A DNA stretch of 64,000 nucleotides, taken from the sequence record OZ413489.1; one strand, given 5' to 3'. The translations under genes and the position numbers were made by a program. Under the pieces are notes generated by a model, which was not told the origin of the DNA, did no database searches, and was given only the letters and a program-made list of their open reading frames with translations. Source of the stretch: a phage. Positions 1 through 64,000 of this stretch are shown piece by piece. The number at the start of each line of letters is the position of its first letter. Positions within the stretch are counted from its first letter, which is position 1.

Positions 1-1119
1 AAAACAGCGCTGGATGCTACAATTTCCGATACCAATAAAGCCACTGTGGACCTTATCAACGGCACAGCGTCAGCTATTCGTCAAGAACTTGCTGTTGCTA
101 AGCAGGAGATCATTGATGATGTTGGGGATGTGTCTGAGATCAGGGCTGCAGTAGCTACAACATCTAAGGCTGTAACCGACTTAGAGGGTAAAGTAAATGC
201 TCAATGGGGCACAAAAATACAGGTAGACTCCGCAGGGAATAAATATGTTGCAGGTATTCAGTTGGGGATGGAAGGGTCTGGAGGCCAAGTTCAATCCTAC
301 TTCATGGTTAGCGCAAACAATTTTGCGGTATACAACCCTGGCAATGGAACAGCAACCCTTGCTTTCGCAATCAAGAACAACCAAGCGTTCTTGAAAGACG
401 CTTTTATAGAGAATGGCACGATCTCCTCTGCCAAGATTGCACAAGAAATTTCGTCAAACAACTACGATGGCAACGGGTACCATAAATACGGTTGGTATAT
501 TAACAAGAACGGGCACGCCCAATTTATGGATGTGTGGGTGAAAGGCAACATCAACGCCAGTTCTGGTAACTTCACAGGGGCAGTTAACGCCACTAGTGGT
601 ACCTTCCGTGGGGATGTTTATGCCAATAATGGTAGCTTTAGAGGCACCATAGATGCAACCGGAGGTACCTTCCGTGGTCGTGTAGAAGCTTCTGTTATCC
701 GCGCTAACCAGTTCGAAGGTGCAATTGTTGCACACAGGACTTACGGAGATTGTGCTCCAGTATATAACTCCCAGCAAAGGGTTTGCCGTTGGAGGTGGAG
801 ATACGTAGATAACGTTTCAGGTCAGGGTAAGAACGTAACATTCTTCTTTAAACTGAATGGTACTCTTGCCAGCTCCCAACTGAATGCATGGATAGCTGGT
901 CATCAGATCCTTGCTGGCAAGAAGTATTTTAACGACAACAACGGCATGTGCGCGGTAGGGATAACAGGTCTTGGTGAACAAACTATAGACATTGTTATCG
1001 AGATTTACACACCGTGGTCAACGTCGAGCGTGACAGGTGTCACAATTTCCTGTCCTACTGTGATAGTAAGTCGTTCAAACTCTAGCTTCCAGGGACCTTG
1101 GAACGAGTCTCACGACTAA
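1..1119 (+). CDS. Tail fibre / host-specificity protein, C-terminal part (5' end lies outside the window)
   Basis: Frame is open from position 1 to the stop at 1119. Contains a lambda J/side-fibre-like motif (SYFMVSANNFAVYNPGNG) and short G-x-F-x-G repeats (GNFTGAV, GTFRGDV, GSFRGTI, GTFRGRV). Terminator follows. Confidence 0.7.
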   Translation, partial: KTALDATISDTNKATVDLINGTASAIRQELAVAKQEIIDDVGDVSEIRAAVATTSKAVTDLEGKVNAQWGTKIQVDSAGNKYVAGIQLGMEGSGGQVQSYFMVSANNFAVYNPGNGTATLAFAIKNNQAFLKDAFIENGTISSAKIAQEISSNNYDGNGYHKYGWYINKNGHAQFMDVWVKGNINASSGNFTGAVNATSGTFRGDVYANNGSFRGTIDATGGTFRGRVEASVIRANQFEGAIVAHRTYGDCAPVYNSQQRVCRWRWRYVDNVSGQGKNVTFFFKLNGTLASSQLNAWIAGHQILAGKKYFNDNNGMCAVGITGLGEQTIDIVIEIYTPWSTSSVTGVTISCPTVIVSRSNSSFQGPWNESHD

Positions 1120-1127
1120 CCTTTAAA

Positions 1128-1154
1128 GCCCCGCTTCGGCGGGGTTTATTTTTA
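1128..1154 (+). terminator. Rho-independent terminator
   Basis: GC hairpin gccccgcttcggcgggg followed by tttattttta, directly after the stop at 1119. Confidence 0.7.
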
Positions 1155-1224
1155 TGCTCAGATTGACTATTGTTACAAAATTTGGTAAAATACCTTGTAG
1201 AGATTTTCATACCGGAGGAGTGAC

Positions 1225-2715
1225 GTGGCTAAGTATGGATTGACAGAGGCTGGTTTCGTTATACCAACCCTAAATGACCTAATCGTTGAAACTAAGCAAA
1301 GCCTGATCCGTGCTTTTGGCGAAAACTTCAACGTACAGAGTAACTCCGTTGCAGATAAGCTGACCACTATCTTCAACGAGCGAGAGTATCAACTTATTCT
1401 TATGGCAGCATCTGTATACGCATCACAGACGCTGTATGGGGCAGAAGGTATTTACCTAGATGAGCTTCTTGGAAGACAGGGTATTTACCGAAGAGGCCGT
1501 TCTAAATCATCAGGTACCTGCCAGTTGACAATCAACACAACTGTGCCGTACAATATGATTTATGATTCCAAAACTTATACACTGGATAGTGGCAACTTTG
1601 TTCTTAGCAATGATGTGCAGGTGGCAGGGAATCTTATTGCCCACAGAATAAATGCTCCAGACCTAAGGATTGGTAAATACAACTTTCAAATCACCAACCA
1701 GACAGATGGAAGTATCAAAACAAAAAGTCTGGTTTTAACAGATAAGTCTCTGGACTCTTCTGATCTGCCAAGCTTTTACGGAGAGATTAAGCAGTTCATT
1801 GTCGATAATACAACCCTGTTGAACGACGATTTGATTCAGATCGATATGTTGACAGGAACGTTGTGGATAGGGTACAATTCGAATCTTGATCAAGTTGGAC
1901 TTAATAGTAGGGTAGATTTCAGAGTATCCCCGATTGTAGGGGAAAGAACTATCACACTGGATGTTATCGCTAACGAGGCTGGTGAGCTGTCAAGAGAAGC
2001 AGAAACCGTGACAACAATGTCACCTACTCCTAGTGGATTTATCAAGCTTACCAACCGAGAAAGATTCAATGAGGGCAGGGATGTTGAGAAAGACTCAGAG
2101 TATCGCTTAAGAGCTTCCAGCACAAAACAGTTAACATCTAAGGCTACCCGTCCTGCAATCCTTAGCGCTGTAAGCGAGGTGAAAGGTGTTGAGAAAGTGA
2201 GAGTGTTCTCCAACAACACCGATAAAACTGATGCTAAAGGTATACCTCCTTACAAGTTCCAAGTGGTTGTGTTTGGTGGTGCAACGGAAGACATTTGCCA
2301 AGCACTTTACCAAACTATAGCCTGTACGAACAGGACTTATGGTAATATTTTCTACGATGTCACTACATCTGATGGTCAAACTGAAAGAATTTATTACTCC
2401 AAGGCAAATACCTACCGCCTAGATGTAAGAATTACCTACTCCGGTGCCGCACTTTCCACAACCGAAAAAGATGCCATTGTAGAGGCTCTTTTGCAGGTTG
2501 TTAACGGACTGGATGTTGCAGATACGTTGTATAATATCCAATTGGTCGGCGCTGCATCTGCTGCTGTATCAATAGGCAGATTTAATAGACTGGTAATTCA
2601 AGTTAAACCAGTAGGAGCTTCTGATGAAGCTTACACTACAAACGATATTGTTGCGAACATGACCGAGGTGTTTGACCTCGACGAAAGTAATATAACTTTC
2701 CAACAAACTATTTAA
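1225..2715 (+). CDS. Baseplate J-like protein (putative)
   Basis: 496 aa; RBS ggagg before the GTG start; N- and C-terminal residue patterns resemble P2 gpJ-type baseplate proteins; sits in a tail gene cluster. Confidence 0.5.
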   Translation: MAKYGLTEAGFVIPTLNDLIVETKQSLIRAFGENFNVQSNSVADKLTTIFNEREYQLILMAASVYASQTLYGAEGIYLDELLGRQGIYRRGRSKSSGTCQLTINTTVPYNMIYDSKTYTLDSGNFVLSNDVQVAGNLIAHRINAPDLRIGKYNFQITNQTDGSIKTKSLVLTDKSLDSSDLPSFYGEIKQFIVDNTTLLNDDLIQIDMLTGTLWIGYNSNLDQVGLNSRVDFRVSPIVGERTITLDVIANEAGELSREAETVTTMSPTPSGFIKLTNRERFNEGRDVEKDSEYRLRASSTKQLTSKATRPAILSAVSEVKGVEKVRVFSNNTDKTDAKGIPPYKFQVVVFGGATEDICQALYQTIACTNRTYGNIFYDVTTSDGQTERIYYSKANTYRLDVRITYSGAALSTTEKDAIVEALLQVVNGLDVADTLYNIQLVGAASAAVSIGRFNRLVIQVKPVGASDEAYTTNDIVANMTEVFDLDESNITFQQTI

Positions 2716-2726
2716 GGCGGCGAGAT

Positions 2727-3413
2727 ATGGCAGAGATTAAGTCGGATGTTAACCACATCCACACTCTGCCAGATTTTGTTCAGGGAGGTCTTGACTACCT
2801 GCCTGGAGATTTTCTGGCTGAGAAGGTTAATTTGGTCACATTCTTAACCGTGTACCTTAAAAGGTTGGAGGATGTTGATAAGATGCTGGTAGGTTTGGCT
2901 GAAGGAAGATTGCTTAACAATGCCAGCGGAAGATACCTTGACGAAGTTGGTAATCAACTTGGTATTCTTAGGAATGGACTTTCAGATGCTGATTTTCGTG
3001 CCACACTAATTATTCAGCAGGCCGCAGCATCAAGGGGCGGGACTCGCGAAGATGTCATCTCCACCTTGCGACAATTGTTCGGAAGAAACAATTTCGATAC
3101 GTGGAAAGGAGACAACTTCAGGTTTGACATAAATATTAGAAAAACTTGCTTTGACATATTGCAGTCTATCGATCAGATCTTAGATATGCTACCATTGCCT
3201 TGTCATTTGCGTCTTACAGAATCGCAAGGGCAAGCTTTTGGTTTTGAAGGGGACCATACAGCTCTTGGCTTCGGATCAGTGTGGGAAGAAAACCAATTCG
3301 GAGTTGGTGGGCTGGCTACTTTGCTGTATGTTCCTGACGTAAGACCTGATTGGGACACCACAACCATTTATTGTGAAAGTATTACAGTAAACGCAACTAG
3401 ACAGGAGGGTTAA
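2727..3413 (+). CDS. Baseplate/tail protein, gpI-like (putative)
   Basis: 228 aa; tightly coupled to flanking genes (stop/start overlap at 3413); position after the J-like gene. Confidence 0.4.
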   Translation: MAEIKSDVNHIHTLPDFVQGGLDYLPGDFLAEKVNLVTFLTVYLKRLEDVDKMLVGLAEGRLLNNASGRYLDEVGNQLGILRNGLSDADFRATLIIQQAAASRGGTREDVISTLRQLFGRNNFDTWKGDNFRFDINIRKTCFDILQSIDQILDMLPLPCHLRLTESQGQAFGFEGDHTALGFGSVWEENQFGVGGLATLLYVPDVRPDWDTTTIYCESITVNATRQEG

Positions 3414-5485
3414 TGGCAACAGCTATTTTTAAACCTTACCGTGATTACTCTACAATGGCTGCACGGTTTCATTACCGCACAGTTCAGGATACTGCAGTTC
3501 CTGGTAGGGATTATAATCATGTTGAGGGTGATGTAACTATCCCAATTGGGGCAACCAGTATTGAGATCCCAGTGGAAATTGTTGACAAATTACCCAACAG
3601 GTTGCCAAGAAGCTTCTTTATGGAGTTTTCATCAAAATCTCAAGGGGTGATGATTGGAACACAAAGGGCGAAATGTACAATAGTTTCAGATGAGAATCTT
3701 GACAGGATATCTTGGGATACTGTCGAGGAGAGAATGTTTCACCCAAGATATTGGGTTACATCTACCCAGCAGACTGAAAGCACCTGTATTGTTGCAGATA
3801 ATAACTGTTGTATTAACCGTTTAGTGTCAAGAACATATGGAGGTATGGCTGGGTGCATTTGGGAAACAGTTGACAAGTATGACCATTTCGGTATTGGGTT
3901 TGATGATCATTATGAGATGAGAAATACCAAGCTTTGGTTCAGAATGTCAATAACCAACGCCAGCAACTTCTCCACTCCTGAAAAGATGATTATGACTGTA
4001 GACCTTGTTGATGGCACAATCATCTATGTTCCTTTAGCTCAATATGCTGTCAGCATCTCAGAGGATAAGAATGTTGCAGAAATTCATATTGATTTCGAGG
4101 ACTGCGTCGGGATGGACCAGAACAACAATATGATGGGTGTTGATCCTCGACAGGTGAGAAGGATTTTAATACCGCTTATGCCTAAAGATTGGGTAAGCAA
4201 TAGCACAAACCCAAGAACGGAAAATGTAGAGTGTGAGTTGCGCCTAGATCTGCTTCAGCCAGACACAGGCTGGAAAATGATGCAACTTAACAATATTCAG
4301 GTGAAAGAACACGACGTTGGGATCTGCACAGCATATGACGATATGTGGAACGTGTCTCCTTTAAGGGTGTTGAACAATATCAAGCGTCTGGGCTATACCG
4401 GAACCATAAACCATTATGTTGGTATGAGTCATTATTATGACTACACATGGTCAGGAACTCAATGGTCTATAAACAGAACAGGAGCGCTAAACGCTGCAGC
4501 TTATAAATGGCATGATGATTTTATGTACAATGCCAAACGACATAACTTCGACGTTATGCAATCTGTAAGTTTTGAGCTTTTCAGCGATGCCTGCCCGTTG
4601 GAATGGACCCAAAGAGACTGGAACGATAACTACGCTAAAACAGGGTATACACCTTGTAGCTACCTCCTGTCTCCAACCATTGAAGAGGGTATGAATTTCC
4701 TTACTGCAGTATTTAAGAATTTTGCATCAGCCGCTATGAGAAACAACCTGCCAGTGATTATGCAGGTTGGTGAACCGTGGTGGTGGTACAATACCGATAC
4801 TCGTAGACCTTGTATTTATGATTACCCTACAAAGCAGGCGTTTTATGATGAGACAGGTGAGTATGCATTAGATATTGGGACTATTGACGATCCTAAAACT
4901 GGCGGTGTTTACGACAAGTATGTAGCATTTTGTCGTGGTAAGCTTGGCGCTCGTATTGCGGCTATTTCAAAGGCAATAAAGGCACACGCTGCATCAGCTC
5001 AGATGACAGCTCTACTGTTTTTCCCAACCATTATGGAAACCGAGCTTACGCAAAAGCTTAACCTTGCTGACCAATATAAAAAGGAAGCAGGTGCTCTTGA
5101 TTTCTTCTGCACCGAGTGCTACGATTGGGTGATGCAGGGAGGTATTGAAAAGGCAAAAGAGTCTGTAAACATACCTATCGTTAAGTTAGGTTGGCAACCG
5201 TCTGAAATACAATACCTTGCAGGGTTCGTTCCTAGTAAAGAGCTTGCTCCGGTATATGGTTACGACCCAACCAGGAATTACCAAGAATTTTTATGGAGAT
5301 GTATTTGCGGAAACATGGCAACTATAGAGTATAGATATCCTGAGGTAAAACAGTATGTGTGGGCATACCCGCAAGTAATGTCTGACAGCATCACTGTTAC
5401 CGCTAGAGATTCTACCGTGCTTCATATGGGGCAGGTTGCTCTGAAAGGGTATGTAGAAGATGTTGTCCCGCCAGACTTCTCATAA
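3413..5485 (+). CDS. Tail fibre / baseplate structural protein
   Basis: 690 aa ORF, start overlaps upstream stop (ATGG); within tail module; no recognisable enzymatic motif. Confidence 0.55.
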   Translation: MATAIFKPYRDYSTMAARFHYRTVQDTAVPGRDYNHVEGDVTIPIGATSIEIPVEIVDKLPNRLPRSFFMEFSSKSQGVMIGTQRAKCTIVSDENLDRISWDTVEERMFHPRYWVTSTQQTESTCIVADNNCCINRLVSRTYGGMAGCIWETVDKYDHFGIGFDDHYEMRNTKLWFRMSITNASNFSTPEKMIMTVDLVDGTIIYVPLAQYAVSISEDKNVAEIHIDFEDCVGMDQNNNMMGVDPRQVRRILIPLMPKDWVSNSTNPRTENVECELRLDLLQPDTGWKMMQLNNIQVKEHDVGICTAYDDMWNVSPLRVLNNIKRLGYTGTINHYVGMSHYYDYTWSGTQWSINRTGALNAAAYKWHDDFMYNAKRHNFDVMQSVSFELFSDACPLEWTQRDWNDNYAKTGYTPCSYLLSPTIEEGMNFLTAVFKNFASAAMRNNLPVIMQVGEPWWWYNTDTRRPCIYDYPTKQAFYDETGEYALDIGTIDDPKTGGVYDKYVAFCRGKLGARIAAISKAIKAHAASAQMTALLFFPTIMETELTQKLNLADQYKKEAGALDFFCTECYDWVMQGGIEKAKESVNIPIVKLGWQPSEIQYLAGFVPSKELAPVYGYDPTRNYQEFLWRCICGNMATIEYRYPEVKQYVWAYPQVMSDSITVTARDSTVLHMGQVALKGYVEDVVPPDFS

Positions 5486-5497
5486 TCAGGAGATAAA

Positions 5498-6538
5498 ATG
5501 TCAAAACCTAGTTTTCCATTAGAGATTTGGGCAGAGGAGGATCAGGTTCTGCCTAACACCCACAGACAGAACAGGCTACGCCCGATTGATGATTTGTGGA
5601 GAAAAGGTTGGGATCTTGGTCAAAAGCCCTCATGTGAAGAACTTAACTATATTTTCAATATGCTCGGGACTTGGGCAAAATACATCGCTGACGAGCAGAT
5701 CCCCGCTCAAGAAGGCCGTTATCTGGTACGTGATAATAACTTGAGTGATCTTTTGAACATTCCTGTTGCCCGTAGAAACCTTGGGATTATTACTAAGGAA
5801 GAGGCAGACGCCAGGTATGTAAAAGTTACAGGTGATACAATGACAGGCCCATTGGGTTTGCAACGTATCAACTTTAAAGCTGCCGAGTCAGATAAGGCTT
5901 GGATAGAGACAACTATTGGCCCAGATAAGACAACTCTCGACTTTGGGTTAAGTGATAATACCGGGTCGTTTGATGATGGTGGTACATCTACAGTGGATGC
6001 GTTCCGTTGGAGATTCCAGCCAACTCAGCCGGATATTAATCCAGAGTTCACTTTGATGTACCTTAACGCGATCACGGCTAACCGTGCGCTGTTGAAAGTG
6101 GTAGGCAATGTTGAAGTTGTCGATAACATGAGGTGCAATAACCTTACTATCAGCAATACAGCGACATTCACCAACTGTAATGTGGCTAGTCAGTTGACGG
6201 CTGGGTCAGTGTATGTTAATGGTGGTGCAAGTTGTGACAGTATGGTTGTAAGAAGCCAGCACTGTGTTGTCGGTAACAGAAATGTGGTTCGCTCTGTGAA
6301 CGGAGTGACGGCTAACGGTAACGGTGATGTAACGATCACTATCCCGCAGACAGGTGTGCAAGACATCAGAATCGGTGCAAGACTTGTTGACGGCGTTTCC
6401 GAATCTCCAATTCGCAACGGCTACGTTGTCACAGGCTGGCATTTCGGTGACAAAAAAGAGATGCGTGGTTCAACCTACTGGGCAGGACCTTTACAAAAAC
6501 TTGTAAACGGTCAATGGATCACTGTTAATTATGCATAG
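5498..6538 (+). CDS. Tail fibre protein (receptor-binding candidate), paralogue 1
   Basis: 346 aa; homologous over its full length to 7553-8596; shared C-terminus QKLVNGQWITVNYA; GDTMTGPLGLQRI motif common in tail fibres. Confidence 0.7.
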   Translation: MSKPSFPLEIWAEEDQVLPNTHRQNRLRPIDDLWRKGWDLGQKPSCEELNYIFNMLGTWAKYIADEQIPAQEGRYLVRDNNLSDLLNIPVARRNLGIITKEEADARYVKVTGDTMTGPLGLQRINFKAAESDKAWIETTIGPDKTTLDFGLSDNTGSFDDGGTSTVDAFRWRFQPTQPDINPEFTLMYLNAITANRALLKVVGNVEVVDNMRCNNLTISNTATFTNCNVASQLTAGSVYVNGGASCDSMVVRSQHCVVGNRNVVRSVNGVTANGNGDVTITIPQTGVQDIRIGARLVDGVSESPIRNGYVVTGWHFGDKKEMRGSTYWAGPLQKLVNGQWITVNYA

Positions 6539-6552
6539 ATCGGAGGACTAGC

Positions 6553-7137
6553 ATGAAAATACTTCAAGAGTTTAAACTTTACCAACCGGGATCTGGCGAA
6601 TACCACTCCAACAAGGAAACCAAGGAGCTGACCCCTCAAGAGGTTGAGGATTACACCGCATACACTGGGTATTTTTTACGTAATGATGATGGCGATTGGT
6701 ATGTGCAGTCACGAACATTACGACAAGAAAATCCGGGTTGTATCTTCCTACTTGTTGACGAGAAGGGAATTCTTAAGACATCTACAGAAGAACCTGATGC
6801 CTTATGGCCTGCTCCAGGTCTTCGTGTGGTTATCGCCAAAAAAGAAGAGGTACCAGAAAACATTATGCTTCACCACGACGCTTTGCGTTTAGTTGGTGAT
6901 GAATTTGTCACAGATAATGAATTCTTTGTTCAACAGGCAGAGGGTGTCATAGAGACAGAACTTGCTTGGGCTACTGCTAGAATTGGTGCCTATCAAGACA
7001 TGATTGACCTTGAATATGATCTTACTGATGACCAGAAACGTAACATCAGAGATTTGAAAATGTACAGGGTAAAACTTCTTGAAATAGATACATCTAAAGC
7101 CCCTGACATTTTCTTCCCGGAGCGACCTACCCTCTAA
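6553..7137 (+). CDS. Tail fibre assembly chaperone (Tfa-like)
   Basis: 194 aa; C-terminal motif MYRVKLLEIDTSKAPDIFFPERP matches the conserved Tfa C-terminus (YR..L..iD.S.APDI.WP..P). Confidence 0.75.
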   Translation: MKILQEFKLYQPGSGEYHSNKETKELTPQEVEDYTAYTGYFLRNDDGDWYVQSRTLRQENPGCIFLLVDEKGILKTSTEEPDALWPAPGLRVVIAKKEEVPENIMLHHDALRLVGDEFVTDNEFFVQQAEGVIETELAWATARIGAYQDMIDLEYDLTDDQKRNIRDLKMYRVKLLEIDTSKAPDIFFPERPTL

Positions 7138-7148
7138 GAGGAGGTGTT

Positions 7149-7463
7149 GTGGAGTTGGATTTGGCGGCATTGTACGGTATCTGCATGGGTACCGTTGTCC
7201 CGATCTGTGTATGGGCTTTCAACCAGTGGCACACCAAATGGAAAGGCATTTCCAAGAGGTTGGATGAACTGGAGAAAGACCTCATCTTAGTGAAAAACAG
7301 TATGGTTACAAAAGATAAACTTGATTCCGTTATCGAGACCCGGTTAAGCAAGCTAGAGGCCGATATTAACGACCTTAAGCAGGATGTCAGGACAGATGTC
7401 TCCGGCATCCGAGCTGATGTACAAAAGATTTTGCACATGCTCGTAGAGCATAGTAAAAGGTAA
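7149..7463 (+). CDS. Membrane-anchored coiled-coil protein
   Basis: 104 aa; RBS aagaggagg + GTG start; N-terminal hydrophobic helix (LAALYGICMGTVVPICVWAF) then a heptad-like charged region. Confidence 0.45.
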   Translation: MELDLAALYGICMGTVVPICVWAFNQWHTKWKGISKRLDELEKDLILVKNSMVTKDKLDSVIETRLSKLEADINDLKQDVRTDVSGIRADVQKILHMLVEHSKR

Positions 7464-7552
7464 ACAAAGGTCAGAACGGAAAGGACTCCGTTCTTGCATT
7501 TTGTTCTCTAAAGTGTTAAAATAGTCCTAAGGAATTTTCTCAGGAGAACGTG

Positions 7553-8596
7553 ATGACTAAACCAGTTATCCCTCTTGATATTTGGGCCAATCAGGATGTT
7601 GTGCTTGAAAATACGGGAGAGTTGAATAAATCTCAACCAAAAAAAGAAGAGAGATTGAAAGGTTGGGATATGACACAAAGAGTGGCATGTGAAGTTGTTA
7701 ACTTTGAACTCCACATGCTTTCTGCGTGGTTAAAGCATTTAACAGAAGATGTTGTCCCAGGATGGGATAATAGATTCTTAAGGGTCACTAATAATCTAGC
7801 AGACGTTCCAGACAAAGCTGCTGCACGTCAAGTTCTCAATGTATACTCGCCTGAAGAAATGGACGATCTGTATGTTGACAAGTCTGGAGACATAATGACT
7901 CAGACTCAAACTTTAGGCCTTCAAAGAATCGAGTTTGCATCTGCGTCAACAGACAATGCGGCAATATATACCACCATAACTCCAGACAAGACGACGATGG
8001 ATTTCTGGATTATGGACAACATCGGTGGTGCTGACGGCACAGACCTTGATGATCCTTCTCACCAAATAGACGGGTTCCGTTGGAGATTTCAACCTTCTGG
8101 TGGGCAGCCTGTGTTTTCGGCTATGAAGCTCAATGCTATAACTGCCAACCGTGCAAGACTGGCCATCCAAGGAAATCTTGAATGCAACGATGCAAAAAGT
8201 TCCTCTGCAAATGCCAATGCGGTCACGATACCAAGAGCCACTGTTAACGGACAACAATCCTGCGGAATCGCTCAAATAGGTGGAAGAGTTGATTGTAACG
8301 ATGAAACAGTCAGGGGTCAATATGCAACAGTTGGTGGAAGAAACGTGGTCCGCAGGGTAAATGGTAACGGCGCAGACAGTAGTGGTAACCTTACTATCCC
8401 TATGCCCAGCAGAGGGGTTGATGATGTAAGGATAGCAAACCGTTTCAAAACCACCTACAGAGAGTCAAGAGTCTACCCTGGACATGTGATGTGCTCTGGT
8501 AACTACGCTTATAAACACCCTTATCAAGGTGATTACTGGACAGGTGCTATCCAAAAACTTGTAAATGGTCAATGGATCACTATATCTTATGCTTAA
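7553..8596 (+). CDS. Tail fibre protein (receptor-binding candidate), paralogue 2
   Basis: About 347 aa from the ATG at 7553 (RBS caggag); homologous to 5498-6538; C-terminus QKLVNGQWITISYA. Confidence 0.7.
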   Translation: MTKPVIPLDIWANQDVVLENTGELNKSQPKKEERLKGWDMTQRVACEVVNFELHMLSAWLKHLTEDVVPGWDNRFLRVTNNLADVPDKAAARQVLNVYSPEEMDDLYVDKSGDIMTQTQTLGLQRIEFASASTDNAAIYTTITPDKTTMDFWIMDNIGGADGTDLDDPSHQIDGFRWRFQPSGGQPVFSAMKLNAITANRARLAIQGNLECNDAKSSSANANAVTIPRATVNGQQSCGIAQIGGRVDCNDETVRGQYATVGGRNVVRRVNGNGADSSGNLTIPMPSRGVDDVRIANRFKTTYRESRVYPGHVMCSGNYAYKHPYQGDYWTGAIQKLVNGQWITISYA

Positions 8597-8607
8597 AAAG
8601 AGGGTAA

Positions 8608-8874
8608 ATGAAACTAACTCAGTTTTTATGGGGACTGGTTGCGGCATCTGATGACCCTACGAAAGTGTCCCAAACTAAGCTATGGTCGAACATAGGCATG
8701 GCGGTGATGACTGGGGTGTTTATTCATATGGGGTATAATGATACGCTTCCTGAATGGTATGCGTGGATATACGCGCCTTCAGTAGCTTGCCCCCAGCTTA
8801 TTAGCAAATTCATCTCGCTCCGGTGGGGTTGCCAGCACCCTGACCACGTTAAAAACGAAGAGCAAAAAGCTTAA
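8608..8874 (+). CDS. Small membrane protein
   Basis: 88 aa; hydrophobic segment NIGMAVMTGVFIHMGY; RBS agagggtaa. Confidence 0.4.
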   Translation: MKLTQFLWGLVAASDDPTKVSQTKLWSNIGMAVMTGVFIHMGYNDTLPEWYAWIYAPSVACPQLISKFISLRWGCQHPDHVKNEEQKA

Positions 8875-8883
8875 GGAGAAATC

Positions 8884-10629
8884 ATGGCGCAAGACATGAC
8901 AAGCTTTGAGCAGGCGGTAGATCAAGTAATTGTTGATTCTGAACGTTTGCACCTGATTGTCAACGGTAACGCTGTGGATGAAGTTGTCGTAGAGGATGGG
9001 ACCACCATCCCTACGGTACGAAAAGCCATGCTTGACACCCTTTATTTTAAAACGCCACCGATCCCTTGGGCGTATGGTGCATCCACAACAGTTTTTAACC
9101 AGCTGTACGAGTTTAAAGGGGACACAGGCCCTCAGTGGTGGTACGCTCCCGCAGCATCAAAATCTAACCCGGTTAGAATGCCAGCAGATCCTTCACAATC
9201 TCCAAACTGGAGATTATATACCGATTCTGCAGTAATGGCAAAATACTACGCAAAACTTAACAGTCCGAGGTTCGAAGGTGACCCGCGAGTACCTACGCCT
9301 CCAATGGACGACAAATCCGAGTCTATAGCAAACACAGAGTTTGTTGTTGACTATGTGGATAGCATATTTGAAGCCATGGAGGGAATGAAAGTTACTGTAG
9401 GGTCTTTGGTGGTAAAAGGTCTTACAGAACTTGCTAACACTATAGTTGGTGGCACACTCACCTTACATGGGCCTGTTAATGGAGCAGATTCTACTGCACG
9501 CTTCAGGAACCTAATCCTCACGGCAAATACTTCTACACTTACTTTTGCGTGGAGTGATCCTAAGCATGCAGACTGGAGAAGCACAGAGCTGCAACCTCAT
9601 GAAGTGTCCACCCACAGGGTTATAGCTGACACTATAACTTCTGGGAAACCAGTGGCTAATAATAACGATGTGCATTTTGATGGTCTAGGTAATAACTTTT
9701 TTGACTACGTGTACATTCGTGGTAATGCCATGAAGGCAGCAACCGAACCGACATTGCAGGTAGATGGAACCACCAGGGTTAAGAACCTTGAGGTGACAGG
9801 CACTGTTACAGGGATAACCTACTCTGTCGATGGCACCATGATTTACCCTAGCTATATTGAAAGCACGGGGGACGCATTAATAAATGGTGATTTAGAAGTT
9901 GGCGGATCTGTAGTTATTCGAGGTACAGCCTCTATCCAAAACATAGCTCTGAATACCCTAAGAGTCAATGAGCGTGCAACTTTTGAAGGGGAAGGGCTTA
10001 CAGCCAACAAAGGTGTAATTACCGAGCTGACAACCACTACTTTAACTGCAACAACTGCAAACTCTGAAAACTGCAACGTTACCAGAAACTTGCAGGTAAA
10101 TGGAGATGTTAGTTTAAACGCAGCAGGGACGGGCACCACCTACCTTCACAACCTTGAAATATCCGGCACAGTGACTGGGTGGCTGCCAGACTTCTCTAAT
10201 GTCAACTTTGTTTGTAATGGCATTAACTCCAGTGGCAAGATAACCACCTCTCAAGAAATTGAGGCGGGTAAAACCATTACTGCCCCTACTTTCCACGCAG
10301 GAAAGGTAGATTTTGATTTAGAGGAGGTTGACGCGTCCAGTGGGACATGGACACCTAACGGGCAGGCCAGTATGTATGTTGTCCACGCGAAAGGGGATTT
10401 TACAATAGGACAATGGCCTGGTACATCAGCGGAAGATAAACCTTATCCATTCACTGCGGTTATCTATGTCATTCAGGATGCTGTAGGTCACAACGTGACT
10501 TTGCACGATAAGTATGCTATCCTGTCGGCAACGCCTGTTATTAATAACAAGGCTAATAGTGTTACCTTGCTGCAATTAACATATTGTGGTGTTGGTGATA
10601 TCGTAGACGTAGTAATTGCACAACGTTAA
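8884..10629 (+). CDS. Tail fibre / tailspike-like structural protein
   Basis: 581 aa; RBS aaggagaaatc; T/G/N-rich repetitive beta-type composition; terminator immediately downstream. Confidence 0.55.
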   Translation: MAQDMTSFEQAVDQVIVDSERLHLIVNGNAVDEVVVEDGTTIPTVRKAMLDTLYFKTPPIPWAYGASTTVFNQLYEFKGDTGPQWWYAPAASKSNPVRMPADPSQSPNWRLYTDSAVMAKYYAKLNSPRFEGDPRVPTPPMDDKSESIANTEFVVDYVDSIFEAMEGMKVTVGSLVVKGLTELANTIVGGTLTLHGPVNGADSTARFRNLILTANTSTLTFAWSDPKHADWRSTELQPHEVSTHRVIADTITSGKPVANNNDVHFDGLGNNFFDYVYIRGNAMKAATEPTLQVDGTTRVKNLEVTGTVTGITYSVDGTMIYPSYIESTGDALINGDLEVGGSVVIRGTASIQNIALNTLRVNERATFEGEGLTANKGVITELTTTTLTATTANSENCNVTRNLQVNGDVSLNAAGTGTTYLHNLEISGTVTGWLPDFSNVNFVCNGINSSGKITTSQEIEAGKTITAPTFHAGKVDFDLEEVDASSGTWTPNGQASMYVVHAKGDFTIGQWPGTSAEDKPYPFTAVIYVIQDAVGHNVTLHDKYAILSATPVINNKANSVTLLQLTYCGVGDIVDVVIAQR

Positions 10630-10638
10630 TATATATCT

Positions 10639-10668
10639 AACCGCTCCTGACGGGGCGGTTTTCTTATC
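10639..10668 (+). terminator. Rho-independent terminator
   Basis: Hairpin accgctcc-tgac-ggggcggt followed by tttcttatct. Confidence 0.65.
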
Positions 10669-10679
10669 TGGAGAACACA

Positions 10680-13600
10680 ATGCTTCCAATCCCTTTGCTA
10701 AAACTTGGTCGTCATTTCCTCGATAAGAGGGGTGGAATTAAGGAACTTGCTGTTCTGTCATACCCAATAGACAACAGTGATGGTACAAGCAACACAGTAT
10801 CCTATGTAAATAGCTTAGCTATACTTTTTGATGATGGTCAGCTTAATATTACTGGCTATAATAGGTTCGGAGAGTGTCGGACTGGAGATCTTGATACAAT
10901 AAACTATCCTAATGAGGCAGCTTGGAACGTAGACCATGTTTGGAGAGCTGACCGTGCATTTGTAATCCGCACATTCGATAATAAATTTTTCTATATTGGT
11001 TGCACAGCTGGTCTTATCGGATCGGAGGCAGCAGGTGGAAACGATGTTTGTGTCAGAGAGTGGACACCTTTGCCGGAACAGATCGTAACAGGGTTGCATT
11101 TGGACACCCATCCTGAGAGACTTGTTGAAGTAATGGGTGGCGTAAACAATACAGTGTGGGTAATTGCTGCACCAGAGGCTGATGGTATGCTTCACCTGTA
11201 CGGCTCTGGCAATAATACTTACGGCTCTCTTCATGTTGACAAAAGTCAACACGCTACTCCAGTTAAGATCGGTGAAACATCTGAAAGTCCAGAGACAGGT
11301 CCTTGGAAAAATCCAAGAATTAATTGTGAAGTTCATGACAACTCGGTTATTTTTGGTGGTCCTAACGGATTCTGGATTGCAGGTTACGATTTCTTAAGAA
11401 ATAACAGCAAAAACACACTAGTTTATCCAGCCGAGCATGTGACTCTTGACCAGTTTAAAGGCATCCCGGTGGGCGAGACATGGAAAGGGTTCATGTGTGG
11501 ACCTAATGGTGCAATTATAGCCACAGAAAGGATGCACAAACCTGATGACCAACAGCTTGTTAACGTATTCTACGGGCAAGACGTCTGGGGAGATGACACA
11601 TGGCGTTCCTTAAATATCACCTACACCCATGAGGTGATAATGGCTCGTGGATACGGCACAAGTGGCATTTTCTTCAATAATGGCACTAAACAGTATCGTG
11701 GATTCTCTCGCAACTTGTGTAATGATATTGGTGCACAATCTGCAAACAATAGCCCTAGGGCTAATTTTATCCACTATCAGGCTCTTGCTACAGCTAAATA
11801 TGTTGAGCAACGCCTGCCAGTTAGCTGGACAGAGAGTGTTTATTTCCAAGGCATCCACAGGGAAGGTTTCTTAGGAACCTTTACTGTTGTTAATGGCAAA
11901 CTTTGGTGGTCAGGCATCCCAAGGGGGAGTTTTGCAGGATCTAACAACCTCTTTGGCGGCAGACTTAACAGCCAAGGGTTCACAGAGATTCCGGAGAATT
12001 GGTATAAAAATGTCCCGGTAGATAGCTGGGGTATCGAAGACATCTTTGATGTCAATGGTGTGAGCAATGTTAGCAACATTTACATCGGAGATACTGTCAA
12101 GATGAAATTGAAACCTCAGCCGGAGGGTGCTACGTTCATTATTGACAAGATTGAGTTGGTAAATGCTGCAGGCACTGTTGTTACAGATGCAAACTATCAG
12201 TTCTCCACTAACTGGAACCATGGTGGTGCTAACGAAGTTGTGGTCACCCAGTATAACCGTAACATCAACAGACGTGGTTTGTATTCTATCAAGATCACCT
12301 ACCATGACAAGCATGGCACTGGAAGAACCTGTACGACAAGGACTTTGAACTGGAACACTATAGTTCCTGCGTATCCGTCCAACGGCAAGTGGCATACCGT
12401 TGGTAGAAACAAGCAGTTCCATGTTAACGATACTGTATACTTTGGGCTGAATGGGACCCAGCCTGCAGTAGAAGGGGATACATCGTATATGGTCAGACTC
12501 CACAGAATGGATGCTGGATCAGTCACTTATGATGTGACCCAAGAGATCTACGATCAAAGACGCGCCACGTATGACAATATTGTGAAAACACAAGCCTTGT
12601 GGAAGTTCAATCCTAATGGCAAGGGTGGTAAAATGTTGCAGGTTAATGAGCAGAACGGAACGTCGTTGACTGTTCACGAACACCCAGACCCTTGGCCTGA
12701 TCCTGGAAAACCTCACCCGGGAGCTCGTACACTGAAAATTGTCAGCCATGATGCAGGGTATTTCGGAATACGCTGGGAAGCTACAGTAAGATATGTCGAC
12801 GGGACAACAAACAACATAGGGATTACACTTGGCGGCACTAGTGAAGATAACTCGCTGAAAATTGCCTACACGCCTAGAGGTATCTCTATTGATAATATGG
12901 ATGTTGTTCGCAATGGTTACGGCGATGTGAATGTCAAAGTTACTCTTGGCGAACATCTTGGTGGGGAAAGGATCATCATGTATGCCTTTGATCATGATCC
13001 ACGCACCAATGGAACTTATGCAAATCAGGCATGGAGTTACCTGATAAATGCACCTGAGCCGAATACTAAAGAGTTCTACTATGGTATGAAGCGAGATGTG
13101 TGCAAGAAAACAGGAACACATGACTGGATTGCTATCTGCGTTAAAGATGAGCGCACAGCTTGGGATGAGCCTGTTAACAGATGGTTCATAGGTATTCCTA
13201 CCAGAAGTGATAAGTATGTCGCAGAATATATTGTATGCATGGGCGGTACCAACCTAAACATGTGTTGGAACGAAGATGTAAACAAATACTCTGATTATGA
13301 CTATATGAGGGATTACTCTTGTAATTTGTGGTTTAACCAAACTACAGGTTACCCTCCGCGTCAGGCAAGGGTAAATCCTGCAATCTTTACAGATACGCAG
13401 GTTTTCTTGACAAAACAGGCCAACGAGGTTCAGACCTTCAAGAATAACTATGACCCTAACAAGTGGTTCTACAACTGTTACGGCGCATTTTTCTGGGGAC
13501 CTGGTGAGTTACCTGGTGGAGGATCTTGCTTGAATGAGGCAACTTACGCCAGTGACTACATCATGGGGCAGGTCAAGAAGTATAAGATAATCCCCGGTCC

Positions 13601-16316
13601 TGAGACTCTGGGCAATGCCGTTGACCCTTATATCATCATGACTGCACTGAGATCAAACATGGACGGGACATCCATGTCTATGCAAATTCCGGTAACAAAC
13701 GGGTACAAACGTGTTGTGATGATCATTAAGTGCGATCTGATCGGGAAGCAAGTTCTTGCAGAAAACGGGACATCCACACATCCTTTTGAGATCGCTCTGC
13801 ACTATCAGTTTGCTGACTCACCTTTTGCAGGGGATAAGAGAATATCTGATACAGACGCACAGCGTTGTAAGAAAGTATTGTTGGGTGCAGGTTGGTGGTG
13901 GTATGAGTTTGATTTAACAGACAAATTCACCGACACGTCTAAAGTTGTAACAGGACTTCGTCTAGACCTTGGCGAGAACATGCACAAAGCTGTTTGTGAT
14001 GGCACCTATGGTGACCCTACAATATACCTAAAATATGTTTCTTTTGAGCATCCGGAAGATGTTGTCTACGGTCCAAAACTGAGATTGTTTGGCAGCTGGA
14101 TTGCAAAAGATAGGGTAGGCATGGGTAAGAAGGTAAGAGGGCTCTTGGTTGATGCAGGAACAGAAGACATGCTGGTTAATGCAGTGTGGCCTGAATTACC
14201 TGGGACTCAGTGGGACAACTCAGCCAAATCTATAAACTGGTTTAACATTCATAGGGCCATGTGGACCACTAACTGCTACTTGTGGAGAGAGCTTAACGAT
14301 CAGGCCTTTGGATTCAGCGATGGTAGAAGGATGGCGATCATTTGCTGGACAACACTGCAAAGATGTTATGACCATGACTATGAGATTGGGGGCAGGGCAT
14401 GGAAAAATATCAGGGATAGAATCATAACCAATTTTGCAGACGACAACGGTGGTGGAGCACATAACTTTGGCACAAGCCGACTCATCCATTTGAACGGATC
14501 CTCAGCCTACAAGAAAGAAGGTTACTCTGGGTCTATGATCGAGTGGGGTCTGGTGAAAGATGCTCGCGTATTGATGGGCCAGCAACTTGCTGCCGCAATA
14601 GGTCCCAGCGCAGTGCAGTCGGTTAAACCAGCGTGGTTCGATATTCCATTGTGGTCACCCGGAACACCGGGAACTGCTGCAATCAACCCTACCACTGGGG
14701 ATCTAGAAATCTCCTGGGAGGACTTGAAGCAGGTCGGTGGTTGGGACAAAACAGGGTACCAGGTTCAGTGGTGGAGAGCTGATGGATCTTTAGCTGCTGA
14801 TGAGTTTGTTAAGGACAATTTCTACACTATGTCCTCTGCAAAAGCACAGCAATTATTTGGTCAGGCAACTCCGTCAACGATCACCATGTCTATGTGCTGT
14901 AAAGACAACAGGACTGGAGCTTTGGGGCCAAGGGTTGCTAAAGTTTTCTCAGGTATTAAATGGAATCTACCTGTCCAAAGTATTTCATGGAAGCAAATAG
15001 GTGATAACAAGCTGCTGGTTACCCCTGCCTGTCAGTTCAACGCAACTCTTAACGTTGATCCTGCTGTTGCGGCAAACTCAGCTAAAGCTTCTGACTTCTC
15101 TGTGTCTAACACTGCTATGGCAGATGTGAGGAAGATTGACACGCTGAACGCCAGAATTACCTGTAAAAACACTTATGGCACATTCCAGATCATCAACAAC
15201 TTCACAGATGCTGATTCTAAGGTAGTGAGGACAGCAAGCCAGACTTTGAGTTTAGGAACTCTGGCCTATGCGGCCCTGATCACTGAACAGTCGGCAACAC
15301 TCCAAGGAGGTGGTGTAGGCAAGTCCATTACAACACCTGTGTGGAAGCCAAATGAGTGGGTTGTGTTTGATTTGACTGTGGACTTCTCCAGCGATAATAA
15401 CTGGACATGGGTAAGGAATTGTTTGTCACAGTTGATGGGCGGTCCAAGCTCCGTTAGTGATAGTCACGACTCTACTGACCCGAGTGTGTTCCAGGTAGGT
15501 AAAACTCACCCAGAGACTGGAGAAACGTTGCCTGACAGGAAGTATGCTTTGGTTTGCATCTCTTACGGGAAGGCAGATGTCACCTTCTCAGGGACACACA
15601 CTTATAACGGAACCTACAACTTCTCAAGGAAGTATAGTCTCAAAGCAGGGAACATTATAGACGAGGTTGGTGTGCTGTATAATCCGGGCAACGGCATAGG
15701 GATTGTTGGTGGTAAACTGCAGATGCAGGAACCTTCTATTACCCCTTCCAACGTATCCGGGATTAGAAAGACTTGGGAAAGTAGTAATACCAACATTGCA
15801 ACAGTGGATGCCACCACAGGACTGGTAACATTTAAAGCTACTGGGAATGTCACCATAAAGTTTGTAGTTACAGATGATGCAGGGCGCAAAACGTCTTCAA
15901 CATCTTTTACTGTCAAACAGATGGCACCACAGTGGAGAATGTGGATAGGTACAGCAACAAACGGGGCATACCCTAATCCGGCAGGTACTTCTGGTATGAA
16001 GACTTTCTCTACAAGCAAACCGATGGAGTACGGCAGCGGTCCTAAGGTAGGGCAGATGGTGTACTTTGGTGCGTATATTCCTGAAATTATAGGGCTTCCG
16101 AGAAGTCAGCTTCAGTTGCTGTTTGGGGCTGGTGTTGACGATCTTGCCACTTTCGGGTATAGCGACAACATCGAGGCTGCAAGGAGTTCAGGATGGGTAG
16201 GGTTCAGAATGGAGTCTGGAAAGGAAGGCAGGATTCTAGGGACAGCCTCTATAGGTGTTATGTTCCCTGGTGACCAGCAGTATCGTCTAGAAGCCTACGC
16301 AACCTTTTCTCGTTAA
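10680..16316 (+). CDS. Large virion-associated protein with bacterial Ig-like (Big_2-type) repeat
   Basis: 1878 aa single ORF; near the C-terminus a segment (SNVSGIRKTWESSNTNIATVDATTGLVTFKATGNVTIKFVVTDDAGRKT) has the Big_2 pattern; last gene of the late block. Confidence 0.65.
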   Translation: MLPIPLLKLGRHFLDKRGGIKELAVLSYPIDNSDGTSNTVSYVNSLAILFDDGQLNITGYNRFGECRTGDLDTINYPNEAAWNVDHVWRADRAFVIRTFDNKFFYIGCTAGLIGSEAAGGNDVCVREWTPLPEQIVTGLHLDTHPERLVEVMGGVNNTVWVIAAPEADGMLHLYGSGNNTYGSLHVDKSQHATPVKIGETSESPETGPWKNPRINCEVHDNSVIFGGPNGFWIAGYDFLRNNSKNTLVYPAEHVTLDQFKGIPVGETWKGFMCGPNGAIIATERMHKPDDQQLVNVFYGQDVWGDDTWRSLNITYTHEVIMARGYGTSGIFFNNGTKQYRGFSRNLCNDIGAQSANNSPRANFIHYQALATAKYVEQRLPVSWTESVYFQGIHREGFLGTFTVVNGKLWWSGIPRGSFAGSNNLFGGRLNSQGFTEIPENWYKNVPVDSWGIEDIFDVNGVSNVSNIYIGDTVKMKLKPQPEGATFIIDKIELVNAAGTVVTDANYQFSTNWNHGGANEVVVTQYNRNINRRGLYSIKITYHDKHGTGRTCTTRTLNWNTIVPAYPSNGKWHTVGRNKQFHVNDTVYFGLNGTQPAVEGDTSYMVRLHRMDAGSVTYDVTQEIYDQRRATYDNIVKTQALWKFNPNGKGGKMLQVNEQNGTSLTVHEHPDPWPDPGKPHPGARTLKIVSHDAGYFGIRWEATVRYVDGTTNNIGITLGGTSEDNSLKIAYTPRGISIDNMDVVRNGYGDVNVKVTLGEHLGGERIIMYAFDHDPRTNGTYANQAWSYLINAPEPNTKEFYYGMKRDVCKKTGTHDWIAICVKDERTAWDEPVNRWFIGIPTRSDKYVAEYIVCMGGTNLNMCWNEDVNKYSDYDYMRDYSCNLWFNQTTGYPPRQARVNPAIFTDTQVFLTKQANEVQTFKNNYDPNKWFYNCYGAFFWGPGELPGGGSCLNEATYASDYIMGQVKKYKIIPGPETLGNAVDPYIIMTALRSNMDGTSMSMQIPVTNGYKRVVMIIKCDLIGKQVLAENGTSTHPFEIALHYQFADSPFAGDKRISDTDAQRCKKVLLGAGWWWYEFDLTDKFTDTSKVVTGLRLDLGENMHKAVCDGTYGDPTIYLKYVSFEHPEDVVYGPKLRLFGSWIAKDRVGMGKKVRGLLVDAGTEDMLVNAVWPELPGTQWDNSAKSINWFNIHRAMWTTNCYLWRELNDQAFGFSDGRRMAIICWTTLQRCYDHDYEIGGRAWKNIRDRIITNFADDNGGGAHNFGTSRLIHLNGSSAYKKEGYSGSMIEWGLVKDARVLMGQQLAAAIGPSAVQSVKPAWFDIPLWSPGTPGTAAINPTTGDLEISWEDLKQVGGWDKTGYQVQWWRADGSLAADEFVKDNFYTMSSAKAQQLFGQATPSTITMSMCCKDNRTGALGPRVAKVFSGIKWNLPVQSISWKQIGDNKLLVTPACQFNATLNVDPAVAANSAKASDFSVSNTAMADVRKIDTLNARITCKNTYGTFQIINNFTDADSKVVRTASQTLSLGTLAYAALITEQSATLQGGGVGKSITTPVWKPNEWVVFDLTVDFSSDNNWTWVRNCLSQLMGGPSSVSDSHDSTDPSVFQVGKTHPETGETLPDRKYALVCISYGKADVTFSGTHTYNGTYNFSRKYSLKAGNIIDEVGVLYNPGNGIGIVGGKLQMQEPSITPSNVSGIRKTWESSNTNIATVDATTGLVTFKATGNVTIKFVVTDDAGRKTSSTSFTVKQMAPQWRMWIGTATNGAYPNPAGTSGMKTFSTSKPMEYGSGPKVGQMVYFGAYIPEIIGLPRSQLQLLFGAGVDDLATFGYSDNIEAARSSGWVGFRMESGKEGRILGTASIGVMFPGDQQYRLEAYATFSR

Positions 16317-16328
16317 CAAGGGGGTAAA

Positions 16329-16360
16329 TAAAAAGGGGCCAAACGGCCCCTTTCTTTTTA
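16329..16360. terminator. Bidirectional rho-independent terminator
   Basis: aaaaa-ggggcc-aaac-ggcccc-tttcttttta: hairpin flanked by A-tract and T-tract, between convergent genes ending at 16316 (+) and 16364 (-). Confidence 0.75.
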
Positions 16361-16363
16361 TAG

Positions 16364-16564
16364 TTAGTAATACTCCCAACATGCCCCATCTTCAGACGGC
16401 TTGACGCGCTTACCTTTATGGTCAACATAGGTATAGCCACAACCTTCACAAATAACAGGTGCTGCATAACCTTCCTTCCACTGCTTCTCCGTGATCAATC
16501 CTTTCAGATCTCCGCAGTCACGACCAAACAACTCTTCAGAACAGTCTTTACAAAAATCAGCCAT
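16364..16564 (-). CDS. Small zinc-ribbon protein
   Basis: 66 aa with CxxC ... CxxC pairs (CKDC, CEGC). Confidence 0.5.
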   Translation of the reverse strand: MADFCKDCSEELFGRDCGDLKGLITEKQWKEGYAAPVICEGCGYTYVDHKGKRVKPSEDGACWEYY

Positions 16565-16633
16565 CTCTATCAGTCTCCATATTTAACCAATCTATATTAC
16601 ATATTGCCGAAGAAACAGTATTTCATTTCATTA

Positions 16634-16852
16634 TCACAGATCTCCAACAACTTCCCAAATACCCCAGTGAGCATCTATATCCTTGATAAAGTATCTTTCT
16701 CCACGGTTTGTCCACACACCTATCCCAACTTTACCATCTATCCCATTGTATACATCTGCCTCATACTCTTTGCCCGGTGTAAAGTGTACACCCATCATAA
16801 GGGCTGTTATTCCATTAGGATTTTTAAATTTAACAAATTTTACTTTGCTCAT
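16634..16852 (-). CDS. Hypothetical protein
   Basis: 72 aa ORF; adjacent to the next gene (stop/start 1 bp apart). Confidence 0.45.
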   Translation of the reverse strand: MSKVKFVKFKNPNGITALMMGVHFTPGKEYEADVYNGIDGKVGIGVWTNRGERYFIKDIDAHWGIWEVVGDL

Positions 16853-16853
16853 A

Positions 16854-17183
16854 TTACTTAATCCTTGCAGTTACAGTAGCGCTATACCCCATGTAGTTAT
16901 GAGACATAAAGAATGTAAGCCCTTTAAGTTCAGGATTCTTTCTAAGAAATCGTTTCAATTTTCGAATGCAATTAACACCATGATCATAGTTTGAGAAATT
17001 AAATTTAATACCCTGCTCCATCATAGTGCACACTTCTTCATGGGTATGCCATTGTCTATCGTGGTCACAAAACCAGTAACCAATACCTTCTTTTTCTTGG
17101 ATATGCAATCCCCAAAATACTTTATGCATTGGATATTTTGGTTTTCTACCATGATAATGTAGTTTAATATTCACATGTGCCAT
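16854..17183 (-). CDS. Hypothetical protein (His-rich)
   Basis: 109 aa ORF in a co-directional array. Confidence 0.45.
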   Translation of the reverse strand: MAHVNIKLHYHGRKPKYPMHKVFWGLHIQEKEGIGYWFCDHDRQWHTHEEVCTMMEQGIKFNFSNYDHGVNCIRKLKRFLRKNPELKGLTFFMSHNYMGYSATVTARIK

Positions 17184-17351
17184 TTTTTGTTACTCCGTTC
17201 TGTATCTGTGATAATGAGAATAGCAAACTGGGGTGTGTGCTGTCAACAACATTTTTAAGCGTTTTGGGGAAGTTTTTTGAAAGGTGGGTGTAATCACAAG
17301 AGAGGGTGGAGTTATTGAAGGCACAGGCCTCTTTTGAGGCCTTAAAGTCGA

Positions 17352-17732
17352 TTATGACACTTTGACGTAGCGCTCTGACAGAGCTGGAAAGCCAAAAGCA
17401 GTACCTATACTACCGTATGCTACCCACCATTGAAGTTCATCGTGACACCATTTTCCGATCAGGAAGGTGCTGGGGTAGCGGGTCAGTATTTTGGCATAAG
17501 CTTTAGGGTCTGCATCTTCTGGGATAATGATACTTGGAACATCTTTGTTATGGCCACAGCAGCAGTTTAGAGTTTTCAATCCTGCCGCCCATAGACTCAT
17601 GATAGGCTTAGCCATGCACTTATCAAGGCACACACGTTTTTTGCCGTCACGGAGCTTTTTAGGCACATCAACGATAACATTTTGATGCTTGGCACCTTTC
17701 ACTTTCCAATTATAGGATTTACACTTGCACAT
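17352..17732 (-). CDS. Hypothetical Cys-rich protein
   Basis: 126 aa; several Cys clusters (CKC, CLDKC, CCCGHN) suggest metal binding; function not assignable. Confidence 0.45.
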   Translation of the reverse strand: MCKCKSYNWKVKGAKHQNVIVDVPKKLRDGKKRVCLDKCMAKPIMSLWAAGLKTLNCCCGHNKDVPSIIIPEDADPKAYAKILTRYPSTFLIGKWCHDELQWWVAYGSIGTAFGFPALSERYVKVS

Positions 17733-17762
17733 TTAATCAGTCTCCATCTAGAAAGCAATACT

Positions 17763-17933
17763 TTACTTAAAATCTTTGTCACCTATTACGATTGCACGAA
17801 TCCACTCATTGTGATGTTCAATGGCGGTAAGGTGTAACATAATGCAGTGATTGTCATTACCAAACACGGTGCGGTAAGCTTTAGCAGCACCATGATATAA
17901 CTTCCACATCAGGTAATGATATCTTCGCCTCAT
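17763..17933 (-). CDS. Small hypothetical protein (56 aa)
   Basis: Not in the >=60 aa track; ATG overlaps the upstream TGA stop (ATGA coupling) of the HAD gene. Confidence 0.35.
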   Translation of the reverse strand: MRRRYHYLMWKLYHGAAKAYRTVFGNDNHCIMLHLTAIEHHNEWIRAIVIGDKDFK

Positions 17934-18409
17934 GGCTCTTTCTCCGGTTCAGGATCTGGGTAATCTTCAATAATAAAGGGCCATCCGTTCCGCTTAGCCT
18001 CAGACTTGTACTCAATCTCCTTCATTGCAAACTCTAACTGATTTTTAGCCGGAATACATGCCGGAGAATCATCAACCCAGATATCTGGGTAGATATCAAA
18101 CTGCGCCAGGTAGGCTGCCTTCTGAACACCGCCAGTATAAAACACACCAACATCGAGCTCCTTGCGCCAATACTCAATGTCCACATTGTCTTGAGTAATG
18201 AATCGGAAAGTCACAAGGTATACTGTCCACCCCTCCTTCTTCAGGTCCCTGATCAGGCGGGAGAAGATGAAAGGGCTCGCATTAAACGTTCCATCAAAGT
18301 CAATGGCAATGATGTGCGTGCCGTGGCGAGTCTCATATGGATTGCTTGTGGTAAGATTGCTGTAGTTAAAAGGGACCTCTTCCCCGCAGTAGCTGTAGTC
18401 CATATTCAC
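17930..18409 (-). CDS. HAD-superfamily phosphatase (candidate nucleotidase)
   Basis: 159 aa; HAD motif I IAIDFDGTF (DxDGT) near the N-terminus. Confidence 0.65.
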   Translation of the reverse strand: MNMDYSYCGEEVPFNYSNLTTSNPYETRHGTHIIAIDFDGTFNASPFIFSRLIRDLKKEGWTVYLVTFRFITQDNVDIEYWRKELDVGVFYTGGVQKAAYLAQFDIYPDIWVDDSPACIPAKNQLEFAMKEIEYKSEAKRNGWPFIIEDYPDPEPEKEP

Positions 18410-18681
18410 ACCTTCTCGTTGATAAATTTACGGGCGGTTTGGTGAGTTGTTTCTGCTGTCTTCAGAATAATATTAATTTTATCGTCAAGATCATTCATCT
18501 CAGCAGTTAATTCAGGAATCTCTCCGGCATGCATAGTGAAATCATACATAGACATGCCAAGAATCTCATTGATTCGGCGGTTGCATTCTGCAGCACGCTG
18601 GTTCATTTTCCAAGCTAACACCAGAGCCTCTTGCGTAGCCTCCAGTGCAAAGTCTAATACGTCAGCTTCTTCTTTCGTCAT
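18406..18681 (-). CDS. Hypothetical protein (helical)
   Basis: 91 aa ORF, stop overlaps the next start. Confidence 0.45.
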   Translation of the reverse strand: MTKEEADVLDFALEATQEALVLAWKMNQRAAECNRRINEILGMSMYDFTMHAGEIPELTAEMNDLDDKINIILKTAETTHQTARKFINEKV

Positions 18682-18736
18682 CTCAGTCTCTCTTGTTGTA
18701 TTGTTGGTAGGTGCATGAACACCTTATATCTCACTT

Positions 18737-19303
18737 TTATTCAAACTGCAATAGTAAGTCCACCACCGCGCTAGGTCTGTCAACAAATTCCCCAGGTCCA
18801 CATGCCCACAGAGGGTATCCGTCTACATACCGCCAAATCCAACCTGCGGTGTGGAGTTCGAGCAGGGCAGTGCCGTCCTTACTGTCAACCACTCTTTCCC
18901 ACAGTGTCGGGCAGCGAAGCTTGAGGATCGGATCCCCTCCCTTATACCCATCCATGTAGATACCCATTGCAAAGTTCAGCATCATCTTTTTGTGCACTGA
19001 TCTTTTACTGAGGGTACTCATCACTTCCTCTTTGTGAATGTTTGTAAGCTTCTCCTTGGCTACCCGCAGATCGTTGCAACCATTGTTCAGCAGATCTTCC
19101 AGACACTTGATCCGAAGGTCGTGAATGTCTTTGTCGTGTACCGTTGGCACAGGGTCGTAGCGGTATAGCACTGTTGATACAAGGTTGCTCGGGTGTGGGT
19201 CTGACAGCAACCCATAACCCCAATACTCTTCTGTATCTGAAAGGACAAGACACCCAATGTCTCTGTCAAGCTTTCCTGTGTTGTAAGCCACATTGACCGC
19301 CAT
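18737..19303 (-). CDS. Hypothetical protein
   Basis: 188 aa ORF in the co-directional array. Confidence 0.5.
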   Translation of the reverse strand: MAVNVAYNTGKLDRDIGCLVLSDTEEYWGYGLLSDPHPSNLVSTVLYRYDPVPTVHDKDIHDLRIKCLEDLLNNGCNDLRVAKEKLTNIHKEEVMSTLSKRSVHKKMMLNFAMGIYMDGYKGGDPILKLRCPTLWERVVDSKDGTALLELHTAGWIWRYVDGYPLWACGPGEFVDRPSAVVDLLLQFE

Positions 19304-19305
19304 GA

Positions 19306-19551
19306 CTATAGCTCCACTAGCAAAGTGCTTTCAAAGTGCCGTTCATGCAAACCGTTGTAAGGGACCACTTCTACAACGCCATCACGGACATATGGGGCCA
19401 TCATGGTGGTATAATCTCCAAACGGGTTGGTATTGTCACTAACCACAACCACCTTCTGCCCTTCCTTGGCAGAGTGCCAAATAGATCTGCACTTCATCAG
19501 GTGTTCGAGAGCTCCAGGTAAAATTTTGTTACGTTCTTTACGGGTCTTCAT
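19306..19551 (-). CDS. Hypothetical protein
   Basis: 81 aa ORF, tightly packed. Confidence 0.45.
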   Translation of the reverse strand: MKTRKERNKILPGALEHLMKCRSIWHSAKEGQKVVVVSDNTNPFGDYTTMMAPYVRDGVVEVVPYNGLHERHFESTLLVEL

Positions 19552-19997
19552 AACAGATATAGCTCCTTATGAAAGTGGTCTTTTAATTTCTCACTGAGAA
19601 ACTTCTTGATACCTTCCTCTAAAGTGTTTTCGATGTAGTCCAGCTTAACTGCTTCGATGGACATATCATAGATTGCCAGCTCTAAGCTGTCAAGTCCCAT
19701 CATAGCATGAACCATAAGATTTTCATCTTCAGATACATTCAGGGGACTTCCTATAACATCTGGAGGCAGAATAGTTTCCCAATTATTCTGGGTGGTAGTT
19801 CTCCCGCCATCTACTTTACGGCGCAGTTCGAATGTGTTCTTAGTGTAGAACACTTCATAAGAAACGATACGACTGTCACTCTCATAATAAACGAAGTTCA
19901 GGTAGGAGCCTAGCCGCAGTCGGCAAACTTCCACCCCAAACCATTGTTTCTTATAAGAATTCAGGCTAATGCTGTCGCATTCACGTTTGCTCAACAC
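19548..19997 (-). CDS. Hypothetical protein
   Basis: 149 aa ORF; start overlaps the downstream gene (ATGA). Confidence 0.5.
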   Translation of the reverse strand: MLSKRECDSISLNSYKKQWFGVEVCRLRLGSYLNFVYYESDSRIVSYEVFYTKNTFELRRKVDGGRTTTQNNWETILPPDVIGSPLNVSEDENLMVHAMMGLDSLELAIYDMSIEAVKLDYIENTLEEGIKKFLSEKLKDHFHKELYLL

Positions 19998-20013
19998 GGC
20001 TATCTCCTTTTTG

Positions 20014-20247
20014 TTAATCTTCGTAAATCAGGATTTCTGCTTTAGGTTTTCGTGCTTTCAGATCCAGCTCTATCCAATGCACCATGGCTGTTTCAAGAAA
20101 AACAGCCTGGATGCATCCGTCCTCAGCGTGCCCTACCAACATAACAAGATCTTCACCTTCGTCATCTGCATCACGAACATACAGAATCTCTCCAGATTCA
20201 AAGTCTTTCACAACCTGATTGCTGGATAATTTACGAATTTTTGCCAT
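20014..20247 (-). CDS. Hypothetical small protein
   Basis: 77 aa ORF. Confidence 0.45.
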   Translation of the reverse strand: MAKIRKLSSNQVVKDFESGEILYVRDADDEGEDLVMLVGHAEDGCIQAVFLETAMVHWIELDLKARKPKAEILIYED

Positions 20248-20248
20248 A

Positions 20249-20512
20249 TCAGAAACCCTCTAAAAAGCTCTTGTAGAAAACAATCTCAGTATCCACACCA
20301 GTCACAATCTTGTCGTTCCTGATTTCATCAGTAAGATAGGTGTCAAAACGCAGAACCTGTGTGGTATTGTCGCACATCCACTCAGCTGTGACCATGGCGA
20401 AAATCTTAGCATCCTCATTATCTGGTGTAAATGTTACCACCTCACCACATTTAAATTTTTCGATAGGTTGCGTGTTAGCTTTCGGTTCTGCAATAGTGAT
20501 TTTCGTGGTCAT
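20249..20512 (-). CDS. Hypothetical small protein
   Basis: 87 aa ORF, adjacent to neighbours. Confidence 0.45.
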   Translation of the reverse strand: MTTKITIAEPKANTQPIEKFKCGEVVTFTPDNEDAKIFAMVTAEWMCDNTTQVLRFDTYLTDEIRNDKIVTGVDTEIVFYKSFLEGF

Positions 20513-20769
20513 TACTCTTCCTCCATAGTTTCACCAAATACTTCGATACGAGCATCGAGCTCTGTTGCTTTCAGCTCCCCAACAAAATCTTTTAGTTCTT
20601 TCTCGTCCAGATCGTAAGCCCACACACAAGAAGAACATGCAGATTTCACAATCAGCAGCGTAGATACACGGCCTGACTCTGTGATCATGCTCACAATGGT
20701 TCCCACAGGGAACGTGTTGATAGCTTTTTTAACTGGGCGTTCAGATTTGATTACTACTTCTGTTGCCAT
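20512..20769 (-). CDS. Hypothetical small protein
   Basis: 85 aa ORF. Confidence 0.45.
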   Translation of the reverse strand: MATEVVIKSERPVKKAINTFPVGTIVSMITESGRVSTLLIVKSACSSCVWAYDLDEKELKDFVGELKATELDARIEVFGETMEEE

Positions 20770-20784
20770 AAATAACGTCCTCTC

Positions 20785-22266
20785 TTACTTAGCGTACTCG
20801 ATTAATTCCACAGTTTTCCCAAAGCTCGGGATATAATTTTTATTATACCCTTCGGTGAGAACCCATAAAGTATCGTACTTTTTCCACTTGTTGTCAACAG
20901 CCTTTTGTTCAAAGTTATGCTCAAAGTATAGGTCGGTCAGGACGATGACATCTTTTGCATTTGGTATGTTGGCATCCAGATACTCGAACACGCAAGCAGC
21001 TGTTGTGCCCCATGTTGAGTGGACCTCATAGTTAATCATCTCATCGATGTTACCGCGAGTGTATACTTTAACCTCTCCAACCTCCGTTGACCAACAGAAC
21101 ATAGTAACCTTAAACTCTTTATACAAATTGCACAACCCGGTGATCTCATTGAACATTTTCTTTAAAGTTCTTTGTGAGATCGACCCAGAAACGTCTAAAG
21201 CCACTACAATATCTATAGTGTTTTCCGGATTACGACCAGGAACAATAACGTGTTGATTCTTGTTTATAGCTCCAACTTTTCGCATTGTGGTGGTCAAAGA
21301 CCCAGATCGGCGACCAGGTTTTCTGTAGGTTAACTCAGCCTTTCTTTTAGATAACATACGTTGCTTAATAATATCTATATAATTGATTACAGGCTTGCCT
21401 CTGTTTTTGACAAACTCGCGCACCGCCTCGGGGCAACGACCTCCTGAAGCTTGCATTGCTGCTTCCAACATGTCACCAGAGTCCTGCATGGCCTGATCTT
21501 TGTCAGATTGACTGATTACTGGTTGCGGCTGATCATACCCCATAGCCTTTCCAAGATCATCACTAGTGCCACCGTTCCCGCTCATGTGATCATCGGTTTG
21601 TCGTTTATCTCCTTGGGAGTTCTCACCTTTACCGTTCTTACTTTTACCGTTATTCTGATCTCTTTGCTTATCAAGAACTGCATAGACGTTCTCAGCAATC
21701 CATCCATGAAACCTCATGTCGCAGTAGCAATTAGCTAAGAAGCCAAAAGGCTTACCTTTTACGAACTCAGTGCTTTTCCCCTTCGGGAAGAAAACACAAG
21801 GAGGCTTACTAAAGTCAACCACAAGACCTGTGTTGATAACGTGATCACAAGCAATATTGAACAGTTCCGGCTCAAAGCTTTTACCACGGACCAGATGATC
21901 ACAGATAATATGCCCCACCTCATGTGACAGAAGAAAGGCCACCTCTTTCACAGATTTTGGGGAATAGAAAACCTCAGCCATCTCAAACTGCTTGTCAGTC
22001 AGAGATGCTTTAAGAATGGTTTTACGCTCATCCGCCAACCCCATAATGAACTCAGGGCTGTAGTAGATGCGTTTATGGTCGGTTGCCATGGTGGAGCACC
22101 ATGTGTGGTTTTCTACGAACTGCAACCCTGACAGTAGTGTGCCATAAAACGGCAGCTTTTCAAGGAGATACATACGTGCAGCCTGCAACATTCTCAGGGC
22201 ATCATCTTTCTGTGAGGCAATGATTTCTGAACTTCTGCTATCCATTAAAACTCCAGAAGGGGCCAT
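20785..22266 (-). CDS. VWA-domain protein with N-terminal metallopeptidase-like domain
   Basis: 493 aa; zincin-like motif HEVGHIICDH in the N-terminal half; MIDAS-like VVALDVSGSIS (DxSxS) in the C-terminal half. Confidence 0.7.
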   Translation of the reverse strand: MAPSGVLMDSRSSEIIASQKDDALRMLQAARMYLLEKLPFYGTLLSGLQFVENHTWCSTMATDHKRIYYSPEFIMGLADERKTILKASLTDKQFEMAEVFYSPKSVKEVAFLLSHEVGHIICDHLVRGKSFEPELFNIACDHVINTGLVVDFSKPPCVFFPKGKSTEFVKGKPFGFLANCYCDMRFHGWIAENVYAVLDKQRDQNNGKSKNGKGENSQGDKRQTDDHMSGNGGTSDDLGKAMGYDQPQPVISQSDKDQAMQDSGDMLEAAMQASGGRCPEAVREFVKNRGKPVINYIDIIKQRMLSKRKAELTYRKPGRRSGSLTTTMRKVGAINKNQHVIVPGRNPENTIDIVVALDVSGSISQRTLKKMFNEITGLCNLYKEFKVTMFCWSTEVGEVKVYTRGNIDEMINYEVHSTWGTTAACVFEYLDANIPNAKDVIVLTDLYFEHNFEQKAVDNKWKKYDTLWVLTEGYNKNYIPSFGKTVELIEYAK

Positions 22267-22278
22267 TGGCCCCTGTCA

Positions 22279-23256
22279 TTATTTAACGTGTTTGAAAATA
22301 CCTGCCAACTCGGTCATTGTCATGCGGGTGGTCTTCATAAGATCTGTCATAGCTTTCTCCATAATTGGAGATACTACCATAAAGTTTCCTTTAGTGAAAC
22401 CTTTATTCCAGTCGGTCACCAACAGTGGTTTAAGTCCAGCTCTGAGACGTTCACCAGTTAAAGCACAGCATTTGCGAATATACGAACTCTTAAATTGGCT
22501 GAACGACAGATCAACTTTCATACCTGCATCGTAGAACGTTTGACAATAGAAAGTGTAAGCCTTAGCAATCTCAACATCATCAGGCAGTGCAGGAACCTCT
22601 TCTGCAATCCCCTCTTCGACCTCCTGAGGCTCTTTTTCCTCTTCAGAGTTCTGTTCTTCAACTTCTTCTGTCACAGTCTCGTTCACGATGTCTGAAATGT
22701 GTTTGTTGGCTGCACGATCAGCCATGAAATTTTTAAAGTCCTGCATTGGTGACATATCTTCTTCCTCTTCGTCAAATAGTGCTAGTTTATCTTCTTCTGT
22801 CCCGTATTGCAAGATGAAATCTTCAAAAGTATAATAACCTTTCAATTTCTCCATACGCTCTTCGCTCAGGTGGAGCATCATCTGCTGGACAATTTTTCGA
22901 TCAGTTTTGTCTTTAATCAGGATTGCAGTCTTTTTATCTACCAGACAGTCTTTCAGAGCATTGCACCTCAACCCTACCACACAACAATTGTCAATTGCGT
23001 AAGGACCTTCATCATCTATACGCTCCAAAGATGGGTAGAAAGGATTCCCCAGCCCGTTTTCATCTGTGTGCATGTCAAAAGGTATAAGGGTATAGTCGCA
23101 TACTCCATCTCCTAAAAGTTTTTTACCAAATAGGAGGTATTCTTCCCATGACAGGTCGAACTCTATATCTCGTTTCCGTGCGTTATTCTGTTTGCGTCTA
23201 TATTTTTTGAGCAAGCGCTCTAACTCTTCTGGTGTATAATATTTTTCAAGATTCAT
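22279..23256 (-). CDS. Hypothetical protein with possible HNH-like motif and acidic linker
   Basis: Track ORF runs to 23322, but a minus-strand promoter sits inside its first 60 nt, so the start is more likely the Met of MNLEKYY (about 23256). Segment ERIDDEGPYAIDNCCVVGLRCNALK resembles an HNH core; long E-rich stretch. Confidence 0.45.
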   Translation of the reverse strand: MNLEKYYTPEELERLLKKYRRKQNNARKRDIEFDLSWEEYLLFGKKLLGDGVCDYTLIPFDMHTDENGLGNPFYPSLERIDDEGPYAIDNCCVVGLRCNALKDCLVDKKTAILIKDKTDRKIVQQMMLHLSEERMEKLKGYYTFEDFILQYGTEEDKLALFDEEEEDMSPMQDFKNFMADRAANKHISDIVNETVTEEVEEQNSEEEKEPQEVEEGIAEEVPALPDDVEIAKAYTFYCQTFYDAGMKVDLSFSQFKSSYIRKCCALTGERLRAGLKPLLVTDWNKGFTKGNFMVVSPIMEKAMTDLMKTTRMTMTELAGIFKHVK

Positions 23257-23287
23257 GAGTCGTCTCTCGTGCTCTGTAAGTGAAGAA

Positions 23288-23316
23288 ATCGTATCAATTG
23301 TCTCAACAGATGTCAA
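23288..23316 (-). promoter_or_regulatory. sigma70-type promoter (minus strand)
   Basis: Minus-strand reading TTGACA-17 bp-TACGAT, heading the minus block. Confidence 0.45.
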
Positions 23317-23329
23317 CATCAAAAACGTG

Positions 23330-23358
23330 TTGACTTTACTCTAACTCTACAATATAGT
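23330..23358 (+). promoter_or_regulatory. sigma70-type promoter (plus strand)
   Basis: TTGACT-17 bp-TATAGT, about 40 bp before the ATG at 23399; back-to-back with the minus promoter. Confidence 0.55.
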
Positions 23359-23398
23359 GCACCCATTCGAAAGAAAACTAACATAGGAGCACTTACTT

Positions 23399-24298
23399 AT
23401 GGCAAATCTTAACAGTTTTAGTACGCGGTGGAAACAGGACATAACAACCAATCTTTCAGCTGGGGACATCCTTTCTGCAATTTACGAGGCTTTAGATGAT
23501 AAAGCTACTTCAAAAGCGGTTTGTACCAACCCGCTAATTCCTGTAGTGATGAAGGTTATTGAGCGTAGATTGGTATCTGGGTCTGATAAGTGGACATATT
23601 TAGATAATGAAGGACACACCTATTCCAATGGGTACGTCGATATAAAAGTAGAATACGCGGTATCATACCGCCGGAGCGGTTCTGTAACTTTCAACTTCTC
23701 TGGAGGTTTTCGATCTCTGGCTACCTCACCTTTTGTTTCCTCAGAGGAGAAGTATGAGCTGCCATTTCTTTGGATGATGGCTAACGCGACAGGAAAAACC
23801 CCCGTTAGCATCCGAGTAAAATACAACTACAACGGATCTAGTAAGATCTATGCCGAAAGTGTCTCAGCAAGTTTTTATTTTGTGATGGGGGATGGAATCC
23901 TCAAACATATAAAGATGTGCGATATGCATGATGTTATAAATGAAGTGACTGATAAGAATGTTCTAGTGAAAGACCTCAACAATTTTTATACACCCGGAGA
24001 CTATTACGTCAGCCGTCCACTGTGCATCTTTAATGCCGCACACCCTCTAGGTGAGTATTTGATCGCCAATAGCGATATTGCCAATAACCGCTTCGAGGTA
24101 GCAAGAGTTCAGAATGAGGTATTGACATCTTGCAAGAGCGGTGATAAGTTTACCGAAGAAGAGATGGGTGTTTTAGAAATGATGGGATATAAGTGTAGCC
24201 TTTGGGTAGATGAGGTGTTTAATGATTGCATCTATGGACAGGATATTTACCCATTAAAGAAGTATACTGATACAAGTTTAATTTATGCAAGGGTTTGA
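23399..24298 (+). CDS. Hypothetical protein
   Basis: 299 aa; RBS ataggag; first gene after the divergent promoters. Confidence 0.55.
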   Translation: MANLNSFSTRWKQDITTNLSAGDILSAIYEALDDKATSKAVCTNPLIPVVMKVIERRLVSGSDKWTYLDNEGHTYSNGYVDIKVEYAVSYRRSGSVTFNFSGGFRSLATSPFVSSEEKYELPFLWMMANATGKTPVSIRVKYNYNGSSKIYAESVSASFYFVMGDGILKHIKMCDMHDVINEVTDKNVLVKDLNNFYTPGDYYVSRPLCIFNAAHPLGEYLIANSDIANNRFEVARVQNEVLTSCKSGDKFTEEEMGVLEMMGYKCSLWVDEVFNDCIYGQDIYPLKKYTDTSLIYARV

Positions 24299-24573
24299 CT
24301 ATGATGAAGGCATGTGGTAATGTATATTACGTCGGTGAACATGTTCAGGCAGACAGTGTGTGGAAATCTATTAAGTCCACCACTGACGATGCCTTTCTGA
24401 GTGGACTATGTTTCCCCAATCCGGGAGACATCCTCCCTCATCCTGGAGATTTTGTTGTCAACAAGATGGACGGTTATACCGTGTGCCTGATGGTTGAAAA
24501 AATCTTTTTAGACACTAGACACAATCACCGTCTTGTGTTAAAATTTCAAGAATGTAAAATGACAATTGCCTAA
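24295..24573 (+). CDS. Hypothetical protein
   Basis: 92 aa; start overlaps upstream stop (ATGA). Confidence 0.45.
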   Translation: MTMMKACGNVYYVGEHVQADSVWKSIKSTTDDAFLSGLCFPNPGDILPHPGDFVVNKMDGYTVCLMVEKIFLDTRHNHRLVLKFQECKMTIA

Positions 24574-24586
24574 GGAGACCTTACCG

Positions 24587-24943
24587 ATGTCTAAAGTTAC
24601 TTATCGTGCAGCTATTTACTGCAATGAACACCCAATCAACAATGATGGTCACTGCCTTTTTAAAGAAAATCAGTTGGGATGTATTGTCCTCCCTGATGAA
24701 GGGAAAGGTTATCTGATTGCATTGACAGGGTTTGAACCTGAAGCTCTGGAAGCCAATCTGGACTACCTGGTAGAAGAGGGTGCTGCAGACCTGGTTGCCA
24801 ATGGCTTCTCCATAAGCCTTGACGAAGTGGAGCGCTTCATGGGCAATTACCGTGTAGTGCGTGAGTTTACTATCGAGGTGGAAACTCCAGAGTGGGGTAG
24901 CCATGAAACTAATGCCGAAGAAAAAGAAGAGGAGGTAGAATAA
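24587..24943 (+). CDS. Hypothetical acidic protein
   Basis: Track ORF from 24566; the ATG at 24587 is preceded by RBS aaggag. Confidence 0.45.
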   Translation: MSKVTYRAAIYCNEHPINNDGHCLFKENQLGCIVLPDEGKGYLIALTGFEPEALEANLDYLVEEGAADLVANGFSISLDEVERFMGNYRVVREFTIEVETPEWGSHETNAEEKEEEVE

Positions 24944-25200
24944 TGAAAGTGCAGATCTTGACTAATGCCGAGAAGATGTTTATTGAAGATACACCTTTTG
25001 AAGCTGGTGAGCTCCAGTTCATTTATTTTGTTGACTTAGATAAGGTGTTCCCTGCACTGAATCTTGGTCTGGATGAAGTTCCTCATAAGGTTTTGTGCCA
25101 AGTTGTTCGTGCATTAGCGGCAGATGGGGAGTTCCACACCCTTGAAGATGTCCAGACCTACGGGTATCTTGAACTACAACGAGAAGAAGAGGTGGACTGA
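24943..25200 (+). CDS. Hypothetical protein
   Basis: 85 aa; coupled start (ATGA). Confidence 0.45.
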   Translation: MKVQILTNAEKMFIEDTPFEAGELQFIYFVDLDKVFPALNLGLDEVPHKVLCQVVRALAADGEFHTLEDVQTYGYLELQREEEVD

Positions 25201-25202
25201 TA

Positions 25203-25583
25203 ATGGCCCGGTGGAAGACAACAGTTGACCTTCATGATCAGTGGTTAGGACGCATCACTGAAGACGGGAAGCTAGTGGAGTGGGACAATAAGCATGTTAG
25301 CGAGTTGGCAAGTATTGTGGCTGGCAAGTTACGCTCCAAGTTCCCTGAACAACTGGATCCTGATAGTTCAAAGTTCGATCCTGAGTTGGAGGATGTTGTA
25401 TACTACTTCGACACCGTTGATGACTACGACGCGTGGTTTGCAGCACGGGAGCTTTACCCACAAGGCTCTGCTATGCGTCAGATGGAAGAAGATTATCCTC
25501 CGTGTGAGCAATTCAATAGTGCAATGACTTGCCTCTATGATTGGGCAGATAAGAACCTTGTCTGGATTCGGACTGCATTTTAG
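25203..25583 (+). CDS. Hypothetical protein
   Basis: 126 aa ORF. Confidence 0.45.
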   Translation: MARWKTTVDLHDQWLGRITEDGKLVEWDNKHVSELASIVAGKLRSKFPEQLDPDSSKFDPELEDVVYYFDTVDDYDAWFAARELYPQGSAMRQMEEDYPPCEQFNSAMTCLYDWADKNLVWIRTAF

Positions 25584-25627
25584 TGGGCAGGAATGGCGGC
25601 AAGGATGCTGCTTAAGGAGTAGTAGAG

Positions 25628-25897
25628 ATGTTATACCAGCAATATGAACTTCGTGCAGAAAAAGAGTTAAATTTTGACAAAGATATTCACAGATATTATT
25701 ATGGGAAAGTTAGAGGGCAAGCAAGAAAGTGTACTCCAACACTCTTTTATGCCAGCAGACGACTAGCGCCAGAAGAGGCAACAGCAGAAAGGGTTGCGTA
25801 CAACTGGAGAGTCACGTATGATATTGACAGATCCGATGTGATATCTGTTTTGGAAAACTTTGAAAACACTTACACACAAGTAGAGGACTTTTACTAA
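25628..25897 (+). CDS. Hypothetical protein
   Basis: 89 aa; stop overlaps the ATPase start. Confidence 0.45.
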   Translation: MLYQQYELRAEKELNFDKDIHRYYYGKVRGQARKCTPTLFYASRRLAPEEATAERVAYNWRVTYDIDRSDVISVLENFENTYTQVEDFY

Positions 25898-27081
25898 TGT
25901 CAAGAAACGTATTCGAAAGTGGTCAAATCACTGTCCGTGAGTTGCCAGCTATTATTCAGTTTGCCCAACGTCATAGCCGATCTGTCCTAATTTTGGGACC
26001 AATGGGTGTGGGTAAAAGTCAGGTGATGAAGCAGATCGCTGATAATATGTTCGGTGAGCGAGATGACAACCTTGTTGACGTGCGACTGTCAGATAAAGAT
26101 CCTGCCGACTTATCTGGGCTACCTATCCCTGTAGAGGCGGATGGAACTACACGTACAGTGTTTGCAATTCCAGAATTTTGGCCTGCGGATCCTGACTGGA
26201 GCGGAATTATCTTTCTGGATGAGCTCACTCATGCAGATAACTACCTGCAAAAGGTTGCAATGCAAATTATGCTTGACCACAAGTGCGGTACCTATGCATT
26301 CCCTAAGGGTTCTGTTTTTGTGGCTGCTGGTAACCGTTCTACAGATGGTGCGGTTCTTTCGGCGCTCGAAGCCCCTCTGGCTAACCGTTTTATCATTGTA
26401 GAGGTTACAAGCAATGCAGAGGTGTTTATTGAGGACTACGCATTCCTTAATGGGGTGCACTCCTCTGTAATTGGATATCTGAAAAGAGTTCCATCAGCTA
26501 TCGATAATTATGAGGCCATGGCTGAGATTAATTGTCCATCTTTTGCCACACCGCGATCTTGGGTTGCTGCATCTGATATCTTGCACGATTTTGACAGCGG
26601 TATTATTTCTGACGCTATGGCCCGTGTTCTTCTGCAAGGTGCTATTGGTCACACTGCAGCGGTAGAGATCTGGACATACCACACCAAGAAACGCAATTTA
26701 CCTGAAATCGGTCGGATTATGGCAGGTGGTTGCAAAGAATACGTAGGTCCTAAGCAGCCAGACATTTTGTGGATTCTTGGATCTGAAGGTTGTATCGCTA
26801 TTCGTAATATGATGGAAAATGCAAGTATCTCAGACGAAGATCTTGTCAGCTGCGTGGCAAACTTCCTCGATTTCCTTTGGGAAAACTTCAAGGACGAGAA
26901 CCGAGATTTTGTATTCTCAGTCTTTATGGCGATGATGAAACCTAATGCCTTAGGAAATGCCTTGCTTATCGGCAAAGGGCGTGACAAGATTGTTGCTCAG
27001 CTGATCAAAGCATACCCAAACCTGATGAAGATTGTAAAAGAGTTTGGTGAAGAGTTTAGCGCCATTTTGGCTAAAGCTTAA
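25897..27081 (+). CDS. MoxR-like AAA+ ATPase
   Basis: 394 aa; Walker A LILGPMGVGKSQ, Walker B IIFLDELTHA, and the short single-AAA architecture typical of MoxR/CbbQ-type ATPases. Confidence 0.75.
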   Translation: MSRNVFESGQITVRELPAIIQFAQRHSRSVLILGPMGVGKSQVMKQIADNMFGERDDNLVDVRLSDKDPADLSGLPIPVEADGTTRTVFAIPEFWPADPDWSGIIFLDELTHADNYLQKVAMQIMLDHKCGTYAFPKGSVFVAAGNRSTDGAVLSALEAPLANRFIIVEVTSNAEVFIEDYAFLNGVHSSVIGYLKRVPSAIDNYEAMAEINCPSFATPRSWVAASDILHDFDSGIISDAMARVLLQGAIGHTAAVEIWTYHTKKRNLPEIGRIMAGGCKEYVGPKQPDILWILGSEGCIAIRNMMENASISDEDLVSCVANFLDFLWENFKDENRDFVFSVFMAMMKPNALGNALLIGKGRDKIVAQLIKAYPNLMKIVKEFGEEFSAILAKA

Positions 27082-27090
27082 GGGGGTTGT

Positions 27091-27471
27091 ATGGCTAAAG
27101 TAGGTAAGCGGGGAAACTGCCTGGTGGTATTGACCGAGGAGCCGGAGAAGGAGTACGAATGCAGCTCCACTTGCGTGATCGATATCCGAGAAAAAGATGT
27201 AGATGAAATCTGGTTTAAAATATTGGACGCTTGCGACAGCAGTGATTATTTCTTCATCTATGTCAACGATAAGGCTGGGTTCTTCCATGACGACGGAGAG
27301 TTGCCGTATGAAATCTATGAACTTGTAGAGGCTTGCCATCGTGGAGATGCGGAGTTGTTTGGCTTACGGCTGAAAAGCGGTAAATTCTTCTATCAAGATG
27401 AGTGCATGAATCTTCATAACTTTGTAGAGGGAACTTGCAACGATGGAGAGATTTTGGCACACTATGATTAA
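27091..27471 (+). CDS. Hypothetical protein
   Basis: 126 aa; followed by a terminator. Confidence 0.45.
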   Translation: MAKVGKRGNCLVVLTEEPEKEYECSSTCVIDIREKDVDEIWFKILDACDSSDYFFIYVNDKAGFFHDDGELPYEIYELVEACHRGDAELFGLRLKSGKFFYQDECMNLHNFVEGTCNDGEILAHYD

Positions 27472-27477
27472 TTTCTA

Positions 27478-27512
27478 AGACCTCCCCCGCTTCGGCGGGG
27501 ATTTTCTATTTG
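27478..27512 (+). terminator. Rho-independent terminator
   Basis: Hairpin cccccgcttcggcgggg followed by attttctattt. Confidence 0.7.
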
Positions 27513-27520
27513 GAGTTATT

Positions 27521-28021
27521 GTGAAAATTAAGATCTTTGCTATTATTTTGAGCGCATTTTTATCGCTGCCTGTTGTTGCAGCACCAAAACAAAAAGTATA
27601 CCATACTTGCAAGCCATCAGATACTAAGGAAAACATTCTAGCATGCAATATCTACAGGGAAGCTAGAGGGGATGGCACGATGGGTATGCTGGCATCTGGG
27701 TTTGCCACCCTAAACAGGAAATCTCACCCCAAATACCCAGACACCATAAGAAAGATTGTCTACCAACCTAACCAGTTTTCGTGGACAAACCACGGCAAAA
27801 CTTTTAAGGTGACAGAAAAAGATTCATGGGATCACGCTAAAAGTCTTGCAAAGATGCTTCTAAAGGTCTATAATAACAACCATGTTGCATACATGGCTAT
27901 GGACATAACAGGTGGAGCAACACACTACCATACAACCAAAGTACGACCGAAATGGGCAAAAAAGATGCAGAGGACAGCTCAATTCGGGAGTCATATCTAC
28001 TACAAGGAGCGCAATAAATGA
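27521..28021 (+). CDS. Secreted SleB-like cell-wall hydrolase (candidate lysin)
   Basis: 166 aa; GTG start after RBS tggag; N-terminal signal-like peptide MKIKIFAIILSAFLSLPVVAAP; core residue pattern (YREARGDG ... NQFSW) resembles the SleB/Hydrolase_2 family. Confidence 0.6.
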   Translation: MKIKIFAIILSAFLSLPVVAAPKQKVYHTCKPSDTKENILACNIYREARGDGTMGMLASGFATLNRKSHPKYPDTIRKIVYQPNQFSWTNHGKTFKVTEKDSWDHAKSLAKMLLKVYNNNHVAYMAMDITGGATHYHTTKVRPKWAKKMQRTAQFGSHIYYKERNK

Positions 28022-28563
28022 TTGTAAACAGTAATGAAACTAAAGCAGTACTAACCGGAAATATGGAGGTCACCAGGGGCTCAATTTCTCTGAACAAAGA
28101 GACTTTTGGGCTAATCATTAAAGGGATTTACGAAGATAAGGTGCTGGCAAGCTGCCGTGAACCAATCTTCAATGCTGTGGACTCTCATGTTGAGTCTGGA
28201 CGGGGTGATGTACCGATCATCATTCACTCCCCTACAGACCTTGAACCATACTTCTTTGTGCAGGACGTTGGATTGGGTATGTCAGAAGAGATGGTCCGCA
28301 ACACTTTCATGAACCTCGGGGAGTCAACCAAGCGCAACAGCAACGCTCTGGTAGGTAATAAAGGTGTAGGTTCAAAGGCCCCGTTCAGCATGGTTGACCC
28401 TGCAGATGTGGTTAGTGTGCCATACCAACACAATAGCGCCAAGTGCCGTGCATGCCGCTATGAGATTGTGGTAGCTCCGGAAGCACGCAAAGATGGAGAC
28501 CCTATTGAATATGTAGTTGATCGTGACGGTAACACTATCGACATTCTTTACGAGGAGGCGTAA
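28018..28563 (+). CDS. Short GHKL-superfamily ATPase-domain protein
   Basis: 181 aa; Bergerat-fold motifs: N-box EPIFNAVDS, G1 box VQDVGLGM, G2-like GNKGVGSKAPF; too short to carry a transducer or dimerisation domain. Confidence 0.6.
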   Translation: MIVNSNETKAVLTGNMEVTRGSISLNKETFGLIIKGIYEDKVLASCREPIFNAVDSHVESGRGDVPIIIHSPTDLEPYFFVQDVGLGMSEEMVRNTFMNLGESTKRNSNALVGNKGVGSKAPFSMVDPADVVSVPYQHNSAKCRACRYEIVVAPEARKDGDPIEYVVDRDGNTIDILYEEA

Positions 28564-29933
28564 TGGAAAAAGGGCAGTATGATGTAGGCACAGATGCTGC
28601 CCTCGTTGCAATCATGAGCGGTGAGAATGTCTTCGTTTCAGGACCTGCAGGTTGTGGGAAGACGTATCTCATCAACATGATCCAGTCGATGTATGGAGAC
28701 TCTTGCATAACGGTTGCCCCGACAGGGGTAGCCGCTTTAAACGTTAATGGAGCAACAGCACACCGAACCTTCGATCTTGCAGCAGGTGTGAGCATGGAGT
28801 CAGACTGGACCGCAATAAGGGCAAAAACAGCAAAGCCTTTGAAAAGCAAGGCATTTACCATCCTAATTATCGATGAAATCTCTATGATCCGTGCTGATAA
28901 GTTTATAGAGATGGATAGGAAACTCCGCTTCCTTCGAAAAAATGACAAACCTTTCGGAGGCATACAGGTCATATTGTTTGGCGATTTTTACCAGGCACCT
29001 CCTGTTGTCTCTTCTATGGAGAAGGAAGCCTACTTCAACTTCTACCATACGGACCTGTGTTGCTATACCGAATCTTGGAAAGAGCTTGACCTCCACAACA
29101 TAGCCCTAATAGATCAGTTCCGACAGGAGTCTATTCGATTTGCCACAATGCTCAACTGTGTTCGTGAGGGTCGTCGCATAAAAGAGGTTGTAGCAGAACT
29201 TAATGCTCGCTGTTACAAAGGAGGTGTACCAACAGATGCTCTCACAATTTGCGCCACCAACAAACAAGCAGAGGAAGTGAACAGAAGGTTCTATGATGCC
29301 ATCAACGCCCCAGAGAAGGTATACACTGGTGAAATGAAGGGTAAGTTTCCCTCCACCCTGCCAGTTGAGCAGGAGATGAAGTTGAAAATTGGCATGAAAG
29401 TTATGATAACCGCCAACGATGTTGACCCGACGCACAAAGTACCTTATTATGTTAACGGAACACGTGCCACAATTGTTAAATTTAAGAACAAGGCGGTGGT
29501 GGTAGAGCTTGAAGATGGAACACAGGTTGACATAGAGCAGAGGTTGTGGGAGAATAACGAGTATAAGCCATCTCAGAGATACAACATTGCAGAAAGGAAG
29601 ATGGAGAAGTTTATAGAGAGGGTAGTGATTGGGTCATACAGGCAACTTCCTCTGAAATCTGGGTATGCCGTAACATCTCATAAAAGTCAAGGACTTACGC
29701 TAGATTGTTACAACCTGGACCTTGGAAAGAACGGAGCTTTCTCTCCTGGGATGACGTATGTTGCTTTGAGTCGGGTTAAGACAATACAAGGAATAAACTT
29801 GTTGCGTCCACTAAGAGAAGTTGACATTATTGTTGACCCGCGAGTCGTAGAGTTTTACAATACAACATTCCCTGACTTAGACAAAATTGTCAGGAAAGAT
29901 TTTGAAACCAGAGCCGAAGAGGGGGACGTATGA
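28563..29933 (+). CDS. Dda/RecD/Pif1-like SF1 DNA helicase
   Basis: 456 aa; Walker A GPAGCGKT, Walker B ILIIDEISM, C-terminal SH3-like fold motifs (YAVTSHKSQGLT). Confidence 0.8.
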   Translation: MEKGQYDVGTDAALVAIMSGENVFVSGPAGCGKTYLINMIQSMYGDSCITVAPTGVAALNVNGATAHRTFDLAAGVSMESDWTAIRAKTAKPLKSKAFTILIIDEISMIRADKFIEMDRKLRFLRKNDKPFGGIQVILFGDFYQAPPVVSSMEKEAYFNFYHTDLCCYTESWKELDLHNIALIDQFRQESIRFATMLNCVREGRRIKEVVAELNARCYKGGVPTDALTICATNKQAEEVNRRFYDAINAPEKVYTGEMKGKFPSTLPVEQEMKLKIGMKVMITANDVDPTHKVPYYVNGTRATIVKFKNKAVVVELEDGTQVDIEQRLWENNEYKPSQRYNIAERKMEKFIERVVIGSYRQLPLKSGYAVTSHKSQGLTLDCYNLDLGKNGAFSPGMTYVALSRVKTIQGINLLRPLREVDIIVDPRVVEFYNTTFPDLDKIVRKDFETRAEEGDV

Positions 29934-30271
29934 GTTTGTGGAGAAATATCGTTAACTACGTGTGCGGCAATCCAACTCCTGAAGAGAAGGATGTTGTGAT
30001 TCACGATTTTACTAAAAGATCTCGTGAAAAAGATCTACTGCTAACAAAGGTGACTGATAAAGATCCTGCAGTAGGGGACTGGGCAGGTTTTGCGTTTACA
30101 TCGGACAAATACACCTTTAACAAAGGTGACTACCTTGTTGTGGATTTTAACGAAGACATTGAGGGTGCTGAACCTTACTATCAAACCCTTATTGTTGCAG
30201 GGTGTGTTGATCTCTCTGCAGGCATGCACAGTTTGATTCTTTTTGAGCTTGACTCTGAAGACCTTGAGTAG
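29930..30271 (+). CDS. Hypothetical protein
   Basis: 113 aa; ATGA overlap with the helicase stop. Confidence 0.45.
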   Translation: MSLWRNIVNYVCGNPTPEEKDVVIHDFTKRSREKDLLLTKVTDKDPAVGDWAGFAFTSDKYTFNKGDYLVVDFNEDIEGAEPYYQTLIVAGCVDLSAGMHSLILFELDSEDLE

Positions 30272-30331
30272 TAAGATGTGAGTATAAAGGGGAGGCACTC
30301 CTCCCCACAAAAACTAAGGAAGCACTAAACG

Positions 30332-30634
30332 ATGAAACGTTATAAACCATACACTTTTGAAATCGATTTCGAACTTGACGATATGTTTACTGTGGAAGCT
30401 CAGGCAGTAGTTCAGTTGCCAGATCCGGAGTGCCGGGATTCTGATGTTGACTGTTACGGATTTAGACAAATCACCGATGTGCATGTTTACCACAACGGTG
30501 AAGAGGTGGACTTCCACCAACTGCCAAACGATATGCGCCACTCAATTTACAAACGTGCAGCCCGTGAACTAGAGTCCTATCTGGATGCAGCGACGACAGC
30601 AGCTGCATTTGCTGAAGAAGTGGGAGGTTTCTGA
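30332..30634 (+). CDS. Hypothetical protein
   Basis: 100 aa; RBS aaggaag. Confidence 0.45.
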   Translation: MKRYKPYTFEIDFELDDMFTVEAQAVVQLPDPECRDSDVDCYGFRQITDVHVYHNGEEVDFHQLPNDMRHSIYKRAARELESYLDAATTAAAFAEEVGGF

Positions 30635-31029
30635 TGATTACAGGTGTGAAGATTATCCAATACCACTTAACCAAATTGGAAGATGCTGAAAAAGAGCTTG
30701 CAGAAGTTCTGAATAGTGGATATACTTTACTATCATGCGCCTGCTCAGACACATACGCTGTGTGGACACTTATCCGGAAGGAAGAGCCTGCGTGGATCTT
30801 GGTGCCAAACCCTAAGATCATTAGTGAGGTGGATGACTACGCTCAGGACGGCCTGCCAGAAGGCTGGGAAGTATGGGAAGGTGGTGAAAACCCTGCACCA
30901 GGTAAGTGGGTAAAATACAAACTACGTAGCGGTGCACAGTACGCTGACTACTCTGATGACCTGGACTGGAGTCATTCTTCACCAGGATCATCTGCAAGTT
31001 CATATGATATCGTAGCTTTTCAGGAATAA
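30634..31029 (+). CDS. Hypothetical protein
   Basis: 131 aa; coupled start. Confidence 0.45.
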   Translation: MITGVKIIQYHLTKLEDAEKELAEVLNSGYTLLSCACSDTYAVWTLIRKEEPAWILVPNPKIISEVDDYAQDGLPEGWEVWEGGENPAPGKWVKYKLRSGAQYADYSDDLDWSHSSPGSSASSYDIVAFQE

Positions 31030-31041
31030 GGAGAAGAAGGT

Positions 31042-31524
31042 ATGTCAGATTTTATGTGGAAAGTAGGTTACGCAACCCCTGAAATGTGTGAGGCTTGCTT
31101 TGTTAAAATAGGCCGCGAGGATATCGACAAAGTGATCCTTAAGTTTCGTGATGTGGCTGTAATCGGCAACCGAGTGCTTAAGCACTTAAAGAATCTGAAG
31201 CTCACCAAAAAGAAGTTCTTTGGACTTTTCGAAGAGAAGGTTGATGCTTGGACCCATTGCATTCAGGAAGCTAAATCTCACTACAGTGCCATCGTTACTC
31301 CAGAACGGGTAGCAAAGATGGAAGGATTCATCAACAGCACAGAATTTGAGTGCCTAAAGGCTGCCCTTGATAGCTATCCAAAGTGCCTCAAACACCTTGA
31401 CAAGTATGCAGAAAAGGATGGTGAAATGTATCTCACCCTGGACGCATATTATGAGATGCAAGAAATTTTAAATTTAGATTTGACATTGGTATCCACCGAG
31501 TATACAATAGGTATCCGGGTTTAA
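31042..31524 (+). CDS. Hypothetical protein
   Basis: 160 aa; RBS aaggagaag; terminator follows. Confidence 0.5.
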   Translation: MSDFMWKVGYATPEMCEACFVKIGREDIDKVILKFRDVAVIGNRVLKHLKNLKLTKKKFFGLFEEKVDAWTHCIQEAKSHYSAIVTPERVAKMEGFINSTEFECLKAALDSYPKCLKHLDKYAEKDGEMYLTLDAYYEMQEILNLDLTLVSTEYTIGIRV

Positions 31525-31530
31525 CACTAG

Positions 31531-31557
31531 GCCCTGCCCGAAAGGGTGGGGCTTTTT
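31531..31557 (+). terminator. Rho-independent terminator (repeated hairpin, copy 1)
   Basis: gccctgcccgaaagggtggggc + ttttt; the same hairpin recurs at 42528. Confidence 0.65.
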
Positions 31558-32340
31558 GCATTAGGAGACAGCAAATTGAAATTTATCTACAAAGAACACT
31601 ACCACAAAGGTGTTGTGTGGAGTCTATTTGACGGGTCTGGTGGTGCAGTCATTGACTGGGCAAAAGCTGGGTACCTGTGCCTGTGCTTTAATGCAGAAGG
31701 TGCTGATCACGGCAGTTATGCAGAGGTTATAACCGATCATCCCAACATTCACTATGTGGATTATTGGATTGACCCATGGTTCCCTCAGGAAACTTTTTGC
31801 ATGTACCCAGCTCCAGACTTTATTCTTGCATTTCCTCCGTGCACGCATTTAGCGGTATCAGGTGCTGCACATTTTAAGAAAAAGCTGGCTAAGGACCCCA
31901 TGATCCAAATTAATGCTGTAAAGGATGCTCGGGTTGCGGAAGAGCTGGGAGAGATTTACGATTGCCCGTGGCATGTAGAGAATCCTGTGGGTGTTATGTC
32001 CACACTGTGGCGTAAACCTGATTACCGTTTTCATCCTTCTGACTATGGTGGGTATTTACCGGAGGATGATGTAAACCCTTGGTTTCCTGAATTTATAGCT
32101 CCACGTGATGCCTATCCAAAAATAACTTGCGGCTGGATAGGTAATGGATTTATAATCCCGCCCACAAAACCTGTCCCGCAAATAGTTGACGCGGTTAGCG
32201 GGTATTCCATGCAACACGCCAAGCTGGGTGGAAAGAGTGCAAGAACGAAGATGATTCGAAGCCTCACACCACGTGGCTGGGCAAAAGCCGTATTCTTAGC
32301 AAACGAGCCTGTAGTAAGGAGCAGAATTAATGGGAAGTAA
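31546..32340 (+). CDS. DNA (cytosine-5)-methyltransferase
   Basis: About 260 aa; motif I LFDGSGG, motif IV FPPC (catalytic PC), motif VI HVENPVG (ENV). Track start at 31546 lies in the terminator hairpin; a TTG at 31576 after RBS aggaga is the more likely start. Confidence 0.7.
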   Translation: MGLFALGDSKLKFIYKEHYHKGVVWSLFDGSGGAVIDWAKAGYLCLCFNAEGADHGSYAEVITDHPNIHYVDYWIDPWFPQETFCMYPAPDFILAFPPCTHLAVSGAAHFKKKLAKDPMIQINAVKDARVAEELGEIYDCPWHVENPVGVMSTLWRKPDYRFHPSDYGGYLPEDDVNPWFPEFIAPRDAYPKITCGWIGNGFIIPPTKPVPQIVDAVSGYSMQHAKLGGKSARTKMIRSLTPRGWAKAVFLANEPVVRSRINGK

Positions 32341-34408
32341 ATTTATGGCATCTGCATACAACCGTTTCGGTGAGCCAAACCCGAAAGCAACTAAGTATAA
32401 AAGTGGGGGAAGTGTGAAACGAGACTATCGTGATGAAAAAGAGATTGAAACTGTAGAGACTGTTTTAGAAAATACTAAAATCGTCCCTGTCCCACAACAA
32501 AATATCGGTCTGATGGCTGCACAATATTTTGGTGTGCGATCAGCATTGTCCCAAGAAGACGGTGTGACAGTTACTGCAACATATTTCCCATATTACGACC
32601 GCTACGGGAATCTGTCCGGTTTCAAAAAGCGTGACTGGACGATTCCTAAAGAGCAAAGGGGCCATTTCTCCGTTGTTGGCATAGTAAAGGCCAACTCCCA
32701 GATGTTTGGTCAAAAGCTGTGTGCATCTTCCAACAACCGTAAGCAGATTAACGTTTGTGAGGGGGAAGGTGATGTTATTGCAGCATGGCAGGCTGCATAT
32801 CAGATACAAGTAAAAGGGATTCTCACCAACGCTAAAGCCCCGGCAAAGGTGAAGCAGTGGGCTAAAGAAGTCCAGGACGGGATCGATGCAGTTATCAACG
32901 GTGGTGATCTGGCAGGAAAACCATGCCTGCCTTTTGTTGGAATTAACTGTGGATGTGCAAACGCAGTAGATACTTTTGCAAACAATGAGAAGTTTATCCG
33001 TAGCTATGGAACAGTTGTGCTGGCAATGGATAACGATGCAGCTAACGAGGTAGAGAAGCAAAAACACGTCATTAAAGGTGTTGAGGCCACGCACAATATC
33101 GCAGCATTTTTGATGGCTGATAACGTTTACCACGTAGAATACCCTGGTGAAGTAAACGACCCTGACGGTGTAAAAGATATCCGAGACATGCTGAAGGCTA
33201 AAAAGCTGGAAGATATTGTCAACATGTTCCGGCATCCTGTTAAATATGTGCCTGATGCGGTGTCGGATTTAGAAGACTTCTCTATCGAGTCTTTGCGGAA
33301 AAAGACTTCCAACGGGGTAGATATCAGCGCAGAGTTCCCAAAACTGCAAAAAATGCTAAAAGGCTTGCACAAAGGGACACTCGTAATGCTTACAGGTCCA
33401 TCAGGTGGCGGTAAAACAACCGTAGCTAAAAAACTGGAACACTGTATTGCAAGATACCTAATGGACCCGACATGCCCGAAGGCTGATGACTATGAAGAGG
33501 ATGATCGTCTATGTATGATCCATCTTGAGGAGGACCCAGAGGAAGCAATTAACTCCTTGTATGCAAACCAGTTAGGGTTTGATGTTAAAGAGTTTGTTGA
33601 AGATCCTAGCCAGTTTTTAACTGATCAAGAACACGCAGAGATTCACCAATCATGGGCAAAAGCTGGAAAAATCAAAGTGTTCAAACATTTCGGGTCTATT
33701 CCGGTGGATGAGTTGATTACCAAGCTTAAGCAAATGGTTTGCCTGTACCATTGCCGTTATATTGTGCTGGATCACCTGTCCATGGTAATTTCAGGGCTTA
33801 ATGTTAAGGATGAGCGAAAAGAACTGGACATGGCTATGACTCAGCTGGCTGCGTTTTGTAAGCAGTTTAACGTGTTTATCTTGGTGATCGCTCACCTCAA
33901 ACGTACAGAGATTGTGCCTCCTAAGGACAAGGATGGTAACCCGTTACCTTTCTGGTATCCTGTGCGAAAAGAGAATTTGCGAGGATCGGCGGGGCTTGAA
34001 CAGTTGAGTTGGGTAGTCATAGGTGTCGAGGCCGAAGAAATGGTGGATCGTTCTCGTGGACGTGTCCGTCTGGTAGGTCTTAAAAACCGTCCAGCAAAAA
34101 CTCTAGGTATTGCTGACACTTTGGTTATGGACCCGCACACAGGTAAGTTCCATGATGCCAGTAATTGGTACTGGGACAAAGAAATGCAGATGTTTACAGA
34201 CGGAGAAGGTGGGGAGGTTGTTTGGAGACCTCAGGCCATGTTTGAGGACCAAGAGCATGCAGTTGTAGAAACACCTATGGGCAAGGTTGTAGCCGATAAG
34301 GTTGTAACTCCTACTATTAAGCCTGTTGACACGCAGGAAGACCTCCAGTACGATGATCCATCCTCTGATCCGGTCCCCGGTTTTGAGGATGATGAAACAC
34401 CTTTTTAA
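32330..34408 (+). CDS. Primase-helicase (TOPRIM + DnaB-like)
   Basis: 692 aa; TOPRIM-like VLAMDNDAANE; Walker A LTGPSGGGKTT; Walker B-like VLDHLS in the C-terminal half. Confidence 0.8.
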   Translation: MGSKFMASAYNRFGEPNPKATKYKSGGSVKRDYRDEKEIETVETVLENTKIVPVPQQNIGLMAAQYFGVRSALSQEDGVTVTATYFPYYDRYGNLSGFKKRDWTIPKEQRGHFSVVGIVKANSQMFGQKLCASSNNRKQINVCEGEGDVIAAWQAAYQIQVKGILTNAKAPAKVKQWAKEVQDGIDAVINGGDLAGKPCLPFVGINCGCANAVDTFANNEKFIRSYGTVVLAMDNDAANEVEKQKHVIKGVEATHNIAAFLMADNVYHVEYPGEVNDPDGVKDIRDMLKAKKLEDIVNMFRHPVKYVPDAVSDLEDFSIESLRKKTSNGVDISAEFPKLQKMLKGLHKGTLVMLTGPSGGGKTTVAKKLEHCIARYLMDPTCPKADDYEEDDRLCMIHLEEDPEEAINSLYANQLGFDVKEFVEDPSQFLTDQEHAEIHQSWAKAGKIKVFKHFGSIPVDELITKLKQMVCLYHCRYIVLDHLSMVISGLNVKDERKELDMAMTQLAAFCKQFNVFILVIAHLKRTEIVPPKDKDGNPLPFWYPVRKENLRGSAGLEQLSWVVIGVEAEEMVDRSRGRVRLVGLKNRPAKTLGIADTLVMDPHTGKFHDASNWYWDKEMQMFTDGEGGEVVWRPQAMFEDQEHAVVETPMGKVVADKVVTPTIKPVDTQEDLQYDDPSSDPVPGFEDDETPF

Positions 34409-34423
34409 TGTTTAACAAAGAGT

Positions 34424-34452
34424 GGGAGGGGTAGTACAACCGCCTCCCCTTT
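34424..34452 (+). terminator. Possible weak terminator / hairpin
   Basis: gggagg...cctccc hairpin followed by a short T run; weak. Confidence 0.3.
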
Positions 34453-34466
34453 AAGGAGAACTGTAT

Positions 34467-36896
34467 ATGAGCATGTGGTCGTTCGACTTTGAGTCATCCG
34501 GTTTGCTGGAAGACCCAGATCTTTATTATCACTGCGGCCTGTTTAAAGAGCTGAATAAGAACCGTTTTATGCTGTTCCTTCCTCTAAATGACCGCACACA
34601 CTACTCCGAGGAGGATATAGAAAAGGCTAAGAACTTCATTCTGGCAAAGAAAACTCTTTATAAAGATTTTGAAGTTCGCATAGCAGATTTTTCAGAGTTG
34701 GAAGGTTGGCTTACAGGAAATTCTGACTGGTCACCAACAGCTTTGAACTGCCATAACTGCTACAGTTATGACTTTATGCTGATGGAAAGATTATCTGGTA
34801 TTCATTTTGATATGTTCCGTGATCCTAAATGTATGGGGACTATCAACGATCACCAGGTTAACCTGTTTGATACGTTGGCGATGAGCCGAATCTTGTGGCC
34901 TGATCGCCCTTTACCAAAAGGTTGTCCGGACTCTGTATTCAACCCGGTTACTAAGAAAATGCAGCCTGTTGGTCCTCACGGCCTTATGGCATGGGGCTAC
35001 GCCCTTGGTAACCAGAAAGTTCAAATTGATGACTGGCGCGATCTTCCGTTGTGGAAGTATGTGGATCGTGTATTCGAGGACGTTATCATCCAGGAGCTGC
35101 TCTGGAAAGAGCTGGTAGCGGAATCAAAAGGTGTATTCTACGGCAAATCTGACATGCAGAACTTTATGTACGATCCGGCCAAAGAGAAGCCGAAAGGGTT
35201 CAAGAAGATCACCTGGAAGAACGCATTACGTCGAGGCATGCTGCAGCACTTCCTGATGGAGCTGCAGGCCCGTCAGGGTGTATACTTCGACATAGATGGA
35301 GCTATTGCTTTACGTGACCGTTGCGATGCGTGGATGAAAGAAATCGCTGATCGTGTTGAACCACAACTACCTTTAAAAGAGCTGTCAATGTCTCAGCGGC
35401 CCAAGTTCCCTGAAAAGCCGTTTAACCAAGACGGGACAATCTCTAATAATGGTTGGAAATGGTTAAAAGATAAGCTTGGCTATCCTGTAGACATGAGTGC
35501 TTTAGAGTTCAAAGCCCTGCCTAAGCGAGCATTTACCTCTACAGGAGATGTCAGCAAGATGGGGATAAAATGGTGTGAAGAGATGGGCTGCAAAGACCCC
35601 GATAAGATGGCTGATTTCTTGAGAGGCTATATTAAGGGCACCTCCACACCACAACCCTTACCTAAAGAGCTGATGGATCAGGCAATAAGTGATCTGCAGC
35701 AGAAGCGAATGCCTGACTGCAAGATACCTATGAAAATCAGCAATCAGGACGACATCAAGCGATACCTAATCAGTGCTGGTTGGCTCCCAACAATGTGGAG
35801 AACTAAAGATGTAACTAAAGACAGCAAGAAGAAAGCTTTACCTGATGCAGATGTTGATGCACGAGTATATGCATATATGGACGAGCTTTTGGAGTCAGAG
35901 TATTGTGACCTAATTATCAACTTCTGGAACAAAACTGATGCTAAGTTCCAGACAACCGTGCACAAGTTCCGAAGCTTTCCTAACTCCGAAAGGATTAAAA
36001 AGGAAGTATTCGGGAAAATACGTAGAAAAGCCAGGGCACTTATTACTTCTCCGCAACTGAAAGATACGTTTGGACACCTATGCCCAAATCTTGAAAAATT
36101 GAACGGAGAGATGGCTAAAGATATCGTCTTGTGGTTATCATTGCGAAACCGCAGATCGGTCCTTGATCCAATCAAGGAGGATAAGGTTGATACTGGTCTT
36201 CTTAATCACCCACGTTTGAAGATTGACCATAAGCTTCCTGCTAAAAGCTCTGGATTAACAAACACTTCCAGACAGAAACACAGTATTTGTGCAAACATGC
36301 CTAAACCATCTCCTAAAGTAGTTATGGGTAAAGAGATGCGTAGTCTGTGGGGTGTTCCTCCAGGATACTTTGAGATCGGTATTGACGGGTCCAACTTAGA
36401 GCAGCTCATCGGGGCTTGGGGTGCCTTTGAGTTCGACAACGGCTTGTATTATGATGTTGTAAGTAACGGAGACGCACACCAAAACAATGCTGAGGCATAT
36501 ACAAAAGTGGCAGGCAGAGAGGTGTCCCGTAACGACGGTAAACCTATCACGTATGGGGTTATGTACGGGGCACAAAAAGATAAAGTTGCAGATATGCTGG
36601 ACATCTCCCCAGAGTTGGGACAAAGGGTAATCGATGCACTCTGGGATGCCAACCCAGGTCTTAAGGGGCGCAAAGAGGATCTGGAGAAATTCTGGGAAGC
36701 AACAGGTAAGAAGTTTATCTACTCTTTTGATGGTCATGCTATCTGGACCCGATCTAAACACTCTTTACTTAATGCATACCAACAAAATGGCGGTGCATCG
36801 TTGTGTGACTTAGTTGGAATACTCATGCACCACCAGATGGTGAAGCGTGGGTGGTACGATGAAGGTGTTCGTCGTATTATTTATTACCATAAATAA
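34467..36896 (+). CDS. Family A DNA polymerase
   Basis: 809 aa; RBS aaggagaac; exonuclease-like segment (LFDTLAMSR); palm motifs DGSNLEQL (motif A-like) and KPITYGVMYG (motif B-like). Confidence 0.8.
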   Translation: MSMWSFDFESSGLLEDPDLYYHCGLFKELNKNRFMLFLPLNDRTHYSEEDIEKAKNFILAKKTLYKDFEVRIADFSELEGWLTGNSDWSPTALNCHNCYSYDFMLMERLSGIHFDMFRDPKCMGTINDHQVNLFDTLAMSRILWPDRPLPKGCPDSVFNPVTKKMQPVGPHGLMAWGYALGNQKVQIDDWRDLPLWKYVDRVFEDVIIQELLWKELVAESKGVFYGKSDMQNFMYDPAKEKPKGFKKITWKNALRRGMLQHFLMELQARQGVYFDIDGAIALRDRCDAWMKEIADRVEPQLPLKELSMSQRPKFPEKPFNQDGTISNNGWKWLKDKLGYPVDMSALEFKALPKRAFTSTGDVSKMGIKWCEEMGCKDPDKMADFLRGYIKGTSTPQPLPKELMDQAISDLQQKRMPDCKIPMKISNQDDIKRYLISAGWLPTMWRTKDVTKDSKKKALPDADVDARVYAYMDELLESEYCDLIINFWNKTDAKFQTTVHKFRSFPNSERIKKEVFGKIRRKARALITSPQLKDTFGHLCPNLEKLNGEMAKDIVLWLSLRNRRSVLDPIKEDKVDTGLLNHPRLKIDHKLPAKSSGLTNTSRQKHSICANMPKPSPKVVMGKEMRSLWGVPPGYFEIGIDGSNLEQLIGAWGAFEFDNGLYYDVVSNGDAHQNNAEAYTKVAGREVSRNDGKPITYGVMYGAQKDKVADMLDISPELGQRVIDALWDANPGLKGRKEDLEKFWEATGKKFIYSFDGHAIWTRSKHSLLNAYQQNGGASLCDLVGILMHHQMVKRGWYDEGVRRIIYYHK

Positions 36897-37163
36897 CATT
36901 GTGGCTTCATAGAGTAATCTATGTCGAATAACCTCTTTAACTGCGGGAAGCCTAAACCTTATGGCAAGGTAATCCGCAACGAAGCGCTCAAAAGAGCGAA
37001 CGCTCAGAGGCCATTCCGAAAGGAAGTAGACCAGCAAGTGCGGTCGAAATGGGAGGATTCCTGTGGTTGCTTATCATAGGAATATGAGATGGTCCGATCC
37101 TACGTGAAAACGTATGGCTATGCACGTAATGGTGCGGGGTAGCTTAACGACCTACCTGAACTA

Positions 37164-37520
37164 TTGGATGAGTACCAACTTCAAGTGCCTGACACACCGA
37201 AGTATAAGACTGTGTACACCTTCGACACAATTGAAGAACTGGAAGCATTTAAGGCAGAGCAGGAAGCCAAACTTCATGTGTTCGACGGTCATAAGTACAA
37301 AAAGGCACGCAAGGATGAGGACGGAAACGAAGTGGTTGACAGAGACGGAAACACGGTGTACGATCCTATCCTGAACGATGACGGAAAGCTTGAACTTATC
37401 TGGAGCCCTGTGGGTGAAATGGTGGTACATTGCTTCTGGCAAGCTTCTAAAATGATGGGAGTCCCGTTCCAGATCACAGGTGAATACTTGTGTGGTCGTA
37501 ATTGGGGTGATTGTCACTAA
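37164..37520 (+). CDS. Hypothetical acidic protein
   Basis: 118 aa; TTG start in the track with a weak RBS, start uncertain; preferred over the overlapping 37114-37374 frame on composition. Confidence 0.4.
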   Translation: MDEYQLQVPDTPKYKTVYTFDTIEELEAFKAEQEAKLHVFDGHKYKKARKDEDGNEVVDRDGNTVYDPILNDDGKLELIWSPVGEMVVHCFWQASKMMGVPFQITGEYLCGRNWGDCH

Positions 37521-37569
37521 TGTAAACTATCAACACATGGAAGTGTTGTTGAGCAAAGAGGAGACTTTT

Positions 37570-37854
37570 ATGGTAGTAGAACCAACAAAAACATTTACAT
37601 CCATGACTATCCCTGTTATTATGCAGGTGGAGTGTGTTCAGGTATCTCAAGTGTGGCCTGGCACCAAAATCCCAACAGGGCCTGATTTCTTTCAGGTTGG
37701 GAAAGTGTACAATGTCTGGAAGGCACCAGATTGTTACCCTTTCATTAAAGATGACCGTGGGATGCTGTGGTACCTTGGAAATGACTTGACACTGCACCTT
37801 GGGAATACTATTATTGCAGTATTCAGACTTAACAAGAAGGAGACCGATCAATGA
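37570..37854 (+). CDS. Small protein, KDD-G-x-W paralogue family
   Basis: Track ORF from 37480; strong RBS aagaggag before the in-frame ATG at 37570; motif FIKDDRGMLWYL. Confidence 0.5.
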   Translation: MVVEPTKTFTSMTIPVIMQVECVQVSQVWPGTKIPTGPDFFQVGKVYNVWKAPDCYPFIKDDRGMLWYLGNDLTLHLGNTIIAVFRLNKKETDQ

Positions 37855-38078
37855 CGACTTTGGTTAAAGCTACCTTTGTAGAAGAAAAGATGACAGACCT
37901 GTCATTCTTTAAAGAAGGAAAGACCTACGAGGTTTATTACGATAAAGCTCGTGCAAACAAAATGATTAAAGACGAGGAAGGGGTTGCCTGGTATATCTCT
38001 CACCTGGCAAACGGTGAGTATCATATCTACGGAACCACTTTGCTTGCCAAGTTTGTAGTTGTTGAAGAGGACCTATGA
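37851..38078 (+). CDS. Small protein, KDD-G-x-W paralogue family
   Basis: 75 aa; motif IKDEEGVAWYI; ATGA overlap. Confidence 0.5.
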   Translation: MTTLVKATFVEEKMTDLSFFKEGKTYEVYYDKARANKMIKDEEGVAWYISHLANGEYHIYGTTLLAKFVVVEEDL

Positions 38079-38269
38079 AAGTAAAGTATCTTGCTGAAGG
38101 TATGAATAGGTATTTTACCCTTGGTGAAGAATATTGGCCCTTTACAAACAACGGCGATGTCTACGTGAAAGATAATTTCGGCACGCCGTGGTTTCTGCAC
38201 TCTAATGGGCTGGGATACTCCATTTACTGCGGTGCAGTGAACAACACAACTCTTGCAGAGTTCGTTTAG
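38075..38269 (+). CDS. Small protein, KDD-G-x-W paralogue family
   Basis: 64 aa; motif VKDNFGTPWFL; ATGA overlap. Confidence 0.5.
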   Translation: MKVKYLAEGMNRYFTLGEEYWPFTNNGDVYVKDNFGTPWFLHSNGLGYSIYCGAVNNTTLAEFV

Positions 38270-38279
38270 AGGAGGTAGG

Positions 38280-38651
38280 ATGTTAGTAAAAGGTACCCAC
38301 ACAGTCAAACAACGTATTGAAGTTGAGATTGATGATTGTGAGCTGAAGCATATTTTACGGTCATGCTCCAACGTTTTGCTCCTTAGTATTCTTCAGGAGC
38401 GAGCGGAGAACGAGTTCTTAAATGCATTGGCAGGCCGTCCCGGTGACTTCTGTGTGCGTAAGCGTGGTGACAACAAGTCGTGGTTGTGGGAGATCGATGC
38501 CGACTGGGATTACCACAAAAATGAGGGTATAGATGAGCCTATTCGTGAACTGACGGACAAAGAGATTCAGATGTACAATGAAGTTTGTCATTGGGCAACA
38601 CGCCAACAAATTTACCTAGACCCTGTGTGGCTGATTGAAAATAGTCGTTGA
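38280..38651 (+). CDS. Hypothetical protein
   Basis: Track ORF from 38253; ATG at 38280 after RBS agaggaggtagg. Confidence 0.5.
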   Translation: MLVKGTHTVKQRIEVEIDDCELKHILRSCSNVLLLSILQERAENEFLNALAGRPGDFCVRKRGDNKSWLWEIDADWDYHKNEGIDEPIRELTDKEIQMYNEVCHWATRQQIYLDPVWLIENSR

Positions 38652-38676
38652 CAAGAAGTAAGGCTAGATGTAAGAT
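38648..38676 (+). promoter_or_regulatory. sigma70-type promoter
   Basis: TTGACA-17 bp-TAAGAT upstream of 38728. Confidence 0.55.
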
Positions 38677-38727
38677 ACTCCCCACAAACAGAGTATTGAT
38701 TGTTAAATAATTAAGGAGACCTCTAAG

Positions 38728-38982
38728 ATGAAAATCATGTTGAAACCAGAATGCGTTGCAAACGACCGAGCTTTTAAAGATTGCACACTTGGCGCTACTT
38801 ATGAAGCAGAGTTTTGTGAGAACCCTTTGGTAAAAGCCCTTTTGGAAGAAGGGGCCCCTCTATCACAAGAAGAGCTTGATGAGCTGGAAAACTCAGCACA
38901 GTGCCTTACCTTTAAAGATGATGAAGGAGACTCTGTCTGGTGCACTGTTAATGAAGTAGTTTTTGTAAAACCTGAACATTAA
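38728..38982 (+). CDS. Small protein, KDD-G-x-W paralogue family
   Basis: 84 aa; RBS taaggagac; motif FKDDEGDSVWC. Confidence 0.5.
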   Translation: MKIMLKPECVANDRAFKDCTLGATYEAEFCENPLVKALLEEGAPLSQEELDELENSAQCLTFKDDEGDSVWCTVNEVVFVKPEH

Positions 38983-38985
38983 TAC

Positions 38986-39014
38986 TTGACAACAGTGATG
39001 GGGCCTAATATAAT
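38986..39014 (+). promoter_or_regulatory. sigma70-type promoter
   Basis: TTGACA-17 bp-TATAAT; falls inside the track ORF 38986-39306, which argues for a downstream start. Confidence 0.55.
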
Positions 39015-39045
39015 GGCCCTATCAAAACGAAAGGGGACCACAGCA

Positions 39046-39306
39046 ATGACCAAACAATATCAACGAATTAAAGCCAAGGTTAAGCCAGACTATCTGGAGA
39101 AAGACTCTGCTTTTCGGGACTGCACAGCCGACAAAGTTTACACAGGGGCTGTCCTGTTGAACGATAAACTTGAAGTAGATGTGCTGGGTAAAGAGGCCGT
39201 TATCGAGGATGACAACGGTGACTGGGTTTTCTGCACCACACGAGAGCTAGAAGTCTTAGAATATTTCGGTGAAATCTTCAACTCCTTAGACGACGAGGAA
39301 GCGTGA
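39046..39306 (+). CDS. Small protein, KDD-G-x-W paralogue family
   Basis: ATG at 39046 with RBS aaagggga; motif IEDDNGDWVFC; homologous to 38728-38982. Confidence 0.5.
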   Translation: MTKQYQRIKAKVKPDYLEKDSAFRDCTADKVYTGAVLLNDKLEVDVLGKEAVIEDDNGDWVFCTTRELEVLEYFGEIFNSLDDEEA

Positions 39307-39695
39307 TGAAAAATATTTGGGATATCGATATCTTTGAAGCCTCTAAGCTTGACGGTGCTGATGGAGTGATTATGGTGTCTGATGGCAAGGCAACACTAAC
39401 TTCCGGAGATATCATCTATGCCTTGGACGAGCTGGCGCTTCTGAAATCTACCGGTAACACTTTGGAGGAGCGTCTTCAAGGATTCGCTTTCAAAGAAGGT
39501 ACAAATACAGCCATGATGTGCACCACACGGACAGTTCAGGTTGGTAACGGTGTCTATATGATTATTGCTGTGTGTCCTAAATTCAGCAACGTCAACAAAG
39601 ATGATGCTGACGCGGTCAACGATGTGGTTGTTCTCTTCGTGGGTGACGCTATGGCAGATCTGATGAATGCAGGAGAAGCAGCAAATGAAGACTGA
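39303..39695 (+). CDS. Hypothetical protein
   Basis: 130 aa; ATGA overlap. Confidence 0.45.
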   Translation: MMKNIWDIDIFEASKLDGADGVIMVSDGKATLTSGDIIYALDELALLKSTGNTLEERLQGFAFKEGTNTAMMCTTRTVQVGNGVYMIIAVCPKFSNVNKDDADAVNDVVVLFVGDAMADLMNAGEAANED

Positions 39696-39987
39696 AAACA
39701 TCACCCCAGCAGGGTTCTTAAAAGTATACCGTGAACTGCTATATACTACAGAGGACAGTGTTCTAGAGTATCCAGAATATCTTTTGCTGTATAAGTATCT
39801 GCAGGAGGCTGGTGAAAATCTGCCAGTTAGTGCAGAAGGTGGTCCAAACTGGATATACAGCGCATGGAGAAAGGTTGACATTCTCCCAGACCCAGGTAAA
39901 GATATGGTAGTTTGGCAGCTTATCAACAACATCGGGATTCCAATCTTTGATGAAGCTGTTAAAATCTATTTTGAACTTGACGATTAA
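39685..39987 (+). CDS. Hypothetical protein
   Basis: Track ORF from 39667; ATG at 39685 follows RBS aggagaag. Confidence 0.45.
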   Translation: MKTENITPAGFLKVYRELLYTTEDSVLEYPEYLLLYKYLQEAGENLPVSAEGGPNWIYSAWRKVDILPDPGKDMVVWQLINNIGIPIFDEAVKIYFELDD

Positions 39988-40004
39988 TATCAGGAGACCT
40001 TAAG

Positions 40005-40250
40005 ATGACTGAAGCAGTTGCTCGCGCAGGACAGAAAGTACGTTGTGTTGAAGTAGGTTTTGGTGGCAAAGGGTGTCAAAACTTGACTCAAGGTAAGGAA
40101 TACGCTGTTATCTCTGGGGGTGGAGACGAAAGTATTGTGTTCGAGGGCCACATCCTGGATGCTGAAAACTTTGAAATCTTTGACGACGATGGGGACCCGA
40201 TCACCTGCCTGCTGGACGGGAATTGGGGAACTTTCGAAGTGATTGGCTAA
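40005..40250 (+). CDS. Small protein, KDD-G-x-W paralogue family
   Basis: 81 aa; RBS caggagac; motif FDDDGDPITC. Confidence 0.5.
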   Translation: MTEAVARAGQKVRCVEVGFGGKGCQNLTQGKEYAVISGGGDESIVFEGHILDAENFEIFDDDGDPITCLLDGNWGTFEVIG

Positions 40251-40333
40251 CAAATACCTATTGTAATTTACAGAAGGGGATGCTAAAATAGTGTCTCCTT
40301 CTATGTTGTTCAAATAAAATCGGAGATTCCATA

Positions 40334-40699
40334 ATGGAACAAATGAACGATCAAGCGTCGGTTGCGATGAACGAGCAAGAACAACCTCAAGAATTTTTCT
40401 TAGGGTTAAGTAAAGATCAAGTGTCTCTTCTGCTAGTGCTTTCTTCTTTCATGGGAAGACTTCAGGAGCTTACACAACAGCCAGAGGCTGAACAATTATT
40501 CCAGGCTCTGCGTGAAGAAGAAAAATATCGTCGTTTGGACTATGCCTTAGGTTGGGTAGCTCAACAACGAGATATGCTGATGGCCCTCTCTGGGACCACA
40601 AGTTTTGCAATGGGCCTGTTGGCTCAAGTTCAGGACAAATTAATTCAAGCAGGGTTTGCACACACGGCAAACACTAACGAAGAACAAGGAGATAAATAA
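40334..40699 (+). CDS. Hypothetical helical protein
   Basis: 121 aa; RBS ggagatt; stop overlaps the next ATG. Confidence 0.45.
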   Translation: MEQMNDQASVAMNEQEQPQEFFLGLSKDQVSLLLVLSSFMGRLQELTQQPEAEQLFQALREEEKYRRLDYALGWVAQQRDMLMALSGTTSFAMGLLAQVQDKLIQAGFAHTANTNEEQGDK

Positions 40700-41925
40700 T
40701 GAGCGTTATTCAACAATTCGCTAACCCGATGAATCCGCGTGAAACTGTTTTACTAGCTCACGGCATGATTAAACGTGTCAGCATCAAGCCTATCAAAGGT
40801 GCTGATCCTACAACAGGTATTAAAACCACTGTGTGGCAAGGTAAGAAAATTGAATCCAGCCACACCATCTCTTTACTGATTTCTGAACTGGATTCCTCTG
40901 ATAACCTACTTCAAGGTGGTGAAGAAGTTTGGATCAGTATGGGCGATAAGCTGCTTAAACCAGGTCATCAAGACTCTGTCTCTGTTAAAATTGATGACAA
41001 GTGGGAAACCGTAACGCCAGGATGGATCGTAAATATCCCTTTGAAGGCAAACGAGCATAACGGTAAGACCTACTACAAAGGCTCACTGGCTAAGATGGTT
41101 AAGCTGGGTGCAGGAGAGGCTCCAGCAGCGACTCAGCAGCAAAAACAGCAACAAGGTGCACAATCACAAGGCCAGAAGCAGAAACCTCAGCAGAATGCCA
41201 ATCAGGACGTTTTACGCATCTATGGTGATGTGACTCAGATTGTTGGCAACGTGGTTACTGTTAATGACCACAAGATTGGCGAAGGTGCTATGGTTGTCAC
41301 TGATGAGCAGCTTAAAGACCTGGTGGTAGGTGGTCGTGTTGCAGCCATTGTTGACAAAGACACCGGAAACATTATCAGTGGCTTCAAGGCCTATCCTCCT
41401 AAGGCAGAGAACGGCACTCAAGGCTCTGGTGGCAAGCGTAAATCCTCTTACGACCCTATCGGTGTGGAGACGGGACATAGCATCAATGCGTTGCAGATCA
41501 TCCTGGATCGCGGGTTTAAGGTGGACGACCCACTAGGCGTGGCTAAAACACTGCACGTAGTCACCATTGAGCTTAAGAAAGAGTATGCTCAAGCCACCAA
41601 CCGAACTGAAGATGAAGTAGGTGCCAGTGTCGGCAATGCGGTGTTGAACGCTTGTCGCCGTATTGACAAGAAAACGAAAGTTGATGATTTTGCAGCGGCA
41701 ATTACTGCAGAAGCAAAAGATGTCTTGACTAATCTGGCTGAGCCGTTGTACGATTGGATCAAGAACGGTGCTGGGTCCACTGACCATCAAGAACCTCAAG
41801 CTGCCAAACAGGAAGCAGCTCCACAGCAAAACACTGTAGACGCTCCTCCTGTAAATGACGAGGAAGATGACCCGATGGATCAGAATCCAGCACAGTATGA
41901 GTTCGATGACTCGATCCCTTTCTGA
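40699..41925 (+). CDS. Single-stranded DNA-binding protein-like
   Basis: 408 aa; Q-rich low-complexity linker (QQQKQQQGAQSQGQKQKPQQ) and an acidic C-terminal tip ...YEFDDSIPF resembling the SSB C-terminal interaction motif (DDDIPF). Confidence 0.55.
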   Translation: MSVIQQFANPMNPRETVLLAHGMIKRVSIKPIKGADPTTGIKTTVWQGKKIESSHTISLLISELDSSDNLLQGGEEVWISMGDKLLKPGHQDSVSVKIDDKWETVTPGWIVNIPLKANEHNGKTYYKGSLAKMVKLGAGEAPAATQQQKQQQGAQSQGQKQKPQQNANQDVLRIYGDVTQIVGNVVTVNDHKIGEGAMVVTDEQLKDLVVGGRVAAIVDKDTGNIISGFKAYPPKAENGTQGSGGKRKSSYDPIGVETGHSINALQIILDRGFKVDDPLGVAKTLHVVTIELKKEYAQATNRTEDEVGASVGNAVLNACRRIDKKTKVDDFAAAITAEAKDVLTNLAEPLYDWIKNGAGSTDHQEPQAAKQEAAPQQNTVDAPPVNDEEDDPMDQNPAQYEFDDSIPF

Positions 41926-41933
41926 GGTCAGTT

Positions 41934-42512
41934 ATGAAATGCAAACGTTGTGGAGAGGACAAGGAGGCCTCCGACTTCTACACCAGTAACAAATCAACGT
42001 GCAAAGAGTGTTGCAAGAAGGCCAGCAGGGAGGCTGACCAATTTGCTAAAGACTCTTCAGAAAAAGGTGTAATACGTGTGTTGTACAAGGCTCAAAAGTG
42101 CAACAGCAAGCAAAGAGGTCACCCTCCTCCGACTTACACCAAAAAAGAGTTTAAGGAGTGGCTATACCTTAACGGTTACAAAGAGTTGTATGATCAGTGG
42201 GTAGCCAGCGGATACGACAAAAGGAAAAAGCCTTCTTGTGACAGGATAGATGATTTCAAAGGGTACTCTTTTGATAATATCCGTTTAACGACTTGGGGAG
42301 AAAATAAAGACAAGCAGACAGAGGATATTCTGTTACATAGAAGCACCAGCGGTAGACGGTGCAAAAATGTAAGGAGGTTGGACATGAATGGTAACGTTCT
42401 TAAAGAATGGGTATCTCACAACTCTTGTAGCAGAGAAACCGGAATATATATTGGTTACTACATTCATGAAAAAATTCCAGCTCCAGATGGATACTTATAC
42501 GAATACTTTTAA
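41934..42512 (+). CDS. HNH-family homing endonuclease
   Basis: 192 aa; N-terminal CxxC...F...CxxCC zinc motif (KCKRCGEDKEASDFY...CKECCK) and an HNH-like core (SCDRIDDFKGYSFDNIRLTTWGEN). Confidence 0.6.
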   Translation: MKCKRCGEDKEASDFYTSNKSTCKECCKKASREADQFAKDSSEKGVIRVLYKAQKCNSKQRGHPPPTYTKKEFKEWLYLNGYKELYDQWVASGYDKRKKPSCDRIDDFKGYSFDNIRLTTWGENKDKQTEDILLHRSTSGRRCKNVRRLDMNGNVLKEWVSHNSCSRETGIYIGYYIHEKIPAPDGYLYEYF

Positions 42513-42527
42513 CACATAACTAACATA

Positions 42528-42556
42528 GCCCTGCCCGAAAGGGTGGGGCATTTTTG
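42528..42556 (+). terminator. Rho-independent terminator (repeated hairpin, copy 2)
   Basis: gccctgcccgaaagggtggggc + atttttgtat; same hairpin as at 31531. Confidence 0.65.
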
Positions 42557-42574
42557 TATAAGGAGATCTGAAAA

Positions 42575-42991
42575 ATGACATTAGAAGATATCATTGTTAA
42601 ACCTGAGAACTATGACCAATACAACCTGTCAACTCAATCTGTAGACCTTGGATGCGCCACAGTTAGTGCGTGGCTGGTTAATGGAAAAGAGCTGGACAAG
42701 TGCTTAGAAGCTCACATGTCTGTTAACAAGTTTCTGGATGAAAATACTCACTGGCTTGAGGGTGCTGGAGTATATGCTTCATGGTTGGAGAGCATGGGCT
42801 TTGACTATCAATCTGATGAAGGGTGGTGGAGCTATCTGGCTATCTGTCCAGAAACACTGCAATGCTTCATGAAATACTCTGAAGATCTTGAGTACCGAGC
42901 GGTGGTTGATAGTGCTATTGCCCGTTATAGCCGTAAACCTTTTTCCCATGACATTAAAACTGTGGAAGAATTTGTTGAAGTTTTCTGTTGA
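42575..42991 (+). CDS. Hypothetical protein
   Basis: 138 aa; RBS taaggagatc. Confidence 0.5.
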   Translation: MTLEDIIVKPENYDQYNLSTQSVDLGCATVSAWLVNGKELDKCLEAHMSVNKFLDENTHWLEGAGVYASWLESMGFDYQSDEGWWSYLAICPETLQCFMKYSEDLEYRAVVDSAIARYSRKPFSHDIKTVEEFVEVFC

Positions 42992-43087
42992 CACAGGTTG
43001 AAAGGTGTGCAATTATAACTTCATAAAACGGGAGGACGCGATGAACGAAGAAAACTGGGATGTATAACTAACAGGAGACCACTGCCC

Positions 43088-43285
43088 ATGATTTATCGAA
43101 TCCGTGTAAGAGAAGATGCACCAGGCTGTTACTTTGACTGGCGTGGGTGGTGGTTTCTCCACCCGATGGATGGACTCACAGATAGAATGCTGGATGCTGC
43201 CCTTTATACAGATACCGACATAGAATATAATCTTTATCTGAAGGACGGTATAGATAACGGCCTATTTGAAGCAATTCCTGTGTAA
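43088..43285 (+). CDS. Hypothetical small protein
   Basis: 65 aa; RBS caggagacc. Confidence 0.45.
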   Translation: MIYRIRVREDAPGCYFDWRGWWFLHPMDGLTDRMLDAALYTDTDIEYNLYLKDGIDNGLFEAIPV

Positions 43286-43353
43286 GAGACTGCGATAGCC
43301 ATGTTTTATGATCTTCCTGTAGCACCACCACCTATTGAACCCGGAGAACCAAG

Positions 43354-43773
43354 ATGATCTATGAAATGCCAAAATTGATCCGTGACGATGCCCAAAACCA
43401 CACCATTATTATGGGTAAACGCATGAATATCCTTTGCCGTAACGATTTCTGTGGTGGAGAATACGTTGCAGACTACTTCGGTGAGAATGGTAAACACCCT
43501 GTTCAGTTCTTCCTTGACCATGAGGATAACATTATCTGGGAGTTTGAAACTGAAGATATCCGCAACCTCTTCATCTTCCTCGGTGTCAAGGTTAAGGCCA
43601 ATTTCGCAGAAGGTGAGTGCGACGATTGTGGATTTTATGAGGTGACAGACTTTTATCTCCCGAGTGGCAAGAACCTTTACTATGAGAGTCACTTCGGAAA
43701 CACCAACATGCCTCAAAGCTGGGAAGAATTTTTCAGTATCGTAGAAGAGGAGCTGGCATACCGTGATTATTGA
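43354..43773 (+). CDS. Hypothetical Cys-containing protein (coupled to macro-domain gene)
   Basis: 139 aa; RBS ggagaacc; Cys pairs (CRNDFC, CDDC); 3' end overlaps the macro-domain start. Confidence 0.5.
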   Translation: MIYEMPKLIRDDAQNHTIIMGKRMNILCRNDFCGGEYVADYFGENGKHPVQFFLDHEDNIIWEFETEDIRNLFIFLGVKVKANFAEGECDDCGFYEVTDFYLPSGKNLYYESHFGNTNMPQSWEEFFSIVEEELAYRDY

Positions 43774-44221
43774 TACTGTAAAGGGAGATTTAATCTCCCT
43801 TTTTAAGAGCGGTGCTGGTCACCTGATCCACGGTTGTAACTGCTTCCACACAATGGGTAAAGGTATAGCAAAACAGATTGCCCGTGAGTTCCCTCAAGCA
43901 TTGGCAGCCGACAAAGAGACGAGACACGGTTGCCTAAGTAAACTGGGTGCGTTCTCCCGATGGGAGCACTTATCTCCGATAGGTATTGTCTACGGAATCA
44001 ATCTGTATACTCAGTTCTACCCAGGGCCTAATGCTGAATATTTCTCAATCCTGAAAGGCTTTGAGCTAGTCAATGAGGTATTCAAGGGATCGACTTTACC
44101 ATTCTACATCCCTAAGATCGGGTGCGGCATAGGCGGTTTGAAGTGGGAGCACGTAGAGGACGTTATTAACCTCGCCACTTTTGATATAGATATTATCGTG
44201 GTGGAGTACAAAGAGTGTTGA
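43763..44221 (+). CDS. Macro-domain (ADP-ribose-binding/processing) protein
   Basis: 152 aa; GTG start overlapping the upstream gene; macro signatures HGCNCFHTMGKGIA and IPKIGCGIGGL. Confidence 0.65.
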   Translation: MIIDTVKGDLISLFKSGAGHLIHGCNCFHTMGKGIAKQIAREFPQALAADKETRHGCLSKLGAFSRWEHLSPIGIVYGINLYTQFYPGPNAEYFSILKGFELVNEVFKGSTLPFYIPKIGCGIGGLKWEHVEDVINLATFDIDIIVVEYKEC

Positions 44222-44246
44222 CAGCTGGCTTTTGAGATGGTATAGT
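44218..44246 (+). promoter_or_regulatory. sigma70-type promoter
   Basis: TTGACA-17 bp-TATAGT overlapping the macro gene stop. Confidence 0.5.
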
Positions 44247-44274
44247 CACCACAACGATTGAGAGAGGGAGCACT

Positions 44275-44475
44275 ATGGAGACTAAAATCTTAATTCTGGC
44301 TGTGATAGATACGACCGAAGGGGCCGTGTTCGAATCTGCAGGAGGGTATTTCTACCTGCCCTACGGAAAAAGAACTTCCGAACCGAGTAAAGATTCAATC
44401 CTTAAAGTGTTCCCTTGTGCTTTCTGGCTGGAGATTCTGGTAGAAGATTGCAGAGGATTGGGGAGAGAATTATGA
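44275..44475 (+). CDS. Hypothetical small protein
   Basis: 66 aa; RBS gagggag. Confidence 0.45.
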   Translation: METKILILAVIDTTEGAVFESAGGYFYLPYGKRTSEPSKDSILKVFPCAFWLEILVEDCRGLGREL

Positions 44476-44666
44476 GAAACAAGAAAGAGCTTTACTCTGG
44501 CGAGTGGATCAACGATCAACAGGTCGGAGAGGTAACCTGCTTCCGATGTTTTACCAGGTACAATCTTAAAACTGCACCAAAAAGTGTTCCAAAGACTGAT
44601 GGTTATTATATAAAAGAACCTCATTGCCCAAAATGTAAATGCCGATTGTACTGGAGCAATCTGTAA
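44472..44666 (+). CDS. Small zinc-ribbon protein
   Basis: Track ORF from 44415; ATG at 44472 with RBS ggggagag and ATGA coupling; CxxC...CxxC (CFRC, CPKC). Confidence 0.45.
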   Translation: MRNKKELYSGEWINDQQVGEVTCFRCFTRYNLKTAPKSVPKTDGYYIKEPHCPKCKCRLYWSNL

Positions 44667-44670
44667 GAGG

Positions 44671-44698
44671 TTGACATCTGAAAACTGCAGTGTATAAT
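44671..44698 (+). promoter_or_regulatory. sigma70-type promoter (extended -10)
   Basis: TTGACA-16 bp-TGtTATAAT. Confidence 0.55.
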
Positions 44699-44729
44699 AT
44701 ACGCATAAACTAACAGAGAGCGATGTATT

Positions 44730-44921
44730 ATGGTAATTTTTAACCGGGATGGTATCATAGTTAGACAGCACCCGTTCCTTGAATACTATCAAATTGAGCA
44801 ATGGTGCTACGGGGATTGCAGTCACTCCTATGGGCAAAGTTGGGGATACCGTACAGTTTTTGAATCCACAGACCTTGACAAAGTAAGACAGAAAGTTTTA
44901 GAACTTATTAACAACAAGTGA
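44730..44921 (+). CDS. Hypothetical small protein
   Basis: 63 aa ORF downstream of the promoter. Confidence 0.4.
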   Translation: MVIFNRDGIIVRQHPFLEYYQIEQWCYGDCSHSYGQSWGYRTVFESTDLDKVRQKVLELINNK

Positions 44922-44928
44922 GTATGAT

Positions 44929-45261
44929 ATGGTAACATTAGAAAGACGTAAAGCTATTGCCGCCACACTGGCAGACATCTTTTGGGATTGTAATTTAAAA
45001 TCTACCCGAAATTGTGGCGCATCTGTAGATGTATTATTCCCACGGCCTACTATTGTTGCAATGGGCAACCTTCTTGATGTGGTATATGGAGCATGGGACA
45101 AGGAAGGTGGATTCTATATCTGGCAACCTGACTACGGGACTTGGAAAGAGGTTAGTGGTTCTACGGACTTCACTCCTGCAGTGGCTAAAATGGATGGCTG
45201 GAAAATCTATGTCGGTAACGACATGGAACTGAAAGGCGAAATTGTTTACTGGTTACCTTAA
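44929..45261 (+). CDS. Hypothetical protein
   Basis: 110 aa. Confidence 0.45.
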   Translation: MVTLERRKAIAATLADIFWDCNLKSTRNCGASVDVLFPRPTIVAMGNLLDVVYGAWDKEGGFYIWQPDYGTWKEVSGSTDFTPAVAKMDGWKIYVGNDMELKGEIVYWLP

Positions 45262-45282
45262 GAGAATGCAGGAGATAAAGTT

Positions 45283-45528
45283 ATGAACAAAGGGTGGACA
45301 TTTGTAGACGGCGTTAAAAACATGCCTCTAGGAAAGTATATTGTAGCCATGGCTGATGAGGATGGCAATGTGGATTTCGGAGCTTGCGAGGTTGTTCTTG
45401 CAGGATCTGGTAACTATGTGGACAAAACCGGGATAATTAACGGTCAGTTCTACTTTGATCACAACCCTGTTGTAGCGTATATGGCTATGCCAGAGTTTAA
45501 GTTCCCAAAGGATGGTGCTGATGTTTAA
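45283..45528 (+). CDS. Hypothetical protein
   Basis: 81 aa; RBS caggagat. Confidence 0.45.
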   Translation: MNKGWTFVDGVKNMPLGKYIVAMADEDGNVDFGACEVVLAGSGNYVDKTGIINGQFYFDHNPVVAYMAMPEFKFPKDGADV

Positions 45529-45718
45529 GCTTAAATCCGCATGGAGCATTGCTGTGGGTGATGAGATCCGTATCCCCGGTGGGAAGACCATTATGAAGAT
45601 ATCTCGTATTGAGTACGAAGGTGACCGTGTATTCCACATCTTCGCAGAAGATGGTCGAGAAATTTATATACAGGCAGGTTCTCACATTTATATCCGTAAG
45701 AAAGGGGACGACAAATGA
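45512..45718 (+). CDS. Hypothetical small protein
   Basis: 68 aa; overlaps neighbours at both ends. Confidence 0.4.
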   Translation: MVLMFKLKSAWSIAVGDEIRIPGGKTIMKISRIEYEGDRVFHIFAEDGREIYIQAGSHIYIRKKGDDK

Positions 45719-46044
45719 CAGAAATCATCATTTCAACTGCAGGGTATGTGTTCCTGACAATCATTGCACTGACTATTTTGGTGACAGTGTATGGGTTTGT
45801 TATCCTTCCTATCCTTGAGACATTTAGTTTGTGTCGGTGTTGGAGAAAAGCTTACGGTCCACAACCATGGAAGGACTGGCCCCACCTGGTGCGCTTAGCG
45901 TTCTCTTATGCTTACGATCACTCCAGTAGTGCATGCATAACCGGATACCACGCCCACAACTGGAGCTGGGAAGGGTTGAGGAAATGGAATGTTACAAAGA
46001 CCATACCTCTGCGCATGTACAAACCTAAAAACAAAGACAACTGA
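45715..46044 (+). CDS. Membrane protein
   Basis: 109 aa; N-terminal hydrophobic helix (GYVFLTIIALTILVTVYGFVILPIL). Confidence 0.5.
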   Translation: MTEIIISTAGYVFLTIIALTILVTVYGFVILPILETFSLCRCWRKAYGPQPWKDWPHLVRLAFSYAYDHSSSACITGYHAHNWSWEGLRKWNVTKTIPLRMYKPKNKDN

Positions 46045-46079
46045 TACTTGAAAATTCTTGGCATATCAAGTATAAGGGG

Positions 46080-46560
46080 GATTTCTAAAATGGATTTCCT
46101 CCTTTTGATATTTCACCGGGCCGGATATTTTAAAATTCTTAGAAAATCAGAAAATGGATCGAAAACTAAAATGGATTTTTCAGAGTAGGCGCGACAAGCT
46201 GAATAACTCATCCTATCGTTTGCACCATATTCCAGGCCACCATTATAGATTTCCCACACATGCTAACCTCCCTCTACTAGAACTTCCTCCACTTACCCTT
46301 GACCTTCTATGGTAACAATCTAACCGCTATCTTGAAGTTGCTGTGCAGCTTTCCAGGTACTCGATCTACTTTTCATTTCAGGGCTTGGATTTTCTGAAAA
46401 TTTTTCTCGATAAATTTCTCAGTACTCGATCTGTTTTTCGTTTTCTGAATCGGATTTTCTGGAAATCGTTCCGGCTCTCGACCTGAAATTTTTGGGGACG
46501 AAATCGATTTTTCGTTTTCAGAAATGGATTTTTAAAATTTCTATATGGGAATATTTTATG
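46080..46560. repeat. Iteron-rich AT-rich non-coding region (candidate origin / protein-binding array)
   Basis: Repeated words: aaaatggat(t/c) x4, gtactcgatct x2, ggattttctg(a/g)aaat x2, tttcgttttc x2; no convincing ORF. Confidence 0.5.
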
Positions 46561-46646
46561 GGATACTGTTTTATAGGAAATTGTTACGGAGGGTAATTAG
46601 CGTGCTAATTAAATTTATTAAATGCGAGGAGTTCTCATTTAGAATT

Positions 46647-46665
46647 TTGAATGATAATCATTCTC
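46647..46665. promoter_or_regulatory. Fur-box-like operator, copy A
   Basis: ttgAATGATAATCATTcTC: 15/19 to the Fur consensus GATAATGATAATCATTATC (15/16 over the core). Confidence 0.5.
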
Positions 46666-46677
46666 GTTTGCAGAATA

Positions 46678-46722
46678 ACGGGCAGGCCCGGTGATTGTCT
46701 CCCGGCCCCTACTGCCCCGGCT
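46678..46722 (+). other. Conserved hairpin element, copy A (core ggcaggcccggtgattgtctccc)
   Basis: GGGCAG-GCCCGG-loop-CCGGCCC-CTGCCC hairpin followed by ttgttatt; the 23-nt core recurs at 46822 and, inverted, at 54121. Confidence 0.4.
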
Positions 46723-46782
46723 TGTTATTATAGTATCACACAGGACAAAGAAAGCAAGGATTTTTTGCATAAATTTTTAAAT

Positions 46783-46801
46783 GATAATGATAACCGTTCT
46801 C
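46783..46801. promoter_or_regulatory. Fur-box-like operator, copy B
   Basis: GATAATGATAAcCgTTcTC: 16/19 to the Fur consensus; TTGCAT lies 16 bp upstream. Confidence 0.5.
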
Positions 46802-46807
46802 ATTTTA

Positions 46808-46858
46808 TGCAGCGCCCATCCCCGGTGGTTGTCTCCCCCGTCACCGGTGCCTGCCGTC
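46808..46858 (+). other. Conserved hairpin element, copy B (core ccggtggttgtctccc)
   Basis: CCGGTG...CACCGG stem around the loop gttgtctccccc; same core motif as copy A. Confidence 0.4.
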
Positions 46859-47060
46859 CTTTCGATAGGTATATCGTGCCACCTGGCGGGGCCGCTGTCA
46901 ACACTTTTCAAAAAATTTTTCTAACCTGATGCGCTAACCGCTGCAACCTGGCGGGGTCAGCCTGGCAGGACCTAACTGACCGGGTAGGAGAGAATGAAGG
47001 CTTGTAAACCTGGTGGGCCTATGCTACAGGATAGGTAACAATTGAAGAGGAGGTACAAAA

Positions 47061-47228
47061 ATGAAAGGTAATATGATCCCCCTAGAAAATGTAGCTATTA
47101 ATGACGCTGAGGCTATCGCCCTGGTTGAAAAGGCTATGGCGGGAGCGTTGGAACATAAAGAAGAGTACGAAAAATGGTGGTTAACCTGGCGGGGGCGGCA
47201 GGTGGATTCTATCATAAAAATAATTTAA
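47061..47228 (+). CDS. Small hypothetical protein (55 aa)
   Basis: Strong RBS gaagaggaggt, 7 nt before the ATG; not in the >=60 aa track. Confidence 0.45.
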   Translation: MKGNMIPLENVAINDAEAIALVEKAMAGALEHKEEYEKWWLTWRGRQVDSIIKII

Positions 47229-47235
47229 AATAGTC

Positions 47236-47265
47236 GTTGACAACAAGGTTAATCATGGTATTATT
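47236..47265 (+). promoter_or_regulatory. sigma70-type promoter
   Basis: TTGACA-17 bp-ATTATT (or TATTAT at an 18-bp spacer). Confidence 0.5.
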
Positions 47266-47314
47266 ACCCTACAAGGTGAACAACACCGCACTAACCAGTA
47301 AAGAGGATAAATTT

Positions 47315-47512
47315 ATGAACGCATACGGGATCAAAGTACGTCGCAACACTCGCCAGGTGGTCACCAATCAAGTGATTTGCCGGGTGGATGTAACCATCAA
47401 CAACGGGCAAGGCCTTTATAAATTTCGTCGCGGTCATAGCTATACCCTGCAACAGCTTAATCGTTGCGCCCTGACAAAAGGTCAGATCAACCATTGGTTT
47501 AATAAAAAATAA
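47315..47512 (+). CDS. Hypothetical small basic protein
   Basis: Track ORF 47237-47512 begins inside the promoter; ATG at 47315 with RBS aaagaggat. Confidence 0.45.
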   Translation: MNAYGIKVRRNTRQVVTNQVICRVDVTINNGQGLYKFRRGHSYTLQQLNRCALTKGQINHWFNKK

Positions 47513-47515
47513 GTA

Positions 47516-47544
47516 TTGACATACAGTCCGACACCAAATACACT
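47516..47544 (+). promoter_or_regulatory. sigma70-type promoter
   Basis: TTGACA-17 bp-TACACT. Confidence 0.5.
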
Positions 47545-47576
47545 AAAAGCACAAAAGACACTAAGAGGATAAAATC

Positions 47577-47975
47577 ATGAAAACCACTACCTTTAATTTT
47601 GATAATGCAGACTTTTCTTTTTCTGATGTCAAGAACTGCCGCCGTGATCGTGGATTTTACAAGGCTTATAATCTGGTGGGCCTGGACGATGACAATAATT
47701 TGCACGAAGTAGCTGAGATCCGGTATTATGCCGCCGCCAGCGGTAACACTAACTACTGCGTTTTTTGGATACACGACAACAAGAACAATAAGTACGGTTA
47801 TACTGGTGGCAAGGCTAGCGGTCACGGTTATGATAAAGCCAACGCTGCACTTGAAAGCGCATTAAATGCCATGGGAATCACTGCCGACGGCTGGATCTAT
47901 GAAGAAGAGTTTTTGGCGGCACTTGCTGCCCACCTGGGCTATAAAAAGCACATTGTAACATGCGCCCACGAATAA
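47577..47975 (+). CDS. Hypothetical protein
   Basis: 132 aa; RBS taagaggat. Confidence 0.5.
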   Translation: MKTTTFNFDNADFSFSDVKNCRRDRGFYKAYNLVGLDDDNNLHEVAEIRYYAAASGNTNYCVFWIHDNKNNKYGYTGGKASGHGYDKANAALESALNAMGITADGWIYEEEFLAALAAHLGYKKHIVTCAHE

Positions 47976-47986
47976 AAAAAAAATTA

Positions 47987-48014
47987 TTGACACGCTGCAA
48001 AATTCAAGTAAACT
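47987..48014 (+). promoter_or_regulatory. sigma70-type promoter
   Basis: TTGACA-16 bp-TAAACT, followed by a 5'-UTR hairpin. Confidence 0.5.
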
Positions 48015-48024
48015 AGGCACAAAA

Positions 48025-48043
48025 GGCGGGAATGTTTCCCGCC
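48025..48043 (+). promoter_or_regulatory. 5'-UTR stem-loop
   Basis: ggcggg-aatgttt-cccgcc between the promoter and the RBS of 48063. Confidence 0.45.
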
Positions 48044-48062
48044 AACACGAAGGAAAAAGATC

Positions 48063-48458
48063 ATGAATAAAAACGTACGCCGCATCATGAACGAACTGGC
48101 AAACGATGAAAAAATTATTGATATGCATTTGGTCAACATTTGCCGCCGTTGTGTAACATATAACAACCGCGCCGCAAAAGCGCGTGAGATGAACGCAAAA
48201 GGCACCTTAAAGCCCTTTCAGGTGGTTGTAAAATCTATGACCAGTGCAGCAGGCCAGGCGCATGACCACAACAACGGGAGCACTAATATTGATCCATCTT
48301 ACGTAATGAAACGGATCCGGACTTGCAAGAATAAAGAGCAGGTGTATAACGTCATAGATTGGCTGGACTCCCTGGGTGACGTGGTTTACAATAGGTTTTC
48401 TGCAGCTATTGAAATTCAGTTAGACAGGTTGGACGGGAAAGTACTGAAAACTTACTGA
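48063..48458 (+). CDS. Hypothetical protein
   Basis: 131 aa; RBS aaggaaaaag. Confidence 0.5.
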   Translation: MNKNVRRIMNELANDEKIIDMHLVNICRRCVTYNNRAAKAREMNAKGTLKPFQVVVKSMTSAAGQAHDHNNGSTNIDPSYVMKRIRTCKNKEQVYNVIDWLDSLGDVVYNRFSAAIEIQLDRLDGKVLKTY

Positions 48459-48460
48459 GT

Positions 48461-48506
48461 TTATTTTTAGATGGCCTTGACTCCAGGGCCATCAATAAAG
48501 TAAACT
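48461..48506 (+). promoter_or_regulatory. Repeated 46-bp promoter/palindrome element, copy 1
   Basis: ttatttttaGATGGCCttgactccaGGGCCATCaataaagtaaact: a TTGACT -35 inside an inverted repeat, TAAACT at -10 spacing; near-identical copies at 49089 and 52803. Confidence 0.5.
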
Positions 48507-48538
48507 AATCCCAGTTAAGCGAAAAAGGAGGCTTGAAG

Positions 48539-48658
48539 ATGAGCACTACACGCCAGCACACAAAGGTAACTATTATCGTTTGCATCATTGGTTATATCCT
48601 GGCGCAAATGTTGATGGGTAGCGCTAACGGTGTCGCAAAATTTTTCTTAAACTTTTAA
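48539..48658 (+). CDS. Small hydrophobic peptide (39 aa)
   Basis: RBS aaaggagg, 8 nt before the ATG; one predicted TM helix (TIIVCIIGYILAQMLMG). Confidence 0.45.
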   Translation: MSTTRQHTKVTIIVCIIGYILAQMLMGSANGVAKFFLNF

Positions 48659-48686
48659 TTGACAAGCTAACTTAGATCAGTATACT
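48659..48686 (+). promoter_or_regulatory. sigma70-type promoter
   Basis: TTGACA-16 bp-TATACT. Confidence 0.55.
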
Positions 48687-48698
48687 AAACACATAAAC

Positions 48699-48711
48699 GG
48701 GAAAACTTCCC
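48699..48711 (+). promoter_or_regulatory. 5'-UTR stem-loop
   Basis: ggg-aaaactt-ccc between the promoter and RBS aaaggagaaaac. Confidence 0.4.
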
Positions 48712-48735
48712 AGAACACCAAAAGGAGAAAACATT

Positions 48736-49086
48736 ATGAATACTTCCATCACTATGACCGCCGAAGAAAAAGCCCTGCAGATCGCCGCTCTGAAAAAACA
48801 GATTGCAGAACTTGAAGACAAGATCGACAATTTTGAAATCGACGAAGACAAATACGACGATAAATATGATGAATGGTTGGACGAGATCTACGGCGAAATT
48901 ATGATCGGAAACATTTCTTTTCTTCCGTCGCGTATCCTCAAGGAGCTAGATCCTATCGCTTACCGCTGCGGATTTAGCGACTACATCGACAGCCTGGATA
49001 TTGAGGACGATGAAGAATACCAGGAATTGCAGACAGAGCTTGAAGAAGTGAAAGAAGAGCTTGCAGAACTGGAAGAAAACGAGTAA
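48736..49086 (+). CDS. Hypothetical acidic coiled-coil protein
   Basis: 116 aa; heptad-like N and C termini; very acidic. Confidence 0.5.
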   Translation: MNTSITMTAEEKALQIAALKKQIAELEDKIDNFEIDEDKYDDKYDEWLDEIYGEIMIGNISFLPSRILKELDPIAYRCGFSDYIDSLDIEDDEEYQELQTELEEVKEELAELEENE

Positions 49087-49088
49087 GA

Positions 49089-49134
49089 TTATTTTTAGAT
49101 GGCCTTGACTCCAGGGCCATCAATAAAGTAAACT
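49089..49134 (+). promoter_or_regulatory. Repeated 46-bp promoter/palindrome element, copy 2
   Basis: Identical core to copy 1, directly after the stop at 49086. Confidence 0.5.
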
Positions 49135-49175
49135 TTATACTGTTAACACTGAACTAATGCATAGGAGTTAAAACC

Positions 49176-49421
49176 ATGGCAGCACTAATCACCAAATATT
49201 ATGCCCCTACCAACACCAAAAGCGCCCGTATCATGGTAAAAGGCTTCGGACGTAAAAAGGTTTACACTTGGGATTATTCCCTAGACATGGAAGACAACTA
49301 CACCAACGCGATGACCGATTTTATTAATGAACTAAATAAGCAGATCTTAACCAATTATAAGGTGACCGACATCGCCTATGTTGGGGAAGGTGGGATCTGT
49401 TTTGTCGGTATTGTCAAATAA
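49176..49421 (+). CDS. Hypothetical protein
   Basis: 81 aa; RBS ataggagtt. Confidence 0.5.
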   Translation: MAALITKYYAPTNTKSARIMVKGFGRKKVYTWDYSLDMEDNYTNAMTDFINELNKQILTNYKVTDIAYVGEGGICFVGIVK

Positions 49422-49496
49422 GCTGTTTTTTCGGTGGTCCTGGTGGCAGGGCCATCTATAAAGATAGTTTATTAACACCATGAAAGGAGAAAGTAC

Positions 49497-49850
49497 ATGA
49501 TCAGCGGGGCTAGTTTTATTATTGGCGCTATTGCTACAGCTTTAATTGTAAACAAGATCCAGGATAAAAAGGAAAGAGGAAGTACCGCCCTTGCAGAATA
49601 TCCATTTTGGACATTCAACGATAACGAAGATTATATTATAAAGTATAAAAATAAAGAAGGTGACCAAGTAACACCGCGACCGATCCCGGCTTACAAGATG
49701 CAGGAAACACTATACCGCTTGGAGGCAGGGGGCGCAAAAATTGTGGACTTTTGGGGATACGATCACACAGATCAGGAAGTTATAAAGCGCCGTATCCGGG
49801 CTATTCAGGCCAATATTGAAGTTAGCAAGGGGGGAATATATGAAGATTAA
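49497..49850 (+). CDS. Hypothetical protein with N-terminal hydrophobic segment
   Basis: 117 aa; RBS aaaggagaaag; N-terminal TM-like helix. Confidence 0.5.
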   Translation: MISGASFIIGAIATALIVNKIQDKKERGSTALAEYPFWTFNDNEDYIIKYKNKEGDQVTPRPIPAYKMQETLYRLEAGGAKIVDFWGYDHTDQEVIKRRIRAIQANIEVSKGGIYED

Positions 49851-50037
49851 TTTTGAGAAAATTGTAAAGCGATCTCATGATTCCGAAGAGCTGCCGGAAC
49901 GCCGCCAGCGTAACAATAAACTGAATAAGCCAAAAAGATTTGGGAAGATCTGGCGGAATCATTATGATCGTAAATTGCCGGGCCTCCTTTTGGAACGTGA
50001 ACGGCAGGCGGAACGATACCGCCACAAAGGCAACTAA
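49840..50037 (+). CDS. Hypothetical small basic protein
   Basis: Track ORF from 49816; ATG at 49840 after RBS aagggggg. Confidence 0.4.
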   Translation: MKINFEKIVKRSHDSEELPERRQRNNKLNKPKRFGKIWRNHYDRKLPGLLLERERQAERYRHKGN

Positions 50038-50044
50038 CAACCAA

Positions 50045-50073
50045 CGCCCCGCCATCGTGCGGGGCTTTTTATT
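50045..50073 (+). terminator. Rho-independent terminator
   Basis: gccccgc-catcgt-gcggggc + tttttattt. Confidence 0.75.
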
Positions 50074-50195
50074 TCTACCCTACGAATAGCGCCCCTGGTT
50101 GGCCCCACAACGCCCTAAAAGCCCCCTACCCATGCAATCCCATTTCTTAACCTGAAAACATCGTCAAAGGCTGTTTTAAAGCGTTAAAAATATTG

Positions 50196-50223
50196 TTGAC
50201 ATCTAAAATATTCTAGATATACT
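50196..50223 (+). promoter_or_regulatory. sigma70-type promoter
   Basis: TTGACA-16 bp-TATACT. Confidence 0.55.
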
Positions 50224-50258
50224 AATCACATCAAAGCGAGAAGTAAGGAGTAAACGCC

Positions 50259-50519
50259 ATGCGTAAATTAAAAAATTTTGATAAAGTTGATATTGTCCTG
50301 AATAATTTTTACTACTGCAATAACAAGGCCGTTTGGTGGCGTGATAGTTCCACCGATAAAGTCAAGGCGCGCTTTCTCCAGGGGCACTGGCAAGGCCGCC
50401 CAGTGATTAAAATCATGGGGCAATTGGTAGCGTTTAAAAATTGCCGCCGTGTTGATGACGTTGAAGAGATTTTAAACATTTTGCGCCACAATAATTTAAA
50501 AAATAGTGTTGACAAGTAA
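50259..50519 (+). CDS. Hypothetical protein
   Basis: 86 aa; RBS taaggagtaaac. Confidence 0.5.
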   Translation: MRKLKNFDKVDIVLNNFYYCNNKAVWWRDSSTDKVKARFLQGHWQGRPVIKIMGQLVAFKNCRRVDDVEEILNILRHNNLKNSVDK

Positions 50520-50536
50520 ATCTCAATAAGTATAAT
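50509..50536 (+). promoter_or_regulatory. sigma70-type promoter
   Basis: TTGACA-16 bp-TATAAT overlapping the stop of 50259-50519. Confidence 0.6.
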
Positions 50537-50546
50537 TAAAAACACA

Positions 50547-50565
50547 GGCGGGAAAACTTCCCGCC
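50547..50565 (+). promoter_or_regulatory. 5'-UTR stem-loop
   Basis: ggcggg-aaaactt-cccgcc, then RBS acaggagaaaat. Confidence 0.45.
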
Positions 50566-50593
50566 ACTAACAAAGAAAACAGGAGAAAATATC

Positions 50594-51217
50594 ATGACCA
50601 CCGTTAACATTACCACAGGTTACAATTTATCTTTCGACGTGCTGACCGACGAACAAAAAGAAAAAGCCGTGGAAATGGTCCGCGAAAGAGAAGAACACAG
50701 CGGGGATAACTTTTTTGCAGAAAGTGTAATTGAGTACTATAAAGAATATGTTTTTCCAGAGTACGGCCTTGAAGATACCGATGTACATTGGTCAGGCTTT
50801 TGGTGCCAGGGTGACGGCGCGTCAATCAGTGCGGAAAACGTGGATTTAGAAAAATTCTTGCGTAAAGTCAAGTCTCTGACTAAATTCCGCTCAATTCGTC
50901 ACTTGTTCGGCACAATGCACGATGGCGAGTTATCCGCAAGTGTTGAGCGTGATCCATATAGCCGCTATAGTCACGAAAACACTGTAAACGGATACATCGA
51001 TACTACATGGCTAGACCTGACCACCAAACAAGAAAACAAAGTGGAAGATCTGGAAGAGCTGATCACCGAGACGGTACGGGAGTTATCCCGCAAGGTTTAC
51101 GTAGACCTGGAGGAGGCCTATCTTGAACAATTCACCGCCGAAAACTTGATCGGCCTTATCGAGGCCAATGATTGGCGGTTTGATGTCGATGAACACGGTA
51201 AGATGACTTTTTCATAA
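50594..51217 (+). CDS. Hypothetical protein
   Basis: 207 aa. Confidence 0.55.
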   Translation: MTTVNITTGYNLSFDVLTDEQKEKAVEMVREREEHSGDNFFAESVIEYYKEYVFPEYGLEDTDVHWSGFWCQGDGASISAENVDLEKFLRKVKSLTKFRSIRHLFGTMHDGELSASVERDPYSRYSHENTVNGYIDTTWLDLTTKQENKVEDLEELITETVRELSRKVYVDLEEAYLEQFTAENLIGLIEANDWRFDVDEHGKMTFS

Positions 51218-51225
51218 ATAAAGTG

Positions 51226-51253
51226 TTGCAATAACCTAAAAACCTGCTATATT
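51226..51253 (+). promoter_or_regulatory. sigma70-type promoter
   Basis: TTGCAA-16 bp-TATATT, followed by a 5'-UTR hairpin. Confidence 0.45.
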
Positions 51254-51262
51254 AAAACTCAA

Positions 51263-51281
51263 GGGGCAAGACGTTTGCCCC
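51263..51281 (+). promoter_or_regulatory. 5'-UTR stem-loop
   Basis: ggggcaa-gacgt-ttgcccc, then RBS aaagaggtaaac. Confidence 0.45.
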
Positions 51282-51305
51282 ACACAAAACAAAGAGGTAA
51301 ACATT

Positions 51306-51686
51306 ATGAAAAACACTACTAAAGCTATTGACACCGTTATGTTTAACCTGGTTACATTCCGTGAAGATATGAAAGATCTTCCACGTGAAACAGTGTGCGA
51401 TCACATTGAAAACTATCGCAAACTAATCAAAGAGTTGCCTTTAAAACGTGACCAGTATGCGGCTAACGCTATGCTTAACGCCATGATCAAAAAGATGATT
51501 CAGTGTGATTTAACTCTGGCCTATGATTATGCAGGTGGTCGTTTTGCAGTATACAATCAGCCCGTGCCTGGTATGAGCACCACCGAAGAATTGCACGCGT
51601 TAAATCTGAAACAAGATGTATGGGATAACATGCCCCGCGTGGTGGTGTGGGCAGAAAGCGGAAAGATTTACGGCGATAATTTTTAA
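51306..51686 (+). CDS. Hypothetical protein
   Basis: 126 aa. Confidence 0.5.
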   Translation: MKNTTKAIDTVMFNLVTFREDMKDLPRETVCDHIENYRKLIKELPLKRDQYAANAMLNAMIKKMIQCDLTLAYDYAGGRFAVYNQPVPGMSTTEELHALNLKQDVWDNMPRVVVWAESGKIYGDNF

Positions 51687-51696
51687 TCAGGTAACA

Positions 51697-51722
51697 GGCG
51701 GCATATTTGCCGCCTTATTGTT
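51697..51722 (+). terminator. Rho-independent terminator
   Basis: ggcggc-atattt-gccgcc + ttattg. Confidence 0.55.
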
Positions 51723-51750
51723 AAACAGAACTGCAAAAGAGGTACATAGA

Positions 51751-52122
51751 ATGGAATTTATTATTTTGGCTGTAGTAGTTGCCTTGTTCAACGCCTGGAT
51801 CGCTGGCAAGATAGGTAGATCCGCTTTTCTATGGTTTGTTATATCTATTTTCCTGGGAGTGGTTGCAACTATTGTATTGGTTATCCTTGCAATTGTTGAC
51901 AAGGGCGATAATAGAAAGGGTAAAGTGTTTTCCGACCTGTATGACGCACAAACGTTTGTCAACGCCTATTATAGTGATCTTCCAGTCTCCCTACGCTGCA
52001 GCCTGGCACAACAGGTTTTTGATGAGGCTAAAACCAGAGACCAAGCCCATGAGATATGTTTAACTGAAGCGGATCGCCTATTTGAGAGGAATAGAAAATA
52101 TGTGGACCAGCCGTTTAAATAA
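51751..52122 (+). CDS. Membrane protein (two predicted TM helices)
   Basis: Track ORF from 51616 overlaps the upstream gene and terminator; ATG at 51751 follows RBS aaaagaggtac; begins MEFIILAVVVALFNAWIAG. Confidence 0.5.
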   Translation: MEFIILAVVVALFNAWIAGKIGRSAFLWFVISIFLGVVATIVLVILAIVDKGDNRKGKVFSDLYDAQTFVNAYYSDLPVSLRCSLAQQVFDEAKTRDQAHEICLTEADRLFERNRKYVDQPFK

Positions 52123-52321
52123 CGCCACGTTAATTAATCCCTTTAGTGAAGATTTGAAGCCAGCCGCCTGGCGTGACGGATTCAATAACGAACGCTTTAT
52201 TTTCAGGCCTGATCTTGAGGAATTTTATAACAATGGATCGAACAACAGCGGAGATAATTTTTCTTGTGGTGTGCGTGGTGATAGGACTCCTGGGGGCCAT
52301 TGTAAACCACGTCACTACTAA
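52100..52321 (+). CDS. Hypothetical small protein (uncertain frame)
   Basis: ATG with RBS gagaggaa; overlaps an alternative-frame peptide (52233-52358) that has a clear TM helix, so one of the two is probably spurious. Confidence 0.3.
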   Translation: MWTSRLNNATLINPFSEDLKPAAWRDGFNNERFIFRPDLEEFYNNGSNNSGDNFSCGVRGDRTPGGHCKPRHY

Positions 52322-52341
52322 CAGGAGGGAAGGGGGAGACG

Positions 52342-52461
52342 ATGACAACCAAAGATAAGCCATGCGCTGATAAGGTGCGCCGTGTTATGGTATGGCTTGA
52401 GATTATCGCCCTTGAAATATTGTTAGGCGTAGGGATGTACTTTATCGCTGTAAGTAACTAA
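52342..52461 (+). CDS. Small hydrophobic peptide (39 aa)
   Basis: RBS gggggaga before the ATG; TM helix VMVWLEIIALEILLGVGMYFIAV; terminator follows. Confidence 0.45.
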   Translation: MTTKDKPCADKVRRVMVWLEIIALEILLGVGMYFIAVSN

Positions 52462-52463
52462 GA

Positions 52464-52496
52464 GCGGCCCCCGATCATGGGGGCCTATCTTTTAAA
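52464..52496 (+). terminator. Rho-independent terminator
   Basis: ggccccc-gatcat-gggggcc + tatcttttaaaaaattttt. Confidence 0.65.
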
Positions 52497-52515
52497 AAAT
52501 TTTTCTTCCGGGGTG

Positions 52516-52544
52516 TTGCAATCCGGTCCGGAATGTGGATAATA
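52516..52544 (+). promoter_or_regulatory. sigma70-type promoter
   Basis: TTGCAA-17 bp-ATAATA; the -10 region contains TGTGGATAA. Confidence 0.5.
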
Positions 52545-52599
52545 ACAATCAACGGGGAGCTAATCCCCACCACCACAAAAACCAGAAAGGAGAAACAAA

Positions 52600-52800
52600 A
52601 TGAGCAACAATATCCGCGTTATTAACTTCAAAAAAGAAGAAAAAATTGCCGTGCTGATTGACGGTCAAGAAATCTTCAAGGGCGACTATGAAGATCATCA
52701 AACGGCGATTAGTATCACTCGCGTGATTGGTTATCATAATTTCTACCCCCAAGGCGCTGAGGCAGCAGTTAAACGAATCAAAGAGATTGTAGGCCTGTAA
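52600..52800 (+). CDS. Hypothetical small protein
   Basis: 66 aa; RBS aaaggagaaac. Confidence 0.5.
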   Translation: MSNNIRVINFKKEEKIAVLIDGQEIFKGDYEDHQTAISITRVIGYHNFYPQGAEAAVKRIKEIVGL

Positions 52801-52802
52801 AA

Positions 52803-52848
52803 TTTATTTTTAGATGGCCTTGACTTCAGGGCCATCGATAAAGTAAAT
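52803..52848 (+). promoter_or_regulatory. Repeated 46-bp promoter/palindrome element, copy 3
   Basis: aatttatttttagatggccttgacttcagggccatcgataaagtaaatt; two substitutions relative to copies 1 and 2. Confidence 0.5.
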
Positions 52849-52893
52849 TTAAACCCTGTTAAAATACCACGCAGTTAACAAGGAGTGATAGAC

Positions 52894-53193
52894 ATGTTTA
52901 TCCAGGCTAATAATCTTTATTTCTTTGATGGTCAGATCGTAGATGGTGTGGAAGTGGAGATCACCGGGTGCCCTGGCGGTCAGGCTATGACTTTTCGGAA
53001 TAATGCCTTTGATGATTCTCATATCGTTATAAGAATGGAAGTTACGAAGCTGGACGACAAGAAAACACTTATTGACTATTCTGTGAAAGATCATCCAGAC
53101 TACCGCATGATCCATGGTGATTTGTGCATTGTTGACCGTGACAAGGTGGGCGGCATTGTGATCGCTATTGTGAACGATGTTTTCTCAAACTAA
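52894..53193 (+). CDS. Hypothetical protein
   Basis: Track ORF from 52885; in-frame ATG about 9 nt in, after RBS aacaaggagtg. Confidence 0.5.
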   Translation: MFIQANNLYFFDGQIVDGVEVEITGCPGGQAMTFRNNAFDDSHIVIRMEVTKLDDKKTLIDYSVKDHPDYRMIHGDLCIVDRDKVGGIVIAIVNDVFSN

Positions 53194-53210
53194 TTTCAGC
53201 AGGCGATTTT

Positions 53211-53561
53211 ATGAAAGTCAAACTATATTACCTTAATGAGCTTAACCCCCTTGCCCAGGTCCGCGCCCTAGCTAATACCTTGATTTGTGAGAAATCTGTA
53301 TATTGTGTTGAGCTTAACGCCATGCGTGAACGTCTCAAAGGTGGTTACTTTGACATCCATGCTGCAATCAACGGCCTGAATATGGAATTTATACGCTTAC
53401 GTAACAGCCGCCGGAATCTGGCAAGAATGGAACAAGATCCGGCCCACCTTCGTAAACTGGTTATTGAAAATCATCTGATGTTTAATGCCGAGGGGGATTA
53501 TTACCATTTTCACCGCAAACGCTGGTACCGTGGCGGCAATACAGGCAAGAATGCAAAATAA
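53211..53561 (+). CDS. Hypothetical basic protein
   Basis: 116 aa ORF. Confidence 0.5.
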   Translation: MKVKLYYLNELNPLAQVRALANTLICEKSVYCVELNAMRERLKGGYFDIHAAINGLNMEFIRLRNSRRNLARMEQDPAHLRKLVIENHLMFNAEGDYYHFHRKRWYRGGNTGKNAK

Positions 53562-53597
53562 GGCCCCTAGCAGGGCCTGCAGCAATATAATCACATA

Positions 53598-53631
53598 AAG
53601 GCCATGCGGTTGCATGGCCTTTATTATTTTG
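53598..53631 (+). terminator. Rho-independent terminator
   Basis: aaaggccatgc-ggtt-gcatggccttt + attatttt. Confidence 0.7.
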
Positions 53632-53678
53632 GCGTTACAACGGCATACGGGGCGCTTAAAAAATTTTTAAAGAAGTAC

Positions 53679-53707
53679 TTGCATCATTCCCGACAATATG
53701 GATAATA
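53679..53707 (+). promoter_or_regulatory. sigma70-type promoter
   Basis: TTGCAT-17 bp-ATAATA; same -10 context (tgGATAATAa) as the promoter at 52516. Confidence 0.5.
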
Positions 53708-53770
53708 AGAGTTGTCGAGGGGGAGGCCCCCAATCGTTGACCAGATAGATAGGAGTTAAAATCATGGCTA

Positions 53771-54034
53771 TTGTTACCGCTGGCTATCTTCAAAGATGCG
53801 GAAGCAAAACAACGCCGGATCTCAATACATGAGATCATCAACCTTAACGCTGGAGGCACACCATACCGCCCAGGACCTGGCCGTGAGATGGACAATACGC
53901 TAGCGATCCTGAAGATACGCCGTAAACGGTCCTCCCTTACTCTGGACTCATTACACACAATGCAGCCTCCGTTCCAGGTGACCGGGAAACGGATCGCCAG
54001 GTCCTGGACAAAGGCCAATGATCGGACCGTATAA
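53771..54034 (+). CDS. Possible gene with aberrant start (candidate frameshifted gene or non-coding transcript)
   Basis: 87-codon ORF with only a TTG start; a well-placed RBS (taggagttaaaatc) precedes an ATG at about 53764 in another frame that stops after 22 codons. Confidence 0.25.
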   Translation: MLPLAIFKDAEAKQRRISIHEIINLNAGGTPYRPGPGREMDNTLAILKIRRKRSSLTLDSLHTMQPPFQVTGKRIARSWTKANDRTV

Positions 54035-54120
54035 ATAAAAGTGTTTTGGTACTGATTTTGGGGTTGACTTGTTCGGCCCCTTTTGCTATTCTTATTAAAC
54101 GGGCGGCACTTGGGAACAGG

Positions 54121-54143
54121 GGGAGACAATCACCGGGCCTGCC
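54121..54143 (-). other. Conserved hairpin-core motif, copy C (inverted)
   Basis: Minus-strand ggcaggcccggtgattgtctccc, identical over 23 nt to copy A at 46681. Confidence 0.4.
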
Positions 54144-54168
54144 TGTCATATAAGAACTATAAAAACCG

Positions 54169-54197
54169 TTGACATCTGCCATGGGGTGGGGTAACAT
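54169..54197 (+). promoter_or_regulatory. sigma70-type promoter
   Basis: TTGACA-17 bp-TAACAT upstream of 54252. Confidence 0.45.
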
Positions 54198-54251
54198 TTA
54201 TCTTGAAGGGGCAAAAGTGCCCACACAACAACCAAGAGAGAGGAAAACACT

Positions 54252-54524
54252 ATGTCAAACTGGATTAATCAAGAAGTCGAATCACGTTTTAATGCTATTT
54301 GGGATCTCATCGAAAAAGAAGACGGCACATCAAGCCCCTACCTCAACAATTTGGAATTCCATTTTGTGGAAGCGATGAACGCAGAACATGATCACGAAGG
54401 TGGCGCGGATGAGTTCGCTAAAGGTTATGGCTTTAACAATGCCAACGAAATGATCGAGGCGGTAGTACTCCAGGCTGAGGAAGATTATCAACTAAAAACG
54501 CTTGAATTCTGCCGCCGCAAGTAA
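54252..54524 (+). CDS. Hypothetical acidic protein
   Basis: 90 aa; RBS agagagaggaaaac. Confidence 0.5.
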   Translation: MSNWINQEVESRFNAIWDLIEKEDGTSSPYLNNLEFHFVEAMNAEHDHEGGADEFAKGYGFNNANEMIEAVVLQAEEDYQLKTLEFCRRK

Positions 54525-54530
54525 TAAGAT
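54502..54530 (+). promoter_or_regulatory. sigma70-type promoter
   Basis: TTGAAT-17 bp-TAAGAT at the end of the upstream gene; a 5'-UTR hairpin gggccaaaaggccc (about 54539-54552) follows. Confidence 0.45.
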
Positions 54531-54584
54531 AATGACACGGGCCAAAAGGCCCACTAATCAGAACCGCACAAAGAGGTAAACATC

Positions 54585-54848
54585 ATGAAACGTCTTGATC
54601 AGCTCAAATTAGTTCAATATATGGCTTATCGTGTTCTTGAAGTCCAGAAAGGTAGCAAAAAAGAGGTTTGCGAGAAAGCTTATAAGATCTTCACTCGCAA
54701 AAAAGATGACTGGATGCTACGCCAGACTAAAAAGGCTGACATCTTGGGGTACCTGGAAGAAGAGATCCGCCTTGAAGAGCAAGAAGAGATCCGCCGTAGT
54801 GAGGCAGATTATCAGGCAGCTTGGGAAAACTGGATGAGCAACAAATAA
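54585..54848 (+). CDS. Hypothetical protein
   Basis: 87 aa; RBS aaagaggtaaac; last plus-strand gene before the non-coding region. Confidence 0.5.
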   Translation: MKRLDQLKLVQYMAYRVLEVQKGSKKEVCEKAYKIFTRKKDDWMLRQTKKADILGYLEEEIRLEEQEEIRRSEADYQAAWENWMSNK

Positions 54849-54867
54849 TACAACAAGGTGCACGGTC

Positions 54868-54893
54868 AGGGGCTTAAAGCCCCTTTCTTTTTG
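54868..54893 (+). terminator. Rho-independent terminator
   Basis: aggggc-ttaa-agcccct + ttctttttgtct. Confidence 0.75.
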
Positions 54894-55770
54894 TCTCCTC
54901 TTTTCCTACCACAAATGGCCCCGCCTGGCAAATGGAATAATCAACAAGCCAGCAATTAACCCCACTGTACAAACATACATATAAAATAACTATTGCATAA
55001 TTTTTCATTGTGTGGTAGCAGTGCCATTTTTACACGTTTTTCCTTCCAAAATTGCACGTAATGCAGCATTTGCACAAAATTTAACCTGATGCATATCTTC
55101 AATAGCTTGTCAACAACTAAAAATCTTTATAAGTCATACACTTACATAACTACAAAAACGTTTTCTACGTGAAAAATCGAGTATAACTATAGCCGCCAGA
55201 TCTCAGAATTTACGTACGCTCGCCATTCTATAGCCTGCTAAGCATTTATTCCAACCATAGAATAACGGAATAGTCAATACCTGCATAAAATAATTATTCG
55301 TGTAAACTGCATAACATAAATCGGCCCAGGTGTCAACATTTTTCGTAAACAGTCTGGAATTGTCACGTTAGGTTACCATAAGCAGAGAAATCTTTAGTCG
55401 TCTAATGTTTACTGTACATTACTATACTGACTGGAATCATTAGATGACTAAGAGAAAGATAAGAAATAATTAATAATGTAATTATTTTACCTGTAACAAT
55501 AAGGCAACTATGCAAACGAATGGCATGGCGCGACGGAGTCGCGACATAATATAAAAGCAGTAACCATCACCCCCGTGATAGTTTGTCTGCAAACTATTAA
55601 TCAGATCATAGTTGCCTTGTATTTAGTTAATCATGACATGACAAGCAAGGCAACTATAGATCTGCTAATAGTTGCCCTGCTTTTATATTATGTCATGCTA
55701 ATTATAATCAGTGCGATTATTGTCATGTATAATTATTGTCATGCAAACGAATGGCATGGCTGATTATCGG

Positions 55771-55860
55771 TGTGTAAACAGTCAATCATGTAAATGGTTA
55801 GCATGTGAACAATCAGGAATGTAAACAATCCAGTGTGTAAACTAATAGGTGTGTAAAAGT
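55771..55860. repeat. TGTAAAC-type iteron cluster
   Basis: gtgtaaaca, atgtaaatg, atgtaaaca, gtgtaaact, gtgtaaaag within about 90 bp. Confidence 0.45.
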
Positions 55861-56001
55861 GTCATGTTGTGTCAGTTAGGTCACATTATGTCAGACAAGT
55901 TTTTCTCCTCTTTGTCAAGTGCTGCATGAAAAATTTACAAGCTTGTATGGTAGCATTTTTGCGGCCCTGTTTACATTCAGTAATGTATGTATAATCCTTG
56001 T

Positions 56002-56165
56002 TGTGTGGGCGTTTAGACGTCTAGACGGTTGGAAGTCCACAGGTCAATATCTAATCTATCGGCTGCTAACTATATCCCACACATGTGTGGGCGTTTAGAC
56101 GTCTAGACGGTTGGAAGTCCACAGGTCAATATCTAATCTATCGGCTGCTAACTATATCCCACACA
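56002..56165. repeat. Perfect tandem duplication, 2 x 82 bp
   Basis: The unit tgtgtgggcgtttagacgtctagacggttggaagtccacaggtcaatatctaatctatcggctgctaactatatcccaca occurs twice head-to-tail with no mismatch seen; each copy contains the palindrome TAGACGTCTA; the junction forms CCCACACATGTGTGGG. Confidence 0.8.
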
Positions 56166-57461
56166 AATAGTAAGAAATATGATTGTTATATGCGTAAACT
56201 GTAACTCATGTTATCAATCCCTGTATGGATCGCCAGTGGTGCGCATAATAGGTATTATGTTAAATTGCCCGTAATGATAACAGTTCTCACAATGATAGGT
56301 ATTCTCATTCATCCACACAAAATAGGTTGCAAATGTTGTGCCACTGTGTGAACGGCCTGGCCTATTAATTTCTCTCACTGCCTCGATATTTGAGAATTGT
56401 TATAAGAATGAGAAGTATTCCCATTCCGTCCGCCTGGCAGCACTCCTGTAGGTCCTGCAAGGACTCTAGCTGAAAGCTAGACCCTTCGGGCCTCCCTGTA
56501 GGTCAGGTCAAAATCGTGGTAGAATTGGGCCTGTTCAGATATTTCTGGCTGACTCTTCAGGTCTGTGTGGGAAAAGCCAACCTCTCCGGCGGGGCAGGGG
56601 GTCATGACGGGAAAATTGCAGGTCAATTAAAAAATTTACGTGGTGTATGAAGCGCTCTTCAGGTAAGGCATGTATTATGGGATGAAACCCTCTTCAGGCA
56701 ATGATATTTGTGGGTGTGATATTTGCTGGAAAGCCAGATATGACGGGACTCCCGGCGGGGATGGGGTAGTACAGACAGGGAAAATATGAGAATGTAGTTG
56801 GGGAAATTGATCAGACAGGTAGAGTATGGAATATGTTACAAGTATGTTAAATATGGAGGTTGAATATCTGTAGGATTTGTGTGTAAAATCAAAGACTTAA
56901 GGGGTGTTGTGGTATTTTCTATAAATAATTCAAGTTTAATAGGCAATATTTGTCTCTATCCGCTTTGTGTGGTAAACAGATTCAGATTAGATTGGTTTAC
57001 AAGTGTATACATAATATACAAATTAAAGATACAAGAAACCCCCCTCCCCCTTCGGCTACCATTCACCTTTTCCTCTGACTGGTACTTAAACACTTATTCA
57101 GACTCTTCAGGTTATCACCCATATATCATATGGCAGTGACTGGTGTCCTCCGGCCCCTCTTTCGTCACCCGTCCGCTTCGCCATGCTAATGCCATAGCCA
57201 ATGGTTCGGTTGTTCACTCTGTTCACTCAGGTGTATCTCCATACCCCTTCAAACCGAAGAGAACAGAAAACCCGAATTACTCGGTAAAAGAAAAGAGAAG
57301 AACTTAATTTTATCAGGATAGGCAAGAATGTCAAGGCATGACTGCTCACTAAACAAGCAAACAGTCATGTGTGGAAGGTAAGTGATTGTGGTGGTGGGAA
57401 ATTTAGTTGAAAGATGTGTTATAGGTGCTCCCAGCACTTTAGCCGGGTAGCTAATTGTGTG

Positions 57462-57743
57462 TCAGTCCAGTGGTTCATCACCTACTTCACTGAAATCAAT
57501 GTTCATGGTCTCCTCCCAACCATCAATCTCAGCACCAGAGTAGAGATCTTTAGGACTTACTCCCAAAGCATCAGCAACAGAGTCCATATTTAACACCTCT
57601 GGCAGGTATGATTCATCGAATTCAAGGTAAATCAGGCCACGAGTGTTGTCAGCTCCACCAAATATTTCTATCTTCATGAAATCTCCTCTGGGAATGAGAG
57701 TGTGAACAGGGTTTATACGTTCCAATGCGCTGGAATTATGCAC
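57462..57743 (-). CDS. Hypothetical acidic protein
   Basis: 93-aa track ORF; possible true start at the internal Met (MKIEIFGG). Confidence 0.45.
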   Translation of the reverse strand: MHNSSALERINPVHTLIPRGDFMKIEIFGGADNTRGLIYLEFDESYLPEVLNMDSVADALGVSPKDLYSGAEIDGWEETMNIDFSEVGDEPLD

Positions 57744-57797
57744 GTTTGCCTCTTCAGGCCATGCTTCAGCATGAGGAACCTGTGTGGGCTCGGTGCT

Positions 57798-58010
57798 TCA
57801 TAGTCTACCACCCCTGAACTCTTCGTGCTCAGGCATAATAGAGAACCAGATATCTACGATGTCTTCCCACGTCAGGTCATCAGCCTCAGGATCTACCTGG
57901 AGCGAAGATGAAGAATCTTCAGAATCGAAGTTTTCCTCTTGCACTGGCTCAGTCAAGGGACATATAGTCACTCCTTTGGATGTCTCTTCAGATGCATGTG
58001 TGTTTATCAT
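57798..58010 (-). CDS. Hypothetical acidic protein
   Basis: 70 aa; ATG overlaps the stop of the upstream micro-ORF. Confidence 0.45.
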   Translation of the reverse strand: MINTHASEETSKGVTICPLTEPVQEENFDSEDSSSSLQVDPEADDLTWEDIVDIWFSIMPEHEEFRGGRL

Positions 58011-58096
58011 GTTCCACCCGTGAGTATTCCGGCAACAGCTGCTATGGACGTAATGATCATCAGGATCACCACTAAAACTTCGGACAATGTTCTCAT
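58007..58096 (-). CDS. Small hydrophobic peptide (29 aa)
   Basis: Minus-strand ATG after RBS tggag; MRTLSEVLVVILMIITSIAAVAGILTGGT; sits downstream of the minus-strand promoter at 58129-58158. Confidence 0.4.
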   Translation of the reverse strand: MRTLSEVLVVILMIITSIAAVAGILTGGT

Positions 58097-58128
58097 TGTG
58101 TACTCCATATTCTACAAACTATGTGTGG

Positions 58129-58158
58129 ATACTATCACTGGATCGGTAATGTGTCAAC
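58129..58158 (-). promoter_or_regulatory. sigma70-type promoter (minus strand)
   Basis: Minus-strand reading TTGACA-17 bp-TAGTAT. Confidence 0.5.
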
Positions 58159-58312
58159 AGAAACGCCGCGAGGGTTTGGTTAAAATCCGAGCGTATGGTG
58201 ATTTGGGTCAAAACGGACGTGCGTTCTCGCTACGCTCGAAATATGGAGTTGTTTGTAGGGAGCTCTTAAACGCTCTGTAATGAAATTAACTACCCAAGGT
58301 ATGCAATCGTGC

Positions 58313-58346
58313 ACCAGACAAAGAAAAGGACGCCACAGAGCGTCCT
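58313..58346 (-). terminator. Rho-independent terminator (minus strand)
   Basis: Minus-strand hairpin ggacgctctgtggcgtcc followed by ttttctttgtct, downstream of the gene ending at 58371. Confidence 0.65.
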
Positions 58347-58370
58347 AGGTGTCTTAAATTTGATATTTTG

Positions 58371-58682
58371 CTATACCCACGAGGGCTTATCAAGGTTGGA
58401 GTAGCTGAAAGGTGTCAAAAGGTGACTGTCAAAATCTCTCAAACTATCCAAATCTTTTTCCTCGTCCTGACACCATCTGTGCCTACATTTGTTGTTGTAG
58501 TGCATGGAATGCATAGCGTTCTGCAACTTAACAGGCACAAGTGATTCAGGAGTAGATAGTATTGTTGGGTATGCCAGAACCACCTCAAACAGTGGAAACA
58601 CATCGAAACTAAAGTCTACCTCTGCAGAGGTTGATGGCATATAGGAGTATTTAGCCGCCTTTGTAGACATAATCCACCTCAC
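58371..58682 (-). CDS. Hypothetical protein
   Basis: 103 aa; start overlaps the upstream stop. Confidence 0.5.
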   Translation of the reverse strand: MRWIMSTKAAKYSYMPSTSAEVDFSFDVFPLFEVVLAYPTILSTPESLVPVKLQNAMHSMHYNNKCRHRWCQDEEKDLDSLRDFDSHLLTPFSYSNLDKPSWV

Positions 58683-59011
58683 ACAGGTTTGATAATACCT
58701 TCACCGAATAGCTCTTCGTATCTAATCTTGTCCGGATCCCACTCCTGTATAATTTCGAAGACAATATCCAACCCAGGAACAATCACTTCTCCAGTGTCAA
58801 GCTTAGCAAGAACAAAACCGGAAGGTTGAATGGTTTCCCAGTTACGGCGATCAGAATAAAATACTTCGAAAATATCACCAACCTCAATCCGTTTCTGTTG
58901 CTCAAGATGCTGAAGGTTCTCTTTCATACGGATGCAGCGTATTTTTCGTGCAGGCCATAGACCACCTGCATCACGTTCATTCAATTCTTTTACAGTGATC
59001 GGTATACCCAT
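58679..59011 (-). CDS. Hypothetical protein
   Basis: 110 aa; RBS gaaggagac. Confidence 0.5.
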   Translation of the reverse strand: MGIPITVKELNERDAGGLWPARKIRCIRMKENLQHLEQQKRIEVGDIFEVFYSDRRNWETIQPSGFVLAKLDTGEVIVPGLDIVFEIIQEWDPDKIRYEELFGEGIIKPV

Positions 59012-59023
59012 CTCAAGTCTCCT

Positions 59024-59056
59024 TCATGGATAGTAAAAAGAGGGGCCTAAGCCCCC
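59024..59056. terminator. Hairpin terminator (functional on minus strand, possibly bidirectional)
   Basis: agaggggcctaagcccccctct flanked by aaaa / ttt tracts; lies after the minus gene ending at 59067. Confidence 0.55.
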
Positions 59057-59066
59057 CTCTTTGTCA

Positions 59067-59372
59067 TTATTCTACAGAGCGTTTGAACAGAATGTCTGCC
59101 TCAGACATGTGCTCAACCTCTTCTTCGATTTTAGCTCGACGTTTTTCAGCCTCATATCGAATATCGAACTCGGTAGCCACCAGAGATTTGATGAATTTAG
59201 GAGAATACAGATGATCCTGCTTCTCAACAAGAATGATATCCTTGATGGCATCTTTCAAATCTTTAATCTGAAGCTGGAGTTCCACCAGTTCTTCAATTGT
59301 TTTGCGAAGGCGATCACGTTCTGCAGTGTCAGAAGGAAGAGAGGTGAACAGTTCAACTTTAGATTTAGCCAT
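59067..59372 (-). CDS. Hypothetical coiled-coil protein
   Basis: 101 aa; RBS taaggagac; charged heptad-like sequence. Confidence 0.5.
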   Translation of the reverse strand: MAKSKVELFTSLPSDTAERDRLRKTIEELVELQLQIKDLKDAIKDIILVEKQDHLYSPKFIKSLVATEFDIRYEAEKRRAKIEEEVEHMSEADILFKRSVE

Positions 59373-59400
59373 AGTAAGAGTCTCCTTATGTTGTTTTAAA

Positions 59401-59652
59401 TTAACGTTCTACAAAAATACCGTTCAGTTCAATAACCAGGAATTTCTGGTCTTCACTATCGTCTCGTGCCAGCACCTCACAGACGTATCGGTCATCCCCA
59501 TCATCATCGCAGTCAAATACAAGACTGAGGACTTTATCATGGTAAACCTTCGCCACTACCGCCTCGTAAGTATTGCCGATTGTGAATCCAAGATAATCTC
59601 CGATGCATTTGACAACAACATGGTCTCCAGCATTTAAGTCAATCTTCGTCAT
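59401..59652 (-). CDS. Hypothetical protein
   Basis: Track ORF to 59718; RBS aaggag precedes the internal Met (MTKIDLNAGDHVV) at about 59652. Confidence 0.45.
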   Translation of the reverse strand: MTKIDLNAGDHVVVKCIGDYLGFTIGNTYEAVVAKVYHDKVLSLVFDCDDDGDDRYVCEVLARDDSEDQKFLVIELNGIFVER

Positions 59653-59779
59653 TACTGCGCTCCTTGGGTAATAATACTGTATGTAAAACTTTAACCAGAG
59701 ATGTGAATAACGCCCCAAAACACACCGATAGCGCTAAAACAGACAAGGCCATCATTAAAGCTTCAGTAAAATCCGTCAT
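59642..59779 (-). CDS. Small membrane peptide (45 aa)
   Basis: Minus-strand ATG after RBS gaggtgagga; TM helix ALMMALSVLALSVCFGALF; overlaps the next start. Confidence 0.4.
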
Positions 59780-59807
59780 TCCTCACCTCTTGTTAGTCAC
59801 TATACTA

Positions 59808-60071
59808 TCATTTATCCTTGTCGTCAAGAACTTTTTTAAATCTTTCAGGGATATCTCCCGTTCTTAGATAGTTCATGACCTCGCAAGGTTCCCACTTGAA
59901 TTTCTTACAGAGCAGGGCGGCTGAGATTGTTTCATTGCGAAAAGAAAGGATATTAATATCCCACTCTGAGAACCCCAACTTCCGAAGGGTAGCTACAGAA
60001 ATCCTCACCGCAACCCAGCAGCAAAAACATGCAACAAACGCCACTGCTACAACCCACATCAGGATGTTCAT
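59808..60071 (-). CDS. Membrane protein
   Basis: 87 aa; N-terminal TM helix ILMWVVAVAFVACFCCWVAV. Confidence 0.5.
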   Translation of the reverse strand: MNILMWVVAVAFVACFCCWVAVRISVATLRKLGFSEWDINILSFRNETISAALLCKKFKWEPCEVMNYLRTGDIPERFKKVLDDKDK

Positions 60072-60160
60072 ATAAGCACCTTACTGAAATACAAGACACA
60101 GTGTTAAGGTTACTGACCAGCAAATAATTAACAGTGCCGTTGCAACCTTGGCAAGATTTA

Positions 60161-60448
60161 TCATAGTGCCTCTAAGATTTCATATCCTTCGGGTCGGAAT
60201 ACAAGCCACTCCGTGGCTCCGTTTGGTCGATACGCTTTATACAGAACAACCTGATCTCGGCACATGCACATGGCTACATAGTTTTCATCCACACCTGCAG
60301 CCTGCATTGCATCTTCTTCTCCGGCAACCGCTTTGCTTACAACTTCCTTGGTAGGCAGGTGTGCGATCAGCTCGTCACCATCATTAATTCCAAAATGGCT
60401 GAGTTCTCCATTGGTATCTTTGATCTTAATCTTAACCAGATCTTTCAT
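60161..60448 (-). CDS. Hypothetical protein
   Basis: 95 aa; start overlaps the upstream stop. Confidence 0.5.
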   Translation of the reverse strand: MKDLVKIKIKDTNGELSHFGINDGDELIAHLPTKEVVSKAVAGEEDAMQAAGVDENYVAMCMCRDQVVLYKAYRPNGATEWLVFRPEGYEILEAL

Positions 60449-60777
60449 TAGTCTTTCTCCAGGTTCAAAGGTCCTAAGATTTCATATGCCAGATTAGAAG
60501 TTACAAGAGGGTCTTCTGCGTCTTTAGTATTATACCACCCGTGAATAACCAGAGTCCCACTTTGTTTCATGTCCAACTGTAACTCTTCTGCCGTTTCCTC
60601 ATCCAGCTCCAAGATTTCCATAAGGTATTTGATGTTAGGGAGGTATGCAGCTGTTACAGTCCCCTCTACCAGACCTTCAGGCCAACCTACATCTGGATGA
60701 CAAGTAGGAACCAGGTTGGTCAGCTTAATGGTGTACGCTTTTTCTGCACGAGCCTTCAGTAACGGGTCAATCTTCAT
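60448..60777 (-). CDS. Hypothetical acidic protein
   Basis: 109 aa; ATGA coupling. Confidence 0.5.
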   Translation of the reverse strand: MKIDPLLKARAEKAYTIKLTNLVPTCHPDVGWPEGLVEGTVTAAYLPNIKYLMEILELDEETAEELQLDMKQSGTLVIHGWYNTKDAEDPLVTSNLAYEILGPLNLEKD

Positions 60778-61127
60778 TATTCGTCCTCCTCTTCGGTACC
60801 TGCTTCCAGTAATAAGTTAAGAATATCTTCTGCACAAGGCTCATAGAACTCTTGGCCTTCATTATCGATGATTTTATAGTCATCTCCACGAATAATCAGG
60901 GGATCACTCTCAAAATTATCGAGACCTTTAACAACGACAACACGATCGATTGCCATCATTGTAAGAACTTTATCGACATCTTCCTCTGCTACACCATACT
61001 GCAGCAGAATGTCTTTGGTAGGAGGAACAGCATCCACCACAACGCCGTTACCAAAACCTTCTGGAAGTTTAGCTAAAATATCTTCCGGAACCACATTCAC
61101 ATCAAAACCGGTAATTTCTACTTTCAT
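60777..61127 (-). CDS. Small acidic protein, tandem paralogue family
   Basis: 116 aa; begins MKVEITGF; Asp/Glu-rich; resembles 61128-61388 and 62552-62821 in start and composition. Confidence 0.5.
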   Translation of the reverse strand: MKVEITGFDVNVVPEDILAKLPEGFGNGVVVDAVPPTKDILLQYGVAEEDVDKVLTMMAIDRVVVVKGLDNFESDPLIIRGDDYKIIDNEGQEFYEPCAEDILNLLLEAGTEEEDE

Positions 61128-61388
61128 TTACAGCACCTCTTCGTCAACTACTTCATAAAAATGGCCTGGGATTGCAATAGCGTTCTCACCTTCACCTACA
61201 AACACAGTTCCGTCAAGAATCAACATCATAAGAATTTCTGTAATATCCTCTTCCGGAACGTTGCCAAAACCTTTAATCAGCTCGTAGGTTGGAATATTTA
61301 CCTCTAAGATGTCACCATCTTTAGAACGGAAATCAACACCGTCCTGAATCTCTGCCGTTTCAAGGTTTTTCAATTTAATCTTCATCAA
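61128..61388 (-). CDS. Small acidic protein, tandem paralogue family
   Basis: 86 aa; begins MMKIKLKNLETAEI. Confidence 0.5.
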   Translation of the reverse strand: MMKIKLKNLETAEIQDGVDFRSKDGDILEVNIPTYELIKGFGNVPEEDITEILMMLILDGTVFVGEGENAIAIPGHFYEVVDEEVL

Positions 61389-61464
61389 TCGGTCTCCTGT
61401 CTTGTTAAGATGAAGGTATTATTTCACACAGGGTTGGCGTTGTCAACACCTGTGTGCAAGAAAA

Positions 61465-61860
61465 TTACTGAAACAGTGCGGATAAATTACCTTCTGGTGG
61501 GAACTTATCTGCCAAAAACGGTGTTAGCACAGTAGCCCTCTGAAGATCTGGGGTCCACTCGTTGTTCAGAACATCCCAGTAGTACGCAATGTTGCTGTGT
61601 GGGTGCCGCATTACGAACTTTTTCCCTTCGTAGTCATCTGAAACCTCTACAGAAGAAATAACAACAGAATCTTCAAGGGTTTCTTCATAGAAAGATCCAC
61701 CTTCAAATTTCCAACGAGATGCAAGAGCCCCTGCCTTGAACGCTGCAGATAACGGACTGTCGGCAAGAACATACATTTCTTGCACTCTGTCGCTGCGATC
61801 TTTGCTTCTTACGTTGTATACAGTATCTGAGCTATACTCAACACGGTATAGGCTTACCAT
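61465..61860 (-). CDS. Hypothetical protein (paralogue of 63667-64000)
   Basis: 131 aa; shares KKFVMRHPHSNIAYYWDVLNNEWTP with KVFVIVHPDSRVKHYWNARTKTWTP of the gene at 63667. Confidence 0.5.
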   Translation of the reverse strand: MVSLYRVEYSSDTVYNVRSKDRSDRVQEMYVLADSPLSAAFKAGALASRWKFEGGSFYEETLEDSVVISSVEVSDDYEGKKFVMRHPHSNIAYYWDVLNNEWTPDLQRATVLTPFLADKFPPEGNLSALFQ

Positions 61861-62192
61861 TACCGAACCTCCTCAATAACTTCCACATCTGAACCTACCA
61901 CAAATGCAAAAGGACAGGTTTCATGAAAGATATCCGGATCGCCGCCAAGCTTGCTAACAATTTCTCCACCACTAATAAACACAAGCTCACCGATATTCAT
62001 CAGATTGCTGAAATAGTACCCATAATGATTAAAGAATGCAGCAGGGTCAGGTAGACTAGTAGCCTCAAGCACTACATCGGTTGAGGTTACTTTCTTATCA
62101 TAACCTCTCGCCTTTTGAGATGCAAGATCTGCAGAATCCTCAGGCGACCGGAGATGCACAGGAATTGTTTCACCAATAAAGCGTACTTTCAT
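61860..62192 (-). CDS. Hypothetical protein
   Basis: Track ORF to 62219 overlaps the upstream gene by 22 nt; the internal Met (MKVRFIGE) at about 62192 is immediately after the upstream stop. Confidence 0.45.
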   Translation of the reverse strand: MKVRFIGETIPVHLRSPEDSADLASQKARGYDKKVTSTDVVLEATSLPDPAAFFNHYGYYFSNLMNIGELVFISGGEIVSKLGGDPDIFHETCPFAFVVGSDVEVIEEVR

Positions 62193-62196
62193 ATTA

Positions 62197-62460
62197 TCAC
62201 CCAACAACCATAGCTTCAAAAGGAGTCATGAACGAATAAACGGCATCATCATCTGCTTCAGGGAATGCTCCCAAAGACTTCATATCTGAGCCCTTGACAA
62301 ATACAAGGTTTTGATCAAAGGCTTCTTGGGGGTCAATCCGATACATATTTCGTAAAATATCGCTTACCTCCTCATCAAGAGGTGAGTATGCTGTGCACGT
62401 TTTTCCGATCAAGCTTTGAGAATCAGGGTATCCACCTGAAGTTTTAAAATAAACAATCAT
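62197..62460 (-). CDS. Hypothetical protein
   Basis: 87 aa. Confidence 0.45.
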   Translation of the reverse strand: MIVYFKTSGGYPDSQSLIGKTCTAYSPLDEEVSDILRNMYRIDPQEAFDQNLVFVKGSDMKSLGAFPEADDDAVYSFMTPFEAMVVG

Positions 62461-62551
62461 ATAGTATCACCTCTGGTAAGAGATTGGGACTCCTTTCCCA
62501 CAAATAATTACAAATCTTCCTTAGCGAGGAAGTATGCTAATCCAAGCAGGA

Positions 62552-62821
62552 TTATTCCTCTACAATCTCATACACATCAGGAGTTACAATCAACTCTTCT
62601 CCGTTACCCGGTGCAACAAACACCACCAAACCTTCAGGTGTGTGCTTTTTAGCCATCTCGATAACATCTTCTCGCAGAGCTGGCTCCATCAGATCAAAAC
62701 CTTCACCTAGGGCATCACGAACCACCTTCATATAGTCCACTGGTTGTGCTTCAACAATCATGCCTTCAACCAGTCCACAATTTTTGTCTGCCAGCTCAGT
62801 TTGGAATAATTTAATTTTCAT
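62552..62821 (-). CDS. Small acidic protein, tandem paralogue family
   Basis: 89 aa; begins MKIKLFQTELADK. Confidence 0.5.
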   Translation of the reverse strand: MKIKLFQTELADKNCGLVEGMIVEAQPVDYMKVVRDALGEGFDLMEPALREDVIEMAKKHTPEGLVVFVAPGNGEELIVTPDVYEIVEE

Positions 62822-62958
62822 TTAGAGGTCTCCTCAATTATTTGATATTAATAGCCGTAACCTAACACATTAACTACAACTGCGATTGCAAACATAATTT
62901 CAAAGCATGCAATCTCTACATTTGGGACTAATTTCTTAATCACACCCATTGTAGCACC

Positions 62959-63276
62959 TCATTCTCCAAAGTCAATCTTTACTTTGCCTTTCCCCTTACC
63001 TTTCTTTCCACCGCATTTAGCCAGCTGACGTGCTGCAACATCTACCATACGGTCAGTTGCCTCGTAAGCATCACTGCCTTTAGCCTTGGCAATAACTTCT
63101 TTTCCAGAATTGTCAAAAATGAACGCCATAACTTCCTGGTGATCATTTTCAACTTTTACACTCACACGTGCATAGTTGGCAGAGGGATGCAAACGCTCCA
63201 ACTTAGACATTTTGTGGGAAATGAAAGACACCATACCTTCAGTGATTTCTACGTTGCCAGTGATTTCAATTTGCAT
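62959..63276 (-). CDS. hpf: Ribosome hibernation promoting factor / RaiA-like (short HPF family)
   Basis: 105 aa; aligns along its length with short HPF/YfiA proteins (MQIEITGNVEITEG ... VSVKVE ... AKAKGSDAYEATDRMVDVAARQLAK); Lys/Gly-rich tail. Confidence 0.7.
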   Translation of the reverse strand: MQIEITGNVEITEGMVSFISHKMSKLERLHPSANYARVSVKVENDHQEVMAFIFDNSGKEVIAKAKGSDAYEATDRMVDVAARQLAKCGGKKGKGKGKVKIDFGE

Positions 63277-63323
63277 AACGTGTTCCTTTTAAAGAAGAGG
63301 GAACCGAACCCTCTTTGAAAACA

Positions 63324-63353
63324 ATGATACTAAATCTGAAGCGTTGTGTCAAC
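63324..63353 (-). promoter_or_regulatory. sigma70-type promoter for the HPF-like gene
   Basis: Minus-strand reading TTGACA-17 bp-TATCAT, then 5'-UTR hairpin agagggttcggttccctct and RBS aaaaggaac. Confidence 0.55.
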
Positions 63354-63358
63354 AGTTT

Positions 63359-63649
63359 TTACAGATTGTTGTCGATAGTTTTTAAAATATCCACAGCAAG
63401 ATCTGCCATTTTTCGAACATACTCTGCAAACTCAACAGGATCCTTGATCAAAGAATTCACAGGGTCGTACCCTAGAGCGTTCAAAATGGCTGCAGCATCT
63501 ACAACCTTCTCATCATTTGCGAAGATCTCTCCATCAAACTTGTAGGTCCATTTTGAGTCAATCTTGGCAGGGAATGATTGGTCAACGCTTGTTACACCAT
63601 CCTTTTTAAACGCTCCGGTGTTATCAGTGTCTAGAACTAAATCCATCAT
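63359..63649 (-). CDS. Hypothetical protein
   Basis: 96 aa. Confidence 0.5.
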   Translation of the reverse strand: MMDLVLDTDNTGAFKKDGVTSVDQSFPAKIDSKWTYKFDGEIFANDEKVVDAAAILNALGYDPVNSLIKDPVEFAEYVRKMADLAVDILKTIDNNL

Positions 63650-63666
63650 GTTAGTACCTCACCGTT

Positions 63667-64000
63667 TCAGTTTAGCTTTTCTTCAACAACCCCATAGCTC
63701 GGGACAGAGTCAAGAGCTTTCTGGTTTAAAAGTGGTGTAGCAGAATCTGCAAACGGTGTCCAAGTTTTTGTTCTGGCGTTCCAGTAATGCTTCACTCTGG
63801 AATCTGGATGCACTATAACAAAAACTTTTTCACTTGTCAACACATTAATTTCTTCCACACCCCTGCTGATAATTTCTCCGTCATATCCCCCGGTCTGGTA
63901 TCCTTCGTACCAGGTTCTTGCATAGGCATAGCCAGCCTGCCAGCATGCAGCCTCCTCCGAGGTGGAGACTACGTAGAAGTCTTTCTCAAATTCTGGGATA
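63667..64000 (-). CDS. Hypothetical protein, 5' end outside window (paralogue of 61465-61860)
   Basis: Minus-strand frame stays open to the window edge beyond the GTG the track used at 63858; conserved HYWNARTKTWTP segment. Confidence 0.45.
   Translation of the reverse strand, partial: IPEFEKDFYVVSTSEEAACWQAGYAYARTWYEGYQTGGYDGEIISRGVEEINVLTSEKVFVIVHPDSRVKHYWNARTKTWTPFADSATPLLNQKALDSVPSYGVVEEKLN

What the first reader, a model, noticed from the sequence alone, without database searches (positions are those of the whole stretch)
48539..59779. Several micro-genes for hydrophobic peptides with strong ribosome-binding sites
Four ORFs below the 60-aa track threshold (48539-48658, 52342-52461, 58007-58096, 59642-59779; 29-45 aa) each have a good Shine-Dalgarno and encode one predicted transmembrane helix. 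A possible fifth is at 52233-52358. They could be small membrane effectors such as holin-like, superinfection-exclusion or protease/kinase-modulating peptides.
Basis: seen in the sequence. Interest (0 to 1): 0.45.

Follow-up and report, generated by a model that had tools for sequence, protein, structure and literature searches.

The report
Tiny membrane-peptide genes of rV5-like phage
The five tiny ORFs are real, conserved early genes of an rV5-like E. coli phage, each encoding a one-helix membrane peptide; four are already annotated (function unknown, not required for growth in the lab), and the fifth is almost never annotated because a conventionally called ORF overlaps it.

Summary
The window is an rV5-like (Vequintavirus) E. 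coli myophage. All five micro-ORFs exist as described: 39, 39, 29, 46 and 41 aa, each with an SD-like motif and one hydrophobic helix. They are not chance ORFs. SD+TM ORFs of 25-60 aa number 7 in 46-64 kb, against 0.5 in shuffles. Each is intact in 113-119 phage genomes. Each shows an excess of synonymous changes only in its own frame (p 3e-5 to 8e-3). ORF2 also occurs at ~50% identity in an uncultured sister clade.

ORF1, ORF2 and ORF4 are rV5 gp193, gp181 and gp156, listed as "membrane protein, 1 TMD" in 2013. ORF3 is Murica gp147. All four have PHROG families of unknown function. ORF5 lies hidden under the annotated ORF182 family, but selection acts on the ORF5 frame.

Published transposon sequencing of a 95%-identical phage (Bas54) shows ORF1, ORF2 and the ORF182/ORF5 locus are non-essential. 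ORF4 is "intermediate" and ORF3 was unclassified. Three neighbouring genes are conditionally required host-range or anti-defence genes.

The most likely role is accessory inner-membrane peptides that modulate host membrane proteins. A holin role is unlikely. The genes are known and ordinary; their function is still open.

The parts
48458..48506 (+). 49-nt hairpin-plus-promoter cassette (ATGGCC-TTGACTCC-AGGGCCAT, then TAAACT) directly upstream of ORF1. It is one of four copies and resembles a PeSL.
   Evidence: Repeat family D1, with copies at 48458, 49086, 49421 and 52801. Promoter-like TTGACT-18-TAAACT at 48477-48506. Sequence read. PeSL concept from PMC2839356.
48539..48658 (+). ORF1, 39 aa, MSTTRQHTKVTIIVCIIGYILAQMLMGSANGVAKFFLNF. 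It corresponds to rV5 gp193, phrog_16391 and bas54_0107. Predicted N-in single-pass peptide with an invariant C-terminal AKFFLNF.
   Evidence: 113 records; 21 syn / 25 nonsyn, p=1.7e-4, own frame only.
48659..48686 (+). Strong sigma-70-type promoter (TTGACA-16-TATACT) that starts immediately after the ORF1 stop codon. It is annotated as P192 in rV5.
51751..52122 (+). 123-aa membrane protein (rV5 gp183; labelled 'putative holin' in BASEL annotation). It is the first gene of the overlapping chain gp183 - frame A - ORF5 - ORF2.
   Evidence: Non-essential in Bas54, with 27 of 28 TA sites hit.
52100..52321 (+). Frame A ORF, 73 aa (rV5 ORF182, phrog_12060, bas54_0116). Only its N-terminal ~45 codons show a coding signature. 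Its tail overlaps ORF5 in another frame.
   Evidence: In 52123-52232 omega is 0.28 (p=5e-4). In the overlap 52233-52321 omega is 1.02 (p=0.59).
52233..52358 (+). ORF5, 41 aa, MDRTTAEIIFLVVCVVIGLLGAIVNHVTTNRREGGDDDNQR. A hidden single-pass peptide with an acidic C-tail, annotated only in phage Gotham.
   Evidence: own frame omega 0.41-0.45, p=0.008-0.009; open in 119 records; ATG and the (G/A)AGGA motif conserved.
52342..52461 (+). ORF2, 39 aa, MTTKDKPCADKVRRVMVWLEIIALEILLGVGMYFIAVSN. It corresponds to rV5 gp181, phrog_13629 and bas54_0117. It has a basic N-terminus, a helix with two conserved Glu residues and a GxG motif, and overlaps ORF5 by 17 nt.
   Evidence: 119 records; homologues at ~50% identity in L005 and L022-L025.
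52466..52485 (+). Intrinsic-terminator-like hairpin (GGCCCCCGATCATGGGGGCC followed by a T-run) that closes the operon right after ORF2.
   Evidence: Annotated as a terminator in Murica.
58007..58096 (-). ORF3, 29 aa, MRTLSEVLVVILMIITSIAAVAGILTGGT. An upstream ATG at 58108 gives a 33-aa form. It corresponds to Murica gp147, phrog_34195 and bas54_0138. Its stop overlaps the ATG of the next ORF (ATGA).
   Evidence: 21/16, p=1.8e-4; 114 records; in rV5 it is hidden under a 5'-extended ORF162.
58129..58157 (-). Sigma-70-type promoter (TTGACA-17-TAGTAT with an extended -10 TG) upstream of ORF3.
59639..59779 (-). ORF4, 46 aa, MTDFTEALMMALSVLALSVCFGALFTSLVKVLHTVLLPKERSNDED. It corresponds to rV5 gp156, phrog_16755 and bas54_0144, whose protein is 100% identical. 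Predicted N-out, C-in. It overlaps the next gene by 14 nt.
   Evidence: 19/15, p=2.9e-5; 118 records.
59799..59827 (-). Sigma-70-type promoter (TTGACG-17-TATAGT) directly upstream of the ORF4 SD.
60081..60164 (-). Additional candidate micro-ORF ('ORF6'), 27 aa, MINLAKVATALLIICWSVTLTLCLVFQ. It has an ATGA overlap with the upstream 95-aa gene. It is unannotated and the evidence is inconclusive.
   Evidence: not in the protein collection; omega does not distinguish frames.
62848..62949 (-). Additional micro-gene ('ORF7'), 33 aa, MGVIKKLVPNVEIACFEIMFAIAVVVNVLGYGY. By size and position it equals rV5 gp145, 'membrane protein, 1 TMD'.
   Evidence: L005 homologue ending ...VVNFLGYGY; seen on 753 contigs.

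Best explanation
These are genuine protein-coding micro-genes of the early, accessory ('mainly small ORFs') region of a Vequintavirus.

What is shown:
- Each ORF is kept intact in more than 110 genomes.
- Each evolves under purifying selection in its own reading frame only.
- Each keeps a start codon with an SD-like motif in a weakly folded initiation region.
- ORF1, ORF3 and ORF4 each sit just downstream of a sigma-70-type promoter. ORF5 and ORF2 lie inside an operon closed by a terminator.
- ORF2, ORF3, ORF4 and ORF5 overlap a neighbouring ORF, as expected for translational coupling.
- The hydrophobic segment stays hydrophobic when it varies.
- In the 95%-identical phage Bas54 the genes tolerate transposon insertion. 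They are therefore accessory, not part of the core lytic programme.

What is inferred:
- Host RNA polymerase transcribes them early in infection.
- The 29-46-aa products insert into the E. coli inner membrane as single helices. By the positive-inside rule, ORF1, ORF2 and ORF3 are N-in, and ORF4 and ORF5 are N-out with a charged cytoplasmic tail.
- The peptides are too small for catalysis, so they most likely act by helix-helix binding to host or phage inner-membrane proteins. This would tune transport, envelope or division functions, entry of competing phage DNA, or membrane-anchored defence.
- The benefit would appear only in particular hosts or conditions.

ORF5 is a real gene whose frame, not that of the overlapping annotated ORF182 tail, carries the constraint.

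Sub-confidences: real translated genes ~0.9 for ORF1-4 and ~0.7 for ORF5; membrane insertion ~0.8; the partner-binding modulator mechanism ~0.35.
For: Identity of the window:
- It is 94-96% identical to rV5-like phages.

Conservation:
- ORF1-5 are found full length in 113, 119, 114, 118 and 119 phage records.
- Distinct (site, allele) substitutions across 9-22 distinct relatives, given as synonymous / nonsynonymous in the ORF's own frame: ORF1 21/25 (p=1.7e-4), ORF2 18/15 (p=3e-5), ORF3 21/16 (p=1.8e-4), ORF4 19/15 (p=2.9e-5), ORF5 19/27 (p=0.0075).
- The two other frames of each ORF give p>0.04 and omega of about 0.5-2.
- Omega is 0.23-0.46 for the micro-ORFs, against 0.02-0.27 for accepted neighbouring genes.
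- ORF2 has homologues at 49-51% identity in five metagenomic contigs of a sister clade. These conserve KDKP, W, two Glu residues, GxG and YFIA.

Translation signals:
- SD motifs and starts are conserved.
- Initiation regions are unstructured.

Enrichment over chance.

Prior annotation:
- rV5 Table S3 lists gp156, gp181 and gp193 as 'membrane protein, 1 TMD' by TMHMM/Phobius.
- Full-length PHROG matches were found.
- Exact sequences are in NCBI/UniRef.

Dispensability, from HIDEN-SEQ on Bas54:
- bas54_0107: 6 of 6 TA sites hit.
- bas54_0116: 14 of 15.
- bas54_0117: 11 of 11; these three are classed non-essential.
- bas54_0138: 5 of 5, unclassified.
- bas54_0144: 9 of 12, 'intermediate'.
- At least 5 of the 6 TA sites inside ORF5 were hit.

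Accessory and host-interaction context:
- The flanking genes bas54_0106, bas54_0108 and bas54_0140 are conditionally required in clinical isolates or against the predicted defence system DS-28.
Against: - There is no direct evidence of translation or membrane localisation for any of them. I found no ribosome profiling or infection proteomics for a Vequintavirus.
- Constraint is weaker than on neighbouring genes.
- The SD of ORF5 is far from the start (11 nt). That of ORF3 is a bare 4-mer that degrades to GGAA or GGGA in some relatives.
- ORF2's helix is borderline for insertion (additive dG about 0).
- None of the five was significantly depleted in the one conditional Bas54 screen readable here, K-12 versus CFE311. 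No phenotype is therefore known.
- No homology to any characterised small membrane protein was found, so the mechanism rests on analogy only.
- For ORF5, frame A also stays open in all 23 sequences examined, and the statistics are modest.
Confidence: 0.78

Rival explanations
1. ORF5 is not a gene. Only the overlapping, conventionally annotated frame-A ORF (rV5 ORF182, phrog_12060) is translated, and the ORF5 frame stays open by chance or through constraints on frame A.
For: - Frame A is open (73-81 aa) in all 23 sequences examined, and its N-terminal part is clearly coding: omega 0.28, p=5e-4.
- Gene callers choose it in almost every genome.
- ORF5 has a long SD spacing and only moderate statistics (p about 0.008).
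- ORF5 was deposited as a protein only once, in phage Gotham.
Against: - Within the 89-nt overlap, substitutions follow the ORF5 frame: 16 syn / 18 nonsyn, omega 0.41, third-position excess 17 against 8 and 9.
- They do not follow frame A: 8 syn / 28 nonsyn, omega 1.02.
- The frame-A tail changes length (73, 74 or 81 aa) and sequence freely.
- ORF5 keeps exactly 41 codons, its ATG, a hydrophobic core that changes only to other hydrophobic residues, and a GGDDD(N/T)QG tail. It is open in 119 records.
Confidence: 0.25
2. The peptides are specifically superinfection-exclusion or DNA-entry blockers, analogous to T4 Imm/Sp or HK97 gp15. They would be made early to shut the inner membrane to later-arriving phages.
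For: - Early sigma-70 promoter context.
- Membrane-peptide nature.
- Dispensable in single-phage lab infection, which is what an exclusion factor would look like.
- Known exclusion proteins of lytic coliphages are small early inner-membrane proteins (established knowledge).
Against: - No sequence relation to any exclusion family in Pfam or PHROGs.
- At 29-46 aa they are about half the size of Imm or Sp (51 aa for Ac).
- Seven different peptides are unlikely all to serve this one role.
- No exclusion assay exists.
Confidence: 0.15
3. They belong to the lysis system as holin, pinholin, antiholin or spanin-like components.
For: - One TM helix with a charged C-terminus in ORF4 and ORF5.
- ORF5 gives sub-threshold PHROG hits to a spanin (E=0.034) and a holin (E=0.072).
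- The neighbouring 123-aa membrane protein is labelled 'putative holin' in BASEL records.
Against: - The hits are not significant.
- The genes lie in the early region behind sigma-70-type promoters. They are not near the lysin gp89, and the putative holin gp129 of rV5 maps outside the window.
- Bas54 annotates its spanins at the start of the terminase operon.
- All classified members, and the 'putative holin' itself, tolerate transposon insertions. This is unexpected for a sole holin.
- Early expression of a hole-former would be self-defeating.
Confidence: 0.06
4. They are type-I-toxin-like peptides that depolarise the host membrane for host shut-off. Alternatively, they are merely leader or coupling ORFs whose translation regulates the downstream gene, with the peptide sequence irrelevant.
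For: - Their size and hydrophobicity resemble Hok, TisB, Ldr or Ibs toxins (established knowledge).
- ORF3 and ORF4 are the first ORF after a promoter and overlap the start of the next gene. This is the layout of a coupling leader.
Against: - No NCBIfam or Pfam toxin family matches.
- No antisense promoter or terminator pair was seen around them.
- Frame-specific purifying selection and strictly hydrophobic replacement show that the amino-acid sequence matters, which argues against a pure leader role.
- ORF1 is not coupled to anything: a promoter follows its stop.
Confidence: 0.08
5. The ORFs are chance open frames in intergenic DNA or in shadows of other genes.
For: They are very short. ORF3 and ORF5 are missing from the type-genome annotation.
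Against: - Sevenfold or greater enrichment over shuffles.
- Intact in 113-119 genomes.
- Synonymous excess in one frame only.
- A homologue at ~50% identity for ORF2.
Confidence: 0.03

Closest known systems
rV5 gp193, gp181, gp156 (and gp145); Murica gp147; PHROGs 16391, 13629, 16755, 34195
   Same: These are the same genes. They give full-length HMM matches with E from 1e-21 to 1e-36. Synteny and overlaps are identical. Exact protein sequences are already in NCBI/UniRef. The rV5 paper lists them as 'membrane protein, 1 TMD'.
   Different: Nothing substantive: 0-7 amino-acid differences. No function has ever been assigned. ORF3 is missing from the rV5 record, where a 5'-extended ORF162 covers it.
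Phage T4 small early inner-membrane proteins Imm, Sp and Ac
   Same: They are early-expressed, non-essential small membrane proteins of a large lytic coliphage that act on the host envelope. Imm and Sp give exclusion. Ac is thought to act on AcrAB-TolC, as stated in PMC13250531. The other properties are established knowledge.
   Different: There is no sequence similarity (no Pfam or PHROG link). Imm and Sp are 83-97 aa, and Imm has two helices. The peptides here are 29-46 aa with a single helix.
Bacterial small membrane regulators (MgrB-PhoQ, AcrZ-AcrB, MgtS-MgtA, KdpF, CydX) and the papillomavirus E5 type of TM 'traptamer'
   Same: Peptides of 30-50 aa with a single helix that work purely by transmembrane helix packing against a larger membrane protein (established knowledge). 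This is the mechanism I consider most likely here.
   Different: No NCBIfam or Pfam match at E up to 5. No partner is known. These are phage-encoded and confined to Vequintavirus plus one sister clade.
Staphylococcus phage PhiNM1 Gp11
   Same: A small membrane protein from a phage early region. It binds essential host membrane-associated proteins (MurG, DivIC) and blocks division (PMC11237401). It sets a precedent for the proposed mode of action.
   Different: It comes from a Gram-positive temperate siphophage with an unrelated sequence. Gp11 is growth-inhibitory, and no toxicity data exist for the peptides here.
Type I toxins (Hok/Gef, TisB, Ldr, Ibs, ShoB) and class III/pinholin-type holins
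   Same: Short, hydrophobic, single helix, sometimes with a charged tail.
   Different: No family match. No antisense RNA signals. The genes are in an early accessory location rather than a lysis cassette, and their relatives tolerate disruption.

Membership tests
rV5 gp193 family (phrog_16391) - ORF1 | Full-length profile match, plus the same genomic slot between the gp194 and gp192 homologues, followed by promoter P192. | tested here: met
   E=1.8e-31 over residues 1-39 of 39. Synteny with rV5 ORF193 and P192. Exact sequence in NCBI.
rV5 gp181 family (phrog_13629) - ORF2 | Full-length profile match. Last gene of the gp184-gp181 operon, before the terminator. | tested here: met
   E=7.6e-32 over 1-39 of 39. 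The rV5 hit coincides with CDS ORF181. Terminator at 52466-52485.
Murica gp147 family (phrog_34195) - ORF3 | Full-length profile match, plus ATGA overlap with the downstream acidic ORF. | tested here: met
   E=2.8e-21 over 1-29 of 29. Murica CDS 13713-13802 overlaps gp148. Exact sequence equals AKU44239.1.
rV5 gp156 family (phrog_16755) - ORF4 | Full-length profile match, plus 14-nt overlap with the gp157 homologue. | tested here: met
   E=3.6e-36 over 1-46 of 46. Same overlap as rV5 ORF156/157. 100% identical to bas54_0144.
Any described protein family - ORF5 | Significant match to a Pfam, PHROG or NCBIfam profile. | tested here: not met
   Best hits are E=0.034 (PHROG spanin), 0.2 (Pfam) and 0.081 (NCBIfam), all far below the cut-offs. 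One deposited protein exists, in phage Gotham.
Holins | At least one TM domain and a charged, hydrophilic C-terminus. | tested here: inconclusive
   All five have one TM segment. A charged C-tail is present only in ORF4 and ORF5. ORF1, ORF2 and ORF3 end 2-13 residues after the helix without one.
Holins | Encoded in a lysis cassette or expressed late. Profile similarity to a holin family. | tested here: not met
   Sigma-70-type early promoters lie upstream. The lysin gp89 and putative holin gp129 are elsewhere in rV5. There is no significant holin profile hit.
Holins | Required for timed lysis (hole formation). | not testable with these tools
   Indirect evidence only: the Bas54 orthologues tolerate transposon insertion on K-12, which argues against a unique essential holin.
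Superinfection-exclusion proteins (T4 Imm/Sp-type and others) | Sequence membership in a known exclusion family. | tested here: not met
   No Pfam or PHROG match.
Superinfection-exclusion proteins (T4 Imm/Sp-type and others) | Blocks entry of, or productive infection by, a second phage. | not testable with these tools
   Needs efficiency-of-plating and DNA-entry assays with peptide-expressing cells.
Type I toxins (Hok, Ldr, Ibs, TisB, ShoB, ...) | Profile match, plus an overlapping or adjacent antisense RNA gene. | tested here: not met
   No NCBIfam or Pfam hit. No antisense promoter/terminator pair. No Rfam match in 46-64 kb.
Bacterial small membrane regulators (MgrB, AcrZ, MgtS, KdpF, CydX, ...) | Profile match to the family. 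| tested here: not met
   No NCBIfam or Pfam hit at E up to 5. Analogy of mechanism only.
PeSL (promoter-early stem-loop) cassettes of T4-type phages - context of ORF1 | Repeated intergenic element combining a stem-loop with a sigma-70 early promoter, flanking ORFan genes in plastic regions. | tested here: inconclusive
   Four copies of a 49-nt hairpin-plus-promoter element were found, three of them before accepted genes and one before ORF1. The layout differs from the description in PMC2839356: here the -35 hexamer sits inside the hairpin loop and there is no polyG/polyC stem. Promoter and terminator activity were not tested.

The most novel reading that the evidence does not exclude
The seven or more single-helix micro-peptides of this region may be a phage 'transmembrane toolkit'. 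Each would be tuned to bind a different host inner-membrane complex or membrane-anchored defence system, so they would be condition-specific host-range or anti-defence factors like their immediate neighbours bas54_0106, bas54_0108 and bas54_0140. One of them, ORF5, has stayed invisible because gene callers in more than 100 genomes pick the overlapping, largely unconstrained tail of ORF182 instead.
Probability: 0.2. Interest if true: 0.55.

Novelty: already known. Interest (0 to 1): 0.25.

Why it matters
Very small membrane proteins are the class that genome annotation and proteomics most easily miss. The early regions of large lytic phages are full of them.

Here the comparative evidence shows they are real and under selection. 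Published transposon data show they are dispensable in a lab strain, while three flanking genes are needed only in particular hosts or against a defence system. The peptides are therefore reasonable candidates for host-specific functions in therapeutic rV5-like phages, though not new discoveries.

Two practical points follow:
- ORF182 (phrog_12060) is probably over-extended in more than 100 genomes and hides a 41-aa membrane peptide.
- rV5 ORF162 is over-extended across ORF3.

Both are simple, testable annotation corrections.

Tried and rejected
1. Looked for known families for all seven peptides in Pfam, NCBIfam, PHROGs and PDB. Only PHROGs of unknown function matched.
2. Searched for remote homologues of ORF2.
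   - The word-indexed search found only relatives at 73-98% identity. Searches failed because the query was under 40 aa.
   - An exhaustive HMMER search of 1.84 billion representatives found one cluster.
   - The family is therefore confined to this phage group.
3. Tried to identify the sister clade carrying the ~50% ORF2 homologue. It has no cultured representative in the phage collection.
4. Asked whether the sister clade's 'ORF2 - 115-aa membrane protein - 38-aa TM peptide' module is homologous to gp183/ORF5 here. It is not; the resemblance is only analogous clustering.
5. Considered a programmed +1 frameshift fusing the frame-A N-terminus to the ORF5 helix. Rejected for three reasons:
   - No slippery or stop-codon site was found.
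   - The only rare codon (AGG) is not conserved (it is AAA in L003/L013).
   - ORF5 has its own conserved ATG.
6. Checked whether the HIDEN-SEQ conditional hits bas54_0108 and bas54_0140 are the micro-genes, because numbering in other BASEL phages suggested so. After fetching Bas54 (MaxBurger), they turned out to be the neighbouring 116-aa and 99-aa genes.
7. Looked for Vequintavirus transcriptome or translation data, and for genome-wide CRISPRi-ART data on EdH4. None was found.
8. Scanned 46-64 kb against Rfam and the whole window for tRNAs. There were no hits.
9. Tested ORF6 (60081-60164). There were too few substitutions to tell frames apart.
10. Tried to read Fremin et al. 2022; the paper is not held.

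Full report
**What the window is.** The 13-kb stretch around the finding is 94-96% identical to more than 100 GenBank genomes of rV5-like E. coli myophages, genus Vequintavirus. The finding lies in the part of the genome that the rV5 paper describes as '88 mainly small ORFs'. That part flanks an ORF-free block (PMC3606486). Genes run rightward up to about 54.85 kb and leftward from about 57.46 kb.

**The observation.** All five ORFs are present.

| ORF | Coordinates | Length | SD and spacing |
|---|---|---|---|
| ORF1 | 48539-48658 (+) | 39 aa | AAAGGAGG, 7 nt |
| ORF2 | 52342-52461 (+) | 39 aa | G-rich AGGAGGGAAGGGGGAG, proximal GGAG 3 nt |
| ORF3 | 58007-58096 (-) | 29 aa | GGAG, 6 nt |
| ORF4 | 59639-59779 (-) | 46 aa | GAGGTGAGGA |
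| ORF5 | 52233-52358 (+) | 41 aa | GAGGA, 11 nt |

- An upstream ATG at 58108 would give a 33-aa form of ORF3.
- Each peptide has one strongly hydrophobic segment.
- ORF2 is borderline because it has two Glu residues in the helix.
- The five initiation regions fold less stably than their shuffles, with z from +0.6 to +1.55.

**Chance.** I scanned for 25-60-aa ORFs with an SD core 3-11 nt upstream and a 17-residue hydropathy of at least 2.0.
- The scan gives 7 hits in 46-64 kb. One hundred dinucleotide shuffles give 0.51 +/- 0.71, with a maximum of 4.
- It gives a single hit in the other 46 kb.
They are 60081-60164 (-) and 62848-62949 (-).

**Are they genes?** tblastn finds ORF1-5 uninterrupted in 113, 119, 114, 118 and 119 phage records. 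I fetched 9-22 distinct relatives. For every distinct (site, allele) difference I asked whether it is synonymous in each of the three frames.

| ORF | Syn / nonsyn in own frame | p |
|---|---|---|
| ORF1 | 21 / 25 | 1.7e-4 |
| ORF2 | 18 / 15 | 3e-5 |
| ORF3 | 21 / 16 | 1.8e-4 |
| ORF4 | 19 / 15 | 2.9e-5 |
| ORF5 | 19 / 27 | 0.0075 |

- The excess of synonymous changes appears only in the ORF's own frame.
- The crude omega is 0.23-0.46 for the micro-ORFs. Accepted neighbouring genes give 0.02-0.27, and out-of-frame readings give about 0.5-5. The micro-ORFs are therefore constrained, but less tightly than their neighbours.
- Start codons are kept. ORF4 alternates between ATG and GTG.
- SD motifs are kept too, although ORF3's decays to GGAA or GGGA in some relatives, where the upstream ATG gains a GGAG.
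- Helix positions change only to other hydrophobic residues.
- ORF2 also occurs at 49-51% identity in five metagenomic contigs of an uncultured sister clade. These conserve KDKP, Trp, two Glu residues, GxG and YFIA.
- Beyond that clade the family is absent. The word-indexed search found 15 close clusters. The exhaustive HMMER search found one cluster among 1.84 billion representatives.

**Expression context.**
- ORF1 follows a 49-nt hairpin-plus-promoter cassette. Three other copies of this cassette precede accepted genes. A strong TTGACA-16-TATACT promoter, P192 in rV5, starts right after the ORF1 stop. This layout recalls the PeSL-flanked ORFan cassettes of T4-type phages (PMC2839356).
- ORF3 and ORF4 each lie just downstream of a sigma-70-type promoter, and each overlaps the start of the next gene by 4 and 14 nt respectively.
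- ORF2 closes an operon and is followed by a strong terminator hairpin.
- gp183 (a 123-aa membrane protein), frame A, ORF5 and ORF2 form a chain of overlapping ORFs.

**What was already known.**
- rV5 annotates ORF1 as ORF193, ORF2 as ORF181 and ORF4 as ORF156.
- Table S3 of the rV5 paper lists all three as 'membrane protein, 1 TMD'. It lists gp145 the same way, and gp145 matches the extra ORF at 62848-62949 in size and position.
- ORF3 is Murica gp147. BASEL phages annotate its 33-aa form.
- In rV5 itself ORF3 is hidden under a 5'-extended ORF162 in another frame. The substitution pattern favours ORF3 over that extension.
- ORF1-4 each match a PHROG of unknown function over their full length, and their exact sequences are in NCBI/UniRef.
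- No Pfam, NCBIfam or PDB relative exists.

**ORF5.** This is the only part that is not standard annotation.
- Nearly all records instead call the overlapping frame-A ORF of 73 or 81 aa (ORF182, phrog_12060), or they call nothing. ORF5 was deposited once, in phage Gotham.
- Upstream of ORF5 (52123-52232), frame A is clearly coding, with omega 0.28 and p=5e-4.
- Inside the overlap (52233-52321), the constraint switches to the ORF5 frame, with omega 0.41 and p=0.009. Frame A there gives omega 1.02.
- The frame-A tail varies in both length and sequence.
- I found no plausible frameshift site that would join the two frames.
- My reading is a short frame-A protein whose unconstrained tail overlaps a genuine 41-aa membrane-peptide gene. 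I put the confidence at about 0.7.

**Experimental evidence from the literature.** A 2025 preprint (bioRxiv 10.1101/2025.11.20.689424) reports transposon-insertion sequencing of Bas54. I identified Bas54 as phage MaxBurger, MZ501093, and matched its genes to the window by sequence.

| Bas54 gene | Window ORF | TA sites hit | Class |
|---|---|---|---|
| bas54_0107 | ORF1 | 6 of 6 | non-essential |
| bas54_0116 | frame A (holds 5 of ORF5's 6 TA sites) | 14 of 15 | non-essential |
| bas54_0117 | ORF2 | 11 of 11 | non-essential |
| bas54_0138 | ORF3 | 5 of 5 | unclassified (too few sites) |
| bas54_0144 | ORF4 | 9 of 12 | 'intermediate' |

- At least 5 of the 6 TA sites inside ORF5 were hit.
- The 'putative holin' bas54_0115 is also non-essential.
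- In the K-12 versus CFE311 comparison none of the five is significantly depleted.
- Their neighbours are. bas54_0106 is the gene just upstream of ORF1 and has log2FC -3.18. bas54_0140, which corresponds to window 58371-58682, has log2FC -5.48 and is reported as required against the predicted defence system DS-28. bas54_0108, the gene just downstream of ORF1, is reported as depleted in isolate CFE303.
- The micro-genes thus sit in an island of accessory host-interaction genes and are themselves dispensable on a lab strain.

**Mechanism.**
- Shown: these are conserved, selected, non-essential micro-genes with a hydrophobic helix and early-type signals.
- Inferred: host RNA polymerase transcribes them early.
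- Inferred: the peptides insert into the inner membrane. ORF1, ORF2 and ORF3 would be N-in, and ORF4 and ORF5 N-out with charged cytoplasmic tails.
- Inferred: they act by helix packing against larger membrane proteins. Precedents are the bacterial regulators MgrB and AcrZ, T4 Imm/Sp/Ac, and the staphylococcal phage protein Gp11, which binds MurG and DivIC (PMC11237401).
- The conserved parts hint at where specificity lies. These are the C-terminal AKFFLNF in ORF1, the helix with E20, E25 and GxG in ORF2, the N-terminus and helix in ORF4, and the GGDDD tail in ORF5.
- Holin, type-I-toxin, leader-ORF and chance explanations are each disfavoured for the reasons listed under rival explanations.

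**Verdict.** Four of the five have been annotated for years as membrane proteins of unknown function, and they behave as ordinary accessory early genes of a large lytic phage. The modest new points are the evidence that ORF5 is a hidden gene under ORF182, and that ORF3 rather than the ORF162 extension is the coding frame. Function remains unknown. Interest is low to moderate.

Noticed in passing
window 54900-57450, especially 56002-56165: This ~2.5-kb block has no ORFs and lies between the convergent gene arrays. It contains a perfect 82-nt tandem duplication (56002-56083 and 56084-56165) whose unit begins TGTGTGGG and ends CCCACACA. The rV5 paper calls the block 'non-coding'. HIDEN-SEQ found no transposon insertions in the equivalent ~2-kb region of Bas54 and suggested an important function. 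There is no Rfam or tRNA hit.
   Followed up: partly
window 48458-48506, 49086-49134, 49421-49469, 52801-52849: Four copies of a 49-nt element combine an A/T-rich run, a hairpin (ATGGCC...GGCCAT) carrying a TTGACT -35 hexamer in its loop, and a TAAACT -10. This is a PeSL-like promoter/stem-loop cassette in a non-T4-type phage. It may drive shuffling of the small-gene cassettes.
   Followed up: partly
window 57798-58010 (-): The 70-aa acidic ORF downstream of ORF3 (Murica gp148, phrog_16356) shows no frame-specific excess of synonymous changes: omega is 0.58, 0.88 and 0.75 in the three frames. In Bas54 it is annotated in a shorter form. Its coding status or true extent is doubtful.
   Followed up: no
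L012 (rV5) 19153-19458 (-), equivalent to window ~57798-58100: rV5 ORF162 is annotated with a GTG start that extends it across ORF3 in another frame. The comparative data favour ORF3, so the extension looks like a mis-annotation.
   Followed up: partly
The first is an unannotated 27-aa ORF that is absent from the 15-billion-protein collection, and its evidence is inconclusive. The second is a 33-aa ORF equal to rV5 gp145, seen on 753 contigs, with a ...VVNFLGYGY homologue in the sister clade.
   Followed up: partly
window ~53600-53780: Compared with most relatives the window lacks about 2.7 kb, which in rV5 includes two further small membrane-protein genes, gp170 and gp173. The junction carries a 31-nt repeat of the start region of the gene at 49176 (53738-53768 versus 49150-49180). 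This suggests a recombinational deletion between similar gene starts.
   Followed up: partly
window 46347-46532: Three tandem, diverged repeats of ~65-74 nt (70-74% identity) lie upstream of the small-gene region. Their function is unknown.
   Followed up: no
window 48063-48458, 48736-49086, 58371-58682: These three ordinary-sized neighbours correspond to bas54_0106, bas54_0108 and bas54_0140. All three are reported or tabulated as conditionally required in clinical E. coli isolates, and bas54_0140 is reported as required against the predicted defence system DS-28. The window therefore carries homologues of newly reported candidate anti-defence or host-range genes.
   Followed up: partly
GenBank MG0656xx records (e.g. 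L032): About 18 'Campylobacter phage' records, flagged UNVERIFIED, are ~93-99% identical to this E. coli phage. They are classified as Vequintavirus and are probably mislabelled or contaminant assemblies.
   Followed up: no
L005 2964-3071, 5011-5127, 16846-16992, 17271-17351, 18265-18369, 18671-18748: The uncultured sister-clade phage also carries many SD-preceded single-helix micro-ORFs of 25-48 aa in the syntenic early regions. One is a 48-aa peptide at the position of ORF4 with the same layout but no detectable sequence similarity. A high density of membrane micro-genes seems to be a shared trait of this phage group.
   Followed up: partly

Follow-up and report, generated by a model that had tools for sequence, protein, structure and literature searches.

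Why should a promoter and a strong ribosome-binding site precede a stretch of phage DNA that holds no clean open reading frame? The question is raised by positions 53640-54100 of the window, as the whole stretch of 64,000 nucleotides analyzed here is called (record OZ413489.1; features lie on the plus strand unless stated otherwise). A preliminary description had listed a number of sequence features for this segment, all of which are indeed present in the window: the frame of the ATG at 53764 stops after 22 codons (ORF 53764-53832, with a TGA stop), the +1 frame is open over 53771-54034 (87 aa) with only a TTG as start, and ORFs overlap on both strands, including a 157-aa ORF on the minus strand at 53656-54129. 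As explanations it had offered a recently frameshifted gene, programmed recoding or a structured non-coding RNA. Comparison with orthologous loci, which it had proposed as a check, resolved the segment into parts of two separate genes that lie 2,319 bp apart in relatives. Accordingly, the segment is best explained, with a probability of roughly 0.88, as the scar of a recent 2,319-bp microhomology deletion, which fused the start of one gene (gene A) out of frame to the interior of another (gene B). This reading is carried by direct observations, namely the collinearity with relatives, the microhomology, the reading frames and the near-identity of the remnant to intact orthologues. Of the three earlier explanations the frameshifted gene came closest, in that the locus is recently disrupted, but the lesion is a deletion junction at 53777-53784 and not a small indel near 53765-53775.

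The window belongs to a Vequintavirus (rV5-like) coliphage, this being the sole type of match when 53000-55000 and 44000-64000 were compared with phage records by megablast. Records labeled “UNVERIFIED Campylobacter phage” are among the matches and also belong to the genus Vequintavirus. These MG0656xx GenBank records (e.g. MG065661.1), which give C. jejuni as host, are classified as Vequintavirus and are 92-97% identical to the window's coliphage, so that their host label looks doubtful. The top match over 20 kb is vB_EcoM_10C2_SA_NWU (10C2; 96% identity), whose matching span is ~2.8 kb longer than that of the window. The locus sits within a block of small early genes that are individually equipped with a promoter and a terminator. 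A tRNA/tmRNA scan found none, and a group I catalytic intron (RF00028; 64.7 bits, E=4e-14) is located at 36881-37116.

In most relatives the match to the window is one-sided, ending at ~53784 or beginning at 53777. In blastn alignments with 10C2 the left flank (52500-53784) shows 99.7% identity and reaches codon 7 of gene A, while the right flank (53777-54885) aligns at 95% from codon 19 of gene B on, the identity of the right flank to 10C2 and ECP2303 being 95-98.6%. The left and right alignments overlap on exactly 8 nt, CCGCTGGC, and 2,319 bp of 10C2 lie between them. In both ECP2303 and 10C2 the octamer is found at the two parental breakpoints, 2,319 bp apart (positions 182 and 2501 of the ECP2303 segment, and the matching sites in 10C2), with one copy in codons 5-7 of gene A and the other in codons 19-21 of gene B, and a single copy is kept at the junction in the window (53777-53784). 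An exact short repeat at both breakpoints, of which one copy is left at the joint, is the classical sign of a deletion between short direct repeats (microhomology deletion). Substrates for such an event are plentiful, since the parental region from gene A to gene B contains 101 exact 8-mer direct-repeat pairs.

The missing 2,319 bp comprise codons 8-94 of gene A, seven small genes and codons 1-18 of gene B, and a search covering the rest of the 64-kb window did not find this segment elsewhere. The nine lost or inactivated genes correspond to phrogs 12610, 9227, 9374, 871, 5988, 9845, 16005, 9599 and 13681; all seven deleted genes match PHROGs, and a match of one of them to DUF7249 is the sole exception to the Pfam, PADLOC and PDB searches of the lost proteins, which found no function. 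When the nine proteins were compared with the window by tblastn, only residues 19-103 of gene B were recovered. The junction is known from one assembly only, being absent from phage records and having 0 exact matches in viral contigs, metagenome contigs and genome contigs, and the exact product of the TTG ORF has 0 matches in the protein-position index. HdK5 was considered as a match spanning the junction (84% identity), but actually has an intact gene A. A literature search on Vequintavirus deletions brought up no account of this particular locus.

Gene A and gene B are each a real gene of their own, with full-length matches to phrog_12610 (E=1.4e-63) and phrog_13681 (E=1.9e-57), respectively. 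In ECP2303 and 10C2, gene A is a CDS of 285 nt encoding 94 aa and gene B one of 312 nt encoding 103 aa. The window matches the start of gene A up to and including ATGGCTATTGTTACCGCTGGC, and from CCGCTGGCTATCTTCAAAG on it corresponds to the interior of gene B, from codon 19. The remnant of gene A (53764-53784) consists of its first seven codons, ATG GCT ATT GTT ACC GCT GGC, and is identical to the gene A start in ECP2303 and 10C2. The remnant of gene B (53777-54034) consists of codons 19-103 and the stop codon, without its own start, RBS and the 18 N-terminal residues; in relatives its own ATG lies 54 nt 5' of the breakpoint, in the sequence that is missing from the window. Since the frames of gene A and gene B differ by +1 at the joint, the gene A start runs into the -1 frame of gene B, which gives rise to the chimeric ORF of 22 codons (53764-53832; MAIVTAGYLQRCGSKTTPDLNT), whose peptide is presumably meaningless, and to the 87-codon frame without a proper start. 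The ATG and the long +1 frame were thus never one gene, because the former is that of gene A and the latter represents codons 19-103 of gene B.

Gene B is intact and full-length in all 55 phage records carrying it. Its orthologues reach down to 63% amino acid identity, in Certrevirus and Justusliebigvirus phages, it is always located 3' of a ~195-nt gene with a 4-nt overlap, and its sense frame has a dN/dS of 0.09-0.39. In the window neither gene forms a full-length ORF: gene A is reduced to its expression signals and seven codons, and gene B lacks its ATG, its first 18 codons and the upstream ~195-nt partner gene. The 18 residues that are absent, MIAITPTVLDWYRQRIAP, are the best-conserved part of the gene B protein. 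What is left of gene B has not decayed, with 0 stops and 0 indels, an amino acid sequence identical to that of ECP2303 and nimi, and 1 synonymous difference in 255 nt. So close a match to intact orthologues, with one synonymous base as the sole change, indicates that the deletion is recent. The identity of gene B also accounts for the local rise in GC content, since gene B itself is GC-rich in all orthologues (52-57%). The segment had been described as GC-richer than its surroundings, which holds (0.51 for 53750-54124 versus ~0.42-0.47 on either side), the excess being only modest.

The expression signals in front of the joint are those of gene A. The left boundary of the transcription unit is set by the intrinsic terminator of the upstream gene (53211-53561), which is located at 53595-53624 and consists of a 13-bp stem followed by a T tract; relatives show compensatory changes in this stem (GGCCATGC/GCATGGCC versus GGCTATGC/GCATAGCC). 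The putative promoter region of gene A (53655-53706) contains an A/T tract, CTTAAAAAATTTTTAAAG, a -35 element TTGCAT at 53679-53684 and a -10 element GATAAT at 53701-53706, separated by a 16-nt spacer. This is the promoter that had been placed near 53679-53707. With 8 of 12 consensus positions it is below the threshold of the consensus promoter scan, which missed it, and conservation was taken as evidence instead: across 7 related Vequintavirus genomes neither the hexamers nor the upstream A/T tract nor the RBS changes, while spacer and flanks vary. The consensus scan named another promoter site, which overlaps the RBS and is probably spurious. Just 3' of the promoter, a 5'-UTR hairpin GGGGG-AGG-CCCCC (53719-53731) is present in both the MFE and centroid folds, and a hairpin is kept at this position in relatives with altered sequence (C9: GGGAGG..CCTCC) by compensatory substitutions. 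The Shine-Dalgarno (SD) sequence AGGAG of gene A (53751-53755) lies 8 nt 5' of the ATG at 53764 and 15 nt 5' of the TTG at 53771, and is identical in relatives. As noted before, its context is shared with the gene at 49176: the 19-nt initiation region TAGGAGTTAAAAYCATGGC occurs in exactly 2 copies in the window (49162-49180 and 53750-53768), where shuffled sequences lead one to expect 0. The two genes that have this region in common are apparently unrelated, and the likeness does not continue into the sequence upstream of it.

Several other explanations can be weighed against the deletion. The two frames, one closed after 22 codons and the other open for 87, would also result from a one-base sequencing error or a recent 1-nt frameshift in an otherwise intact gene. 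However, the sequence is that of gene A for 20 nt after the ATG and that of gene B from there on, two pieces separated by 2,319 bp in relatives, and intact gene B begins with the 18 conserved residues that are absent from the window, so that no single-base correction restores either gene. The preliminary description held that orthologues with an intact ATG-initiated ORF in the same frame would make this a sequencing error; the argument does not apply here, since a one-base correction yields an A-B chimera that lacks the most conserved 18 residues of gene B, and not an orthologous protein. An error of this kind can practically be discounted. An assembly or library artefact, i.e. a false join of co-existing strains or a collapsed region in a phage that really keeps the full 2.3 kb, is unlikely. 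It would fit with the uniqueness of the junction among all collections searched and with the change of the best relative at this point, where 10C2 is ~100% identical on the left and ~96% on the right, but an identity of 8 nt would be far too short to mislead k-mer or overlap assemblers, and microhomology at the joint is a signature of real illegitimate recombination. Furthermore, ECP2303 is ~99% identical for ~750 nt on each side of the junction, and switches of the closest relative are frequent in the region (e.g. at ~53000 and ~54500). These switches across the locus represent fine-scale mosaicism. 10C2 and MaxTheCat are ~100% identical to the window left of the junction and ~92-96% right of it; 10C2, MaxTheCat and AlexBoehm are 99.6-100% identical over 49250-53750 and 92-96% over 53777-56260, and the ~99% identity of ECP2303 is confined to 53000-54750.

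The scar could in principle be functional as a new gene, encoding a truncated gene B protein initiated at the TTG at 53771 under the early promoter of gene A, or a functional 22-aa peptide. The TTG ORF is open for 87 codons, undecayed, and stands behind a conserved promoter and RBS, yet the absence of decay is expected anyway for a recent event, the 18 residues that such a protein would lack are the best-conserved ones of the family, and no relatives with the same form were found in the collections searched. Moreover, by the established rule of SD-to-start spacing the TTG is poorly placed: its distance to the SD is 15 nt, and 7 nt before it stands an ATG of a different frame whose spacing is optimal. 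Altogether, such a gene is improbable. Programmed +1 ribosomal frameshifting, which would join the ATG frame to the 87-codon frame, has in its favor that the ATG frame, preceded by a strong RBS, is overlapped by a frame in +1. This two-frame layout was made by the deletion, whereas the orthologues have two separate single-frame genes; no orthologue shares the arrangement, and the junction is unique to the window sequence. No recognized slippery site with a stimulator can be read in 53764-53832, and the product would be an A-B chimera without evolutionary history, so that recoding, as had been suggested, has hardly any likelihood.

A structured non-coding RNA would have its stem formed by two complementary 12-mers, CCAGGACCTGGC (53870-53881) and GCCAGGTCCTGG (53996-54007), which are present and 100% complementary, with 114 nt between the arms. 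In the RNA fold of 53715-54060 the MFE structure pairs both 12-mers, with a z-score of -2.25 that is marginal, 2 of 100 shuffles folding as well. However, both 12-mers are copies of the near-palindrome CCAGGWCCTGG and are therefore automatically reverse-complementary, and a Markov simulation gives a mean of 0.93 perfect 12-mer inverted pairs within 200 nt per 64-kb window, so that one such pair is expected by chance. In relatives the region codes for protein and is under purifying selection. The first 12-mer corresponds to PGPG, in a variable loop of gene B, and the second to ARSW, within the conserved RIAR(S/A)W motif. Among the 10 orthologues tested the complementarity falls to 3-9 of 12 positions in distant ones without any compensatory change, and the loop with the first arm is deleted in several, being deleted or altered in Certrevirus orthologues. 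Rfam searches found no match at the locus, either at the gathering score (whole window) or at E<=1 (53560-54260). The fold and covariance analysis, which had been put forward as a check, thus does not bear out a structured RNA, which is very unlikely. The 157-aa antisense ORF (53656-54129, minus strand) is likewise not regarded as a gene. Only in Vequintavirus sequences does gene B keep an open antisense frame (102 codons); in distant orthologues this frame reaches 40-68 codons, and since it is interrupted in these, the ORF is a by-product of composition.

For the deletion, a plausible course of events can be outlined. The parental genome would have been rV5-like and locally similar to ECP2303 and 10C2, with a terminator, promoter, gene A, seven small early genes, gene B and a terminator. 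Illegitimate recombination would then have joined the two copies of CCGCTGGC and removed 2,319 bp, by replication slippage, copy-choice or single-strand annealing, with either a single genome or two co-infecting ones involved. Because the identity to 10C2 and MaxTheCat drops from ~100% to ~96% right at the junction, a crossover between genomes or a mosaic parent may be considered as possible as a simple intragenomic deletion. Such an event would leave the promoter, 5'-UTR hairpin, RBS, ATG and seven codons of gene A, fused in +1 to codons 19-103 of gene B and the gene B terminator. The scar unit is probably still transcribed early, into an RNA of ~370 nt that would end at the hairpin at 54060-54080. 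Ribosomes initiating at the well-placed ATG, 8 nt from the SD, would yield a nonsense peptide of 22 aa. Translation of the gene B remnant would be poor or practically absent, because the remnant's sole in-frame start is the distant TTG, 7 nt after the competing ATG.

The nine accessory early genes were lost or inactivated, and this loss appears to be tolerated, since relatives vary naturally from 0 to 8 genes in the block. Between gene A and the conserved gene at 54252, C9 has 0 genes, 241Ecol014PP has 2, ECP32 has 3, and 10C2 and ECP2303 have 8. There is a slim chance that the deletion was selected rather than neutral, either because a lost early protein triggered host abortive infection or another defence, or because the truncated gene B gained a new activity through weak TTG initiation under the strong early promoter of gene A; that all nine proteins are of unknown function and that the remnant is undecayed are both compatible with such selection. 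In 241Ecol014PP, ECP32 and C9 alike, homology resumes at window position 54081, right after the predicted terminator-like hairpin and T tract 3' of gene B (54060-54090), which marks a recurrent module boundary of the relatives. The hairpin (54060-54092) overlaps a promoter-like site, TTGACT / 17 nt / TATTCT, and the boundary at 54081 is reminiscent of the promoter/terminator cassettes of T4-type phages discussed below.

Deletions between short direct repeats have classically been described for E. coli lacI and for non-essential early regions of the phages T7 and T4. The event in the window resembles these, with parental repeats of 8 nt, of which one copy was kept, and the loss of everything in between, in a dispensable early block. 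It is the same in kind, and only the Vequintavirus allele of the window is unrecorded in the collections searched; the event is of an ordinary, already known kind and mechanistically nothing new. In T4-type phages, PeSL (promoter-early stem-loop) cassettes mediate modular shuffling in hyperplastic regions (Arbiol et al. 2010, PMC2839356; PMC4122927). The block in the window is similar in that it consists of small accessory genes with sigma-70-type promoters and stem-loops, in that relatives differ by whole-gene indels, and in that the right boundary of these indels recurs at 54081, after a terminator hairpin overlapping a promoter-like site. By contrast, the breakpoints in the window lie inside two coding sequences, both of which were destroyed, and not in intergenic cassettes. 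Cyanophage S-PM2 spontaneously lost an ‘ORFanage’ region, for which mispackaging was proposed as the mechanism (PMC4503421). In this case, too, small genes without known function disappeared from a myovirus as one contiguous block, and S-PM2 stayed viable; the junction in the window differs in showing intragenic microhomology.

For annotation, this means that the 22-codon ORF and the 87-codon TTG ORF should not be called genes, and that the locus should be marked as the truncated remnant of two genes. The phage can be regarded as a natural knock-out, in that it can probably propagate on its isolation host without nine of the small early genes of rV5-like phages. In the variable early block, genes would be lost not only through exchange at intergenic cassettes but also through microhomology deletions with intragenic breakpoints.

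A second indel is found ~0.85 kb downstream, at 54866-54885, where the extra ~545 nt of ECP2303 and 10C2 harbor a CDS of 420 nt and one of 186 nt on the opposite strand. Since the two alignment pieces share a terminator hairpin, CAGGGGC...GCCCCT, this indel may have arisen by exchange at a repeated hairpin rather than inside a gene. Further downstream, ~55000-56200 is AT-rich (GC 0.32-0.38) without a long ORF, and holds several perfect inverted repeats of 12-19 nt (55501/55607, 55608/55646 and 55543-55560/55677-55694). Its counterpart in 10C2 is ~2.5 kb long, unannotated and located between gene blocks of opposite orientation, and the region could be a replication origin, or a regulatory or RNA region.

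Follow-up and report, generated by a model that had tools for sequence, protein, structure and literature searches.

A gene-free stretch of about 2.5-2.6 kb between two early-gene blocks that face each other with their 3' ends is probably the terminal region (concatemer junction) of a phage whose DNA is packaged in the manner of T7, with short and exact direct terminal repeats. It lies in the window, the 64,000 nucleotides of phage record OZ413489.1 that were analysed and that, judged by their similarity, belong to a Vequintavirus (rV5-like E. coli phage). The element is of a known kind, and the flanks of such repeats have not been dissected. Three separate observations are joined here at one locus: the 'non-coding box' of rV5 (2013), the 458-459-bp repeats of related phages (2019-2020) and the insertion-free ~2 kb of Bas54 (2025 preprint). 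The features of the region are the following, a slash marking the cut in cut-site sequences.

54849-55893, no strand: non-coding arm on the left; in the virion chromosome it would form the unique DNA adjoining the right-hand terminal repeat on its inner side
54868-54894, plus strand: intrinsic terminator at the end of the plus-strand early-gene block, with stem-loop 54868-54884 and T run
55510-55529 and 55741-55760, plus strand: exact 20-nt direct repeat pair ATGCAAACGAATGGCATGGC, bracketing the compound palindrome
55543-55694, no strand: compound palindrome, 200-350 bp from the left cut; perfect 18-bp outer stem 55543-55560 / 55677-55694
55773-55858, plus strand: six TGT[AG]AA[CAT] cores with a period of 15-16 nt, starting at 55773, 55789, 55804, 55820, 55836 and 55852
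55859-55893, plus strand: four (G/T)GTCA cores at ~10-nt spacing, the final one ending at the putative left cut site ATTATGTCA/GACAAG
55894-56434, no strand: predicted direct terminal repeat (DTR), a single collapsed copy in the assembly, by homology to the record ends of relatives
55895-55940, plus strand: conserved terminal motif at the DTR start, ACAAG-TTTTTCTCCTC-TTTGTCAAG...AAATTTAC, 0.99 identity among relatives
56002-56165, plus strand: tandem duplication of 2 x 82 bp, 100% identical, within the DTR, private to the window's genome
56449-56498, plus strand: variable hairpin-rich insert of ~50 nt directly outside the right cut, with the direct repeat CCTGTAGGTC at its edges (56445, 56495)
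56547-56785, plus strand: G-rich module in two diverged copies (~56547-56616 and ~56684-56785), CTCTTCAGG...TGTGGG...GAAAGCCA...CCGGCGGGG...GGGAAAAT
57039-57368, minus strand: ultraconserved block of ~330 nt, ~26 variable columns across 21 genomes
57307-57334, minus strand: predicted strong sigma-70-type promoter aimed at the DTR; TTGACA, 16-nt spacer, TGaTAAAAT

For this locus the original prediction had put forward three candidates: packaging site, replication origin/terminus, and physical genome ends that had been joined during assembly. The last of these is directly supported, the 459-bp end repeat of EdH4, HdK5 and Gotham mapping to 55894-56434, and the first follows from it, since sequence-specific end formation must occur where the physical ends lie. 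The EdH4 and Gotham records carry an identical, exact 459-bp sequence at both ends (annotated as repeat_region for the two copies of Gotham), and the HdK5 record matches the repeat in two places, with the same pattern. The edges of the repeat map between 55893 and 55894 and between 56434 and 56435, where the adjoining sequence matches too, giving ATTATGTCA/GACAAG as the putative left and CCGTCCGCC/TGGCAG as the putative right cut-site sequence. At least eight further records from other laboratories begin or finish at one or other of these boundaries (Pr121LW, Aya, ECP2303, ECP2309 and bov10K2/11CS3/22_2/25_3); in all, fixed, non-permuted termini at 55894 or 56434 are found in at least 11 records from several laboratories. 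The presence of one sequence at the two ends is observed in the records of relatives and extends to the window's isolate by homology only; its own ends we infer from sequence. A terminal redundancy of 458 bp (PMC6563267) and terminal repeats of 459 bp (PMC7471380) have been published for Vequintavirus. The repeats of EdH4, HdK5 and Gotham described in these reports are homologous to the window's DTR and have identical boundaries, but they are 82 bp shorter, and the reports give the repeat length only, with no link to the non-coding box and no description of the flanks (PMC6563267; PMC7471380).

The literature on Vequintavirus ends is inconsistent, with two papers assuming permutation or headful packaging: the rV5 genome was taken as circularly permuted (PMC3606486), and headful packaging was inferred from PhageTerm for another Vequintavirus in a 2026 report. 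A headful pac site with circular permutation was rejected here, as an exact repeat and two fixed ends are found in those relatives whose ends have been determined. The 'non-coding' box of rV5 (nt 104013-106618) is the same locus, ORF-free and between convergent transcription units, but the account given of it differs from the present one in that it was credited with neither a function nor a terminal repeat (Kropinski et al. 2013, PMC3606486); rV5 also differs from the window in that its TGTAAAC/GTGAAC array is longer and its 82-bp unit is present once. Among the ~120 public genomes, most have been deposited permuted and with the repeat collapsed, and they could be re-orientated at the two cut-site sequences.

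The window's DTR of 541 bp corresponds to the 459 bp of the relatives plus one additional 82-bp unit. The perfect 2 x 82-bp duplication, the headline feature of the original prediction, is indeed present, with the palindrome TAGACGTCTA at 56014 and 56096 and the 16-bp junction palindrome CCCACACATGTGTGGG at 56076-56091. It is, however, no conserved functional element: the duplication junction is absent from the records of ~120 relatives, none of the 20 aligned relatives carries the duplication, and it lies inside the DTR. On this comparison it appears to be a recent, isolate-specific length variant of the terminal repeat. The 82-bp unit is closed by an 8-bp inverted repeat (TGTGTGGG/CCCACACA) and has a predicted fold of z = -3.2. 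That the duplication is instead an artefact of assembling a terminal repeat of double coverage seems unlikely to us; the perfection of the copies, their uniqueness among ~120 relatives, their position where 2x coverage is expected and the lack of microhomology at the duplication edges would all fit such an error, but 82 is not a usual k-mer overlap and both edges coincide exactly with the inverted repeat closing the stable stem, which suggests a real, structure-driven event.

The gene-free status of the region was confirmed in several ways. The plus-strand block ends, as had been noted, with an ORF stop at 54848 followed by the hairpin at 54868-54884; the terminator is also annotated in the Alma, EdH4 and Gotham records, and its counterpart is listed as t164 in Table S4 of the rV5 paper. 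The stop of the minus-strand gene was located at 57462, again as described. The genes adjoining the gap encode small proteins of unknown function, and no initiator gene is among them; a conserved 101-aa protein that looks DNA-binding is encoded nearby (59067-59372). All the repeats listed in the original prediction are present at their coordinates, far above chance expectation, and its view that nothing convincing is coded in the gap agrees with ORF length, codon-position and domain searches, all of which were negative. The longest stop-free stretch is 91 aa, vs 96 +/- 19 in shuffled sequence, no ORF of the region has a third-position bias, and variable columns are spread evenly over the codon positions (e.g. 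15/15/14), vs 9/5/36 in a neighbouring real gene. The ten longest ORFs had no match in PHROGs, and their search against Pfam returned DUF4390 only, below the curated threshold. Unannotated small protein-coding genes are thus highly improbable: ORFs of 30-70 aa are annotated here in several GenBank records, one being labelled 'structural protein' in APCEc02 and another 'putative membrane protein' in A51.2, but most ORFs of the gap are broken in relatives, in which 1-, 2- and 20-22-nt indels are frequent, and their lengths equal those of shuffled sequence. A 47-aa ORF in the DTR (56208-56351), which appeared coding-like by sequence-weighted substitutions (26/10/45), was rejected, its variable columns being 15/15/14 and its 'proteins' numbering 19 distinct ones in 21 genomes. 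Searches for RNA genes gave no covariance-model match in Rfam 15 (E <= 1; both strands of 54000-58500), and a tRNA scan was negative.

The region is conserved as much as, or more than, the flanking genes. A distant-mode nucleotide search recovered the same 122 Vequintavirus records and nothing beyond, and a pattern scan of IMG/VR added two loci only; the neighbourhood of a shared nearby gene in PVP-SE1 proved not syntenic and uninformative. In a HIDEN-SEQ screen of Bas54 (MaxBurger), no transposon insertions were recovered between bas54_0134 and bas54_0135 (10.1101/2025.11.20.689424). This gap is the window's locus, at 95.6% identity, and the window's version of it contains 227 TA target sites; the preprint describes a ~2-kb essential intergenic region, makes no mention of terminal repeats and leaves its function open (10.1101/2025.11.20.689424). 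The flanking signals of the region are conserved and apparently essential; the missing insertions could partly reflect the selection design of the screen rather than essentiality. For phage engineering, Vequintavirus being popular for therapy, the 2.6-kb region is to be left intact.

The left arm has a GC content of 35-38%, vs 43.8% for the whole window, and an identity of 0.9-0.98 to 20 relatives, the variable segment 55689-55868 excepted. Within the outer stem of its compound palindrome are a hairpin at 55562-55583 and a second, long one made from ATAGTTGCCYTG sites (55608, 55646 in reverse complement, and 55668; a fourth, also in reverse complement, is at 55500). Its fold as single-stranded DNA has z = -8.2, and its stems are invariant in 20 of the 21 sequences; in rV5 and A135 the apical loop is enlarged by a 33-nt insertion. 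The bracketing 20-mer, predicted to occur twice, was found exactly at 55510 and 55741, with no further copy in the window, and exactly the 231 bp between the two repeats are missing from phage FV3, hence the palindrome, which may be dispensable unless the FV3 record is mis-assembled. Four ATAGTTGCC sites in alternating orientation were observed in addition to the features of the original prediction, whose list likewise did not include the 18-bp inverted repeat and the TGTCA array.

Between the palindrome and the DTR lie the two phased arrays. Of the TGTAAAC-type cluster described originally, the six phased cores are there, but the exact TGTAAAC is present in three only. With 77 occurrences of the degenerate motif TGT[AG]AA[CAT] on the two strands of the 64-kb window, six phased cores within 80 nt are not a matter of chance. 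Copy number and spacers of this array differ among relatives, with an identity of 0.62-0.65, the lowest in the region, and the copy number of the (G/T)GTCA array also varies; the most variable part of the region is formed by the arrays abutting the left cut, which is odd for a strict recognition site. The description of the cluster as 'iterons' stands as regards the phased repeats, which are real, but no other part of the region is less conserved, and the cluster abuts the site of end cutting.

These repeats could also be initiator iterons, the left arm being or containing a replication origin, a reading that we hold with little confidence and that could coexist with a terminal-repeat function. 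It would account for six direct repeats with a regular 15-16-nt period, for the AT-richness of the arm and the strong palindrome adjoining them, for the intolerance of insertions throughout the Bas54 gap and for the skew change that the rV5 authors saw here; but this change coincides with the switch of transcription direction, the array ends exactly at the terminase cut and shifts in copy number among close relatives, the initiator gene is not adjacent, and DnaA boxes are not enriched, with one near-match vs about 1.4 expected (34 in 64 kb). The right arm, for its part, might encode one or more non-coding RNAs, or transcription from the promoter at 57334-57307 through the ultraconserved block into the DTR might itself be the function, which we consider unlikely. 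The promoter, a sequence prediction, is the region's best promoter match (11/12 consensus positions and the TG), has no ORF downstream, is conserved in 20/21 sequences and belongs to the same class as the rV5 promoters P074 and P051. The 260 nt downstream of it are nearly invariant in 21 genomes, and on the minus strand a weak terminator-like site at 57284-57272 is followed by the next at 55583-55562, past the DTR. Such a role is opposed by the negative Rfam search, by the folding of the block (no excess stability of the single sequence on either strand, z = -0.8; only z = -2.4 for the alignment of 57160-57305, where variation is too low for a covariation test), and by a phage of another genus, KPP-1, in which the right arm has only ~330 nt and no counterpart of the block.

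The right arm resembles no complete E. coli genome, and outside the block it is more variable in places. The insert at 56449-56498 is missing or different in most relatives, which also show 20-22-nt and 1-nt indels within the G-rich modules. The word CTCTTCAGG was correctly reported four times (56553, 56655, 56690 and 57103, four of the five plus-strand copies in the window), as was the paired word twice, with CCGGCGGGG at 56586 and 56752 and GGGAAAAT at 56609 and 56778. Alignment folding of the modules gave inconsistent z-scores, with too little variation for covariation. The ultraconserved block is more conserved than the flanking genes in the 21 genomes.

The architecture recurs across genera. 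KPP-1, a Klebsiella phage (Mydovirus), has a 514-bp repeat with ~2x coverage that PhageTerm classed as T7-type (PMC9862379). Overall nucleotide similarity to the window is undetectable, but the KPP-1 repeat also lies in a gene-poor gap between convergent small-gene blocks; its start, in reverse orientation, aligns in register with that of the window (4/500 shuffles reach the score), and the other boundary matches at 13/18 positions in a fixed register (binomial p about 3e-5). On the same side there is a compound palindrome (z = -9.2), its outer stem perfect over ~20 bp and made, unlike the window's, from ATGATAA...TTATCAT sites, and G-rich modules with a CTCTTCAGG-like motif, with weak right-arm homology, are on the other. 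No TGTAAAC/TGTCA repeats are present in the 45 nt outside the corresponding (left) boundary of KPP-1, which is likewise odd for a strict recognition site.

In T7 and T3, a short exact direct repeat is present once per concatemer junction and is duplicated during packaging, giving sequence-specific ends. Non-coding DNA with short-repeat arrays lies beside the terminal repeat, RNA polymerase is led into the junction from a promoter, and a hairpin intermediate has been suggested to arise from an inverted repeat located on the right-end side; in T7, pausing of RNA polymerase at the concatemer junction is needed for processing. This terminal repeat and concatemer junction were reportedly described by Dunn and Studier in 1983 and by Chung, Nardone and Hinkle in 1990. 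The window resembles T7 and T3 in its exact repeat, its adjoining short-repeat arrays, its junction-directed promoter and its inverted repeat near the DTR on the right-end side (55543-55694), the position expected for hairpin-primed processing. It differs in that T7 and T3 are podoviruses of 40 kb and the phage of the window is a myovirus of 137 kb, the repeat has 160 bp vs 459-541 bp with no sequence similarity, both flanking gene blocks of the window are transcribed towards the ends, its promoter is of the host sigma-70 type, ~2 kb of flanking DNA are apparently needed and the mechanism is only proposed. The general mechanism of T7-type packaging has been restated (PMC10438801).

On the T7-style reading, replicating concatemers and a collapsed assembly would leave one repeat copy (55894-56434) between the convergent early-gene blocks. 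Terminase would cut sequence-specifically between 55893 and 55894 and between 56434 and 56435, creating the genome ends, and DNA synthesis would then duplicate the repeat, placing a copy at each end of the virion chromosome. The ~1-kb non-coding arms would act as cis-acting DNA rather than as genes, and the roles of their individual elements we infer as follows. The palindrome of the left arm may serve as hairpin primer for duplication of the repeat, as proposed for T7, or as a protein-loading site; the two phased arrays ending at the left cut are candidate terminase-binding or DNA-bending sites; and in the right arm, with its duplicated G-rich modules and ultraconserved block, the strong host-type promoter would fire towards the repeat. 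A bolder form of this proposal, to which we give a low probability, is that the ~2 kb of flanking DNA are an essential cis-acting 'end-processing centre', undissected in large myoviruses, in which host RNA polymerase would run from 57334-57307 into the junction and the palindrome would prime duplication, or else that the ultraconserved block encodes a new essential phage RNA. The mapped elements (arrays at the cut, palindrome, promoter and ultraconserved block) are targets for studying the formation of exact terminal repeats in a large myovirus.

Some minor observations were made around the DTR. The only -35 element for the TATAAT at 55990 is poorly spaced, and this site was not called by the promoter scan. 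Small palindromes stand at both cut sites (TGTC-A-GACA and GCC-T-GGC) and, not being visible at the KPP-1 boundaries, are given little weight. The 10-mer CCGCCTGGCA of the right boundary recurs at 54921, which is within chance for a 2.6-kb region.

The gene-free region of about 2.6 kb is most likely the junction region of a phage with short, exact, T7-like terminal repeats. It is non-coding, and lies, as originally predicted, between convergent gene blocks: the plus-strand ORF ends at 54848, with a terminator at 54868-54884, and the minus-strand stop is at 57462. The claim that nothing convincing is coded there also held, since ORF lengths are those of shuffled sequence (longest stop-free stretch 91 aa, against 96 +/- 19), most ORFs are broken in an alignment with 20 relatives, in which the best candidates carry 1-, 2- and 20-22-nt indels, and neither codon-position bias nor profile hits were found. 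A 47-aa ORF (56208-56351) was rejected as a gene, its variable columns being spread evenly over the codon positions (15/15/14, against 9/5/36 in the neighbouring real gene at 57462-57677). The ORFs of the region had no match in PHROGs and one sub-threshold match only in Pfam, and Rfam and ARAGORN gave no match in the region. The rV5 genome paper reports “no observable ORFs” at 104013-106618 and draws a grey “non-coding” box there (PMC3606486), which is the same locus.

All 122 phage records matched in a megablast search with 54850-57470 belong to Vequintavirus (rV5-like myoviruses of E. coli); identities are 90-97%, and most of the query is covered in 98 of the records. A more sensitive nucleotide search of the region returned no records beyond these. 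In the relatives' records the region is unannotated or holds scattered short “hypothetical” ORFs, inconsistent between records. Nineteen GenBank records titled “UNVERIFIED: Campylobacter phage” (MG0656xx) are rV5-like coliphage genomes containing the region at 92-96% identity; a wrong host label or contaminated preparations would probably account for this. Relatives differ at the left edge of the gap (window 54585-54848): a 420-nt ORF, annotated in Pr121LW as containing a Rel homology domain, adjoins it in rV5, SophiaRose, JEP1, MaxBurger, FFH2 and YP-6, the window has only a 264-nt ORF, and rV5_ev156 has both. The name “DNA translocase FtsK” given to the 264-nt ORF in several records looks like an unsupported annotation carry-over.

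As judged by homology, which also indicates the cut positions, the physical genome ends lie in this region. A terminal redundancy of 458 bp has been described in the relatives EdH4 and HdK5 (PMC6563267), and Gotham has 459-bp repeats with a single specific packaging start (PMC7471380). The EdH4 and Gotham records each begin and end with the same 459 bases; the Gotham record annotates both ends as repeat regions, and that of HdK5 contains two matching places. These end repeats map to 55894-56434, which in the window's orientation begins with GACAAGTTTTTCTCC at 55894 and ends with CCATTCCGTCCGCC at 56434; the sequence directly outside matches relatives on both sides, and eight further records from other groups start or end at one of the two boundaries. 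By this mapping, 55894-56434 is the direct terminal repeat (DTR), present as one collapsed copy in a permuted assembly, in agreement with the earlier suggestion of genome ends joined during assembly. Each boundary falls beside the middle base of a small palindrome (TGTC-A-GACA at 55893, GCC-T-GGC at 56435); rV5 has A instead of the middle T in the latter, with intact arms. The 10-mer CCGCCTGGCA across the right cut site (56430-56439, cut between CCGCC and TGGCA) has one further copy early in the left arm (54921-54930), no more than chance would give in a region this large, and it was discarded as a signal.

The DTR is 541 bp long here, that is 459 + 82, and the predicted 2 x 82-bp tandem repeat is indeed present at 56002-56165 in perfect copies. 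The duplication is private to this isolate: a query spanning its junction aligns to relatives only in two pieces over one 82-nt span, and a second copy is missing from all 20 aligned relatives. An 8-bp inverted repeat closes the unit, whose fold is stable (z = -3.2). There is no microhomology at the edges of the duplication, which may be an assembly artefact of a double-coverage region or else a recent real event.

The main elements of the arms on either side of the DTR are as follows.

Elements of the arms flanking the terminal repeat
55543-55694, compound palindrome: perfect 18-bp outer stem around two hairpins, partly of ATAGTTGCC sites
55773, 55789, 55804, 55820, 55836 and 55852, six TGTAAAC-type cores
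57334-57307, minus strand, best promoter match of the region: TTGACA, 16-nt spacer, TGaTAAAAT

The six cores, with a period of 15-16 nt, correspond to the cluster described originally; the 20-mer likewise occurs exactly twice, four of the five plus-strand copies of CTCTTCAGG in the window fall in the region, and CCGGCGGGG and GGGAAAAT occur twice each. Beyond these, we found the perfect 18-bp inverted repeat and four ATAGTTGCC sites that alternate in orientation, as well as an array of TGTCA cores, spaced by about 10 nt, that reaches 55893. Folded as single-stranded DNA the palindrome has z = -8.2, with a signal equally strong on both strands, which speaks for a feature of the DNA and against an RNA. 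In 20 of 21 genomes the palindrome's stems are unchanged. A 33-nt insertion lies at its apical loop (window ~55640) in rV5 and A135, and the 231 bp missing from FV3 (NC_019517) are precisely those between the bracketing 20-mer direct repeats (window 55530-55760), palindrome included, through either real recombination between the repeats or assembly collapse; SYGMH1, of FV3's own species, has the segment.

Both arms and the DTR are mostly 0.9-1.0 identical to the 20 relatives, equal to or above the flanking genes. The two hypervariable segments each lie immediately outside the DTR: short-repeat arrays on the left (55689-55868; identity 0.62-0.77, copy-number indels) and, on the right, a hairpin-rich insert of about 50 nt (56449-56498) between CCTGTAGGTC direct repeats. 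Small hairpin-forming inserts are also gained and lost within the left arm, such as CACCCGAAGGGGTGACCAAAGGTCACCTGGC near 55700 in rV5_ev156 and the 33-nt insertion at the palindrome's apex. The block 57039-57368 is nearly invariant (about 26 variable columns in 330 nt, 21 genomes) and contains the predicted promoter, which is of the same class as those listed for rV5 and is directed towards the DTR, with no ORF downstream.

A similar arrangement is found in another genus. In the Klebsiella phage KPP-1 (Mydovirus), a 514-bp repeat (116316-116829) shows doubled coverage and is classed by PhageTerm as T7-type (PMC9862379); as in the window, it lies within a gene-poor gap flanked by convergent small-gene blocks. 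In reverse orientation its start is in register with that of the DTR (ACAA, a pyrimidine run, TTGTCAAG, then AAATTTAC), with an alignment score reached by 4 of 500 shuffles; the other boundary matches at 13 of 18 positions in fixed register (CTGTCCGTC and TAGCACCGC around the cut, against CCGTCCGCC and TGGCAGCAC; chance about 3e-5 by our own calculation). On the same side of the repeat as in the window stands a compound palindrome with a perfect 21-bp outer stem (z = -9.2), and the opposite side has weak matches to the window's G-rich modules, GGCTGACaCTTCAGGTC among them. No obvious palindromes like TGTC-A-GACA or GCC-T-GGC were seen at the KPP-1 boundaries. An architecture common to both phages despite little sequence conservation argues for function.

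Under a T7-type scheme, given in general form in PMC10438801, concatemers would carry one repeat copy per junction, the terminase would cut at two specific sites, and the repeat would then be duplicated by synthesis. Terminase binding or DNA bending could be the role of the phased arrays that run to the left cut. A hairpin intermediate has been proposed for junction processing in T7, and by analogy the palindrome may be a hairpin-forming element in repeat duplication; the promoter and ultraconserved block might supply the junction with RNA polymerase or an RNA. An origin of replication in the left arm, with the TGTAAAC-type cores as its iterons, is conceivable but fits less well than this junction function: these “iterons” are less conserved than any other element, DnaA boxes show no enrichment and no initiator gene lies next to them.

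This kind of element is already known, and every piece has been noticed separately before in Vequintavirus. What is added here is a link between three published observations on the locus, exact repeat boundaries within a collapsed genome, an element-by-element map, the comparison across genera with KPP-1, and the isolate-specific 82-bp repeat expansion. One of the published observations is a transposon screen of Bas54 (MaxBurger), in which the gap between bas54_0134 and bas54_0135 is insertion-free and terminal repeats are not mentioned (10.1101/2025.11.20.689424). These genes flank a 2,512-bp homologue of the region (95.6% identity), and the window's region has 227 TA sites, the mariner targets. 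From this screen, whose selection scheme might need transcription at the insertion site, the locus is apparently essential; it is real and conserved, and the explanation offered for it is for the most part a conventional one. A 101-aa protein encoded about 1.6 kb from the gap (59067-59372, minus strand), with an identity of 98-100% across Vequintavirus and of 42-60% in Seunavirus, Mydovirus, Certrevirus and others, is annotated in some records as a transcriptional regulator or double-stranded-DNA-binding protein, and is a candidate binder of the repeated sites.
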